Shown piece after piece: positions 1-64,000 of a stretch of DNA of 64,000 nt. Every line of letters begins with the position of its first letter. Position 1 is the stretch's first letter. The stretch is from Lepidodermella squamata (taxonomy: Eukaryota; Animalia; Gastrotricha), in assembly GCA_047495785.1 (NCBI GenBank), contig JBLDXI010000074.1, forward strand, positions 496,001 to 560,000. The letters are read 5' to 3'. The translations under genes were made by a program, and so were the position numbers. The notes below the pieces were generated by a model. That model worked only from the letters and a program-made list of their open reading frames with translations, was not told the DNA's origin and ran no database searches.

Positions 1-3000
1 CGTAGTAGTAGTGCTCTCGGTACTCGTCGAGGTAGTTTCAGGGGTCGTCGTGGTACTTTCTGTTGAGGTGGTCGTAGTCTCCGTGGTCGTCGTAGGGGTC
101 GAAGTGGAAGTCGATTCCGTAGAGGTAGTTGTGGTCTCTGTAGTCGTAGTCGACTCAGTAGTGGTGGTCGGAGTTGTGGTCTCAGTGGTTGTCGTGCTTT
201 CTGTCGTGGTCGAAGGCGTTGAAGTTGTAGTCGACTCTGTGGTAGTTGAAGAGGAGGTCGGATATGTAGACGTCAAAAGGCTAGGGCAATTCGGGCAAAT
301 CTCCATCAGCAGCTCCGGCGTAGGGTCATACCACTCGGTAACATTGGTCGAATTCGTCGCCGGGATGAAGTAAATCGGCTTGCTAGCCAGCGGTTGGACA
401 TAGCTCTTGTTGTACCCCTCGCCAAAGCCAATGACCACAACCGGAATGCCATGCGATTTCAGCTCACCAGCTTCTTCCATCGCGTCCTCCTGGCTTGACG
501 GGGTGCTGCCTGTCATCAGGACAACGAGAACAGGTGCCTTGCGACGGTGGCCCCTCTTCGGAGCCAACACCTGGTACCGAACAGCCTCCAGCGCATCTCC
601 CGCCTGCGATTCACTGCCGAGATCAGTTGTTGGGTAGTAACTCATCAAAGCCTGTCGCGATAACTCGTTCGAACTCGCGTTTTCGATCAAATACTTCGGG
701 ATAAACACAAAAGACGCGTATTCAATGACAGCAGTTCGAAGGTTCATGCAAGACGGCAGATGGTCGTTCAAAACGTGGTTCATCGTCGGCCGGCCAATAG
801 CGTTGTAGGTTGCGTTGTCGAAGTACGACCGATCGATAACGAAAATTATATCGACAGAACAGCAGTAGGTCACAGTTTGCGGGACCACGGCTACGACTGG
901 CGGTGCCGTAGTGCTGGTCGTCGTTGTTGAGGTTGACGTCGACGATGATGAGGTCAAGTTTTGCGAGCAGAAGCACGAAATCATCCAGTGTGCGATTTCG
1001 TCGCTGTTCGAATTCGCGTCGACCGCTTTGTACCTGTCGGGCGAACTGGCGAGGGATTTGTAGTAGTAAGAGTCGTACATGTTGCCGATGCCGATCATTG
1101 AAATGACACCGCCAGCCATGCGCAGGTTTTCAGCTTCTTGAATGGCGCGATTTTGGAAGTCGGGATTGAAGCAGGAGAACACGTAGACTTGGGTCGGGTT
1201 GTTCAAAGACCGGCTTTGAACATCTCGCAATACCTAGAAATGAAAGTATTTGAAAATCACCATATAAACGCTAAAAAATTCGACGCAAGTATTTCCGAAA
1301 AGCCTATTGGATTGATGAGATTCTTTTATCATTTCTCAAAGAGGCAGCAGTTATACATGCGTTCAAGCTATCTTCCGACCAACTGCAGAAATTCCATGAA
1401 GCAATGGCGAACTGGATCCGAACGCTCATTTAAAATAGGGCGCAATCTTCCAAGCTTAGTTTTTCCTTTAAATTGGAGCTGGTATCATTCAAGAAATGCC
1501 AGATGACTAGTTTGCGGTTTATATAAAGAATAAAATGGGGTTCCGATAACGTAGTCATTTTCTCCGCTTAAAATGGTCACTGGTGAAGTGCGTTAAATGA
1601 GCGGTCCTAAAATCGAACTTGGCAAAACCAAACCCTAACCAATCCATAACCCTGACCCGAACCTCACCCAAACCGCCAACTCCAATGCCTAGCCATCGTT
1701 TTGCCGAAAAACACAGTTCTATGAAAAAATTATGTATGAATGGTTGTTTTGTCTCTGAACCGCACAAAAACCCAACAAAATATTTTCTAAATTGTTTCGG
1801 TCGCTAGAAATTTATGGGTCTTCTTTTAGCGGAACCAAATTTGCCTGTTAGCGGAACCTAGTTTTAGAATTTTCAGTGGGCCTGAAACCACTTTTCGAAA
1901 CTTCCTAGGATGTCATGATTGATCAGCATAATTCAATATAAATCATCTTTAAATTCAGCGTAAAATTCTGTATATGACTCATTCTTCGCAACAGAATTCA
2001 CATTTTGCCTTAATTTCGTAGAAATATTCGAAAATCGACCTTTTGCTTATCGTAAATTAGGTTCCACAATATGGAGATTTGGTTCCGCTAAAAGATATTC
2101 TGGAAATTTATTTCCGAAAGCATCATAAAAAAAGAGTTCACGTAGATTCCGTTCAAAACCTATTTTGGCTTACGTAGTCTATCTTGAATTCTTGAAATGG
2201 ACTTTTAGCAAAATTAACTATGAAACTATGAAACCGCAATACATTGCGAAATAACCAAATATTAAAACAAACCTGATGGTTGACAGTTGAAAAAGCCTGA
2301 TCAATCGCATGGCTGTAGCCCAACTGGTCGCCGACCTTATACGCCCGCATAACATCCATCTGCTGCTGCGTCGAATGGAAATCGCCATAGTTATACCGAA
2401 CCTGCGCCCTCGATCCATACTCAACATAAGCAGTGCCCATCTGGTTACTATTGCCAAGTTGATTAGCAAAACTCGTCATAATCGGCTGGATGGCTTCGTT
2501 GAAACTCGCCTGGTTGAAGCAGGTCCGATCGAAGACGAACACCAAATCGGTAGATTGGCACATATTCGAAGGCGTTGTCGTTGTTGAAGTTGAAGTGGTT
2601 GAAGATTCAACTTCAACAGGATTCGCTACTGCAACGGGTACGAATTCAGTCGTAGTCGGCGAAGAGGTTGAAGTAGATTCGGTCGTAGTTGAAGTCAAGG
2701 TTGATTCCGTGGTTGTTGAAGTTGACGTAGATTCCGTTGTAGTAGAAGTTGAAGTCGGAGTCGACGTAGTCGTGGAAGTCGAAGTCGGGGTTGAAGTCGT
2801 AGTTGAAGTTGAGGTCGAAGTTGAAGTTGGGGTTGAGGTAGTTGTCGAGGTCGAAGTTGTTGAAAGGATAGAAGCAGCCGGGTACATGGTCGCAGCCATC
2901 CATTTGCCGATATCTGAGCAATTCGGGTTCGAAGTTGGAACGGCTCGGAATAGATCAGGCTGGCTGGCTAGGACTCGAAGGTACTCCGAGTTATAGGCTG

Positions 3001-6000
3001 AACCTAGGCCAAGAACTGAGATGATTCCGCCGGCGTTGCGAAGGTTTTCAGCCTCTTGGATGGCTTGGTTTTCGAAGTCGGGATTATGGCATGTGAAAAG
3101 GTAGACGTAGGTTGGGTTGTTGAGATTTCGGCTGTTGTAGTCACGCAGCACCTAAAATTATAGGAATTACATTAATAACATTCGAAATACGTTTCAATAA
3201 TGAACCGCTGTAAATGTGACTTTACATACGAATTTGAAAACATTTTCCTTGGAACCTCGAAAATAACGCTAATTATGTTTTTGATACTTCAGATTAAGAA
3301 AAAATTGTATTGAAAATCTTACATTGTGATTAACAGTGCGAAGGGCATCGCCTGTCATGGAACCCTGGCCGAGATCGTCGTTGCCAACCTGGTAGTACTG
3401 CATGTTATTGCGCACCTCGTCCTGCGTATCGAAATCGCGATAATTATACCTCACATTCGTCCTCTCAGCGTACTCAACATAGGCCGTATTAGGCTGGACG
3501 CAAGGGTCCATTTGCTCGGTCAAACACGTCATCAACGGCTGAACTTGCTGGTTGAAGGTCTCCTGGTTGAAGCACAGCCGGTCGTAGACGTAGACGGTAT
3601 CAGGCTGGGCACAGACTGGAACCCGAGTCGTAGTAGGCGTGCTCGTTGTAGTCGAGGTGGATGTCGACGTTGACGTCGAAGTTGAAGTCGGGGTTGAAGT
3701 CGTGGTCGAGGTTGAGGTCGAAGTCGAGGTTGGGGTTGAGGTAGTTGTCGAAGTTGAAGTTGAAGTGCTAGTCGAGGTTGAAGTTGAGGTGGATGTCGAA
3801 GTCGAAGTCGAAGTTGAAGTCGAGGTGCTAGTTTCAGTCGTAGTCGACGGTTCTTCCGCCAAAATTAGGAAAGTTGTTGTTTCATAGGGCGAAACCGTTA
3901 GAGGCAACGGCGTCATTCCCATAATCATCCAACTCGCGATTTGGCAGTGGTTCGTGTTGGTAGTTGGCACGGCTAGGAAGTAGCTTGGTTCGCTGGCTAA
4001 GACTCGTAGCATTTGCGGGTCGTAGGTGTCGCCGAAGCCCAGCACAGAGATGATGCCGCCGGATAGTCGTAGATTTTCGGCTTCTTGAATGGCTTGGTTT
4101 TCGAAGTCTGGGTTGTTGCAGGTGAATAGGAAGACATTCGTTGGATTGTTCAAATTTCGGCTGTAAACATCGCGCATAACCTTGAACAAAAAGTACACGA
4201 AAATTTTATAAAGTGATTACATAAAACTGTCCCGATTTCAAAATTGAATAGCAAAGCTCAAAAAATGCGGCGAAATTACGAATTTTGACAAAAAATTACT
4301 GAACTAAGATTGAAATTAGTTGAAATAATCAGCAAAGCAGGAATAAAAATTCAACGGAGTCATTATTTTTCAAACCGTCTGATGATTCATCGAGGTGCTC
4401 ACCAAAAATGTTAACCCTCCGTTATTTTTACGGAATCTTGTTCAGCACCTTCGAAAACCCCTAGATGTCGATCTCCAGAAATTTCCAACCCTTTAATTAT
4501 CTGTTGGCACAGCTTTGAAATTCTATTAAAATGTCCCCGCTTTGAAAACACTTCCTCGAGCCGATTTCTTTCAAAATTGATTTTTTCGCACGAGACGATC
4601 CGCTGGGTCTTGATTAGCAATTTGACTCTACCCCCGTTGCACCAGCCCACATGGTTGGACAGGTAAGTCGATTTGACCTAGTTTCAGACAAACCTATTTT
4701 AGACCTATATTTTATATTTTATCAGACGGTTTGAAAAATAATGACCCAACAGAGCTCCAAAAACCCGAAAAACAGCGATGATAGCCGAAAAAGATACCCT
4801 TGAATATTTATCACGAAAACAGCCAGAAATCTCGATCGGCATTCAAATTCAAATTTAAATTGTCAACTTACATCATTATTGACGGTTCGCAAAGCATCAT
4901 GCGTCTGCGAGCTGCCAGCCAAATTTTGATCGCCAACTTGATACCGGCGCATGTAATTCCTCGCATCTTGCGGCGTGTTGAAATCGTGGTAGCGATACCG
5001 AATATTCGTACCCTTGCCGTACTCGACATAGGCCGTATGCATAGCAACACACGGGTCCATCTGATCAGCCATGCAGGTCATGATAGGCTGGATCGATTGG
5101 TTGAAAGTCGCCTGGTCGTAGAAACAGCTTCGGTCATACACGAAAACAGTATCTGGCGCGGCACAAATCGCAGTAGGGGTGGATGTATACGTCGAAGTCG
5201 AAGTTGAGGTCGATGTTGAGGTAGAAGTAGATGTAGAATTTTCTGGTGGGGCTGCGAAAACGGGAGCGGCAACTGGTTGGTTATCGTAATTATCTCCGCA
5301 TTGCAGGATGTCCAACAGCCAATCACACGCGCCCTAAATTAGAAAATTGAGAAAAAATATATTAAAACTCGAAAAGCCCCGCTCAACGCTCAATTTGAGG
5401 GTCCATTGAGAATTTTTCAACACTAGAATTTTTCATAGCATGGCTTTTCAGGTTCCGAGATTTTCTAAAATCTCACAGATATCGCCATCATAGGAAATAT
5501 ATTTCCTTAATTAGTTTCCGCTAGGGTCTAGTTTCAAGGGTGAGGTTTTTTTAGCTAATAGGCCACAGGCGATAATAAGATCCCCGGAGGTCGTTTTCCG
5601 CTAGCAAGCTTTTTGAGATTAGTGCCTTCTGTTTCAGTGGATAGAGGACTAAGGTTTGAGGCTAAATGACATCAAGTTGAACTAATTAGAGCTTGGGAAA
5701 AATATCATGCGGCAAGCAAACGTTGGTTTTTTAACCTGGCCAATTCATAGGCGGATAATTTTAGCCAGATTTTGGGATTTCCAATCAATTTAGCAGATAT
5801 TTTGCGCTAAGAGCGGCCAGTTTAAGATTATACTTCACCCTCCGGATTCGATATCGATTTCAAGTATCGAATTTAGGAATCAGGGATTTTTTCGATATCA
5901 GCAGTCTGGGAAAGAAGCATTAAAAATTACCTTAAATACCTGAGGGTACTAGGTAGCTAAAATGACAATAAATCCAAGGTCGTGTACGGAACTACTATCA

Positions 6001-9000
6001 ATCGAGAAAGGAAAAATTGCCAATCGAAAACAACCAGAAAAATTAGCGCTGGAAACCCAATTTCAATTTATTTGTCCCCTTTTCGACTCAAATAATTGGA
6101 AAATTCGGCTTAATCGATTTTCTTTGGTCGCTCAATGTTCACAAAGTTCTATTAAAAACTCTCATGGGTTCAACTTTTCAAATTTCACTCGTTTCTGAAC
6201 ATCCTAAATTACTTAAAATGTGGCTTCTGAATTGCCAAATTTTTCAGGCCTTGGATATCAAAATTTCCTCTCACCTGAACATCGCTTTCATTGCGGACCG
6301 GGTAGTAGTGACCAGGCGACGAGGCGCAACTCTGGGCCACATGCTGGTCGTACTGATTGCCGAAGCCAATGACAATAACCGTCGCATTAGTCGCATGCTT
6401 CATTTTCTGCGACTCCATAACCGCCTCGTCGCAATTCGACGGCTGATCGCCCATCATCGTGATAACATAGGCCGGACTCTTCATCCGCCTGCCGTATTTA
6501 TCCGATAGCGCGTGTTTCCGGCACACGTTGTAAGCATCGGCCAAGTTCGACCCGTTGCCCATCTGCTGGCCGACCTGGTAGTATTCCATCGACTGGCGGG
6601 CGCCTTCGTTCGTCGGGAAGAACATGAATGGGAATCGCGTCATGGCTGCTGAGCTGTATTCGATGTAAGAAGCTCGGATATCGACGCATTTCTCGAGATT
6701 TCGGGAGACGTGCTGCATGATGGGCTTCGCTTGTTTGCCGAATTTCTCGTTCGTGAAGTAGCACCTGTAAATTTGAAAGAATAAATGAAGTTCTGATTTC
6801 AGCCTAAAACTCAATTTAGTAACATTTTGAATATTTTCTTCATCATGCTCAAGTTCTGATAAACAAAATAAGCCCAGTACCGGCTGTTTTGAAAGAATTC
6901 TTCATAATTATTTTAATTCCGATAACTCATCAAAATATTGCAAGTTCAAATTACCATGGCTATACCGTAAGCTGGTCTAACTTCGGACAAAAACGTGTTT
7001 TTCGGGCTTCGTTATTCGAGGTGAACGAATTTTGTGACGGGCTTTATGTCAAAAGATGCGCCTTGAAAAACTGAACATTCTAGTATCAACTCCAGTAAAC
7101 AAATAATTTTTCCCGTACAGGAAACCGTAAAGGAAAACTGGTCCGGCTAACTTCGGACACAACTGGGGTAATTTCGGACAGCTCAGTGTGAATATTTAGA
7201 TTGGGGGCCAAAGTTCACATTAAAGCGAGATAAAATTTGTGAGCAGATTTAAAGTAAAAAAAATTAAAAAAAAAACAAAATGCATGAGAGGGACTCGAAC
7301 CCTCGATCGTGAATTGTGCTCCCAACGCAGCTGGTGCTGTTCTCACTGAGATATGGAATTTAAAAAATGTCAAGGTCGATTGGCATCTTTTTAAATTCTT
7401 TATAGTTTGAAGCTGTCCGAAATTAGCCGGGACAAAATGGGTTTTCTAAAGCATTTCCTGATCAAAATTTTCGTTTAAAAACGGTTTTAACATAACAGCA
7501 TTACTAAATCGATGGCGCTCTATCATTTCCGCTTCTTTCCACCAAAAAATACCTACTTGGTGAAAAGTTAGCAATTTTGGGTCGCGGAACATGCCTGCGA
7601 AGAAGTTGAGCCATTCCTCGCATAGATATCCGTTTTTCATGTTTCAGGTGTCATTTGAAAGACAAGACTCAGGGCTATCTTCTGCATTTTGAACGGCCTC
7701 CATATTCGCCCGGGTTGTGGAGGAATTTAATTTCAAAGTCAAAAGTGTCCGAAGTTACCCCGTCCGAAATTATACCAGCTTACGGTATGCTATAAGTCTC
7801 ATAAGTAATGCAACAAGAATGATACAGTGAAAATGGCCACTTAGGAATGAGAGGAAATTTCCGATTTAGGACAAGGCTGATGACCAGCAATAAAACTAGT
7901 TAGTGAAAATACACAAAATTGGCCCAGCAGGCACAAAACCGAAAAAATAATCGATCGGGTATTTCCGGGTTTTATCGGGTTCAAACTTTTTCATAAAACA
8001 AAAGTTTAAATTCTTTAAAATTAAAAGAAATTCAGTAAAATAGAGGATGAACGATGCCAAATGCCCTTGAATTTTGAAAAATTCACACACAATTCCTTCA
8101 AAAAAGTGAACAGAAAAATTATGTCGAACTTACGGAAAATAACTTCAGAGAGTTGATTTTCCCAAAATTGAGTTTTTCGAATTACACTAGGATCTGAACT
8201 TATACCACCATGTCTAATCAATTGATCTCACGTAATTTGGGCTATCGGCGATATCGATTACAAGTATTCACAAATCGAATCGATTCACAAATCAATGATT
8301 TTTCCAATGTCAGCAGTTTTGGAAGCGAACAATCAATCTATTTGATGTACAAGGTACCTATAATCCCAAATTGAAAAATCCCTGGGTCACAGGGGGCATC
8401 GGAAACAAAAACGCCGAGATCGCAAAGAACCTTAAAAAAGTTGAGCTGCTTAAGTGACCCTTTCTTAACCACCAAATCTTTTTGATTTACCCGATGTAGA
8501 GCTTTATCTCAATTCTTCAAAGAATAAGACTGATCGTTATTTTAGAAGTGCTCAAATTTCTAAAAAACATTAGTATTCCAATTTCAAATTGAAAATGTAC
8601 CTGTCAATGATGAAAACTGTATCAGGCGGGTAGCAACACGGAGGTTGGCCACTGGGCTGTTGGCCTCCAACCAGCGGAACAGCACTCGAAGTTGTAGGGG
8701 TCGACGTAGTAGTAGTAGTACTAGTTGTAGTACTAGTAGGTGTACTAGTAGTAGTCGTAGTCGAAGTCGTACTCGTAGTGGTCGAAGTCGAGGTGCTGGT
8801 CGTGGCATTCGGGCAAGACGCGTTGTTCATCTGATCAGCCAAATTGTCGATAATCGAACTCGCGTTGTTGCCGAAATAGTCGCTGTGGTAGTACAGGTTG
8901 GGCGTCGTCGCAATCGCCCTCGCTTTCGTTTGGTCGTACGTGTTGCCGACGCCGATGAATGCGATCTTAGCGCCGTCCTCTTCGATTTTCGTCGATTCGG

Positions 9001-9673
9001 ACGTGATCTCGTCCTCGCCGTAAATTTCTGACCCGGCTAGAACGACGACATAGGTCGGCGCGGAGGTTCGATGACCTTTCGAAGGGTTCAGTACCTATAG
9101 ATAAGATTCATAAATTCGAAACGAGTCATCGCTACTGAAATTTCCCAATTAACTGTTAGAGTTTTAGTTGAAGATACATTTACATTAATTTTCTCTAAAT
9201 TTTCAAAATTTAAATTTCATTTTGCCAAATTTGCTCCGAGCAGGCAATTTTTAAATTCTAAATTTTGAAAAGCGAATTTTTGCAACAGAATTTGGGCGAA
9301 AGAAACTGACCTGATTTCGGACAACTTCCAGGGCTTCACCCAGGAGGGCAAAAGTGCCTAGATTCATGCCAGGCTGGTAATTGTGCATGTACTCGCGAGC
9401 AGCCGAGTCGGGCACGTGTTCATCGAGCGGCGCCCGCAAATTGACATAGGAACCATACTCGACGATGGCTACCCGAACATCGGCACATGACGCCAATTTG
9501 TCCGCCATTTGACTCATCATCGGCTTGACAACCGAATCGCAGCGCATTTTCGTGAAATAGTACCGATCAATCACGTAGATAATATCCACATCTGGGCAGT
9601 CGCATGTATTCGGCCCGGCTGAGGCCGATACTATAAAAAGAGCCAATATCAACCCAGCGCTTGATAAATTCAT
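1..9673 (-). CDS. Gene B: secreted multi-VWA protein with Thr/Ser-rich linkers (>=6 VWA), paralog of gene A; 3' end beyond window edge
   Basis: Exons (minus, frame-consistent GT-AG): 9673-9311, 9094-8601, 6764-6275, 5333-4872, 4180-3323, 3151-2273, 1233-<1 (open to edge, so absent from the ORF track). Signal peptide MNLSSAGLILALFIVSASA/GPNTC. Repeated VWA strand motifs (DIIYVIDR, RVAIVEYG, ISVLGFG, LASxP) alternate with T/S tracts. Last exon translates VLRDVQSRSLNNPT...CCSVDIIFVIDRSYF...IPVVVIGFG then a TTTES tract. Confidence 0.9.
1822..2095. mobile_element. MITE/foldback-like element, copy 1
   Basis: Perfect 19-bp inverted repeat TCTTTTAGCGGAACCAAAT (1822-1840) / 2077-2095; interior alignable to the copy at 38005-38270. 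Confidence 0.65.
4357..4747. mobile_element. Non-autonomous DNA transposon (MITE), possibly Sola2-like
   Basis: Perfect 25-bp TIR GTCATTATTTTTCAAACCGTCTGAT at 4359-4383 / 4721-4745; termini GAG...CCC; flanks AACG/AACA (imperfect 4-bp TSD). Superfamily assignment tentative. Confidence 0.7.
6965..7785. mobile_element. Tc1/mariner-pogo-type MITE with TA target duplication
   Basis: TIR CCGTAAGCTGGT(C/A)TAA(C/T)TTCGGAC at both ends (2 mismatches); TA at 6963-64 and 7786-87; internal copies of the AA(C/T)TTCGGAC motif near 7149, 7170, 7414 and 7746. Confidence 0.8.
7281..7356 (-). pseudogene. tRNA-derived / Pol III promoter-like segment inside the MITE
   Basis: Minus strand: degenerate A box (ATCTCAGTGAGAACAGC), B box/T arm GAGGGTTCGAGTCCCTC, followed by T-runs; no good cloverleaf. 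Confidence 0.5.
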
Positions 9674-9927
9674 TTTTCGAGAAAAAAATTGCGGAAATAA
9701 AATTATGAAAAAAAATCCGCTCGTCAATGCACTAATTTTCTGGATCGTTTCAGCATCGTGTTAGTATAGAATAAATTGGCAATTAAATAAATCAGTCACA
9801 TGGCCTTTGATTTTACTGAGATGAATCACTCGGCAGTAAATAATTATCTCGAATACGAGATGGAAATTCGCGATAAATAATTATCTATAAGGGTTAGTTT
9901 TCAAAATATCGCATGCATAAAAGTCAA

Positions 9928-12900
9928 TTATAATCGACTCAGGGTGACATCTTGAGATGACGCTGGCGGCAAAACGCCCTTGCTCCTCAGAAGTTCTATA
10001 TCGCCGTTGTAGTGCGCCTCGATTTCGTCCTGCGACATGGCGTGGCCGGTTATGAGGACGCTGTCGATGAGGCCGTAAAATGGCCCGTAAATCGGGTCAG
10101 AGCCGAGCGCATAGTCGCACACGCCATACGCCAGTCGGCCCTTGATTTGATCGCTATCAGCTTGGCGCTAAAAAATTCGAAAAATTGAAAAATTAAATAT
10201 AAATGTAGATTAAATATAATGATGAATCGGTTGGAAAATGAGCGCAAACTAGAGCGCAATTAAAGATAAGTCTCAGCAAGTAGAAAAATAGCTTCGCTAA
10301 TTCTTGTTACCTGTTGTTTTGAACTTATGATGACGCCTTCTTGTTGTGTCTTTTAATTGTTACTGACCTTATTGTTTTTGTTGATTTCAGCCCTGGGTAC
10401 CTTCGCCATATGTTACAGTCGATGAAAGTTTGCTTCCTTTTCGAAGTCGCTGCTCTTTCAAGGTCTATATGCCTTCGAAACCCGACCGTCATGGCTTCAA
10501 AATCTGGTGTCTGGTGGGTCTCTGACCATATCTACTTCTACAATGGGCAAGTTTACTCGGAAAAATGTTAACGAGTAACGAATCCATCCAATCAGCTACG
10601 TGACTTACCACCACTTACCACCACATCACTTTCCGAATTAGCAAATGGGGACTTCCTTATGCTACCCATCGCAGATCATTTTCATAAATACACAAACCGG
10701 TGAGTACGCACAGGTCGTCATTTCCCCAGTCCCAGTTGGCATATCACAATTGCTCGACTCAAGTTTTGGGTTAGATGCTAACCGTAGAATATTATTTATA
10801 TCCATCTGACACAGTGATAAAACTGACTGCCACTGCGCTTGGCACTTCTCGGCCAGAAGATAAAGTGCCTTATGCGAACACCGACGATGTATCATGCAAT
10901 AGAGGAATCTCTTACTGCCATATCGAGTGGACTGCTTATTCTTCATTTTTCAATATTCCTGCCGGTATCACTATCAAATTTCAAACGAAACACAGTGCTT
11001 TGCTTTCAACACACTAATGCTTCGATTATCAGGGCTACTGGGATTCAAAGAATGTCGGAATAACAGTTGTCCGCATGACTGGTGATGATAGAATTCCATA
11101 TACTCTTCAACCTGGTGAGTTAGATAAGAGAGTCGTTTCTGGTTGCCAACGCGGTGTTGGAATTTCTACTCGTCCTCTTACAAGGTATGAGTGTGCGCCA
11201 TGGCGAGATGCTAGACTGCCCTGCTGTCACAATCGATTTTACTACTGGGGTCTGCAGCCCAAACTAAATTTTGATTACGAAGATGCATAATCGTACTTAG
11301 GAGCGACGCGAAAAGCCGCCTAACCATCGACTTCTTCGCCTGCCCGAAACAACACAATGGCAGTGATTGCGGCTTCCACCTGGTTACCAATCTGGCAGAA
11401 AGTCTTCACGGCAGAGATCCGGCCACAGTCGAATACGATGTTGAACAGCTGCGCCCATGGGCCGTTCACTTCCATGAACAGCAGCGGCTTATGCGATTTC
11501 CTTCGACTAAATTTCCCCAAACTCGAAAATTCCGATTGTTCCACCTGCCTAAATAGCTTAGTTTTAAATCTCTCGCCGCGATTTCGATATCGCCAGATTT
11601 AATCTGACGATATTACGACGATCTACGATCTGACGATATTGATTTGATTGAAAGTTATTGCCATGGACTAGCCCCCGGAGAGTTTGTTATCAGCCATATA
11701 TTATATATGCGATATTTTGCATATTCATCATCAGTATCTGGATCATCAGTATCATCAGTATTTCTACATCGCAATCATCGCTATTACAAGCGTGACTGGT
11801 GGGGTAATAATCTGTTCCTGCTTTTTATACATCCTCACCAAAACTAGAGCGGGTGCGTGCATTAATAAGAAAAAAAGAACAACGGCGGAAAAAGATGGTG
11901 GTGTAAAGTTGTCCAAATTTTCATATCAAGTTTACGTGAAATGTGAAATGACTCTTGCAGTAGTTTTTTCCGGAAGCAAAATGAAACGATACACGCTAAA
12001 TTTTGAAATGTCAGATTAAATCAATCGCTGGCGACTTGAAGCGAATAATAAGAATAAGAATAAGAATAATAGAGCGAAATTTCACCAAAATGGTATTTTT
12101 GTTACGCGCGCATCATTTTCCTCATGCAAATGTGCGCATTATTTGCGTAATATATGGCTGAGTAATATATGGCCGATCAACAACAATCTACCATTAGTTT
12201 GTGCTTGTTCGCGTCGAGCGAACAAGGCGCTGTCGATGAGAATGCTGTCACAGCCTGATCAAAACATCGGCTTTGTTTATACCTAGTTTGTTATGGCCTT
12301 GCGCCTTGCCTGTTACTTGCCTGTTACACTCGTTTCAACTCTGTTAACTTGGCACTGGACACTCGAAGTGCTTCGAATCATGAATATTCTTGCTCATCGC
12401 ATCAAGGCGGTCATTTTGACACCGGTCTCGAGGCGAAAATTCGACAAATTAAGAAAATTTAGTTTCCCATGTGCGAATAGCAAGGTTAAGCTACATTACT
12501 GCAGAACATGTCATATTTTGGTTGTCCCATTTTTTAAAATGATGTACATCTCGAAAATAACTGCTGCATTGTATTTGTCGATAAAAAACTTTCTCACGAC
12601 AATAACTATCTTGAGATAAATAAGTCGATGATGGCGCTCGCGAAAAAAATTGTTCGCAATTCTCTGTATGTCCTCGTTTCTCAAATATCTATAAATAGGC
12701 GCAAACGTTCGTTAACATCGACTGTTAATAAGTGAGTTATCGAATTTTTCAATTTAAAATTTGCTATGACATTGGACATTGGTGAATTGGCGAATAATAA
12801 CAATGACAGAGCCGGATGTGTTTTTTTTTAATTGCTTACATTGTTAGAGTACAGCTTGGCCGTTCCGCTTGAATAGACAAGGCAGACCTGGTTCCAGCCG

Positions 12901-15900
12901 GCGGCGACCGGAGCCGTCAAATTTACCGAACTGCCGGTTCGATTGCGCAGATCAACGATGATTTCACTGCCATTGACAGCTACAATGAGCGTGTACAACG
13001 AGCTCGAATTGTCCGCATTGTTCGACAGCAGACCACCCTGAGTGCAATTCGTCGAATTGTCACCAGACATACAGCTAAAAATTATACAATTTTTAATTTT
13101 TAATTATAATTTTTATAAATAATATATCCCCTCTCAATGACTGACGAATTGATTGAAGACTTTTCCGCAGAGGAAAACGTAGATTTTTGGCGCCCTTTCG
13201 GCACCCGAACGCGATCTGCGGTAACGTCGCGAGCGTCGGGTTCCTAGTAGAACCCGTTGCATACGTTGATCGCATTTGGTTTCGAAATGTTGCCACAAAT
13301 CGACGTTCCAAAGCAAAGTTTTCGGTCGATTCTGTTTAATTCTCCTGCTTAAATAAGATGATACATGCGAAAATATAACGAAGATTATGTTAATTTCGCA
13401 AATTACTCTTCGAGGGATGAGAATGCACGAATATACGAAAGCAGGCTTTTAATAAACCCAAAAATGTTTAACTTTCAGTCTAAAAGCTTTCACGCTCCTC
13501 CGCCGGTCGAGGTAAACTCCTCGACGTCAAGTCAGTGAAAGAACAGTTCGCAGGTCGATCTCCATGGTTGGTTGGGACCACAGACCCAGCTTTGGTTTCA
13601 GGATCACCCGACGTCACTCGCTTCGGCGTCGGGCCCGCCTACTCGCCGGACCTTAGCCCAATCCAATGCAAGCCCTGTTCCCTGCTCCGCGGACTGTGCC
13701 TGAGCTGCATGAAGCTGTAACGAAGATTTGGTCCGAAATCGACATCAGCACGGTCGATAAGCTCTACGATTCAATGCCGCGCCGCATGGCTGCTGTGATC
13801 GCCGCAAAGGGTGGGCCCATCGACTACTGAGTCAACCACCTCTCATTTGACTATCACATCATTAGGAAACATTATCTTGATGTTTGTGTTGATTGTAAAT
13901 AAATATTAACCTTTTTTTGTTCTTTAAAACTAGCTTTTATGCATAAAAACTGGTATGCGCAAAACATTTTGTCCAGTAGTGTACCTTGAACTCTATAAAT
14001 TGAAAAGTCCAACTGTCAGTGGTATTTATATCTGTGCCCGCAGAACCATCACGCGAGGCGTTGTTGATGTTTTTTCAAAACTAGGCAAACTTAAATCTTT
14101 ACTTCGTGGTATTGCTGTGTCGGTAATTAGGGACAACAAAGTGATTGTCCAACGGCACCAATACAGCTAGATGTTGCGTTTTTTCCTAATTCTGTAAACA
14201 AAAACTAGATACTCTTTCTGTGTCTTCGGGCAACAGGGGCCTATGCGCTACCTGCAGACCATTGTTTTCATAAAATAAAATGATCATTGTTGTCAATGAA
14301 GCAAATGGACTTACTTGAAATAGAGACACCACGAACCCTGCCGGCGGAAGTCGACATTCTTGAGGCCAGGAATCGTCACCTCACCACCGTAGAACAGCAT
14401 CGAATTGTTACTACCAGCCGCGCCCGTATTGTTGTTATACAGCGTCACATTTTTACACGGATAGGTCGTAAACTGCTGAACAGAGTGATCAGCAGAGTCG
14501 TCCTCAAACGGCAGGTACAACAGCGCTTGTTGCCCTGACGCAAACGTCGCATTGTTACCCTCGCCATACTCACAACGGCACGCCGAGACGTTGAAAACCG
14601 TCGATTTCGGGCACGCCAAAGCGAAGACAGGTCCGTCGGTCTTGTAAATCAAAAACCGGTACGGGTAGCCAGGGTAAGCACCCAGGACATTTCCGTGAGA
14701 ATCGACGCAGACTGAATCGTTAACCTGGCGGGGTGGGGTGTAAGTCGTCGGGGCTACACTCGGCTGGATACAGGTCGCATCGCAATCGATATTCCAACTG
14801 CACTGGCAGGTAGACTCATCGAACCCGGTACCCTGCGGGCAGCACTGCTGGTAACTCGCCCCGTTCGAACAGGTGAAGAATTCCGCGCAGTTATTAGCCG
14901 AGGCGTAGCATGTTAGTTCGCTAGTTGAATTGCTGCAAACATCCGTGCATGGCACGTCACCCTCAGGCACGCATGACGAAATCTCCGGTGAGAAATACGT
15001 ACCAAATGGGCAGCGATGGCCGATTCCGACTGCTGAACGGTCGCCGAGGTAGAAGCATTGGTAGAACGAATGACAGTCGTTAGGATTCACGTAATGGCCG
15101 GAATTGTGGCAAGAACCCTTGCATTTGTAGCAGAATTCAGTCGCGTTCGCGTCGATCGGAATCGGGGGTAGGGTGGTCGAGCTCGAGTTATCTGCCACGG
15201 TGGTAGCATCCGTTGAAATGGCACTGCCCGAGCCGTCTGGCAGGGTCGAGCTAGGCTGTTCAGGTGGAGTAGTATCCGGTAAAACGGTGTTGGTCGAGCC
15301 GTCAGGCAGGGTCGAACTAGGCTGTTCGGGCGCGGTAGCATCCGGTAAAACGGTGTTGGTCGAGCCTTCTTGCGTGGCTTCTGGACCAGCCGTAGTCGTC
15401 TCAGACCAACTGAAGGCACTTCCGGTAATTTCCTGAGCATCAGTAGTCGGCCGCCTACCACCGACATTAGCAAAACGCCTGCTGCTGGTCGTCGCACTAT
15501 CACTGGCCGCCGTATTATCCGAGGGGCCAGTCGTCACACTATCAGTTGTCCCGGCATTACCCGAAGGTTCGGAACTGCTAGGTGGCACATCGGTTGTCGT
15601 GCCGTACGGGCAAGTTTGGCTGGCCATTTGGTTGAAAACGTCTTGCGATAGGCCATTTTCAGGCACTTGAATGAACAGCTCGGGCGTAGAGGCGAGCGAT
15701 TTCAGATCATCAGCGTTGTAGTTGCTGCCGAAAGCGAAAACTACGACGTCCATGCCTTTCGATTGCAGGATTGCCGACTCGTCTATGGCGTCCGAGAGTG
15801 AGGTCGGGTTTGAACCGGTCAGCAGTATGACGGTTTTCCTGGCATCGGGGCGAACTCCCTTCGATGGTTCGATGACCTAAGAATAAATCATAACGATTAG

Positions 15901-18900
15901 GCTGCTCACAAACAGTTTAGCCCAGAAGAAAGCGAAAAATAGGAAATTTTCGCCATTTCATAACATAAATTATCATTCCATTCTATTACTTTTCTTCACG
16001 CTATGATCTAAGCCAGTCTTACACTATACCTACAACTCACAACCAGTCGATTCGTCTTTCCGCCAATCATCAGTCGCTCAAAGCTTAGCGAAGGAGTCGC
16101 CAGAGGGATGTCGAGTTCGCCGCCGAAAGTTGGAGCGAAATATTGCTGAGTGATCATCATCTTTCTTCAATGCCTTCAACATAACTACGCTTCACCTTCG
16201 GAACTACTAATAAGGAAAACAACGCTAGGTCTGTATCCAGTTAAGCCAGTAACATCTTTCTGAGCCATCGTGATGAACTATTTTATATCACAGACATTTC
16301 CATTAAACAAAAGAAGAAGTGGAAGCATCGAGACAAAGATACTCCTGCTCCGCATATCCACTGCTTGTATCTGGAGTGGACTGAAAGACGTATATTGGCA
16401 GTTTTTCGTTCATCTACTAAGAGAATTTCTGCCTCATTTCACTATGCGGCTAAGTATTATCCGATTCTGTTGTCAATGATGTGAAGGTATTTCACACGCC
16501 TGCGGCTACTATTCATCAGGTTCGCTCATATTATTTGATCACTCATTTTACACACAATTTCCTAATATATACATATTCAATTATAGGCTATTGTCGATAG
16601 AACACCCACCGGGCCCTGCCTTGGCTCTCCGACTAGCAAAGGCACCACAGCGCTACCGTATCTCCTCAACCTCACTTTTCACCGCCGCCGGCCTTTGTGC
16701 CTACTCCGCCATAGTTCCATCGCAGCAATATCGCCGTGTGTGGCACTCAAAATCCTATTGATGACTCGACCCGACTTGGACGCGATTTTACCCGGCTCAA
16801 CAACAAGAGCTCAACACTTCTGTTCTCGATGATACTGTACGTGAATCGTACTACCTGATTGATCGATCCTACAAGTTACCCAGAGTCGCGTATAACGCTA
16901 GTGATAATTATCATATCGATCGACATTGAGACGTTCTGCTTACCGCTCGTCTCGGTTCCTCTCAATTTACACTCAGCGAAGTGAGTCTGCTGATGGCTGG
17001 AATAAGTAGGATCAACGGGTTAATGCCTCACTGTTTTTGGCGCCACTGCTGCGATTGCTCTTACGTTCATTCAGTAATCGGGTTGACACTATGTTGCCAT
17101 CATCGACTTTAACCTACCTCTCAACCAATACTTCAAAGAGGTCAATATTCACCGTCTCATGTCTGAAAAACACCGAGAGGTTTTCATGGATGAGTGCTGT
17201 TTCCCGGTACTGGAACATTTTGCTGCATTTCCAGACTGCTGCGCGGAACGCCAGCGAGCGAATGATAACTGCTGGGCTCGATGGGTGAATCATGCATCCT
17301 GGCTCGATGGCTTCTGCAAGCAACATATAATCAACCTCCTTAATGCTAGCTATTAGTCTCAGGTACTATCTCGACACGCGTTTTCGTTTCATTTGATTAT
17401 TTATCCGTGTTATTGTTCGCCTCACGCGTAAAATAAAAATCGCATATGGCATCCGGCGCGTCTTCCTCACCTTTTTTACTACAGCCGCAGTAGTTCGAGA
17501 TTTATATTTACGATAAATGTACGCGAAAATCATGAATAACAGCTGTAAAACGTTCCAGATTCATACTAACGTTATTTCCACGACAATATTGACCACAAAT
17601 TTGAAAGATGAGATCTTTAATTATTTATGTGACTTTTCGAGTTCACGATTGTTCTCATTATTTTTTGTAACTTGTCTCAATTTCTGAAAATTATATCATA
17701 GCCAATATATTATTCATGACATCACTTTTTTTACCAACTCATTTGTTGACTTTCATATACAAAAAATAATTTCAATTTTTTCACTCATTTGATCAACCAG
17801 TTTCTACACCATTTTTTACATCTTTTACGGAATTTTTTACCGTCTGGGGACCCTCCTCCTCACAAATAAGCTAAATTTATTTTAGGTTCAAATTTCAAAA
17901 TCTAAAATTTCGTATGACAGTATGAAAATTGCAATCAATCAGTCAACATTCGTCCAAACTACTAAGCCGTTATAAAAAATACCTGAAGGTGAACAGCTGA
18001 AAAGGCACTGCCAACATTCGACTCGCGGCCAAGATCGACATGATGAGGCGCATAGCTGTGCAAATACTGCCACGCACTCAGCCGCGGCGCTTCGTTGAAA
18101 TACTTGGCAACAGCGACATAGGTCGCATACTCGATCAATGCGACCTGCAGGCTCTCGCAAGACGGAACAGCTGCCATGGCGCTGTCGATAAAACGCTTGC
18201 CCTCCATGGCCCAAACAACCGGCGAAAAATACGCCGCATCAACCACGAAAATCGCATCAGAAACACAGCAAGCATCGGCCGGGATTGTACCCGGGCTTGG
18301 CATAGGCGTTGTATTCGAGATTGTATCATTCAAAGCCAGCAACGACCAGATCAACTGATTCTCAACGGCGTCACCCTCGCCAACCGCGAAGAACATATCC
18401 GGGGAAGAAGCGATAATTCGAACGTTATCATACGTGTAATTGCTGCCGTAGGCAACAACTTGGATAACGGTGTTTGGCTGCAATTTGATAGTCTCAGCCT
18501 CTTCGATCGCCGTAGAAGGATTCGACGGGTCGTTGCCAAGGAAAACGATGACAATAGTGCCGACATCGCGTTTGCCGTTCCGTTTCAGTATAACATTCTG
18601 TTCGACAGACTCCAGCGCTCCGCCTAGATCTGACAACGAGCCGAGAGATGCGCCAACGTTGAATTTCGCCATTTCGTCCAGAAGAACCGACGTCGGCGAG
18701 TATTCGTCCAGGTAGAAATCGACAACGTTCGAGGTAGCGTATTCAACGATTGAACCACGCATTTCAACACAGGACGGCATGTCTTCTTTCAGTGTTTTGA
18801 ATAACGGACTGATTTTCTGGTCGAATTTTTCAGGCGTGAAGTAGATTCGGTCAAACACGAAAACTACGTCAATGCTATAGCAGCTAGGTACGGGGGACGT

Positions 18901-21900
18901 AGTGATTGGATTTGGCAAAGTTGTAGGGCGGGGGGTTGACGAACTCTGCAGTTTCGCAATCATCCATTTCGCGATTGTTGCGCTGTCTGCATTTTTCGAG
19001 GTCTGCCAGAAGTAGTCAGGGCCATTGGCGAGGACTTGCAAGTACTCCGGGTTGTATTCGCTGCCGAAAGCGATTAGCGAAATGACGCCGCCGTTCAAAC
19101 GCAGACCTTCCGCCTCTGCCATAGCGCCGCTGGGGATGTCCGGGTTCCAGCAGGTGAATGCGTACACATTTGTTGGGTTGTTCAACGATCGGCTTTGAGC
19201 GTCGCGAAGTACCTAGAATTGTAAAAAAAAATTTGAAAATTAAGATCTCAATCATAATCTTTGAATTTCGGATTTCGTCGGAAGTTAGTTGACAACTTGA
19301 AAATTGACGATTCAGCAATATAATACTACTCCAACTATTGGCTATCCGATCTAACAGCGCTGATAGCGGGTACTGCGACGATTGGTTATGAAAAATTTCT
19401 ACACGGTCTGTCTGACCTCACAGTTGAACCTGCTTCGAGTACCATGATGAAAGCTTCGAGTAACATGGTGCAAGCCAGAAAAAGAAAATTTTGCTCCCTA
19501 ATCAAATCGAGTCGAAAGCGAGAAAGAATCCGATGAACCGTTAATCGCAATTCGGAAAACTTTGGAAATTGCGGTTAATATTAACAATGTGTCTTAAATT
19601 TCTATGCTATTCTAGGAGTAAAATCGCTGCCGATTGTTCATGCAGTCTTAGAAGCCTTCAGGTAGCGGGAATTCCTCAAGCGCTCTTCTCCCGCTGTCTC
19701 AAAAACAACCACCTGACCTAAACTGTTCAATATATTTTCGAATATTCCGCGGTCGATCTTGGCCGAACTTATGAATACGATAGGTTGATTTTTGTTGATG
19801 ATGAACTGTGATATAGAATAGCCGAGATTTGGCCAGAGATCATCAAACAGACAATGGAAGAATATATATTACAGATTAAGTGTTGAATACCTATCAATAA
19901 TCAATATGGTTCATAATATTCTTTCTACGGTAATGACGCAGGAACTGACCTTTTAACGACTGAAAATTTCGAACAACTAATTGAGGAAGAACGAAATAGC
20001 TAATTGCGATAGGTACTTTTTTGCGGCGTGCCTATTATCAATTATGACGGCGTCGTAGCACAGGCTCTTAAGAAGAGGGGTTTGCCGATTAAAATTCGAA
20101 GCACTTCTCTAGTGGATGAATTATCAATCAAATTATCAAACGCCAGAATTAAAGCTGCCACAGCTGATGCCGATTTTCAAGAACCCGATAGCAACTTGGC
20201 TTCGGCTAAATCAAACCGAACCCTCATTGATTGGCCCGATTGCTCGGCCATCCCCATGAACGACTACGTCGGAACGGTGAATGGCGTGTCCACTTTTGAG
20301 TGGTTCCTTTCTGACCCTGTACATCCAAATAATTGATTCTCAGAGGCTCAACTTGCTGCAACCAAGAGTAATCTTGGAGAATGTCGCCGTGAAAGGGACA
20401 TTTTAAAGTCTTTCGTTCCTCACGGCATGGCCCTCAACGTCAAGGATCAAAAGTCGTTAGCTCTGTTGAATCGCCAAAAACGATTCGATCGCCACTAAGG
20501 GCAACTAATCAAGCCATTATCCAGTCTGTCCAGTCTGTACAAGTAAATTTATTCAGTTTTCTCAGAATGCATTTACACCATACTCTTTGTCAAGGTGAAC
20601 TTAAGCGATGGCGTTGCAGCTAAGAAAATTTGGGTTGGTGACGACGAGGCTAAGAATATAGCCATTAGAGGTAAGACTGAAACTAGTCTCGTCCTAGATT
20701 ACTCCACAAAGTATTGTTCTATCAGGACGGTAATGAAGATTCTGAAAAGCTCGACTTATCACATCACCCAGCGCGATAATTCTCCAACTAGTATGATTGA
20801 AAATCTGGAAATCTTTCAGCATCGGAAAAATTTCACAACTTCAGGTCGAGTGTCGGTTTCATGGGAATATTTTTCATTCGAATCCTGGCAGCAGCGAAGG
20901 CCAGAAGCCAAGTACCAGCAGTACTTTAACCCCCGTCATCAAAATTGGCTGTCGTAAACTTGGTGCCGTAGTAGAAGCGTCGAAACAATATGCGGCTGAA
21001 AGAGCGGCTCCACGCAAAAAACGGCAACGTAAAAATTAGCTGGTTTCGCCTCGATCTTGTATTTTCGCCTCATTTCATATTATCCAAATATTCGCGTAGA
21101 AAATTGACATTTCACATGTAATAATGTACAATAATTTCCCTGATTTCTCAACTACTCACGTTGCTTCAACATTACCGACTCAAATATTGTTTGCAAAATA
21201 ATCTTCCAAAAGTTTCTCATTAAATTATATTCAATGAAATTCTCTAATCCATCGCCTTCATTTATCCACCAACATCGTTATTCCGTTTAGTGCCAGCATG
21301 GCGTCCAATGTAAATAATTTTCCTTTTTGAACCATGTGAATTTTCCATGTGGTAGTGTCTTTTCTATAATATTATTGTATATGTTATTATTACAAGCCTT
21401 TTTGAAACGGAGAAAATTTAAATTGTAACAAAATGACAAAAAATTGCCAGAAATTCTTTCAAAAAAATCGAGAATATCCTGTATACTACTATCAATTTAA
21501 TCGCTACCGTTTTCTCATTCTTCTTTTCATTTCGTGTTTTTCATCACCAATGTTGTGCATGAAACTTGCGCTCTTCGAAGGCTTCGAATTATGATGCGAA
21601 AATGTAGATATCTCTCAAGCGTTTTCACTACATTTTTATTAAAAGCCAGCAAACACGCTGGAAAATAAAACAAAATGAGCATTTCAAATACCACGATTGA
21701 CGTGAAATAAAACACGCTTCATAAAATCAAAGGTCTCTTCGTTACTATCATGTATCGCCTATCATTATATCCAATTTAGCAATTTAGCAATTAATTACCT
21801 AATTTAGCGCTTTTGTGGCTATAAAAGCCCAAGAGAACACGAATAAAATTGCAGAGTCTAATAGCTGTAAGACGAACGAAGGTAATGGCTATCAACCCTT

Positions 21901-24900
21901 TAGCACTGTTTATCAAAACGTAGAAAATCATGAGCTTACGTTATAATTGGCGATTTTGAAAGCTCGGCCAATGCCGTGGCTAGTACCAAGAGCCGGGCCA
22001 ACCGTGTAATTCTGCAGCGTATTCTTCGCATCCTGGGTCGTCGGGAACTGATAGTAAGTATACGTAAGATCCGCCCATGAGCCATACTCAATATAAGCCG
22101 TGCTGATCTTGACGCAAGGATCCAACTGATTCGCAAAATCAGTCATAATCGGCTGAACAGCTACATCGAAATCGGTCTGGCCAAAGCAAGTTCGATCGAA
22201 AATGAAGACCAAATCATTCCACTGGCAGATAACCGGAACTGTTGAACCTCCATCTGTCGATGAGGTCTGAGCCTCAGTTGTGAAATCAGGCAGCTGCGAG
22301 GTCGTAGACGAGCTACCTTCGGTACTAGTTCCAGAAGTTGCCACAGTGGTCGAAGTCGTTGTCGGGGGTGGGATGGTAGCCGCCTCTGGTAACATCGTGT
22401 TAACGAGACTCTGAGCCAATGAATCGACATTGCTTGAAGCCGTGAATTCGTAGAAGTAATCCGGGTCACTAGCGAGGACTCGCAGCATTTCAGGGTCATA
22501 CTGACTGCCGAATCCAACGACAGAAATCACACCGCCGTTCAGCTTCAGCTGCTCGGCTTGTTCAATCGCCTTGCTTTCAACGCCAGGGCTGACACCGACG
22601 AACGTGTAGACATAGGTCGGATTGTTCAACGCACGGTTTTGAATATCGCGAAGAATCTAAAATTATAGAAATTCAAAGATTAAAATGTGCATTTCCAGGG
22701 TCAAACTAATGAGGCTACGATGATGCAGGAGAGCTTCTACTCGCAATCGGGTGCTTTACCTGAGAACTGGACAAGATACCCCTGCTCCTCACATTCCCTG
22801 TCTATATTTGGAATGGCCGGAAAGAATAAAGTATGCCATTTTTTCCGTACAGCTTCTAAGGGAATTTCCGACTCATTTCAAGATAACACTTATACCATGC
22901 TACGGTACATTACTCGGCAATGCCTCAAAATAAATACTAAATACAACTTTATGACAACTTGTGACGGAACAGGTTTCAGACGGGAAAGTGACTTGATCCC
23001 ATTTGACGACGATATTGACATCATGGTATCACGGCGATATATCAAAACGGTGAAATTATGAAAAAAACGCACATATGCGGCGCATTAATTTCTCAACAGC
23101 CAACAGCGGTCAATTGTGTCACTAGATAATAATGGGCGAACACGGCGGCCATTATTCCCTGTTTCGGTTCAACACTGCTACGACGTTTTTATCCATAATG
23201 AAAACGATTTTCACTTCTCACATGCAACCTCGTTTACATGATGCTAATGATTCATTTTGTATTTTACAGATAAATTATGTTCAGCGCATCGAGACTCGGC
23301 CTTGGCCCTTGGTCTCCAAACCCAACCAGAATCGAGCGATTACAGCGGCGATGAGAACCACATCCTAAAATCCGAATGTTTCTACAATGTCTATCCTCTG
23401 ATGATGCCTATTCTCACGAAATTAGTGTAGTTGCAGTCGCTATTTATTTAGATAGCTCATATCGAACTTTTCGCGTAACAAGCCGTTCATTCTCAAGTTT
23501 TGACAATGACAGCGATCGTTTTTGCCAAAATCAGTTCAGCGTTTTGAGTGGAAATTGAGTGTACAATCCGGTAGACCTTGCCGATTTTGTGATGTATCTG
23601 AATAATTTGGTGAGCTCACTTTGCATAACCTTCAGCCACGTAGTCAACAATTTAGATTGTAAAAACGTCTCAAAAGCTTTTTCCGGCTGTTTTTGGCTAA
23701 ACAAAACTGCTAATATATCTGCTGATGCTAATGGTGATCTGATTTTGACTGGTTTCTACACATTGCTCTACATGCAACAGCACAAGAAACATCGCACAAG
23801 ATATTATATCGCGAAATTGCCAGCCGTCTTCCCCAAAGTCACTTTTAAAAACGGCCGACATAGCGCTAATAAAGACATCTACTTCGAAGTCAGTGAACCC
23901 TAAAGCATGAAATCCGTCCGTCTCTTGTAGGAATTCCCTAAAACAACGTTTTCGGGCCAAATGCTAAATTTTGATTTTCTAACGAACCGATCTCTGAAGT
24001 CATCAAACAACGCATAGCAGATGCTCTCCGATCAGACATAGATCAGAAAAGTGACTGCAAAAACATAACAGCTGACCGGCTTAAATAAGCCTTGAAATCC
24101 AAGTTCAAGCTCGTCTGAGAGGACAGGTGAAGTATAGATTTTTCTACAACCGTCGCTTGAAACGCACTTGAAACTTGACAACCAGCTTTTCTTAAGTGAT
24201 AAATACAAGCTCCTCAAATTCCCTTAGACGCCGTGAACAGCTGCTGATGGAAACACGATTATTGAAGTCGTGACAATATTATTTAGCCCGGTGTAATCAC
24301 CCGAATCGTCAAATGACAAAATTGTTTTAAAAAAATTCGAAAAATAATGAAAATAATCATTATTTTTCTCGGCAAAATACGGTAAACCACCTTGCTACAA
24401 AACGGACCCTTGGCCCAACCTCAACCGCACTTAAAATAAGTAAAAAACAAATTCCTATCGCAGAAAAAATTCGAAAAAATTGAATAGCTCCTGTGAGAGT
24501 TCTTGATGTCATCTATTTTCACTTCAAAAGCGCGTTTTTAAGCTAAAATTTACAACTTTACATAGGAAGCATTTTAGAGTTTAGTATGATCAGTACACAA
24601 ATTACTTACGCCATAGTTGACATAGTTGAAAGCCTGGTCCAGAGCCGAGCCATTGCCCAACTGCTCGCCAACCGTGTAATTGCGAATGAAGGCCAACGCG
24701 GCACTCGTCGTCGGAAAATCGTAGTAAGTGTACGTAATATCAGCCGAAGACGCGTACTCAACATACGCCGTGCTGATGCGAACGCATGGCGCCAACAGGT
24801 TGGCAACACTCGTCAGAATCGGCTGAACTTGCGCCGAAAACGCAGCCTGGTCAAAGGTGTAGCGGTCGAAAATGAACACCGCATCGGGCATAGCGCACGC

Positions 24901-27900
24901 CGGGGTGCCAGTTGTAACATCTGGCAGGGTGACCACAGTGGTCGTAGGTTCCGTAGTCGTGGTCGTGGTCGTAGGTTCCGTTGTAGAGACGGTAGTGGTT
25001 GGCTCAGTCGAAGTCGACGTTAAAGGTTCAGTTGTTAGCTCAACCGTTGTAGATTCAGTCGTGGTTCCTGGGGTCGAAGTCGTTGAAGTTGAGGTAGTGG
25101 TCGATGAAATCGTCATAGCAACCGGCAGCATGATATCAGCCATCCATTCTGCAATATCCTGCGAGGTTAGCCCGCCCGCATCCGCCGCAATGAAAAGGTC
25201 CGGTTCGTTGGCGAGAACTCGCAGATAATTGCGGTCGTAGTCCGACCCGAAGCCGATAACAGAAATGATGCCGCCGTTCATTCGCAACTGTTCCGCGGCG
25301 TTTATGGCGATATTCGCGAAGTCAGGGTTGTGGCATGAGAATAGGTAGACGTAGGTCGGGTTGTTCAAATCGCGGCTCTGCAAACTGCGCAGCAGCTAAA
25401 ATCAAATTAAAAAATTTTTTAGAATATTTTAATGATAACGTAAAAGTCTCGAATAGAACCGGACAAACTTCGGAATTCGCTTCTACTGTACTTTACCGAC
25501 TTGAATTTGGGTAACAAACTTTCCGAGGGAAGAAATGAGAAAAAACGTAACTAATACGCGCGACCACGACCTCTCTCTGATAAGCAAATCAAGCGTAGAA
25601 TGGCTGCTAATTCGGAATAGTTACCACTGCTATACTCAAGCATTTACACAGGATGTTTGCCTAGAGCAACGGAAGATCACTTTCTCAGTTATTTTTATTT
25701 TTGTAAGTCACGATAAGCTGAGTTATGCCCTGAGAAATGCCAATGGATTGACCCTGACCTTGAATGCGTTTTCGAACAGTGAGTGAGTTCCCGAGATGCC
25801 TCGTGGGACAACTCAGACTGGGACGTCAACCAAGAACTCATCTGAGATTGCCGAATCAATGCAGACGATGGCTTCGAGGACAACGAAATCACACGCATGA
25901 AAGCGCCCCTTCGCACCTTTCTTATATCACAAATTAATAAATTCAACCCCATCCTAGACACGATTGACAGCTTGGGTGCTTTTCGCCTTTCGCCCTGGGT
26001 GCTCGATTTGTCGGGGCAGAACCAGCTAAACTGTTTGGGGGTGGTGATCGAAGCTGCTTTCTTATCGATACATTTTATTTTTAATTCGAGTTACTTTTTA
26101 TCGCTCAGATTCAGTTCATCAGAATCTTTACAAATTCATACAACCTTTCAAACTGTCCGCGATCTGTACACGACTCTCATCACTTATATGGCGCAGCGCA
26201 TCACGGCAGCTCTCGAACCATCAGCTGCTTGACTTGGTCGAGGCAATTCACGCCGGGCTAACCACACAAGAAAAGACGCAACGACAAATCGCGGAGTTGC
26301 GAAACGCTGCTGAGAATTTGCAAATAGAAGCTGCTGCGAATCTGCCTGATTTTTTGGCTAATCCCGGAGATGCGAGCGAAGTGGCCACGCTAATTTGCAT
26401 CGCCTTTCAAATGGCTCCGCTGCAAGCAGGGATAAAATGAACATTCAGTTTGTCTGAATCATCGCAAATTGATGTAACCTTTTGAGCTGCCCCCGACTTG
26501 TATTCGTCCCTTACTACGTATATGTCGCAGCGCATAACGGGAGCTCTCTCGAACTTGATCGAGGCGATTCACGCCGGGCTGGCCGCTCAAGAAAAAACGC
26601 AGCGACTAATTTCGGAATTGGGAAACGCTGCAGCCGACCTAAAATCTTCTCTCGAAAATTTACAAAGCCAAGTTGCTCATACGAACTCTGCCATCGAGAA
26701 ATTGCAAGGCCAAGTGGCGAACATGAACTCTGCCCTCGAACGCTCACTGAAGCAGGGATAAAATGAACATTCAGTTTGTCTGAATCATCGCAAATTGATG
26801 TAACCTTTTGAGCTGCCCCCGACTTGTATTCGTCCCTTACTACGTATATGTCGCAGCGCATAACGGGAGCTCTCTCGAACTTGATCGAGGCGATTCACGC
26901 CGGGCTGGCCGCTCAAGAAAAAACGCAGCGACTAATTTCGGAATTGGGAAACGCTGCAGCCGACCTAAAATCTTCTCTCGAAAATTTACAAAGCCAAGTT
27001 GCTCATACGAACTCTGCCATCGAGAAATTGCAAGGCCAAGTGGCGAACATGAACTCTGCCCTCGAACGCTCACTGACCCAAGGCGCCGAGATGCGAACTG
27101 CCATAGCGGAGCTGAAGGCGGAGCGTTTGAAGCAACCTCGGCGGGAACCGTGGGCAAGGCGGAGGCTCTTCACGATTAAACGACTTCGGATAGCCTCTTG
27201 GCTGAAAAATAACTTGCTGGAACCGGGAACTAACTCTTGAGATTTTACATCATCACTGTTTTTTCTGTAAACTCATCGTTGCTCGAAACTCGGCAATTTT
27301 TGCGATTCTTTTATAATACCCTGCTGTTTTACCATCGCTTTTATTATTGAAACCTATGATGAGGTATGCAAATAAAAACAGGGGGTGAGGTAACTGGTCT
27401 CGCGAAACCGGGCCGTAAATTGTTTGCATGGGACGCCATTCGATGCCACCTTACCGACAGTGTCAAAAGCATGTTAGAAAAGGCTAAAATTGACACGGTT
27501 CTAGCTGATAGTTCTAGCTGGGTGCGCAAGCGGCAGACTTGGCCTGGAACAAGCCGTTCAAGGACGAGTTCCGAGATCAATACGATGAATACATGGCGCG
27601 AGAGGTGTACGAATACACCAAATCGGGCAATATGAACCCTCCCCCTCTGCATCTTGTTTGCCAGTGGTTGCTTAAAGCCCAGGAAGCTGATATGACTAAA
27701 ATTTGAGAGAATGGTGAGTTGGGAATAAATAGGAAAATAAAGACCGCACCCGATGTGAGGTGTGAAATCACCGCGTTTTTTGCTTTCTTCCAAGGAAAGA
27801 GGACAACAATAAAGATTTTTATGTTTTTGTTTTTGTTCAAAAAAATTAAGAATTTTTTTGAATATTTCAAAACTTCTCAAAACTTTTCAAAAATTCAAAC

Positions 27901-30900
27901 TTGAATAAAAATCCGATTTTTATACGAGAAAACATTTAATACAATTTTACTCACATTATTAGCGCTGTATAGAGCCGAGCTGATGACAGACCCGTTGCCT
28001 AGACTGTTGCCCAGCGTGTAATTCCGCATAAAAGCCTTGGCCGCATTCGAATTCGGAAAATCGTAGTAGTTGTAGCGAACAACCGACGACGCGCCGTACT
28101 CGATATAGGCCGTGCTGATGTAGACACAAGGCTCCAGCTCATTCGCCAAATCAGTCATAATCGGCTGAACATTCGCGTTGAAGCCATCCTGGTCGAAACA
28201 CGCCCGGTCGTAGATGTAAATCGTATCCGGCTGGTAGCAAATCGACACAGCGGTTGTAGTCGGAGATGTAGGACTCGTCGACTCAGTCGACGTGGCTGTC
28301 GAGGTCGAAGTTGCTGCCTCAGTTGTCACATCGGGTAAAATCGACGAGGTTTCGGTATTTTGAGTCGTTGACGGGGTGCTGGTCGATGGGCTCGAAAACG
28401 TCATCGCCTCAGGCAGCATAATCGCCTCCATCCAGGCAGCGATTTCGTCGCTGGTTGAATTAACCGTGTTGATATCAACAGCTCGGAATAACTGAGGCGA
28501 ATTCGCTAGAATATTGAGGTAGACCTTATCGTAGGTGTCGCCGAAACCGAGCAGCGAGATCACGCCGCCGTTCATTCGAAGCGTTTCCGCCTGCTCCATG
28601 GCTTTGTTCACAAAATCGGGGTTGTGGCATGTGAAAACGAACACGTAGGTCGGGTTGTCGAGGTCTTTGCTTTGAATGCTTCGCAAAATCTAAAAAAATT
28701 GAATAAAAAATTAGTGTTAGAAATGGAAATTTCGGATTTCGAGTAATCGGAAAATGTGTAGCTCAATCATTTCAATACGAAGCTCATTGTACAATTCATC
28801 TTCAAACAAAATTAGAGTGTTATCAAGCAGCTTGAGTGTTTCCCTTTCATCATAGATCAATCGATCAAAGCATATTAAACGGGAATTACTGGGGTGGAAT
28901 TTTTCACTGAAGACAAAATGCTCAAAGCGGGGGAAGGAATCATCAAAAATTTAGCACGTCTGATATATGGACTAGTTTTTAGTTGCTCATTTGCGTTAGC
29001 CATTTTTCGCGCAATAATTTTTACCAAGTTTGCACTATGCCACCGGCCCCGGCCTCAGCCGCAGCCGTTCACCATCAACAGATGCAGTACCTGCAGCCAC
29101 TCACCGCTCACTCCACCTGCTAACTAAGTTGAAGTACTGTTGGACAAAATCAAGCAGTTGCTGGCTGTCATTGTCGAAGCTTTTAACCGCGTTTAAGTTT
29201 CCTCGATGCTTTAAACTGCGATTAGGCGCGAGGCGAGAAGAGAAATACGAAGAGAATAAGAGCGAGCGAGATTAGTAAAACAAAATTTGATCGATGTTTC
29301 TGCTTGCTTTTTACTCAGGGCGGTTCAAGATTTGCTTTAGCTATCCGCGTACCGCGTTTTCAACGCTCGACCAAGCCGATCCGCTCGTGTTATTCGAATC
29401 TTTGACCCCATCGCGTCCCATCTCGCGAATTGACGTTTCGCCGTCGTCCATCGATTCATATATTTCCGCGAAAAAACCGCAGTCCGTGGTTCGAATCCTG
29501 TCGATCATTTCACTAGCGCTAGCCTATCTCGAGTACTACACAAACGTCTACAATTCCAACAATTTCAAATTCGATGCTCTCGAATGCAATTGCCAAGAAT
29601 GCAACTCAGCTGCTGTAAGTCCCGAATATACCCGAAAAAGGTTCACATATTAATCTACAAAGTAGCTTTACTGAACGAAAAATATCAACGCAACGAGTGG
29701 AACGCGACTGCTTCAACTGATTATGAGTGATCAAACATTATTGAAAGTCAACTCGCCCTGAATGAAGGGTGACGGAAATTTCTACAGAAAAATAGTGCGT
29801 TATTAATTACTATAGCGTATGCATATTGGGCATGCAAGCCCGTTAAGCCTGAAATGGCCAGCTTTCATGTCAGGCAACGTCACCACTGCTCCCCCGCTGG
29901 TCGAGGTAAACCAGGAGAATGATCTGATGGTCTATGCTCAGGGCGATAAAGAGAATAATCCACGATAATATGCTCAGACCGATTAGTTGGCCAAAGATTT
30001 GTTTTGACTATTGTTTTGACTTCTCGACACTGCCTGATCTGACAACGCCTCTCTGCACGATTCGTTTTTTTACATGCACCTTTTTCCACGTAGAGCTCTC
30101 AACATTGGGATTATGCTCGATAAATAAATAAATAAATAAATAAGAGCTCGTTAACTTCCGATCATATCGACGCAACATAGGCGCAATTGATCCATTTATA
30201 TTCTGGCAGGTACATTCACTGCCAATCTCGTTTCTATAACTTGACCCAATACTGTTTTTAAATCTTACAGCGAACGAGAGTTCAAGTTGAGAAACACTGG
30301 AAAGCAGTTCATGCAGCGATCTCAGAAATCGAGATCCTATCGATCAATTCACTCTCGAGCACATCTCGAGTACTACACCAAAATTTACAATTCGAACAAT
30401 TTTGAATTCGATGCTCTCGAATGCAATAGCCAAGAATGCAACTCAGCTGCGGCAAGTTTTGATCAACCGCACATCTTTCAGCCCGTTTCATCGTACTCAG
30501 ATCTGGTCTGCGAGTGTTGCCTTTCCAAGTGTGATCCATCTATTTCTCTTGCTGATGACCAGCTCGCCAGTAGCTATACCGTTTGATATTACATCGATTT
30601 CATCTACCATTTTCTTGTATCCGCTCGTTTCCAGTGAGTTAGTTTAAATATGGAAAATTACGACTACATTGGACCTCTAGGGTCTGGATCCTTCGGCAAT
30701 GGGAGTTTGCAGCGGAACAAATTGTTTTCCCGAAACCAAACTACACTAACAAAACCGACATTTGGTCTATGTCTGTATGATGTTTTCTTTAGATCTTTTA
30801 CGAATTTCTCTTTCGCCGAGTATAAAAATCCTTTGAAAATACGAGAACTGGAGCGCGTCATACTAAAGAATTAGATAACCTAGCCGAGAAGAACGAGCAA

Positions 30901-33900
30901 AATTATTCGAGGGCCTTTGATGACTTCCAGCGATTGATGTGCGAGAAAAATTGAAAATTAAAAATTTTCTGCATTTTCCCGTCACTTTACGACGGCGACG
31001 CCGTGGCGGTTAATTGAGATCCGAAGACCCGGCAGACCCGGCAAAAGTAGATGTTCCAATCGGTATGTGGTATTTTATCACTGTAGGGTTGGATTTCATC
31101 AGGATGCTATTTTTCAGAATTCCTGAGCTATATTTTCGAACTGCCTGTCTCCCGTTTTAAGGGTATCAAAGGCCCTTGGCGTAAAATTGTCACTTCGTTG
31201 GAACAAAATGGCTCTGACTACCGGCATCTTGTTAAATTGAATGAAACTGCTGGAGAGAACGAACATGAAACACCCCCAACCCACCTCCAAATTTCGGCTA
31301 ACCACCCCCAAAATGACTAGTTTTTGGCTATTTATTTAGGTCCATTTTTACCCCAATTGGCGACTACCCACCCCCAATTTCTAAAGGCTAGAAAAACCCT
31401 TGACTCAGATTATCAAGATCATCTTCACTCGGGAAATAAATACGCTAGACACTCACCCCGTAGTTGGCGCTGCTAAACGCTTGGGAAAGGCTCGAACCAG
31501 TCGTAGGACCCAGCGTCGGGCCAACCGTATAGTTCAGCATAAACTGCTTCGCCGCATTCGAATTCGGGAAATCGTAGTACGTGTACCGAATACTCGACCA
31601 GCTCTGGTACTCAATGTAAGCCGTGCTGATTTGAACGCAAGGCTCCAGAGTCTGCGACAGGCTCGTCATAATCGGCTGAACCTGAGCGTTGAACGCAGCC
31701 TGGTTGAAACAACCCCGGTCGTAGATGAAAATCACATCGGGCTGGGCGCAAATTGGAACAGCGGGAGTAGTCGAGGTACTACTGCTAGTCGAGCTTGGGG
31801 TCGTGAAATCCGGTACCGTACTTGGAACCGTAACAGTCGAGGTTGAGGTTGAAGTCGAACTATCAGTCGAAGTTCCGGTATTTGTTGTAGTACTAGGCGT
31901 TGTTGTCGACGGGCTCGATAAAGTCAAGGCTTCAGGCAGCATAATTTTTTTCATCCAATTCGCGATTTCGCCACTAGTCGAGTCGATTGTATTGATATCA
32001 ACGGCTCGGAATAGCTCAGGCGAATTAGCTAGGATGTTGAGGTAGTAACTCTGGTAGTTGGGGCCAAAGCCGAGGATGGAGATAACGCCGCCGTTCATTC
32101 GCAACAGTTCAGCCTGCTCCATGGCTTTGTTTTGGAAATCGGGATTGTGGCACGTGAAGGCATAGACGAACGTCGGGTTGTTGAGATCTTTCGTCTGGAT
32201 GCTTCGCAATATCTAAAAAAATTGGAGAAACAATTAGTCAAACCGACATTATCTTAACAATTTAGGTTCCTGCTTCTCCCTTTGGTCGGAGAAGGCGCGC
32301 AGGATGAAACACGTGACATTAGGATAGATGTAAAAGCTAAGCATATCATTCGTTCTTATTGCACACGTAACTGACTTCTTATTCGGTAAGTCATTTTCTT
32401 GCGTCAACAAGTCGGTCAACTTGAAGACGGTCAACAAGTCTCGTGATAGCACTGAATTATACAGGGCGTTCGCGTAGTAATACTCTGCTAAAAATAGCGT
32501 TGCTACTTTTTGCATTCGTTTTAGCCTTTTTGTAGCTATTTTTAGCTCACCCAGAGTATTATTACGCGAACGCCCTGTACTTATTTTTGCGAATATACCG
32601 AAACGAAAGAGTAAATTAGAGAAACTCACGCCGTAATTTGCATTGCTGAAAGCCTGATCTAAAGCCGATCCGGTGCCCAAAGCTGGTCCAACCGTGTAAT
32701 TCAGCATAAACTGCTTCGCCGCATTTGAAGTCGTGAAATCATAGTACGTATACCTCGTACTAGCCCACTGGGCATACTCGACATAGGCCGTGCTGATTTG
32801 AACGCACGGTTCAAGGGATTCGGATAGGCTCGTCATAATCGGCTGAACTTGCGCGTTGAAGGTCGCCTGATCGAAACAGCCCCGGTCGTAGATGAACACA
32901 ACATCGGGCTGGGCGCAAACTGGTTCAGATGGGGTGGTGGAATCCGGCTCTGGAGTCAAGCTAGTAGTTGAAGTCGAAGCCGTAGTTAAAGTAGTCGTAG
33001 TAGTTGATGTTGAGGTCGAAGTCGTAGTCGAGGTCGAAGTCGTTGTCGAAGTCGATGGAGAAGTTGGCGAAGGTTCAATCATAGTCGTACTTCCATCGGG
33101 TAGAGTTGTACCCTGTGGGGTCGTATAATCCGGTAAGCCGGGCGTAGTCGTCCTCGGATGGCCGGTTGCAATGATATCAATTAGGTAACTGGCCGCATCT
33201 TGAATTTCACCGTCATTTCGCACCTGTGTGAAATACCCGGGCGATGATGCGAGGCTTGCGGCGTTTGTTGTGTTGTATCGAGTGCCGAAGCCAATGACGA
33301 CGATTTTCGCGTCTGTTCGCTTGAGCAGCGACGCTTGAGTCGCGGCATCAGCCCGGTCGGACGGGTTCGAACCTAGGAAGGTGACGACGTACGTCGGGCT
33401 CGATGGACGACGGCCAAATTTGACTGTCAGCGCCTGGAATTAAAAATAAAGCGAAAATTTAAAAACATGAACCTTCCATGCAATCATGACGTTTTTCGAA
33501 ATGCTCGCTAAAACATTTGACACAGCAAAGTAGAAAAATACTCTTATTTCTGACGCTAAATTAAAAAAAATGGATACTCGAATGCTAATAAATTCTAAAT
33601 GAATGAATAAAATTGGAAGAAATGCAGCTGAAACGGGTAGAATATCGGGAATCCTCGATATTCTACCTCACCTAGGATATTTCGGGGGTTTTTGATGAAT
33701 TTTTTAGGAGCGGTTTAGAGCGGTCTAGGTCTAGGTTAGCTCCGGTTAGCTAGCGATTCATTCCGGTCTAGAAAATATACCGTGCGATTTGGGCTTTTAT
33801 AAATTTCCCAGTTAAATTCAACATCTGAATCACTCAAAACTCGTTTTCAAATTTCAAATTTTGAGATGACTTTCATTTTTCCTCAAATCCTCTCTAAAAT

Positions 33901-36900
33901 TGGCCCTTCTAAATCGGACCTTCACATTAAAATTCGACCGCGATGGGGCGCGGGACTACGCCAAAACAAATGACACCAAAATAAAAGGCACCACAACAGC
34001 CAAACTTTTTGATTGTTGTGCAACGAGAACAATCGTTTTTCTTTAGCTGTTTCGGAGTAGTCCCGTCCCAGCTGCGCAATTTATGAGCTATAATAAGCGT
34101 ATAGGTGAAATCATTTGGCCAGAGACCAGATTTTGACTATCCATGGAAATTCAAGTTAACAGCAATATTGAGGACAATTTCATCATTAAAACTGCTAAAT
34201 TTTGAGCGGGCTGAAATTTGAGGATTGAAAAATTTCATCAAAATTTAAAATTTTAATATTCAACGGTAAAAGATGTTGTTTTAATTTACCTGGGATCGGG
34301 TAATGCGGAAAGCGTCGCCCACATCCGAACCAGAGCCCATACGCGGTCCAACTTTGTACAGCTCGAGCGATTTACGGGCATCTTCCGGCTTCGTGAAAAA
34401 GCTGAACGGAAACCGCAGAAAACCAGTCGACGTAAATTCGATATACGCAACTTGAATGTCGATGCAAGAATTCAACTTCCGGCCTAGATTCGCCAAAATC
34501 GGCTTAGCCTGTCGGTCGAAAATTTCCGAATTCACGAAATAGCCGCGATCGAATAGGAAAACAACATCGGGCGAGAAGCACTCATCAGTCGACGAAGTTG
34601 TAGTCGAGCTGCCGGCATCAGGCAACGGGCAAGCGGCTGAATTGAGGGCATCTGTCAAATTAACCGTGATATCGCGCAGGCCGCTTCCGAAATAGTCCGT
34701 GTTGAAGTAGAGATCTGGCGAACTGACGGCTTGTTTCGCCAGCGATTCGTCGTACTGCGAACCGACGCCGATGAAAGCGATGCGGATGTTAGATTCCTTG
34801 AGTTCGGTGGCTTCGTTCACGAACTCGTTAGGGCCGTACATGGTCGAGCCGGTGAAAATGATGACGTAGGTCTGGGCTGATGGTCGATGGCCCAAGCTCG
34901 GATTCAGAACCTAAAAATTGAAAAAAATTCTCAATATTAATTTAATAATTCACGGATAAAATTGATTAGAATTTTGTCATTTTGAAATTTTCGACATTTT
35001 TCCAATTTTCATGTAAAAAGTCATTTACAAAATCGTTGTAATTCGTAAATACATAATTGATAGGCGAGAACGAAGTAGCACGGCAATTAACTACCGCAAG
35101 ACAAAGCTCTTCACTCTCTCGATAGTGTCGCGTCTCGCGTCCCTTTCGACTACCGACTACTTTTCATACGCTCCCTCCAATCTCCGAAAAATCACTTCTC
35201 GCACCAACGAGTAAATTATTGATAAACTTTTTCATTTGTTTAGCGCAACCACTCGTGGTCAATTGATGCTTCACGCGTGGCTTTGGATCGGCACGCACTA
35301 CTGGAAAGCAATGGCCTTGGGATCGGAAACAGTCAACAACGAGGGTAAACCACCAATTGGGCAGACCATCAATATCACCGGCGTCAGAATGTCCAAAGTA
35401 AAACCAGGGTTACAAAAAGCTTGCCAGCTCCAAACCGACAACGAGATTTGGTTCTCCTTAAAATCCAGGTGGGAGATTACCGCGCAACTTTTGCGTCCTC
35501 ATCCGCCACCAACGCCGCAGCTCATCACCGTTGGCTGGTGTACTGATCGGACATGAGCCATGATACTTTTATTTGAAGTGAGCTTTGAAATCTCACAGAG
35601 AGTCGATCGTGGAGTCCATAGGGTCGATATTAAATCGACATGCGAGCCACGATCGACCTGTTAGCCACAAAGTAGTTTCCAAAGAAACCTTCATACAGTG
35701 GAATGGCCCTAATCCCGCTAACGGCTACCGAAAGCTCCAACGATAAGGCAGTTATACGCTACCAGAAGAAACTAGTTTCCCTATGAATCGGAAAACTCTT
35801 CCCAAATTTTCCCCGAGTGTGTATGATGCAATGGGAAATGGGAAAACGAATTCTTAGAGCAGATAACTAAGGCGGGAACCTAAAAATTATCATTTTAAGC
35901 TCATTTTTAGGATTGGGAAGTCGCTATTTCCCAACAATCTTACCGCTTCGCGGTGAAATATCGAACTGCTGTTTCCCCGAAAATTCCCCACAAAATGTGG
36001 GTTTGGAGGCCCAAAATTTCCCACCATGATTGATGGAACTCTACCAGCCCTGGACATGACTTTCTGTCTCTAAATTCTCCTAAATAGCTGAATTCGCCAT
36101 ATAAGTCAGATTTCAGAACTATTGCAGACCAAACCAAGCTCAAATATGGCGAAATTCCTTTAAGCTCACATATACAATGAAAGCAAAATGTTCCCGATCA
36201 ACCCGCCAATCTAAATACCTGCCCCTAAATTTTGGCTCCTACAACTTTTGATCTCCTTGAGAAAGAAATTCCGAGGTAACACAAAAATATCCAGGTTTCC
36301 TCGAGTCAAAAAATTCCCCAATATTCCCCAAAAAAGTTAAATGACGGCTTTGCTAATGGCCTCCCAGAATTTTGATGAATCAATTTTGGTATTATTGAGC
36401 CATTTTCCCAACTTTAACTTTCATTAGATTGTAGTAATCAGTTAATTAAGAAAGTTGGCTAAAAAATAATAGTAACTTTCAGACTCATTTGCCGTGAGTA
36501 TTAGGCTCAACACGTAACGTAACAAATTCTTGAAAGCATAATACTAAAAAATAAATTGAAAAATGACATGAATTTTCGCAAACAAAATCTCTTCTAAAAC
36601 TGAATATTTGAAAATTTACCTGGTCTTTAATGACTTCCAGGCCTTCGCCAAGCAGAGCAAAGGTGCCAAGGCTCTCGCCAACGCCATAACTCTTCATGTA
36701 AGCAACAGCGCGATCCGTCGGGTTGTGCTCGCTCAAATCCGACCGCAAATTGACGTAGGCGCCGGTTTCGACGAAAGCCACGCGAACATCAGCACAGGCA
36801 CTGAGCCGCCCGGCAATGCCAGCCAAAATCGGCCGGATAATCGTGCCATAACGCAGGCTCGTAAAATAGTACCGGTCTATCAGGAAGACCAGGTCAAGGT

Positions 36901-36979
36901 CCGGGCATTGGCAGGTATTAGGCCCGGCCGCCACCGAGCTGACGACGAGAAGTGCCAGCAGTACGGTGGATAGATGCAT
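9928..36979 (-). CDS. Gene A: Pif/BMSP-like secreted matrix protein, 9 VWA + T/S linkers + chitin-binding type-2 (CBM14) modules + LamG/ConA-like domain (~2680 aa)
   Basis: Exons (minus): 36979-36620, 34910-34290, 33433-32630, 32212-31457, 28689-27955, 25395-24610, 22656-21940, 19212-17983, 15876-14315, 13074-12840, 10167-9928; all GT-AG and in frame. Signal peptide MHLSTVLLALLVVSSVAA. CBM14 motifs NPNDCHSFYQC..CPFGTYF..C and CAEFFTC..CCPQGTGFD..C (~15135-14570). LamG motifs LLYLPFE, WNQVCLVY, FYGLIDSV. Confidence 0.9.
11275..11556 (+). pseudogene. Ulp1/SENP-like cysteine protease C-terminal fragment (transposon-associated type)
   Basis: Frame not in the ORF track: TIDFFACPKQHNGSDCGFHLVTNLAESLHGRDPATVEYDVEQLRPW...MRFP; QxNGSDCG catalytic-Cys motif starts at 11350; upstream His/Asp half not found. 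Confidence 0.65.
13620..13981 (+). mobile_element. Tc1-family transposon 3' remnant
   Basis: PAYSPDLSPI (SPDLNPIE-like), frameshift/deletion, then PRTVPELHEAVTKIWSEI..LYDSMPRRMAAVIAAKGGPIDY* (stop 13830). Right TIR ...TTTTGTCCAGTAGTG followed by TA at 13982-83; left TIR not seen. Confidence 0.85.
15228..15365 (-). repeat. 63-bp (21-aa) tandem repeat in gene A linker
   Basis: GSTNTVLPDATAPEQPSSTLPD / GSTNTVLPDTTPPEQPSSTLPD. Confidence 0.85.
16330..16445 (+). pseudogene. Short second copy of the LicD-like gene fragment
   Basis: DKDTPAPHIHCLYLEWTER then (shifted) FFVHLLREFLPHF aligns with GQDTPAPHIPCLYLEWPER..FSVQLLREFPTHF at ~22770-22880. Confidence 0.65.
16600..17350 (+). mobile_element. Heavily decayed LINE (CR1/L2-like) ORF2 3' remnant
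   Basis: Fragments AYSAIVPSQQYRRVWH and NTERFSWMSAVSRYWNIL resemble post-RT LINE motifs; many stops. Confidence 0.35.
20028..21039 (+). pseudogene. Decayed unidentified gene fragment, antisense in intron
   Basis: The 20028 frame reads on past a single stop at 20334; candidate 52-nt GT-AG intron 20543-20594; basic C-terminus PRKKRQRKN. Confidence 0.3.
22750..23420 (+). pseudogene. LicD/fukutin-family nucleotidyltransferase-fold pseudogene fragment
   Basis: Removing a 56-nt GC-AG intron (22917-22972) gives PCYGTLLGFRRESDLIPFDDDIDIMV, the GTLLG..R....IP(W/F)DDDxD signature; stop at 23061; later WP and VYPL remnants. Confidence 0.75.
26424..27076 (+). repeat. 326-bp tandem duplication, apparently exact, within a coiled-coil pseudogene
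   Basis: 26424-26749 repeated at 26750-27075 (ORF pairs offset by 326); older diverged copy at ~26110-26325. Confidence 0.9.
27405..27695 (+). mobile_element. pogo/Tigger (DDE_1) transposase remnant
   Basis: RKLFAWDAIRCHLTDSVK; then, across frameshifts, IVLAGC and QAADLAWNKPFKDEFRDQYDEYM..YTKSGNMNPP..VCQWLLKA. Confidence 0.8.
29526..30450 (+). repeat. Dispersed 88-bp direct repeat (29526-29613 and 30363-30450), exon-like
   Basis: Both encode LEYYTxxYNSNNFxFDALECNxQECNSA and are followed by a donor-like GTAAGT/GCAAGT. Confidence 0.8.
29770..30142 (+). mobile_element. Decayed LINE 3' end with (TAAA)5 tail
   Basis: (TAAA)n at 30121-30142; weak upstream FYRKIVR / RAIKRII fragments. Confidence 0.35.
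33946..34069. mobile_element. Small MITE-like inverted repeat element
   Basis: GGGCGCGGGACTACGCCAAAACA ... TGTTTCGGAGTAGTCCCGTCCC, imperfect ~22-bp inverted repeats. Confidence 0.5.
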
Positions 36980-38004
36980 CGTAGTGATTCACGCGATAAT
37001 TTTCTTGCTAACTGTGAATGAGTTATTAATGAACATTCAAGGAAAAAATTTGTGAGGAAAAAGCGAACGAACCTTTCCAGGTCGGGGCAGCATCGCGTGC
37101 TCAAATATCGCGCACGTGCCGTTGCGCAACATCCGTAAGTACATCATGTGAGTAAGCCACGGCTGGCTAGACTGTTTAAATTAAAATCTAAAAACAAAAT
37201 GAAATTTTAAATCGACCTAAATCTTGGCGTCATTTACGGCCAAAATCATGGCGAAAGCCTATCAGTAAACTCCTAAACTCGGTCATTTAAATTTAGAGGT
37301 ATGGTTTCCAAGGAAGTAAAAGAAGGCATGGTATCTCCAACTAATCATCCGATCGAATAAAGATCGAATAAAATGATCGGAGATAAATGACGTGAAAATG
37401 TCGTTTAATGAGTTTGCGCGTTCGCTTTCTGCTCGCCACGTGGTCTCAGGAAAAAACGCACGTTGAAGATTCACGGTGACCGGGCCTTGATTATTATTTT
37501 TTTGTCTATTTTCATTGATAAAACGCAAGCTCAATAATTTGGAGGGTGCCAACAATTCAGGAGGAAAACAATTTTTTTTATCTGGCACGTGTCTCATTTC
37601 ATCCGACAACCAAAAATGTCAACTGGAATCACCGGTATTGAATAAGCCTAAATATAATCTTCGGGAACAATTTTTTCGCAATCAATAAATAAGTCATTCC
37701 GTTGATTTGATTTGATTCCCAACTCTAGCGGACCTAACTCATGAGATTTCTGGCGAACCTATAAGTGGGTAGATGTTAGGTTTTCGGATGAAATCAGACA
37801 TTCGTCTGAACAAAAGAAAACTGATTTCGAAGAACTCTGATTAGGAGTAATGAGCGCTAACCAATTTCGCTATTGAGAAACCTGAAGTGAGTTCTTGATT
37901 GGCGGAATTGTTGAGCAGTGGTATTTCTCGTTTGGTTCGATACCAAACATGAACGCAAGCGGAATCAAGTTCAAATCTTCGAGTTTTTATAAATGGGTCT
38001 CCCT

Positions 38005-38270
38005 TTTACCGGAACCAAAGTTACAGTAGCGGAACCAAATTTTGGAATTTTCTAGTGGCCTGATATCACTTCTCGGATATTTCTTGCGGATCAAGATTGA
38101 TCCATTAATTCATTAGAAATCACCAGAAATTCGGCTTACCATTCTCTATCAGACAGAGTGTTTAAATCAGAACTCATGCTTCGCCTACAATTGGTAGAAT
38201 TACTGTAAACATGACTGGTGGCATGTTGGCATGACTTTGGTTCCGCTACTGTAAATTTGGCTCCGCTAAA
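38005..38270. mobile_element. MITE/foldback-like element, copy 2
   Basis: 35-bp inverted repeats with 3 mismatches, built from a doubled TAGCGGAACCAAA; same family as 1822-2095. Confidence 0.65.
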
Positions 38271-38676
38271 CGATTCTGTGTTTAGTGTTAATGAATTCAA
38301 GCAAATAAAAAATACCGATGAAGTTCTAATTAACTGTAGAAGGTCCCCACGCCGCGTTTGCGACCCTAATTCGTCATGACTACATAAAAATCAAGCATAG
38401 AAAATTCCGTCCGCTTCAATAATTTTCGGCTAAGGCAATATTATTTTTATCAAATATTATTGGTAGAAACTTGGAATATATCAAAACATTTTTATTGTGT
38501 TTAGTATATTGTGTTTGACAGTTTTACGTGCAGCTATATCACTTGTGTTTCATTTTCATAATATCATGAATTCCATAGATAGACAATAAGAGCGTATGAA
38601 AAACTGAAAGATGCGCAAAAAACGAAAGAGAAATGGATACTGTCCAAGAGATTGAGCGCGATTTCTGCTTCGAAAT

Positions 38677-41245
38677 TCAATCTTCGGTTTCAGCCAGAAC
38701 AGCGTTGGCCGCCGCAGCTTGCTGCTGCTTGCCGTTGGCCTGGCCAGCTTTGCCACGGCCGCCTCGAGTCGCGCGGCTCGATGCAGTCGAAGCGGTCTCG
38801 TCCGAGGCGACGGACTCAGCGGTCTTCTTTGCGCCTCGGCCGCCACGCTTGCTCGACGTCTCGCTTTCGGCCTCGTTCGACTCGGCAATCGACTCGGTCT
38901 CGGCCAGCTTCTTCGCCTTCGATTTCGGCTCTTCCTCGCCGATTTGCTCCGTCGTCGCGGTTTCGGACTCGGTGTCTTGCTTCGCCGCAGCTTTACGGCC
39001 CTTCTTAGCGGCGCCATTCGTCTTCGTAGCGGGTTCTTCGGTTGCAGTAGGTTCAGGAGACTTGGTCTTGACCTTCTTCTTCGACGGTTCGTCCTCGGCC
39101 ATCGCGTCGTCGTTGTCGATTTCGGGAAGAGCGTCGTCGGTGATGGGCTCTTCGGGCGCTTCGTCTTCCTTTGCAGAGTTCTTCTTGCCTCGACTGCTGT
39201 GAAATTGAATTAAAACAATTATCGACAATCGATATTTAAATACAACAGCCTTTTCGCAAAATTTAGTGAATATCAAAGCCAATTTTTCATCGTATTTTCC
39301 AATTATTTTTCTCATAATTAGCCCAATTGAAACCCCGAATTACCTCATAATTTCGCGCCAATTTAAATGAAAAACTGCAATTTACATGAAAATTACGAAT
39401 TCATTTTTTCGAGCATTTTGGTCATTTTTTCAATGTAAATGTTTAGTTTTGGACGAAAGAGTTGAAAATTGAGAACGAAACCTTACTTGGCACGCTTGTT
39501 CTTTGCAGCTTCCTCCGTAACAGCGGGCGATTTGTGATCGACAGCAGGCGCCTCATCAGCCACCGGCGTCGGAACACGCTCCTGCTGCTCTTCTTCCTTC
39601 TCGTCGTGATCGCCCTCACCCTCTTCCTCAGCCTCGTCCGTCTTCTTCTTCGCACTGCGCTTCGACTCAGCCACCGGCTTTTCGGCCTCGACAGGCGTAG
39701 CCGGCCGTTCAGCAGTCTCCACGGTCTCAGCAGCCTTCTTGCCACGACCACCCTTCTTCTTACCAGCCGCCGCCGGTTCTTCCTCCTTTTTCGCTACTTC
39801 CTCCTCAGCAGGCTCTTCGGCAGCATCATCCGAGGTCGAGGAGGCCTTCTTACCGCCCTTTTTACCAGCAGCTTTCTTCGTAGTTTTCTCCTCCTCCTTT
39901 TCAGCATCGCTTTCAGGCTTAGCGAGCGGGGCTTCTTCCTCCGGCTCAGCTGCCGCCGCCTTCGCACCACGACCCCGGCCGCCCTTCTTCGCGGCAGCTG
40001 CTTTCGGCTCTTCCTCGACCGGCTCAGGAGCAGCGGCGGCCTTCTTACCGCGACCACCGCGGCCGCCCTTCGGCTTCTCGTCCTGCTCGTCCTCGTCGAT
40101 GAAGGCGAGCTCGTCCTTAGCCTTGCCAGCCGCTTTCTTGCCGCCCTTCTTCGCCGGTTCGACTTCCTCAGCACTCAGCACATCGTCGGCATCTTCATCC
40201 TTCGCAGCGGCTTTGGCGTTCTTTTTGCCTAAAAAAGAGGAAAACAAATTTCAAACAATTTCAAAAAAGAAAAAATTTCAAAACTTGTAGTAAACCTTCA
40301 AGCTATCGATGAAAAAAATGCTTACCTCGTCCCTTAGCAGCTGGCGCCTTGGCCTTGGGCGCCGGTTCCTCTTCTTCGTCTTCCTCCACTTCCTCTTCAT
40401 CGTCGTCCTCAGGCTCCGGCTCAGGAGCAGCTTTCTTCGCCGCAGGTTTCCGGCCACCCTTCTTCGGCGACTTCAACGGCTTCTCCTCATCGTCTTCCTC
40501 CTCGTCATCATCAGCCTTCTTCGCCGCACCCTTCTTACCACCGCGTCCCTTCGCCGCAGCCTTCGACTTCGGAGCCGGCTCCTCTTCCTCGTCCTCCTCG
40601 GATTCAAAATCAGGAACAACCGGTTTCGTCGCAGCTCGCCGGCCGCCACGCTTCGGCGCCTCAGCAACAGGCGTCTCCTCTTCCTTCGCCTTGGCATTCT
40701 TCGCAGCCCCGCGCTTCGGCTTGGCCGCCTCTTCCGCCTTCGTCTCAGTCTTCGTCTCAGCTTTCGCCTCGGAATTCGAGCCTTCATCGCCCTTCTGGCC
40801 GAGCATCATCGTCAGCCGTTGCTGGTCCTCCGTTTCCATGTCTTCGTAGCCGGTCAGGCTGGAGACGGCCATGTCAGCGGTGAAGCCGAGCTGGGCGCGG
40901 CGCGACTGGAAGCAGTGAACGTGGTGCCACAGTTGGCCCTCGGTCGCGTCGTTCTTGCCCACACGCATGTCGCCCTTGCCGAATTTCTCACCACAGCAAA
41001 TGCAGTTGGAACGGGCCGACTTGGCATATTCAACCTAGGCAAAAGAAATCGCAATTTTTCAAAAATCCCAGTAATGAAAAAATGCATCTAAAAATCGTGG
41101 GGAATTTCGATGGATCGATCAATCCAATCCTCAATATTTTCTGAAATTTATGACAAAATTTCAAAATTCTACAATAACTAAGACACCTCGATGTTAATCT
41201 CGTTTCAGAGCTTAGACTTACCATGAAAGTGTTCTTCTTGACCAT
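38677..41245 (-). CDS. PARP-type zinc finger protein with long K/E/A-rich disordered tail, no catalytic domain (~664 aa)
   Basis: Exons 41245-41222, 41034-40326, 40228-39487, 39196(or 39193)-38677. N-terminus MVKKNTFMVEYAKSARSNCICCGEKFGKGDMRVG..WHHVHCF matches zf-PARP (VEYAKS.R..C..C...I....R.G....W.H..CF). Confidence 0.88.
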
Positions 41246-42052
41246 TTTGTACGAGTTAGTAAAACAAAGGTAGAAAAAGTAAAAACAAGATCTAAAAATG
41301 TCTGCACACAACGATAGGAAAAAATTAATGATTTTACAGAAATAATTAAGGAGGACTTTATACTAAAAATATTAGAAATATTATTAGCTAAATCGAGACA
41401 TGACCTGGAACCACTTTTTGCTGGAAAATTGCCTGGCGTTTAAAAAATAAGTACAATTAAGAAGAGAAAATGTTTAAATGACCGGCCGTGAGACTTGAGT
41501 GTTGATGATCAACTTTTGATGAGCACGCGACCTAATATTTCGCGCGCACGTTGCACCAGTTTGCAATTGGCGCCCTGGCACCGTAAACTGACACGTGTTT
41601 CACGGCGCCATTTTTTTAAATTCGCGAAGCAGCTTGGTCTCTTCAATATCCGGGAAAACCGCAATTAAACTTCAGTTTCTTCAATTCTTCAACTTGGGAC
41701 TTCTTCAATTTTCTCCATTTTCTCTTCATTTCATCAGGAACCTTTTCAGTTTAAACACCCTAGAAAATTCTTCGAAAAGTCGTTTTCTCAACATGTTTAT
41801 AACCAGCCAGTTTTATTATAGCAATAAACAGACAACAATACCAACATTGGTACAATGCACGTTTTGCAGCGCGTCCTTTCCAACACATCCGATGACGATC
41901 TTAATCATTAGAATTTTTCTCCTGATTCTGCAGCTCTCACATTACTACTACCACTAGATAGGACTAACGAACGAGGTGTCAATTGTCATGATAATTTGTT
42001 ATCCAATATTTAATTATTTTTTAATAAACGTAGCGCTGAAATTGAGACAGAG

Positions 42053-42079
42053 ATGAAGAGAGAGAGAGAGAGAGAGAGA
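42053..42079. repeat. (AG)n microsatellite
   Basis: Run of AG dinucleotides. Confidence 0.85.
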
Positions 42080-43528
42080 ACATACAAGCCTTGATAATTT
42101 GGAAATAAAACACGTCTTTTCATCGACTGTTTCAAAGTTCCGCGTTGAAAATTGCCCAGTAATAGGAGGAATATTTCATAAATATTCGTCATTGATTACA
42201 TCAATATTATTATTTATTTTAATCATAGCCACGTAAAAGAGTCAGAGAGAGAGAAGAGATGCAGAGCGAGATAGCGAACGCAGAAACGAGCACAAAATAT
42301 GAATCATTTCGCAGGCTGTCCATTTTTTTCGCAAAGGTAAAAACAATGCACAGATTACGAAATTAATATATAATAACGATTAAATAATATAATAATGATA
42401 ATAAAAATTAGTCTTTTTTCTCGTCTATTATTGTTGTTGATATTATACGTTTATTCTACAACTAGATACAATGACTCGCTCACAAAAAATGACAAAATTA
42501 GGTAGTATGTTTATTCATACTCAATATTCGCAATCTTTATATGCTTTCCACAAATATAAAAACGCACGGTATACTCACTCTTTGATTAAAACATGGAAAA
42601 AATTGAATGATTTTTTTATATTAATAATTAAAACGCGACTTTTTTACAGGAACAACAATTCGCCTCACATTCAAACAAACTGGAATCACGTTCATTTCAC
42701 AACATCAACTTCGGCTTCATAAAAAATGGACATGTTAAAACGGAAGTATTTATTAAAATTATTGAATAATATTTACAGTTAGAAAGTGTTTAAACCACTC
42801 GAATTTTCTCGAAAAAAATCATATATAAGAAAGATTTCTCGTGTTGATTTCATCATCATCTGAATTATTTTCCGTTTCCAAGGTCGAGGCAAATAATATA
42901 AGACAACTTGATGGAAAATTGGAGAAGACACAGTGTGTATAAAGAGCTTGTAGAAGTCTGGAGCGGAGGTGCAATAAGGCACCTATATTCGATAAATATT
43001 AACAATCAATCAATTAAAATTAAAACAATAGCAATAAATTATAGAATTTGTTTACCACCAGACAGCGTGAAGAACAACACCATGTCAAAAAACGTGCCGA
43101 CACAACACAGCGAGAGATGATAATGAGCTAATTATTCAATGATGAATTTTCGCAAGACTGATTTTTTTACAAGTGCAAGATCGAAAAACAGCGCCAATTT
43201 CGAAAGTGGAATAATTAAATGACTACATAATAGCGAAGTTATATTAAAATCATGATAATGTATAATATATTTGACGATCACGAGAAAAAAGGCAACCAAT
43301 CAATGATTCCTCGTATTCAGTCCAGGATTAGAAGACAAAATTGTTCGCGAATAGTAATAAATGACAAGATTGATTAAAAACAAGGTAGAATGTGTACATT
43401 TTTTCATTACTTACAATGCGACTACTCACTTTGTTTATGAGATGATGAAAATCGAATAAAAAATCGGAAGAAAATTGGTTTATTTTCGCTATAAATTATT
43501 GTTATCAAGTAGATTAATAATAATTCAC

Positions 43529-46500
43529 TCATTTTTGGAGATGCACCGTCGTTCGATGGACGTCCAACTCCTGAGGCATAGCAAAGGCCTCCTTGCAATC
43601 GGGGCAAACAAACGGTTTCTCCCCGGTGTGAGCCAGTCGGTGCAGGAGAAGATCGAAAGGGGCCGAAAACGACGCGCTACAGTCCGGACACGCGTAGTTT
43701 TGCTGCTGGCCGGAAGACGTCGATTGCAACAACTGCTGCTCATCCTCCTTAACCGAATCATCAGCCGAAACCGGCCGTTCGATCACAGCCGCGGTTTGAG
43801 GCACCAGTGAAACCGCCTGGTTTCGCCGCTGATACACGCCGTGAACCGTCCGCATGTGCTCTTTCAACGTCCTGGCGCTTGTATAGGTCCGACGGCACAA
43901 CTCGCAGGTCGCGCCGCCCTCAGCCGCGTCATTTTGCTGCTCGGAATTCGGCGTTTCATCGTCTTTATTCCAGCAACAGTGGCGCGTGAAATGCCATGGT
44001 AGGAACGACTTGTTACATTTCGGGCACTCCTTCTTCGGGCAAGTTCCGTGGGCTGAAAAACGGTGCAGCCGCAGTGCTGAGCTGGATTTGAAAGATTTAT
44101 TGCAAATCGTGCACTGTTCCGTGCCGCCAGTTTGGTCCTGGCCGTTGTCCTCCGCCGCGTCCTCAACCACAGCCGGCGCAGACGTGTCCATCATAACAGC
44201 CAGCGGGTCTTCGAATGACATTTCCGCGTCATCGTCGTCGCCGTTTTCGGCCTTTGGTTGGTGTTTGAAAGCGAGAAAATCGTCGTAGAAACCTTCTGGT
44301 TCAGGGAAGACCATCATTGAGCGAGACCCGGAATGGGCCGGCGGTGGTTCTTGAAGCAGCACCGGTACGACTTCAGGCTCAGGCATCACGACCGACGCCG
44401 GGTAGACGGGTTGAGCTTCGACTTTCAAGGCAATACCCTCTTGATCTTGTTGGCCGTCTTGGTCTGACCCGGTTTCGTACATGTCGTCCGATTTCTCAGC
44501 GCCATTCGCGCCTTTCCGCTGATAAAGCCCGTGAGCGATGCGGCGGTGGTCATTCAATGTCCGCCTACAAAGAAAAAATGAAAATAAAACAATTAAAAAC
44601 TGCGGACTAGAAATTAATCAATTTTTTTGTAATTTTAAAATTTGACAATTACTCTGCTTTATAGACTAAGAGCTTTCGAGGCAGGAGCGATGCGGCAACA
44701 TTGGCTCGAAGACATTTTCATTAAAAATGAGGCTTCAGAAAGCCAAAAATTCGCGGAATTCTACGATTTTTTCGTCATTTTCCAATCGGATAAAAATTAT
44801 TGAAACCAATGTCAAACACCTTAAACCCTATAATGTATATGAAGTCTAAAAATTCGGATTTTGCTTATAGAAAAGTCCAATGTGTGGGGATTCAAATTCA
44901 TTAAAAGGCTTATTTATGCTCAACTTAATCAGTTAAAATTAACTTTGAATTTTAACAAAAACATTTTTACAAAATTTTCCAAAACAACCTAGGATATCAA
45001 ATTTTGAGATTTTTTAGTCAAACAAACCTGCAAAGATATCGCCGATCGCAAAGTTCGCATTTCCAATCGAAACCAGCGCCAGAATCATCCACAACCGGTT
45101 GCTGCTGCAAAACCGGCTGTGCAGCAACAGCCAAGGGCGAAGCTGCTACCGCTGCTGCCACCGCCGCAGTGTTCGACTCAACCGCACTAGAAGTCGGATC
45201 GCAGGCATGTCGCGAGAAGTGACACGGCAAAATCGCCTTGTTACACTTCGGGCAAATGCGTTTCGGGCAGGCGCCATGCGTCGAATACCGATGCTTCCTG
45301 ACATCGGTCAAATTCGAAAACGGCATGTGGCAAATGCCGCATTTGTACCCATTCGTCGGCGTATTGCCGTTCGTATTCGCCACCTCAACGTCGTCTTCAT
45401 CCGTCATTTCTGGAAGCATAGCGCCGCCGTCGCCATTTTGCGGTTGCTGTTGTGGCTCAGTTTTCAAATTCGCAATAATTTCCTCAGCAGCCGAGTCGAA
45501 GATGCCGTGCTCCAGTTCGAGATGCGTCTTCAGCAACGCGTCATTCGCGAAGGCCATCGGGCAAAACTCGCATTTTATCTCGATTTCAGCCGCCGGTTTT
45601 TGCGGCTGTGGCACTGCGGCCTGCTTCTTCGCCGGCTGTTCGCCGTTCTCAGTACTCCAGCAGCAGTGGCGGGGGAAATGGCACGGTAGGAACGACTTGT
45701 TACACCTCGTACACAACTGCCGTTGTCGGCTGACGTGTGTCACGTAGCGATGCAGCCGCAACGCCGAGCTGTTTTTGAAGGTTTTGTGGCAAATATCGCA
45801 CTCAGTTTCATTCGGCGCGACGGCTAGCGAGGTTGAACTCGCCTCAGGCGGCGATGAAGCAGCGCCATTTGCCAGCAGTTGCTGCAATTCCGAGTTATTC
45901 GCCGCCTGCATTTCTTCATCCTGGTCGAGGTTGTTCGGCGATAGCGATGAGCCGCGCTTCTCACTCGTTTCATCGCCGGTTTTTCGGGTCTGGTACACGC
46001 CATGGCCGATTCTGAGGTGGTCTTTCAACGTCCGGCTGCTTTGGTAGCGCCGGTCGCACAGATGGCACTTCCATTCCAGCGAATTAGTCGAGGCGGTCTG
46101 GGCAGGTTGAGCCTGGGTCTGGGCCGGGGTGGCCGCGACCCCCGTGCAAGAATGGCGAGCGAAATGGCACGGTAGGAAGGTTCGCTTGCAATTCGGGCAC
46201 GTCTTCTTCGGGCAGGCGCCATGCCCAGACAGGCGGTGAAGTCGCGCGGCTGAGCTTGATTTGAACACTTTCGAGCAGATATCGCACTCGTACATAGGCG
46301 AAGACGGGTCGCCGATGACAGTGATGCCCGGGTTCGGTTTTGGCTCGGAACCGCCCGGCGTTGAGGGCGGGGCGGTTTTAGCCGGCGATGGGGTCGGCAC
46401 CTGGGGTGACGGGCTAGGTGACGGGGTCTCCCCACCCCCAGCCGCTGAGGACGGTCGTTTCGTCTGGTAGATGCCATGCGCGATCCTCAAATGGTCTTTC

Positions 46501-49500
46501 AACGTCCTGTGACTCAAATATTGCCGGTCACACTGCTCGCATTTCCACGACTGATCACCGCCCTCGGCTGTCTCAACAGGTTCTTCCTTCGAATTTGCTA
46601 GAGCCGCCTGCTCCTTCGCAGCATTTTGCTGGCAAAAATGGCGCGAGTAGTGCCAGGGCAGGTACCACTTGTTGCACGTAGTACAGTGCCGTTTCGGACA
46701 GGCCCCGTGGGCAGAAAACAGGTGTAGCCTCGCGGCGCCGTGGCTTTGAAACACCTTGTGGCAAACGCCGCATTCATTGCCGTTCAAATTCAACGGCATT
46801 TTACCACCGGGTCGTTTTTCCGGGACAACAACAGCCGGCTTGTCATGATCAGCCTCATCCTCCTCGTTATTCGCCGCGGTCGACGAGCCGAAATCGGACG
46901 ATTTTTGATTGCGTTGATACACGCCGTGAATGACTCGCATGTGGCACTTCAACGTGTGGTCGTTCGCATACCGCCGCTGGCACAAATTGCATTGCGGCAG
47001 GTTAGGATCGTCGGATAGCACTTGACTAATCGCGCCGCCGTTTTGGTCCTCGGAAACAGGCGAATTGTGACTCGAATTGTCCTTCGGAATAACACTGCTC
47101 GCGGTTCCGTTCCAGCAAACGTGGCGTTTAACATGCCAAGGCAGCAGGAATTTTTTACATTTCGGGCACATTTTCTTCGGGCACGCGCCGTGTGTTGAAT
47201 AGCGGTGTTTCCGCAACGCGGCAATGTCTCGGAATAATTTGTAACAAATGCCGCATTTGTAACTTTTAACACCAGGCGGAATTTTGCTGCTCAAATTCAA
47301 CACTAAATTGTTGTCCGGGTCTTCTGAGCTGTCGACTTTCATGCGCTTCGGCGGGCATGACAGGTCTAAAACGCCGCCGCTCGACGAATTCGACGACGTT
47401 TCATTGACGACATCTGACGATTGAGGCGGCGGTGGCATTGAAACAGACGGCAGGAAGGCTTGTAAATTTCGCCGTTGATACACGCCGTGCACGACTCGGA
47501 GGTGATCTTTCAAAGTCCGCCTTAACAAAGAAGAAAATTCCAATTTAGGTTTCATAAAATTCATCAATAAATAACATTTTCGCTAGATGAAAAAAAATAA
47601 ATAAAAAAATGATTGAAAAATAACTGCCGCGTTAAAAAGCTAGAATTCGCCACACTAAGCGCATGTTATTCCGTGGAAAAGTTTGGCGCACCTGCAACTG
47701 TTTCAATAAAAACTAGGGTAGATAGGGATGGATGGGCGGCAGTTTATTTGCTTAGACGCCACTTCCTGCGGCGTTAAAATTTCACGTTTAACGTCAAGCC
47801 CGTCTGAATATTCAGCAAACACGAGTCGAGTCTAGTCGTCAAAATTGTCTTATGAATACTTGTGCTAAACACCAGTAGATTATACATCCGAGTGTGTAAG
47901 AAAACTTAAGTAAATAAACTGGCTGCAATAAACGTTGGATTATGGGCAATGTTTTCTTGCTTCCAATGCATGCGCTTGGGCAAAAAGTCCCACACTTCAC
48001 GTCATTTCCCAAAATTAAATAGAGACAACAGAAAATATTAATTTTTATATAATTATAGGCTAAACGAGCTAATTTTAATGAGTAAAATTGTGCTCGATGA
48101 CGATGGAGTGAAAATAAGGAAATAACGCTAGCAGCAAAAATTCGAGCGGAAAAAATCCCGAAAAATATAGTGAAAAAACGGCAAAACGCAAAGATCCGAT
48201 CACCATTTTTAGCCGATCACTTGAATATTCAAGCAAGCGAAAAAATTCTAAATAAAACTCATCAAAAAATCCTATAAAATAAGTTATAGCTCGAAAACAA
48301 AAATAAATGAAAAAACGTATGAGAATGGCGAGAAAAATTATGGGACAGTGATAATCTACGAACCTGCTCAAATAGCGGCGTTCACACATAGTACAGCGCC
48401 ATTCGACCGGCGGCGGATAGCCACCGATGACTTCATTCGCATCTTCGGCGACTTCGATGGCCTCGTTGAGCGGCGAATCGCTACTGCTGATAGCTGCTGC
48501 TGCTGCGGCCTGGCCGGCACACGCGTGGCGCAGGTAGTGCCACGGCAGGAACGACTTGTTGCATTTCGAACACATGCGCCGCGGGCACGCGCCGTGGGCT
48601 GAGAAGCGGTGCAGGCGGAGGGCCGAGCTGTTTTTGAACGACCGCCTACACGTCACGCATTCGTGAACATCTGTCGATGTTGTAGTAGTAGCAGCAGCAG
48701 CATTCGTCGTAGTTGTTGTAGACGGCTCAATATCTACCACCACTGTAGAAGGGGTGGCTTGTCGATGGCGGAGGAAGGAAACGCCGTTGCATTGATCGCT
48801 GCTGCTGCTGCTGGCCGGTTCTTCGGGCGACGGCGACGTGTTGTTTTTATTACTATTCGTGGCAGCCGCAGTACTGGCGCTATTATTGCCATTAGTCCCC
48901 AGAGCGCCGCTTGTTGATGAGGAAGGACGTGCGCCGGCGATCGAAGAAGACGGCGCGCCATTATCGGAATGCAACTCGCTGCTGCTGCTGCTGATGTCTA
49001 TTGTTTTCTTAGAAATTCGCTGCGGCTGCTGCTGCTGATAAACGCCGTGCACGACCCGCATATGGTCTTTCAACGCATGCTCACCCGCGTACTGCCGATT
49101 GCACATGTCGCATTTTGACGACGACGACGACGCGCTGGGAGAGCGCGGCGGCGACGAAAGATTAGCACACTGGTCGCTACCACCAGCACCAGCACCACGA
49201 CCATTATTATTGAGCTCGTTATCGGCGGCCGCGGCAGCCACCACCAGCAAACAGCTGTGCGCCGAGAACTGCGACGCTAGATAAGACTTTCGACAGCGCG
49301 AGCAGAAGCGCTTCTGCAGGCTGTGGTGCCGCCAGCGGTGCATGCCCAGCGAGCCGCGGTTCTTGAACACCTTGTGGCACACCGGGCACTCGGCGCGCCG
49401 GTGCTGGCCCGACGCCGTCGAGCTGCTCGACAGCAGCGACATCGCCTGGTCGCTGTCTTCCTCGCCATTGCCGTTGTCCAACTCGGCGCTGTACGCGTCG

Positions 49501-51496
49501 CTCCCGCTCGCTAGAAGTTCCTCGAGTTTCTCGCGTTGACTCACCTAAATCACGGAAAAGACATTATTTTTTTATGTTGATATTATTCAGAATAAAATTA
49601 TATTAATAAATTCAAATTTGATAAATATTATCGATTTTTCATACAAATGAGTTTTGTTCTTGAAGGCAGTTTTAGAAGAGTTACTTTACTAAAAATACAA
49701 AATTACCATCAATTATCGAGGGCCAACATAATTTTCAGGCAACATCTATGAAATTCAATGGTATTTACGTTATACCGCCACTGAATCTACTCGAAAGTCG
49801 GATTTTTCAGGGTCGCGAAAGAGAATTGCAGAAGAAGTTTTCGACGGGCGAAAATAAGCATGGCCATTTGAAACGGGTTCTTTTGGACGGTACTAATAAT
49901 TTAACGAGAGCGCAAAAAATGATTCTAACTTTCCCAAAAATCGATGGAAGGCTAGAAACAAGTAACCAGAATGTCTACGCCGCGGCGTCAACGGCTGAAT
50001 AAACGCATCTTTCGCGTCAAAAATGAAAGGATCAACTGACGAAGAAACTTTAGGTGAAATTTTCTACATGAGAAAATAGCTATAGAACAAATAGTCGTAT
50101 AACTACGCTGTTTCAATTGAAAGCAAATGGAACAGTGAAACTCCAACAATTTTTAGCTAGTATGAAATGCATTTTCCAATTCATAATTTAAAATTTAGTT
50201 CATTTAAACCTGAATCACAGGATAATGCGATGCCACTTTGGCCTCATCTCCAGTCATTTAGCCTATGAATTCCTTATATAATTCCTCGTGGAAACAGATC
50301 AATATATGAATCGCAATTGGAGAAAATCCAAAATTTAATAATCCAATTCTAACATATTTGACAAAAAACCGAAATATCGTAAATTGGGTTTGCAATATTT
50401 ACCTGATGAACGCGGACCAAGTGGTCGGTGAGCGATCGCGAATCGGTCAACTCGATTTGACACAGGACGCATTTGAGGAGTTCCGCCTCGACTTCCGGCT
50501 CGAGCTCCTCCTCCTCGGTGGTCGCAAGTATCGGCTCAACTGATTCAACAACAACAGCGACGGGCGTCGGTTTTCGCTTGTTCTTGCCACCAGTCGACGA
50601 TTTGTTCTCCCAGCAGCAGTGCCGCGCGAAATGGCACGGGCGGTACGCTTTCTGGCAGAATTTGCACACCTGGCGCGGTCCGGTGCCGTGCGCCGAGAAG
50701 CGATGCAGCCGAACGGCGGACAGCGAGCCGAACACCTTGCTGCAAGTGTTGCATTTGTAGCCGTCGCCGCCGCCCGTCAACTCGATGTTTGCACTGAGTT
50801 GTGCGCGCGTTTCGCCCACAGTGTCAACACTGCTAGCTACGGCCTGTTTATTAGTCGCCGCGGTACTACTGCTGCTAGAATCGGGTATGTTAACAACGCG
50901 CCGGCCGTGCACGATGTTGATGTGGCGTTTCAAGATCGCCTCCCATTTGAATTGCCTCGGACACAGTTTGCACGCATACATGCGCCGCACATTCGAGTGG
51001 TAGTAGTAGTTGTGAGCCTTCAGCGCGAAAATCCCAGAGAAAGCCTTATGACATAAATCACAATAACATGGTCCTTCCATCATCACAGCAGTCGCGGCGG
51101 GGTCCAGCTGCTCTTGATTCACCGCCAACACCATTTCATCCTCCTCGTCGCCATTCGACGATAACGGCGGGGACACTTCGTCACGAATTCGCGTCTCCAG
51201 ATTGAGCTTTCGAGGTGGCGCTTTACTCCTTCGATTTGAGCGTTGCGGTTTTTCTACTTCGTCGTCATGACTTGAACACACTCGTTCGTGCGACTGAAGC
51301 GCGACAATCGTTGGAAAGGACGTTTCACACGTCTGACATACAAATTGACTAGGTTCGATATCAAATTCGTCTAATAGCATTTTCTTATTGCGTTGGCTGG
51401 AAGTAAATCTCAAGGTAGCAACAGGATCTGATACTATAAAATATAATGGTTAACTTCACATTTGATCAATCCAGATCTAAACATACCATCTGCCAT
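43529..51496 (-). CDS. Multi-zinc-finger protein (~1916 aa, ~32 C2H2/C2HC fingers, nine 3-finger modules)
   Basis: Exons 51496-51487, 51433-50403, 49544-48364, 47520-45028, 44564-43529. Splicing restores split fingers (CERRYLSR^RTLKDHLRVVH; CDRRYLCR^RTLNDHRRIAH). C-terminal TGEKP-linked pair. The 10-nt first exon is least certain. Confidence 0.88.
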
Positions 51497-51664
51497 AGTA
51501 AAAAATTAAACAAGGGTAGGCACAATAGGGTTAAGACACATCGATTTACATCATGTAATAACCAAAAATTAAAAAACCTAAATAAGGAGAAAATACAGCA
51601 AAATTGATCAATTATTCGAGAAAGCGCTGAAATTCGAAAGAGAAAAAATGGAAGAACGAAAAAA

Positions 51665-52780
51665 TCAACAATCCACGCCTTTGCATTGGCAATCATGGAC
51701 ATCAAGTTGCTCGAAAGTATCAAATTGCAAACGGCAAAACGGGCAAGGAAATAGTTTCTTCTCATTATGCTTGTCGTGCAAATGCGTTAAGAAGTCCAAC
51801 GGTCGCAGGAATTGCAGTTTGCAAGACCGGCACATGAACTTGTTCGCCTTCGTGTTGATAACAGGCGGCTCGTCGTCGATAATAGACGGTGATGAGCTCG
51901 CCGAACTAGCTACTGACCCCATGCGCTGAGGGGTTTTAGGAACGATTGGTTCCGCAACAGGTGGAGTTTCGACCTCTGAATCATCCAGCTCAATGACGGA
52001 GCCGGTATCACATTTATGCCGAGCAACTTCAGCTTTTTTAATAGCTTTCATGCAATTGATACAGAAGTGCAGCTCCGGATGCAATGTTTTAAAATGCTTC
52101 ACGATTTCGGTTTTACCGCGACGCACTCGACGGCATATCTCGCAAAAGAATTTCACATCGTTAGCAGATTGATTTGTCTTGGCTGCTGGAGTTCGATTGC
52201 GAGCCTGTGGCGGCTTCGTTGTCGCCACTTCAGCAATAGCAGGAGTAACCGGTTTCTTCGGTTTAACTGTTCCTAAGCAAAGTTCCTCATGAAGACTAAG
52301 CAAATGTGCAGTCATGAAACCAGACGAGCAACCGCTGCAGGTGTATCGATCTGATTTCGCGTTACTCGGGAAAATGGGCTGAATTTTGGTCGGTGATCCA
52401 TATAAGGATGCAAAAAACGAAGACCCAGAAGCCGCATTATGCTGTTTGTGTGACTTCAGATGCATTTTAAGCGTAGAATCGGAAGTGTAAGGAAGGAAGC
52501 AAATGGGACAAACATAAGAAGTCTCCAATCCGCGATCTAAACAAACAGGTGGACGTTAACAGTAGCGCTAAATTTAATTTGGTCTTAAATACTTCGAACA
52601 TAATCAGAATGGACATTGAAAATCGAAGAAGCGTCTTTAGTCAAGTCACCACTGCCTCGACTACCACTTCGCATTGATAAGTAATCTAAAAACCGATTTA
52701 CAGATAGGTTAAATCTCTAAAATTGGCAGAAGACTCTTACCATTTTCTGTAACATCCACGACCCCACTAGAGGTAGACAT
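51665..52780 (-). CDS. C2H2 zinc finger protein (~334 aa, 6 fingers)
   Basis: Main exon 52536-51665 with CPIC..HLKSH, CEIC..HFKTLH, CRSC..HLHDKH etc.; probable 5' exons 52780-52741 and 52685-52593 via 55- and 56-nt introns (less certain). Confidence 0.8.
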
Positions 52781-53557
52781 GGGCTTCCAGTTCACAAAAT
52801 ATCAAACCAAAACGATTCCCTAAAACGAAAGACATTCCGCAATTATTGCCAAGCAGTTGGTTACCGCAAATAGCGAGTGGGAAGATAAGTTCATTGCAAA
52901 ATTCGCACTTAACTTGATAATCATTTTACAATGACAGGCGACGGAATACGGAATGCTGAAAAATGAAGCCAAATAATCCGTCTGATAGGTTACTCAAGCC
53001 CTGGAAAAAGGCTGAAGTTTGAAAACCGAGTAACCTAAGAGTTTTCAGCTACAAAAAGCAGGTCTTGAAAATGAATTGGATAATTCTCAACGGATTACGC
53101 AAGTCTCATCTTTTGGCAATTGCGACTGGCGTGAAATGCACTGTACTTTGTACCTCGAGACATTCGGACGTCAGCGTTGAAAACAACTTTTGAAGGAATC
53201 ACGAAGAAAGAAAATTCAAAACCTTATTTTTATTTCAACGTAAATACAATAAAACATAATTTCAATATTAAAATATAATTTTACATTGTTTTCCATAATT
53301 TTGTTATTTATTTTTTTGAATTTTTCTTAACGCGGGAAGTGGGCCGGCAAACTGCTCGTTGAACTTCCCTGGCAAAAACCCAAGTTTGATGACCATGTGA
53401 ACAATGAACAAACTAGTCGCTACAGAAAGAAAAAGTGAGAAGAGAAAAGAGAGTTGGATAATTGGAAGAAACCATAAAGTTGAAACTTCAGCAGCACTTT
53501 CTATGAATTTCAGCGTTGTAGTCGCATATTCACTATTATTAGAGGAATTATTCACAA

Positions 53558-56500
53558 ATGATTAGATTCGTCGACGATGACTGCCGTCGCCTTTTCGCTT
53601 CGCTTGGAAGTAAGTCTCTAGCTCAGTTTTAATTTGGACATAATATTTCATCTGATTTCCTTATTAAGATCAATTTCCGGACCCGCTGAGCCTAGAAGAG
53701 TACCTTCAACAGTACAAAACTTTGCAAGCGACTCTGGAGAGGGAGCAGATAGAATTCTCCAATGAGCTATTGCGTAAATTCAGTTCTAGCCAAGCTGAGA
53801 ACAAATTTATTTCAATTCCAATCGCAACTTATGTGAGAAAATTTTTTCCCATGCTATCTTTATATTAATATAAAATCCATTCATTTCATAGCACTCTGAC
53901 GTTCTGCCACTGACAGTTCGGTTTCTTGATGGCAAAGTTACATCAATGCTTTGCCCATCGTTTTTTAAGTTGAGTGATGTGCGTCCATTACTTGGAAGGC
54001 ACGTTGTAACTGTTGAATGCAAGGATGTGCTGCTTGGATTCGCACAAGAAATCGGTACGTCTTTATCTTGAAGTTAAATCCTAATTTGAACATTGTTTCT
54101 GTTTGAAGATGGTGAAATAACATTTCTGGATGAGAATTCGCCTATCGAAAAGCTTTGTGGCAAATCAAAACAGTTAGATACTACTGTAATGGTCAAGTTC
54201 TACATGCCGGATATAATGCTACTAGAGTAAGTAATTCTATTGGCAGGACACATAAATCACCACGAAAGAATATATTTTTTTAGCAATCCGCTATCTCGCC
54301 ATCAGCTCTACTTGCAGCTGCGTCGTGACTTATCAGGCTCTGATCGCTTGTTCCTAACCGCACAAGACCGCATTCAAGCCGCTGCGTACGCAGTTTTGGC
54401 GGAAGACTTGGATCGCGGTAGTTTATCCGTTGATTCGAACAAACTATCTGGATTAGTTGGTTGGAGGGTTGTCGAGCAATATGGAAGCGTGAAAGCCGAC
54501 TCATTGTTGAGGAGTGAGGTCGCTAAGTTGGACCAAGATTTGCCTAAAATCGTGGCCGAGCTTGAATTTTGCAAAATTGTTCAAAATAACGAAAATTACG
54601 GGAAGCGTTATTATCGAATCTACGCTCATAAGGATTTCGAGGAGCAATTATCGTCACTATACGTTTCTCTCTCGATTTTTGGAATTACCATTGAAGAATC
54701 TTCGCCTTCGATAAGTGCCGATTTACCACCTACTACAGTTATTCACAGCTTTTCGTGGCGACAAATTGCGCGGTTTTCTTTTGCCTGGCATCGTTTAACC
54801 ATTGGCATTAAACAGCCACAAGGCGGTCATTCCCAAGACAACAAGGGAAAGCAGAATACTTGGGTTCTTCATTATTACATCAAGCGGAAGACCATAGGCA
54901 ACTATTTACTTCAGTTAGCCGCTGATTTGAATCAATTTCAAATGACTTTGTTACAAACTTATCGCATTGATCGAATCATTTTCCCAAGATCAAGCGGGGG
55001 TCCCCTCGGAGGATGCCGGGGCTCGCAAAGATCTGCGACTTTACCGAGGCAAGATGTTGAAGTCCTGGCGATCGACCACTTTTCTTCAACTTTGCCTCGA
55101 AAAATGAGTGATTCTAATGCTAATTTAGACCACTCGGGGCCAGCCTCGCCGATTTTTGCCTATGGCAACAATACTGGTCGCTCATCAGCTCCTCCCACCG
55201 CCACAGCTTCTATATTCCTTGCTTCGATGGGCAACATATCGATTGAGCCCAATTTGATTCAAAACCAAGCGCCAAAAGCTAAACCTCAACTGCTGCCCTC
55301 ATTGAAGAGTGACAGTCGTATTGGGTTGATGAAAGCAAATAATTCAGCCGTTCAAGCGAAATGGATGTCACTCAACGATTTTAGGCCGAATGAAATCGGC
55401 CAGGAATACGTCAAGTCAGTCATTATTAACAAAGAAACAAGCGCAAATTACTCCGCAGAACATGCTGAAGTTGTCGAGACAGAGTTTCGGTCGGAAGTTG
55501 AGGATGAAGTCATTTACGACTGCGCCGCTTCTCTAGTTCCGGTCGATAAGGTTGTTCAGGGGTTGCCTCAGGAAGACGTTCAATCCGAGGTATTCCAGGT
55601 GGTTTTACAGCGTGATTCGAGTGGTTCTATCGGTTTCAGCCTATCCCTCGACCCGGAAACTCGTCACTTAATCGTGAAGAAAATTCGACCAGGCGGAGCG
55701 GCTGATCGATCGGGAGAAATAGCCCTGGGCGATCGATTGGTCAAAATCGGTGATTACAACCTCAATGGCAAGGATTATGACGATTGCGTGTCTTTACTTC
55801 GTTCAATCGCTTTCCCGGTTAAATTGACGTTTGAGAGGCCGAAATATGACGAAAATCGTATTGGTTCATCCGGCGGATCTCTCGCAAATGACGAAGAAAT
55901 TCCTGAGAATTTTGATGAATTAAATTACCCAAAGTCGCAGGAAATGCCTGAGGAACTAATCTTACAGCCGTCGTACGCTGTTGATGACGAATTTGATGAT
56001 CCAGACATGATTTACAACGCACCGCCTATCGCGATTAAAAGCCCACTAGAGCGCATGTTTTCGGACCAAAATGACGTGAGCCACGAAGAAATTCAGTACC
56101 CTAACACCATGAATTACTACCAAGACGAAGAAAATCCCTATGCAAGACCTGACGAGGACGTTGACGAAGAATTGATCGGCAAAATGTTGGACGCTTTAGG
56201 CGATGATTGCGATGAAAAGCCTAGCCAGGAAAACGACCACAGTTTTCAACTCGAGTTGAACAAATTGGACCAAAAACGCGGTTTCGGTTTTGATTTCGAT
56301 TTCTCAGATCGTTGCGTTGTGACTTTGGTCGACAATGACCAGAATAAATTGTCCGGACTTTCCGTTGGCGACGTAATTTTAGCGGTTAATAATGAGAATT
56401 TCGACTCGGAAAAATTACGCAAGTTACTTCAGAGTGAAAACCAGCTCAAATTAACGCTTTTATCTGTTTCGGATTTCATGAAACCACTCGAGCAACAAAA

Positions 56501-58386
56501 TGAGTCTGTTTGCTATGATTTAAAACTGCCTAATAGCAATAGTTTGCCGCAACCTTTGCCGACAGTTTCTGAAATATTGAAAATTTCAGTATCGAAACAG
56601 CCAAATGAAGAAATGGGTTGTTCGCTTTTCGCTTGTGGTTCTGAGATTTTTATCGGAAATGTAAAACCAGGGTCGAAATTAGCTAATGTCGGTGTTCAAC
56701 CTGGTGATATGTGTCTTCTGATCAATAACGAGTCGGTTTTTGGTATGCCGAGTGAAAAAGTAGCCGCAGCCTTGAGATCCGCAGCTGGTCAGGTCACGCT
56801 AACGCTATCTCGTCGTAAAAATTCGAATGAAAATAACAGCGACCAGCAAAAAATCCCGGAAAATGTCAAATTTTCGACAATTGTCGACGATTGTTTGGGC
56901 CAGGATGAATTCCCGCCCGCTGATATTACGACTGCAATCGCTCAGCAATTATCGCCTATTTGTCGCGCTGAATTGAGTAAAATCGCGGCGTTTTGCCGTC
57001 GGAAGACTCAGACTGATATGGAGGATGAATTTGCGAGGATTTGCGATGCGGTTGATTCGGATGAGGTGGCAATAACGAGGCCGTATTCTAGTCTCGAGTT
57101 GGATATGGCATGGCTGCAACTCAATTCGTGCGTGTTCATCCTAAGCAATCTGCCGAGCCAACGGTCGCTCAGCGAGTTTTGGCAATTGATTCTCGACTAC
57201 AGCGTCAATGTGAGTGGAACAATTTCATGATTTTTTTAATTTGATAAATATCTCTGATCATTTCAATTAAAGCAATTTCATGCATTTATGCGGATAGTGT
57301 TTTACTAATGGGAAAATTCCATAGTAGTGGGAGAAAAAATTATTTCAAATGAAATGTGAGTGGAGAAATATTTTTTCAAAGATTTTATTTTTTGAAAATT
57401 TAACTAATAAAATTATAAAATTGAAGCGAAGTTTCGACTAAATATACAGAAAACGAAGATTGTCTAATTTCTCGATTGAGGAATTCGGATTTTTTCGCAT
57501 GAGTTGGTAATCACAGACTTCAAATTCTGTCCCATTTTATGGCTACATTTCGACGGGAAGAAGCCGAAATGACCTTCTTTAACCTCAAAAATATGAAGTA
57601 TTCGAATAACCATGGAACCAATCTGATTTATACACCCAAGTCCAGCACGAATATTATCAATCCCTCGAAGAGCGATTCGATTTCACGCAATTAAATTATA
57701 TTCAAAGCATGGTTTTTTATTCGAAATTACGTTTATTAAATTGAATTTTTTTGCTGTCTTAAAATCAGGTTATGGTCGTGCTCGGCTGCACTAACCAGCC
57801 GTCGTTCTTCCCGCTGCAGTGCGACGAAGTGCTAAAAGTCAGCCTGCCGGCATCTAACGCATCGATCTCGCTGCGCCTGCTCAGCAGCTCATCGTCAACA
57901 CGGCACGGCAGCACAAGGCTGTTCAAATTCAGCCTGTCACACGCGCGACAGGACCGGATGTTTTTCCTGATTCAGTGTGCTCAGGCGGCGGAAGGCTGCA
58001 GCAGCAGCCTTGTCGATGCCTTGCTGCTGCCCCACGTGCTCAATGCTAGTAATTCGTCGTCGTCGTCGTATGAGCAGATTAACGCCGCGGCGCCGCCTAG
58101 AAACAGTAGCATCGTTGTTTGCAGCGATTGCGCGGCCGATGCGCCGCAGTTTGACCAGCGCGGCGTGTTTTGCGCCGTCTCTTCGCTGCTCGCGATATTT
58201 GCTTCGCAAATCAGCGACAGTAGCAGCAGCAGCGCGAGCATTTGCGATTCAGCTGCGCTGCTGCGCCGGCAACACCCGCCATCGCTGAGCGCCGTCGAGC
58301 AACTGACGGCCGTGTACGCCTGGCTTCAGCTCGCTATCGATCGGCTAGTTGTCGCTGCGGCCGATGAGGACGCGCTGTCTTACTGA
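53558..58386 (+). CDS. PTPN13-like FERM + 3 PDZ + degenerate tyrosine-phosphatase domain protein (~1346 aa)
   Basis: Exons 53558-53609, 53669-53832, 53892-54054, 54109-54226, 54284-57209, 57769-58386. FERM: VRFLDG, VKFY, HQLYLQLRRDL, NYG, FSWRQIARFSF. PDZ: GSIGFSL..PGGAADRSGEIALGDRL. PTP: EFWQLILDYSVN^VMVVL, RGVFCA, LRRQH..EQLTAVY. Confidence 0.85.
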
Positions 58387-59325
58387 CGACACGGCTCACA
58401 ACATGCGTACACAGTACATACAAACACTTACACACGCAAGCAGCGTGATAATAAGTTTTTCAGCTGCCGTTGAATACATTACGGTGATGTGTTTTTCGTT
58501 CACGAGTGACGCACTTGCTGCTCAAGTCATCTTGCCGCTTTCTTGCGCTTTGCAAAGTATACCAAAACATTCCAACATATATTTGCACTTTTTTATGTTT
58601 AATTTTTCACCTTTTTATGAAAAAAATAAAAATGAAATGTGTACTAAGAAATTATGGTTTTGTGCATCGAATGAAAGAAGTGTTTGATGGAAAATAATGC
58701 CTACAACCGAATGGTAAATTAAAAGGCTGTTTATGAGCGAAGGAAGCTTATTCGATAGGATTTTCGAGGCGCCGCAATGGGCAAACTCAGCATGTTCAAT
58801 TTTCGGATGTGACGATGTGAAGAGCCTCATGAGCCTCGTGCTGGCCAGGCTACCTGTATTTAAAGGATATCAGATGGTTCCGATCACATTTGGCTGACGG
58901 CCGAGGCTCAGGCGGCTATACCTACTAAACTTCGATATTCATCAATCTTTTCCACGACTTGAGATTTAGGCGCCGAATATTGATGTTGGGCTATCCGAAC
59001 GTATCCCACTAATGGGGACCCATTCATAATATAATGGGATAAGACCCATTCAGCTCTTTGTAAATCCAATATCAAAATTCACTCGATCTCTCACCTCGCA
59101 AGTCTTGCAGGGTGCCGTTTTTCGAAGCAGGATTGCTGTGTCTGACCCTTGTCTGAATACGCTAGATGCTATACCTATGTACTAGCTAGAAGTTCGACTA
59201 AAACTGCGAACCAACTCAAAGAGTTGTAACAAACAAAAATCCAGCAATCAACAATAGGTTCAGGAATGACTCATTTATTTTATACTTATGAAAGTGCATC
59301 AAAATCAAATACTTCTAATGCAAAT

Positions 59326-61500
59326 TCAGTAAGCAGCGTAAAATTGCAAGTATCTGATCAGCATCGGAGGCAGGACGTCTTGGCTTTTCAACACCTCGAT
59401 TGCATCCGCACGACAGGTGAATCCAGTGGGCAAGCTTCGAAGTATGACGACGCGGCAAAGCTGTTGCAAAGTCATTGGAAACAGCGTGGTAAAGTTTTGA
59501 CACAAATCAGACATGCCACCGGCTTTATCCACGTGCGTTATACACCGTGAATACCAACTTGTAAAATTGAATGAAACGTCATCAAAAGAAGCCAGTAGCC
59601 AGTGTAAGTAATCAATTTTTTCATCGCATTCTTCAGACCGAGCTTCCAGTTCGGTAACGGTCTTCAAAAATTTGAAGATGAACGTTTGATTTTCACTAAT
59701 TTTGACCCGAAAACGAGCGCCACTCTCAAGCATCAAGCCAACAGCAGTTATGAAGCCTTGATTGATTTTAACCAGCCGCAATATCAAATAATCGAAAGGC
59801 CACAGTTTCGGAGCTTTTGTCGGATTTATCGGAACGAGGTCACTGAAGTAGAGCAAATTCGTCAGTATATCCTCGAATTCATCGTCGAATTCTCGATATT
59901 TTTGACCCAAAAAGAAGCTGATCGGGCTGCCTGAATTACCGAAAATATTTTTCTTCGCAAGTTTGAGGAGAATCTGGCAAATCTGCTCATGAAACGGTTC
60001 TGAACCCTTGCAAGTTTCGAGAATATCTGATGGCCTGACTTCAGCTCCATGTTGCAAGAGACACTCCACCACAGTTTTCGATTGGTTCTGGATAGCTAGT
60101 TCCAAGTAGCTCCCCTTTATTCGAAATTCAGTATGGTCTTCAGGCTCAAGAGAAACGCTGCCTCTAGTAATCAAAATTCGCACGGCTTCTGCGGAACCAC
60201 TCTCCACGGCCAATCGGAACAACGAATCTTTGAAAAACCATATGCGCAGCTTTTGAATGTACTCATCCTTTAGATCTATCCCGGCATCGATGAACTCTTG
60301 AATTACTTCTGCCTGGCCAAACTCTGCAGCCAACAATAAGGACGCCTTGTCGGGGGTAGCGCCTTTTTTCATCATGATTTTCAACAGGCTAGTTTGGCCT
60401 TTCGCTCCGGCCATGTCGAAGGGCGAGACGTGTCCCCAACGCGGCAAACATATCAGCTTGCTGAAGTTGATTCCAGGCAGTTCTTCGATGAGAAAGGCAG
60501 CGATATCGCGGTTGCACTGCTCAGTAGCATAGATCAGTGCCAATTCCTTGCAGGCATTTCGCTTCCAGCTCGTGTATTGATCCGACTTCTGTGTGACAAA
60601 AAGTTTCTTCGCAATGTCTAAATCCCCTATTACGCAAGCTGCGTGAAGAAGATTGACCGAGTTCAATTCCTGGGGACAGTTAAAGTCTTTCTGATCAAAG
60701 AGACGGTCTGTTTCTCGCAATCGTTCGATCGCAGCTTTGATTACCCTTTTGCATCCATAGCGACATGTTTCGGCCAAAAAGGCGTCACAACTTGAAGCGT
60801 GGAAGTTATCGACTAGATATGCTATGATGTTGAGATCGTACCAAGGTTTGAGCATCTGCTCTACCAGACGTTTATGATCGTCGTAGCAGGACCAGCTTAT
60901 CACGCCGCATTCGAGGAATTGTCTAAGGGTTGGCGCTTCTGCAATCAACTTGACAATTTCAGCACTTTTGCCATGAAATAATGCCTTGTCGTATGGCGTA
61001 TAATAGTTTTCCAACGAAGATTCACTTGCATCGGCACCATTTAGCAGCAGAAATCGGACTACCTCGACGTAAGCACCTCCAATAGCACCTTCGAGCACAG
61101 ACCGCTTCAATTTACAACAGCCGTACGCATCATCCCATGGAAAATACGTCTCAACGGCGTCATCACCTGCTGCCACCGAATTGGGCTTGGCTCCGTGAGC
61201 GACAAGCAATTGACAAAGTTCTAAGTTTCCAGTGGAAGCCGCATAGTAGAGAGCTGAGTTCACTTCGTAGTCTAAAATATAAGTCTTTCGACCAGATTTA
61301 GCACCGTTCTCCAACAGGAATTTTGCGACTTCATAACAACCAAGCCGACAAGCCTCGACAAGGGCTTTAGTCAGCATCAGATCAGCTTGTTGCTGGCTTC
61401 GTCGTTGCTCGATAATGTGCTGTAAAGCTGACAGATCGGAATCTGCAACAGCTCTCATCACCTCATCACGAGGCTTCACTTTTATGTTAAGTTGGTTCAT
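59326..61500 (-). CDS. Ankyrin repeat and SOCS-box protein (ASB-like), copy 1
   Basis: Single-exon ORF, likely ATG at 61500; ankyrin repeats (ALYYAASTGNLELCQLLVAHGA); C-terminal SOCS box PMTLQQLCRVVIL...LPPMLIRYLQF. Confidence 0.88.
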   Translation of the reverse strand: MNQLNIKVKPRDEVMRAVADSDLSALQHIIEQRRSQQQADLMLTKALVEACRLGCYEVAKFLLENGAKSGRKTYILDYEVNSALYYAASTGNLELCQLLVAHGAKPNSVAAGDDAVETYFPWDDAYGCCKLKRSVLEGAIGGAYVEVVRFLLLNGADASESSLENYYTPYDKALFHGKSAEIVKLIAEAPTLRQFLECGVISWSCYDDHKRLVEQMLKPWYDLNIIAYLVDNFHASSCDAFLAETCRYGCKRVIKAAIERLRETDRLFDQKDFNCPQELNSVNLLHAACVIGDLDIAKKLFVTQKSDQYTSWKRNACKELALIYATEQCNRDIAAFLIEELPGINFSKLICLPRWGHVSPFDMAGAKGQTSLLKIMMKKGATPDKASLLLAAEFGQAEVIQEFIDAGIDLKDEYIQKLRIWFFKDSLFRLAVESGSAEAVRILITRGSVSLEPEDHTEFRIKGSYLELAIQNQSKTVVECLLQHGAEVRPSDILETCKGSEPFHEQICQILLKLAKKNIFGNSGSPISFFLGQKYREFDDEFEDILTNLLYFSDLVPINPTKAPKLWPFDYLILRLVKINQGFITAVGLMLESGARFRVKISENQTFIFKFLKTVTELEARSEECDEKIDYLHWLLASFDDVSFNFTSWYSRCITHVDKAGGMSDLCQNFTTLFPMTLQQLCRVVILRSLPTGFTCRADAIEVLKSQDVLPPMLIRYLQFYAAY

Positions 61501-61805
61501 TCTATAAACGGATAATAACATTTACAAATTAACGAGGGCAAGTCACCGAAAATGCTCAATTTATGTTAATGGAAATAGCTAGCGTTAAGATAGAGGCCCT
61601 GCTCCTGACCAAGGCTAAAAATCCGCGCCATCAGCGCCAGATGATGAGAGGTGTTGGCAATAGCGGAAAAAAGTAAAAAAATTCAAGATATTTCGGTATA
61701 TTTGTTACTGCCGATTTCTTCTAATAGACCGCATGTTTTACTGATCAAAAAGTAATAATTAGATGAATCATTCTTTATTTCACGAAAGTAGAAATGCGAA
61801 GCTCA

Positions 61806-63983
61806 TTACGCAGTTGAAAATTGCAGGTAGTTGATAAGAATAGGCGGAAGAACAGTGTTCAGTTTTCGGACTGCATACTCACGCTCTGTGTAGCCTGCGG
61901 GCAAGTTTCGAAGGATGACGATGCGGCTGAGTTGTTGCAATGTCATTGGAAACAGTTCGGCGACGCTTTGACACAGTTTAAGCATTTCATCAGAGCGTTT
62001 CAAGTGCTTTCTGCAGTGAAAGACCCATTTCGTAAGATTGAAGGTCACATCATCAAAAGATGCAACGATCCAGTTTAAGAAGTCAATGTTTAGACCATTC
62101 TCTTCGGACCAAGCTTCGAGTTCATCTAATGTTTTCAAGAGCTTGAAGGTGAATACCGGGTTTTTGCACATTTTCACTCTGAAACGAGCACCGGCATCAA
62201 GCATCAATTTCACAGCTGCTATGAAGCCCGTATCAATTTCAATCAGGCGAAGTACCAAATAATCGAAAGGCCAAAGTTTCTTTGCATTGCTTGGATTTAT
62301 CGGGACAAGACCGCTGAAGCAGAGCAAACTCGACAGTATGCTTTCAAATTCGTTGTCGAATTGCCGATACTTTTGACCAAACAAATAGCTAATTGCACTG
62401 CCTGAATTCCCGAAAGTATTCGATTTGGCAAGTTCCAGCAATTTCAGACAAATTTGCTCGTGAAAAGGCTCCAAACCATTACATGCTGCAAAAACGTCCT
62501 CTGGCCTGATTTGAGCCCCATTCTGCAAGAGACACTCGACAACATCTTCAGATTCATTTAGAATCGCTAGGCGTAGATAGCTATCCCAAGTCGATTCGCG
62601 ACAATTTTCGGGCTCAACCGGGATGCCATTATCGATCAGTAACTTCACTGCTTCTACGGAGCCACTGCTTACAGCCTTCCGTAAAATATCGCCACATAAC
62701 CTTTGTTTTTTGCGACGGTTCTCACATTGCTCTAGCAAATCCAACTTAGCTTCGATCAACTCTTGCATAACCGTCGGATGGCCAAACTGAGCAGCCATAA
62801 ATAGCGATTCTTCATCTGGCTTAGCACCTCTACTCAACATTGCCCGAACCAATTCGAGTTGACCTCTAGCCGCGGCGATGTTGATTGGGGAGACGCGGTT
62901 GCTAGACGCTCTAAACATCGGCAAATGTATGCACGAATCAAAGTTTAGGCCTGGTAGCTGGTCGATGAGAATTCTCGCAATTTCAAAGTTGGAGTGTTCG
63001 ATAGCGTAGACAAGTGCAGACTCCGCGCTACCACTATGCTTCCAGCTTACGAATTGCCTGGATTGGTGCATAGCCAACAGCTGCTTCGCCAATTCCGAAT
63101 CCCCAATGACACAAGCTGCGCGAAGAAGATTGATAGGACGTTCTTCATACTGGCAGTAGAAGGTTTCCGTGACGAACAAACGATTTGATTGCCGCAAGTG
63201 TTCGATCGCTGCTTGTAGCGCCCGGGTGCAGCCAAAACGAGATGCTTCATCTAGAAAAGTGTCAAGGCTCGATTGGCTGAAATTAGCGACCAAATACTTG
63301 ACTATATTGAGATCATACCAGGATTCACGCATTTGCTGAATCAAACGTTCGTTACTTCCATAACGCGACCAACTTATGACATCGCAGCCTTTGTATCGCC
63401 TCATGGTTGGCGCTTCCGCGATCAACTTGACAAGTTCAGCGCTTTTGCCGTGAAATATTGCCTTGTCCAAAGGTTTGAACTTGTTTTCTAGCGCTTCTTC
63501 GCTTACACTGGCACCTTTTTGCAGCAGAAATCGAACAACTTCGATGTGAACACCTCCCATCGCGCCATCAAACACAGATCGCTTATGATATCCGTAGTCA
63601 AAATCGGTGGGAAAGTACGTCTTCACAGCGATATTACCACCAACCGAATTGACTTTAGCCCCGTGAGCGACCAACAGTTTGCAAAGTTCCAAGTTGCCGG
63701 TGTAAGCTGCATGATAGAGCGCTGAATTTTCTTCGTAACCTCTAATGTAAGATTCCCGACCGGATGTAGCACCGTTTTCCAGCAGATATTTCGCGACTTC
63801 ATAACAGCCCAGACGGCAAGCCTCGATAAGTGCTTTATTCAGCAGCCGTTTAACTTGTTCTTTGCTTTTCGGAAATTTGATTCGTTCTTGCTCGATAATC
63901 CGCTGTAAATCCGACAGATCCGATTCCGCAACAGCTCTTAACAGCTGATCGTCAGAGTTCGATTTAATAATTTGGCGGTTCAT
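61806..63983 (-). CDS. Ankyrin repeat and SOCS-box protein (ASB-like), copy 2
   Basis: 725-aa single-exon ORF colinear with copy 1; SOCS box PMTLQQLSRIVIL...LPPILINYLQF; AATAAA on minus strand near 61775. Confidence 0.88.
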   Translation of the reverse strand: MNRQIIKSNSDDQLLRAVAESDLSDLQRIIEQERIKFPKSKEQVKRLLNKALIEACRLGCYEVAKYLLENGATSGRESYIRGYEENSALYHAAYTGNLELCKLLVAHGAKVNSVGGNIAVKTYFPTDFDYGYHKRSVFDGAMGGVHIEVVRFLLQKGASVSEEALENKFKPLDKAIFHGKSAELVKLIAEAPTMRRYKGCDVISWSRYGSNERLIQQMRESWYDLNIVKYLVANFSQSSLDTFLDEASRFGCTRALQAAIEHLRQSNRLFVTETFYCQYEERPINLLRAACVIGDSELAKQLLAMHQSRQFVSWKHSGSAESALVYAIEHSNFEIARILIDQLPGLNFDSCIHLPMFRASSNRVSPINIAAARGQLELVRAMLSRGAKPDEESLFMAAQFGHPTVMQELIEAKLDLLEQCENRRKKQRLCGDILRKAVSSGSVEAVKLLIDNGIPVEPENCRESTWDSYLRLAILNESEDVVECLLQNGAQIRPEDVFAACNGLEPFHEQICLKLLELAKSNTFGNSGSAISYLFGQKYRQFDNEFESILSSLLCFSGLVPINPSNAKKLWPFDYLVLRLIEIDTGFIAAVKLMLDAGARFRVKMCKNPVFTFKLLKTLDELEAWSEENGLNIDFLNWIVASFDDVTFNLTKWVFHCRKHLKRSDEMLKLCQSVAELFPMTLQQLSRIVILRNLPAGYTEREYAVRKLNTVLPPILINYLQFSTA

Positions 63984-64000
63984 TCTATTTAAACAGACAG

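Follow-up and report, generated by a model that had tools for sequence, protein, structure and literature searches.

Paired cysteines at former metal-site positions in tandem VWA domains of a gastrotrich: a candidate disulfide clamp

Tandem VWA domains that have lost the residues of their metal site raise the question of what now holds their former metal-binding face. This question is posed here by a stretch of 64,000 nucleotides (64 kb) from Lepidodermella squamata, the whole of which is referred to as the window. A first-pass annotation, made from the letters of this DNA, had proposed that a covarying pair of cysteines replaces the MIDAS metal site in several of its VWA domains, as a disulfide staple giving rise to a metal-independent and possibly redox-sensitive subtype.

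Stop-to-stop translation and a six-frame scan with a family HMM bear out the earlier count, with exactly 15 VWA domains in the window, all on the minus strand and all within positions 1 to 36988. They are shared out between two tandem genes, A and B, whose N-termini are both signal-peptide-like in sequence and whose products would be secreted matrix proteins, in which a series of VWA domains, connected by Thr/Ser-rich linkers, follows a signal peptide. The two genes, the accessory modules of gene A and one domain used below for modelling are located as follows:

9928..36979, minus strand: gene A, ATG at 36979; signal peptide, VWA domains A1-A9, Thr/Ser-rich linkers, CBM_14 modules and a split LamG-like tail
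1..9673, minus strand: gene B, ATG at 9673; signal peptide and at least six VWA domains (B1-B6); continues past the window edge at position 1
14947..15111, minus strand: best stretch of CBM_14 (peritrophin-A chitin-binding) in gene A; Pfam PF01607, E 5.7e-11, two stretches
12843..12998, minus strand: weak Laminin_G_3 match (PF13385) at E 0.003-0.004, under the cut-off; belongs to the split LamG-like tail of gene A
18325..18891, minus strand: A8, a whole VWA domain on a single exon, of the Tyr17/Gly120 type (DRIYF, FLGNDP); Pfam 56.3 bits, AF2 pLDDT 93.7

The exon chain of gene A is partial below about 14300, and its model is confirmed in part by a spliced contig from a public run (X2), which covers the exons alone of the 64-kb stretch. 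The CBM_14 modules follow A9 downstream, on its strand and in one open frame with the C-terminal half of that domain, and the Laminin_G_3 match reaches 18 bits on one gene A exon and 24.2 bits in a relative (P0108), for a cut-off of 27.6. Assignment to the Pfam VWA family (PF00092, curated cut-off 23.8 bits) is given by A8, by B2 (44.4 bits), by the C-half of A1 (41.4 bits) and by an ortholog (P0001, 130 bits), while the halves of split domains, taken singly, often fall under Pfam detection. In the alignments, the exon pieces of such domains were entered as individual rows.

Neither of the two signatures of the metal site is found in the window's VWA domains (DxSxS, 0 of 15; TDG, 0 of 15). With positions numbered by the columns of the family HMM, loop 1 follows the pattern D(R/A)x(C/Y/T)F in all 15, as had been read at first: in order, DRYYF, DRGYF, DRGCF, DRGCF, DRACF, DRYTF, DRTCF, DRIYF and DAAYF from A1 to A9, and DRYYF, DRCYF, DRSCF, DRLCF, DRTCF and DRSYF from B1 to B6. 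All of them read D(R/A)xx(F), and none shows both serines. Two former MIDAS-loop positions are of special concern: position 17, the fourth residue of DxSxS, and position 120, the Asp of TDG. The latter is Cys in seven domains, within the motifs TCHNPD (A3, A4, B4), SCHNPD (A5), TCWNPD (A7), TCNNPD (B3) and SCFNPD (B5), and Gly in the other eight (A1, A2, A6, A8, A9, B1, B2, B6). Every domain with DRxCF is among those seven, as claimed earlier, which gives seven domains with both cysteines, eight with neither and no mixed one. The naive probability of such a split is 1/6435, an overstatement because the seven Cys domains are tandem duplicates inside one clade. The sites, all on the minus strand, are these:

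32873..32887, minus strand: A3 loop 1, DRGCF; Cys17 codon 32876-32878
32141..32158, minus strand: A3 beta4 end, FTCHNP; Cys120 codon 32150-32152
31706..31720, minus strand: A4 loop 1, DRGCF; Cys17 codon 31709-31711
28618..28635, minus strand: A4 beta4 end, FTCHNP; Cys120 codon 28627-28629; cut off from loop 1 by the intron 28690-31456
28195..28209, minus strand: A5 loop 1, DRACF; Cys17 codon 28198-28200
25324..25341, minus strand: A5 beta4 end, FSCHNP; Cys120 codon 25333-25335
24853..24867, minus strand: A6 loop 1, DRYTF; Thr17, without Cys; the exon also holds the A5 Cys120
22585..22602, minus strand: A6 beta4 end, FVGVSP; Gly120, without Cys; the exon also holds the A7 Cys17
22183..22197, minus strand: A7 loop 1, DRTCF; Cys17 codon 22186-22188
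19141..19158, minus strand: A7 beta4 end, FTCWNP; Cys120 codon 19150-19152
6245..6772, minus strand: B2 main exon; loop 1 DR|CYF spliced from an exon ending near 8601; Cys16 and Gly120; Cys96, Cys126 and Cys160
5121..5135, minus strand: B3 loop 1, DRSCF; Cys17 codon 5124-5126
4109..4126, minus strand: B3 beta4 end, FTCNNP; Cys120 codon 4118-4120
3569..3583, minus strand: B4 loop 1, DRLCF; Cys17 codon 3572-3574
3080..3097, minus strand: B4 beta4 end, FTCHNP; Cys120 codon 3089-3091
2516..2530, minus strand: B5 loop 1, DRTCF; Cys17 codon 2519-2521; the sole domain without the conserved Cys41
1162..1179, minus strand: B5 beta4 end, FSCFNP; Cys120 codon 1171-1173

The two sites were said to lie on different exons, and a phase-0 GT..AG intron does part them in 12 of the 15 domains; a spliced contig of run X2 contains the A4 junction (31457|28689). 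The exons hold the C-half of one VWA domain together with the N-half of the next, and the state of the cysteines flips inside them, with the A5 Cys120 next to the Cys-less loop 1 of A6 in one exon, and the Cys-less A6 beta4 next to the A7 Cys17 in another. Since the state changes within exons, the coupling of Cys17 with Cys120 is tied to the folded domain rather than to the exon. A6 itself, which had been singled out for having lost both cysteines, proved to be as described, coordinates included. The cysteine noted one residue early in B2 (DRCYF) is also real, but only in the spliced sequence (GAC AG|gt...ag|G TGC).

The same coupling occurs in homologs. A syntenic ortholog on an ENA metagenome contig (L001) has four domains with Cys17 and Cys120 (FQRSCF/FLCQTP, MEHACF/FLCQTP, IERSCF/FLCYNP and FEISCF/FLCRTP), which are only about 40-50% identical to the Cys domains of the window, and four domains with Tyr17 and Gly120. 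In a third species, a Logan contig (L002) encodes an A6-like domain without either cysteine (ERFYF, FLHNNP), adjoining a domain that carries Cys120. Domain trees of the N-halves and of the C-halves, with and without the relatives, support a clade with the hallmark LNNPT, which takes in 8 window domains and 14 across species and in which the positions of A6 and the L002 domain lack branch support. Its complete domains comprise 11 with both cysteines, two with neither and none mixed; by column, Cys17 is present in 11 of 13 and Cys120 in 12 of 14, and the exceptions are the same domains. Because the Cys-bearing domains form one clade, the coupling is backed by only one to three independent evolutionary events, and the pattern may reflect one gain plus one or two losses.

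Homologs with only one of the two cysteines, a finding that, if common, would have spoken against the staple according to the first-pass annotation, do not occur at the exact columns among 36 complete or paired domains of the window, L001, L002 and a further relative, L003 (both cysteines in 11, a single one in 0). The near-misses are Cys16 in B2 and Cys118 in L003. This L003 paralog was considered as a counter-example and discarded: its loop 1 has no Cys, and its lone cysteine lies in beta4 two residues deeper than column 120, at a core site occupied by Phe in A8. Among 592 full VWA domains from the best 150 of 1.84 billion representative proteins, Cys17 was found in two, both with Cys120 and both members of the window's family; none of the other 590, vertebrate collagen VI-like domains included, has a Cys at 17 or 120, and position 120 is Asp in 173 of the 592. 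The family sample comprises only three or four organisms, and it was not enlarged beyond the matches of this exhaustive profile search: a word-indexed protein search with a 416-residue exon returned no match, its Thr/Ser-rich linker words having probably swamped the candidates, the same kind of search with the family alignment and the Cys domain of P0011 returned just P0069 and P0011 itself, and two JGI metagenome scans gave no confirmed relatives.

A pattern confined to one clade could be explained by co-inheritance, where both cysteines would stem from the base of a single subclade and would have spread by tandem duplication, as free thiols or as interdomain or interchain cross-links of a matrix. 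The Cys-bearing domains do all fall in one clade, whose inner branches lack support, and AF2 models place positions 17 and 120 both on the exposed top face. Moreover, B1, B2, B5 and B6 have odd numbers of cysteines, so some of these must be free or bonded outside their own domain. However, A6 and the L002 domain have each lost both cysteines and replaced them differently (Thr/Gly and Tyr/His), the state of the pair follows the domain instead of the exon, and both residues are retained in 11 of 11 complete Cys domains despite about 50-60% sequence divergence. As a matter of general protein chemistry, free thiols that lie exposed next to each other in a secreted protein are also expected to oxidize to a disulfide. 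We regard co-inheritance without an intradomain bond as unlikely, while giving it more weight than any of the other alternatives considered below.

The geometry of the fold points to an intradomain bond. A Cys-type domain was modelled through a naturally unspliced homolog (P0001:138-336, AF2 pLDDT 93.9), and the Tyr/Gly type through A8 of the window; both adopt a Rossmann-like alpha/beta fold with a six-stranded sheet, and their layout is identical. A Foldseek search with the P0001:138-336 model retrieved collagen VI alpha3 N2, PTMP1 and integrin I domains at TM 0.7-0.78. In this model, the sheet is nine residues long and bears two cysteines at each edge: Cys4 and Cys41 lie three residues ahead of the starts of beta1 and beta2, while Cys17 follows the end of beta1 by two residues and Cys120 sits in the final turn of beta4. 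As positions 17 and 120 share one sheet edge, distant from the other conserved pair, Cys17-Cys120 is the likeliest pairing, and the topology of the VWA fold would make each the only reachable intradomain partner of the other. Pairing of either site with the other conserved cysteines, an outcome that the earlier reading had allowed for, is accordingly not favoured, AF2 putting those far off. Of the staple first proposed, the shared sheet edge and the covariation stand as observations, and a covalent Cys17-Cys120 disulfide, clamped across the former metal site, is in our judgement the probable state of these domains.

The claim that this pair replaces the metal site did not hold. The non-Cys domains of the window and of its relatives are likewise devoid of a MIDAS, and because this applies to all 15 domains and to the relatives' non-Cys domains, independence from metal would be a family-wide trait and not a property of the Cys subtype: the absence of the metal-site motif was read correctly, and its assignment to the Cys domains was not. 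On the sequence comparison, the cysteines took the place of a Tyr17/Gly120 contact, not of a metal. A thiolate site, where Cys17 and Cys120 would bind Zn or Cu with His121 and Asp14 in lieu of the Mg/Mn of a MIDAS, seems hardly credible. A His does stand beside Cys120, as (T/S)CHNPD, in four of the seven Cys domains of the window, and Asp14 is found in every window domain, but at position 121 the window has H, W, N or F and the ortholog Q, Q, Y or R, and Asp14 becomes Q or E in the Cys domains of the latter. As both positions vary, no third or fourth ligand is conserved, and this candidate was rejected.

The disulfide clamp can be placed in a plausible succession of events. The MIDAS is lost in the entire domain family, whose ancestral state would be a loop-1 Tyr17 paired with Gly120 at the beta4 end, which in the LNNPT subclade would have changed to Cys17/Cys120. 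The resulting disulfide would link the beta1-alpha1 loop with the beta4 end on the face that once bound the metal, with a second bond, Cys4-Cys41, predicted at the opposite sheet edge. The likely effect is that the domains in the middle of the array have a fixed, stiffer top face with no need of metal. Alternatively, the bond might be regulated, allosterically or by redox state, and toggle the top face between two states, as the redox-sensitive subtype of the first-pass annotation would entail. In integrin I domains, the corresponding face is mobile, and this is the sole argument for such a switch; the Thr/Ser-rich linkers and CBM_14 modules, however, resemble those of a structural matrix component, and we hold regulation to be very improbable.

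The closest known architecture is that of the mollusc Pif/BMSP shell-matrix proteins, which combine VWA, CBM_14 and laminin-G domains (PMC11291548). The likeness extends to the domain order, in which a signal peptide and one or more N-terminal VWA domains precede CBM_14 and a LamG-type tail (the LamG match of gene A being weak), to the tandem VWA domains of BMSP, and to the minimal Pif-like layout of the metagenome relative P0108. On the other hand, the genes of the window reach nine or more VWA domains per gene, the VWA of mollusc Pif-type proteins is depicted as having the MIDAS motif DXSXS (PMC6907788, Fig 2 legend), which none of the 15 window domains has, and among named mollusc VWA proteins the best reach no more than 69 bits per domain with the family profile, compared to 95-204 for true relatives. 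The 2024 survey of Pif/BMSP (PMC11291548) mentions neither the cysteines nor the MIDAS. The layout of VWA, CBM_14 and LamG known from mollusc shell proteins also occurs, with a LamG part that is putative and with as many as nine VWA domains, in an animal lineage that has been little sampled, and its presence outside molluscs bears on the origin of the shell-matrix toolkit.

The top sequence match in the PDB is collagen VI alpha3, which together with the von Willebrand factor A1/A3 domains is also among the top fold matches, and these proteins share long tandem extracellular VWA arrays with the genes described here. In many of these domains the metal site is degenerate and the domain works without metal. 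Their known disulfide, however, joins the N- to the C-terminus at the bottom of the domain, whereas the proposed Cys17-Cys120 bond would lie on the top face. The second PDB sequence match is PTMP1 (PDB 4cn8/4cn9; E 1.7e-24, TM 0.76), a matrix protein of the mussel byssus that has two VWA domains and is likewise extracellular and from an invertebrate; it differs in having a metal-occupied MIDAS (4cn9 entry title) and in being devoid of CBM_14, LamG and the Cys17/Cys120 pair. Disulfide locks have been engineered in integrin I domains around helix alpha7, and they too freeze VWA loops and helices in one conformation. These man-made bonds do not cross the metal site; the bond proposed here would be natural, in a domain that lacks the metal site. 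We found no publication that describes a disulfide spanning a former MIDAS site.

If the Cys17-Cys120 bond exists, these would be natural VWA domains with the loops of the former metal site joined covalently, in contrast to the metal-dependent I domains. A4, A6 and A8 offer a natural set for comparison, A4 and A6 differing at both sites and A8 having the Tyr/Gly state. Taken alone, the Cys17-Cys120 variant is a modest and local change of structure in a domain that is very common, and does not amount to a new domain type. A far broader reading would see in it a natural VWA class where a covalent clamp assumes the structural role of the MIDAS cation and switches the ligand face, mechanically or by redox state, in the chitin-associated matrix of a non-mollusc spiralian, within a Pif/BMSP-like family older than, or independent of, the mollusc shell proteins; we consider it a long shot.

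Other cysteines also co-occur in this family of domains, those at positions 2 or 5 with one at about 188, and that at 33 with one at 176 or 177. The VWA fold should bring both pairs together, and their co-occurrence speaks for the proposed clamp as well.

Stop-to-stop translation of the minus strand and a six-frame scan with the family profile place exactly 15 VWA domains in the window, all on the minus strand below position 36988, connected by Thr/Ser-rich linkers and split between two tandem genes:

Gene A, ATG at 36979, minus strand: signal-peptide-like start and nine VWA domains (A1-A9).
Gene B, start at 9673, minus strand, leaving the window at position 1: signal-peptide-like start and at least six VWA domains (B1-B6).

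Downstream of A9, the open frame that holds its C-terminal half continues into Thr/Ser/Pro-rich sequence and CBM_14 chitin-binding modules (Pfam E 5.7e-11), and the exons past these modules give a weak Laminin_G_3 match. This order of a VWA array, CBM_14 and a LamG-like module is also that of the mollusc Pif/BMSP shell-matrix proteins (PMC11291548). A phase-0 GT..AG intron interrupts 12 of the 15 domains, leaving their N-half and C-half on separate exons; the typical exon thus holds a C-half, a linker and the N-half of the following domain. A8 and B6 are single-exon domains. The A4 intron (31457|28689, skipping 2767 bases, CT..AC on the plus strand) is seen spliced out in a 1046-base contig of the public sequencing run X2, and therefore gene A is transcribed and spliced as predicted; coverage of the stretch by this run is exons only, and the loose end of the contig continues into the next predicted exon. 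In B2, the usual phase-0 intron between the halves is missing and a phase-2 intron falls within loop 1 (GAC AG|gt...ag|G TGC; 8601-8617 / 6763-6772), so that its DRCYF motif is present only in the spliced message.

The first-pass annotation had described these domains as devoid of DxSxS and TDG, with a cysteine pair at the two former MIDAS loops of seven of them, and these descriptions, including the coordinates of A6, hold after re-examination. Neither DxSxS nor TDG occurs in any of the 15 domains. Loop 1 reads DRYYF, DRGYF, DRGCF, DRGCF, DRACF, DRYTF, DRTCF, DRIYF and DAAYF from A1 to A9, and DRYYF, DRCYF, DRSCF, DRLCF, DRTCF and DRSYF from B1 to B6. In the numbering of the family profile (192 positions, built from two single-exon domains plus exon pieces, one row per piece), four cysteines recur, at positions 4, 17, 41 and 120. 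Cys4 and Cys41 are found in every window domain, save for B5, which lacks Cys41. Cys17 (the fourth residue of the former DxSxS) and Cys120 (the former Asp of TDG) are confined to A3, A4, A5, A7, B3, B4 and B5, and the remaining eight domains carry Gly at position 120.

A word-indexed protein search found nothing useful for this family. An exhaustive profile search over 1.84 billion representatives recovered true relatives at 95-204 bits per domain, which have in common Cys4, Cys41 and a D/E-R-x-x-F loop. Seven of them are among the matches listed (P0001, P0011, P0020, P0046, P0050, P0069 and P0108), and each comes from a metagenome or Logan assembly. The next-best matches, the named mollusc VWA proteins of Nucella, Octopus and Lymnaea, lie at a large sequence distance (69 bits or less) and keep ordinary DxSxS/TDG motifs; the VWA domains of mollusc Pif, too, are depicted with a DXSXS motif (PMC6907788), whereas those of the window have none. 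Among the 592 full-length VWA domains of the 150 best matches, just two contain Cys17, both together with Cys120 and both within the family. The Pif/BMSP survey (PMC11291548) mentions neither cysteines nor MIDAS, and a limited literature search found no description of a disulfide across a former MIDAS site.

The metagenome contig L001, the source of P0001 and P0011, carries an ortholog of gene A that has short introns and eight VWA domains: D1, D2, D7 and D8 are Tyr17/Gly120, and D3-D6 are Cys17/Cys120 and have also lost the first Asp of the old MIDAS motif. A Logan contig from a third organism (L002) holds a Cys120-bearing C-half and, after it, an A6-like domain that is complete and lacks both cysteines (ERFYF, FLHNNP). 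L003 is a paralog found in the metagenome that also yielded L001. Neither of its two domains carries the pair, and one of them shows a lone Cys displaced by two residues towards the start of the strand; the L003 product (1411 residues) is a long acidic Ser/Thr-rich head plus these two MIDAS-less domains. P0108 (632 residues, from an ENA metagenome), which like L003 is one of the smaller relatives in these metagenomes, shows a minimal Pif-like layout of a single VWA (DRSSV, Gly120), CBM_14 and LamG_3. The gene directly upstream of gene A (38556-40968, minus strand) is Glu/Lys/Ala-rich and matches zf-PARP weakly, and a similar Glu/Lys-rich gene precedes the ortholog in metagenome contigs (L001, 2-1021; L004); the neighbourhood of gene A is conserved between species.

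How strongly are the two cysteines coupled? The window tally is seven domains with both, eight with neither and none mixed, a naive chance of 1/6435 that makes the coupling look too strong, because the domains with the LNNPT motif, the cysteine-bearing ones among them, form one clade. In domain trees, this clade comprises eight domains in the window and fourteen with relatives (support 95/94 and 98/98 for C-halves, 85/94 and 80/82 for N-halves). Neither the N-half nor the C-half trees resolve its inner branches, and therefore the history of the pair fits either a single gain followed by paired loss once or twice, or a single gain later than the branching of A6. Its complete domains are 11 Cys/Cys and two with neither, none being mixed, and two independent losses would strike the same two domains with a chance of 1/78. 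Moreover, Cys120 of A5 and the Cys-less loop 1 of A6 share an exon, and the Cys-less strand end of A6 and Cys17 of A7 share the next one, so the coupling tracks the folded domain and not the exon. Both cysteines are invariant across the cysteine-type domains of two species at a domain identity of only ~40-50%, next to variable neighbours (position 121 is H, W, N, F, Q, Y, R or S, and position 14 is D, E or Q). This within-exon switching and the invariance across divergence favour a genuine link between the two residues.

As a structural model of the cysteine type we used a naturally unspliced domain, P0001:138-336, folded with a 120-row alignment and no joining of exons (mean pLDDT 93.9, pTM 0.91). 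Among solved structures, collagen VI alpha3 and mussel PTMP1 come closest in sequence, and Foldseek matches the model at TM 0.7-0.78 to ordinary VWA/I domains (collagen VI alpha3 N2, PTMP1, integrin alpha1, vWF A3 and TRAP). Strands beta1, beta2 and beta4 of a VWA domain run parallel, and beta1 is the middle one of the three. The model places these strands at residues 10-18, 49-57 and 119-127, respectively. Cys4 (model residue 7) and Cys41 (residue 46) precede beta1 and beta2, respectively, by three residues. Cys17 (residue 20) sits in a short helical turn two residues past the end of beta1, and Cys120 (residue 125) in the last turn of beta4. The sheet is about nine residues (roughly 30 Å) high, and its bottom edge thus has Cys4 and Cys41 and its top edge Cys17 and Cys120. 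For pairing inside one domain, the model predicts that only 4-41 and 17-120 are within reach. A model of the single-exon A8, which has Tyr17/Gly120, shows the same arrangement (pLDDT 93.7).

We regard a Cys17-Cys120 disulfide as reasonably probable. A thiolate metal site made by the same two residues is unlikely, as it would lack any other conserved ligand. The first-pass annotation had gone further, proposing a disulfide that replaces the metal site and defines a metal-independent, possibly redox-sensitive subtype, and of this only the disulfide remains probable. Every domain of the family has lost the metal site, whether or not it carries the pair, so metal independence describes the family and not its cysteine-bearing branch. 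Tyr17/Gly120 is the combination of A1, A2, A8, A9, B1, B2, B6 and five domains of relatives, and it is this combination that the cysteines replaced; in evolution, the pair was therefore not a successor of the metal. Nothing in the analysis speaks for redox sensitivity. The most probable account is that one subclade of a VWA family without MIDAS has an additional structural disulfide.

Other cysteines also come in pairs. An additional N-terminal Cys at position 2 or 5 (a CxC or CC start) accompanies a Cys near 188 in A1, A9, B1, B6 and D1 and D8 of L001, which would fit the classic N-to-C-terminal VWA disulfide or a bond to a neighbouring domain. Cys33 in helix alpha1 ('MTC') goes with Cys176/177 before the last helix ('NHC'/'PNC'), a combination limited to B3 and B4 that may tie alpha1 to the C-terminal helix:

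3908-4180 and 4872-5174, minus strand: B3, with the Cys33-Cys176/177 pair.
2879-3151 and 3323-3622, minus strand: B4, with the same pair.

Such co-occurrences support the idea that cysteines of this secreted family would generally occur as bonded pairs. Exceptions are the odd cysteine counts of B1, B2, B5 and B6; B2 combines Cys16 with Gly120 and has another Cys at position 126.

Two introns of gene A show further features. Within the A5 intron, 26424-27076 is a 326-bp tandem duplication whose two copies are 100% identical, crossed by plus-strand ORFs that read coiled-coil-like; it may be a very recent event or an assembly artefact. For the A4 intron, the public DNA run X1 contains the window form and contigs skipping 494 bp (29260-29755) and 1181 bp (29808-30990), which look like a second haplotype with deletions. 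Elsewhere on the minus strand, zinc-finger ORFs occur at 43529-44557, 45018-47567, 48075-49544, 50349-51413 and possibly 51665-52528 (Pfam on one of them), their repeated module being a C2H2 finger plus the motif 'HG(A/T)CPKKxCPKCxKxFLPxHxxRHxC'. Two tandem paralogous single-exon genes follow at 59326-61521 and 61806-63983, also on the minus strand, the former with ankyrin repeats and a SOCS box (Pfam) and the latter, on which Pfam was not run, clearly similar to it.
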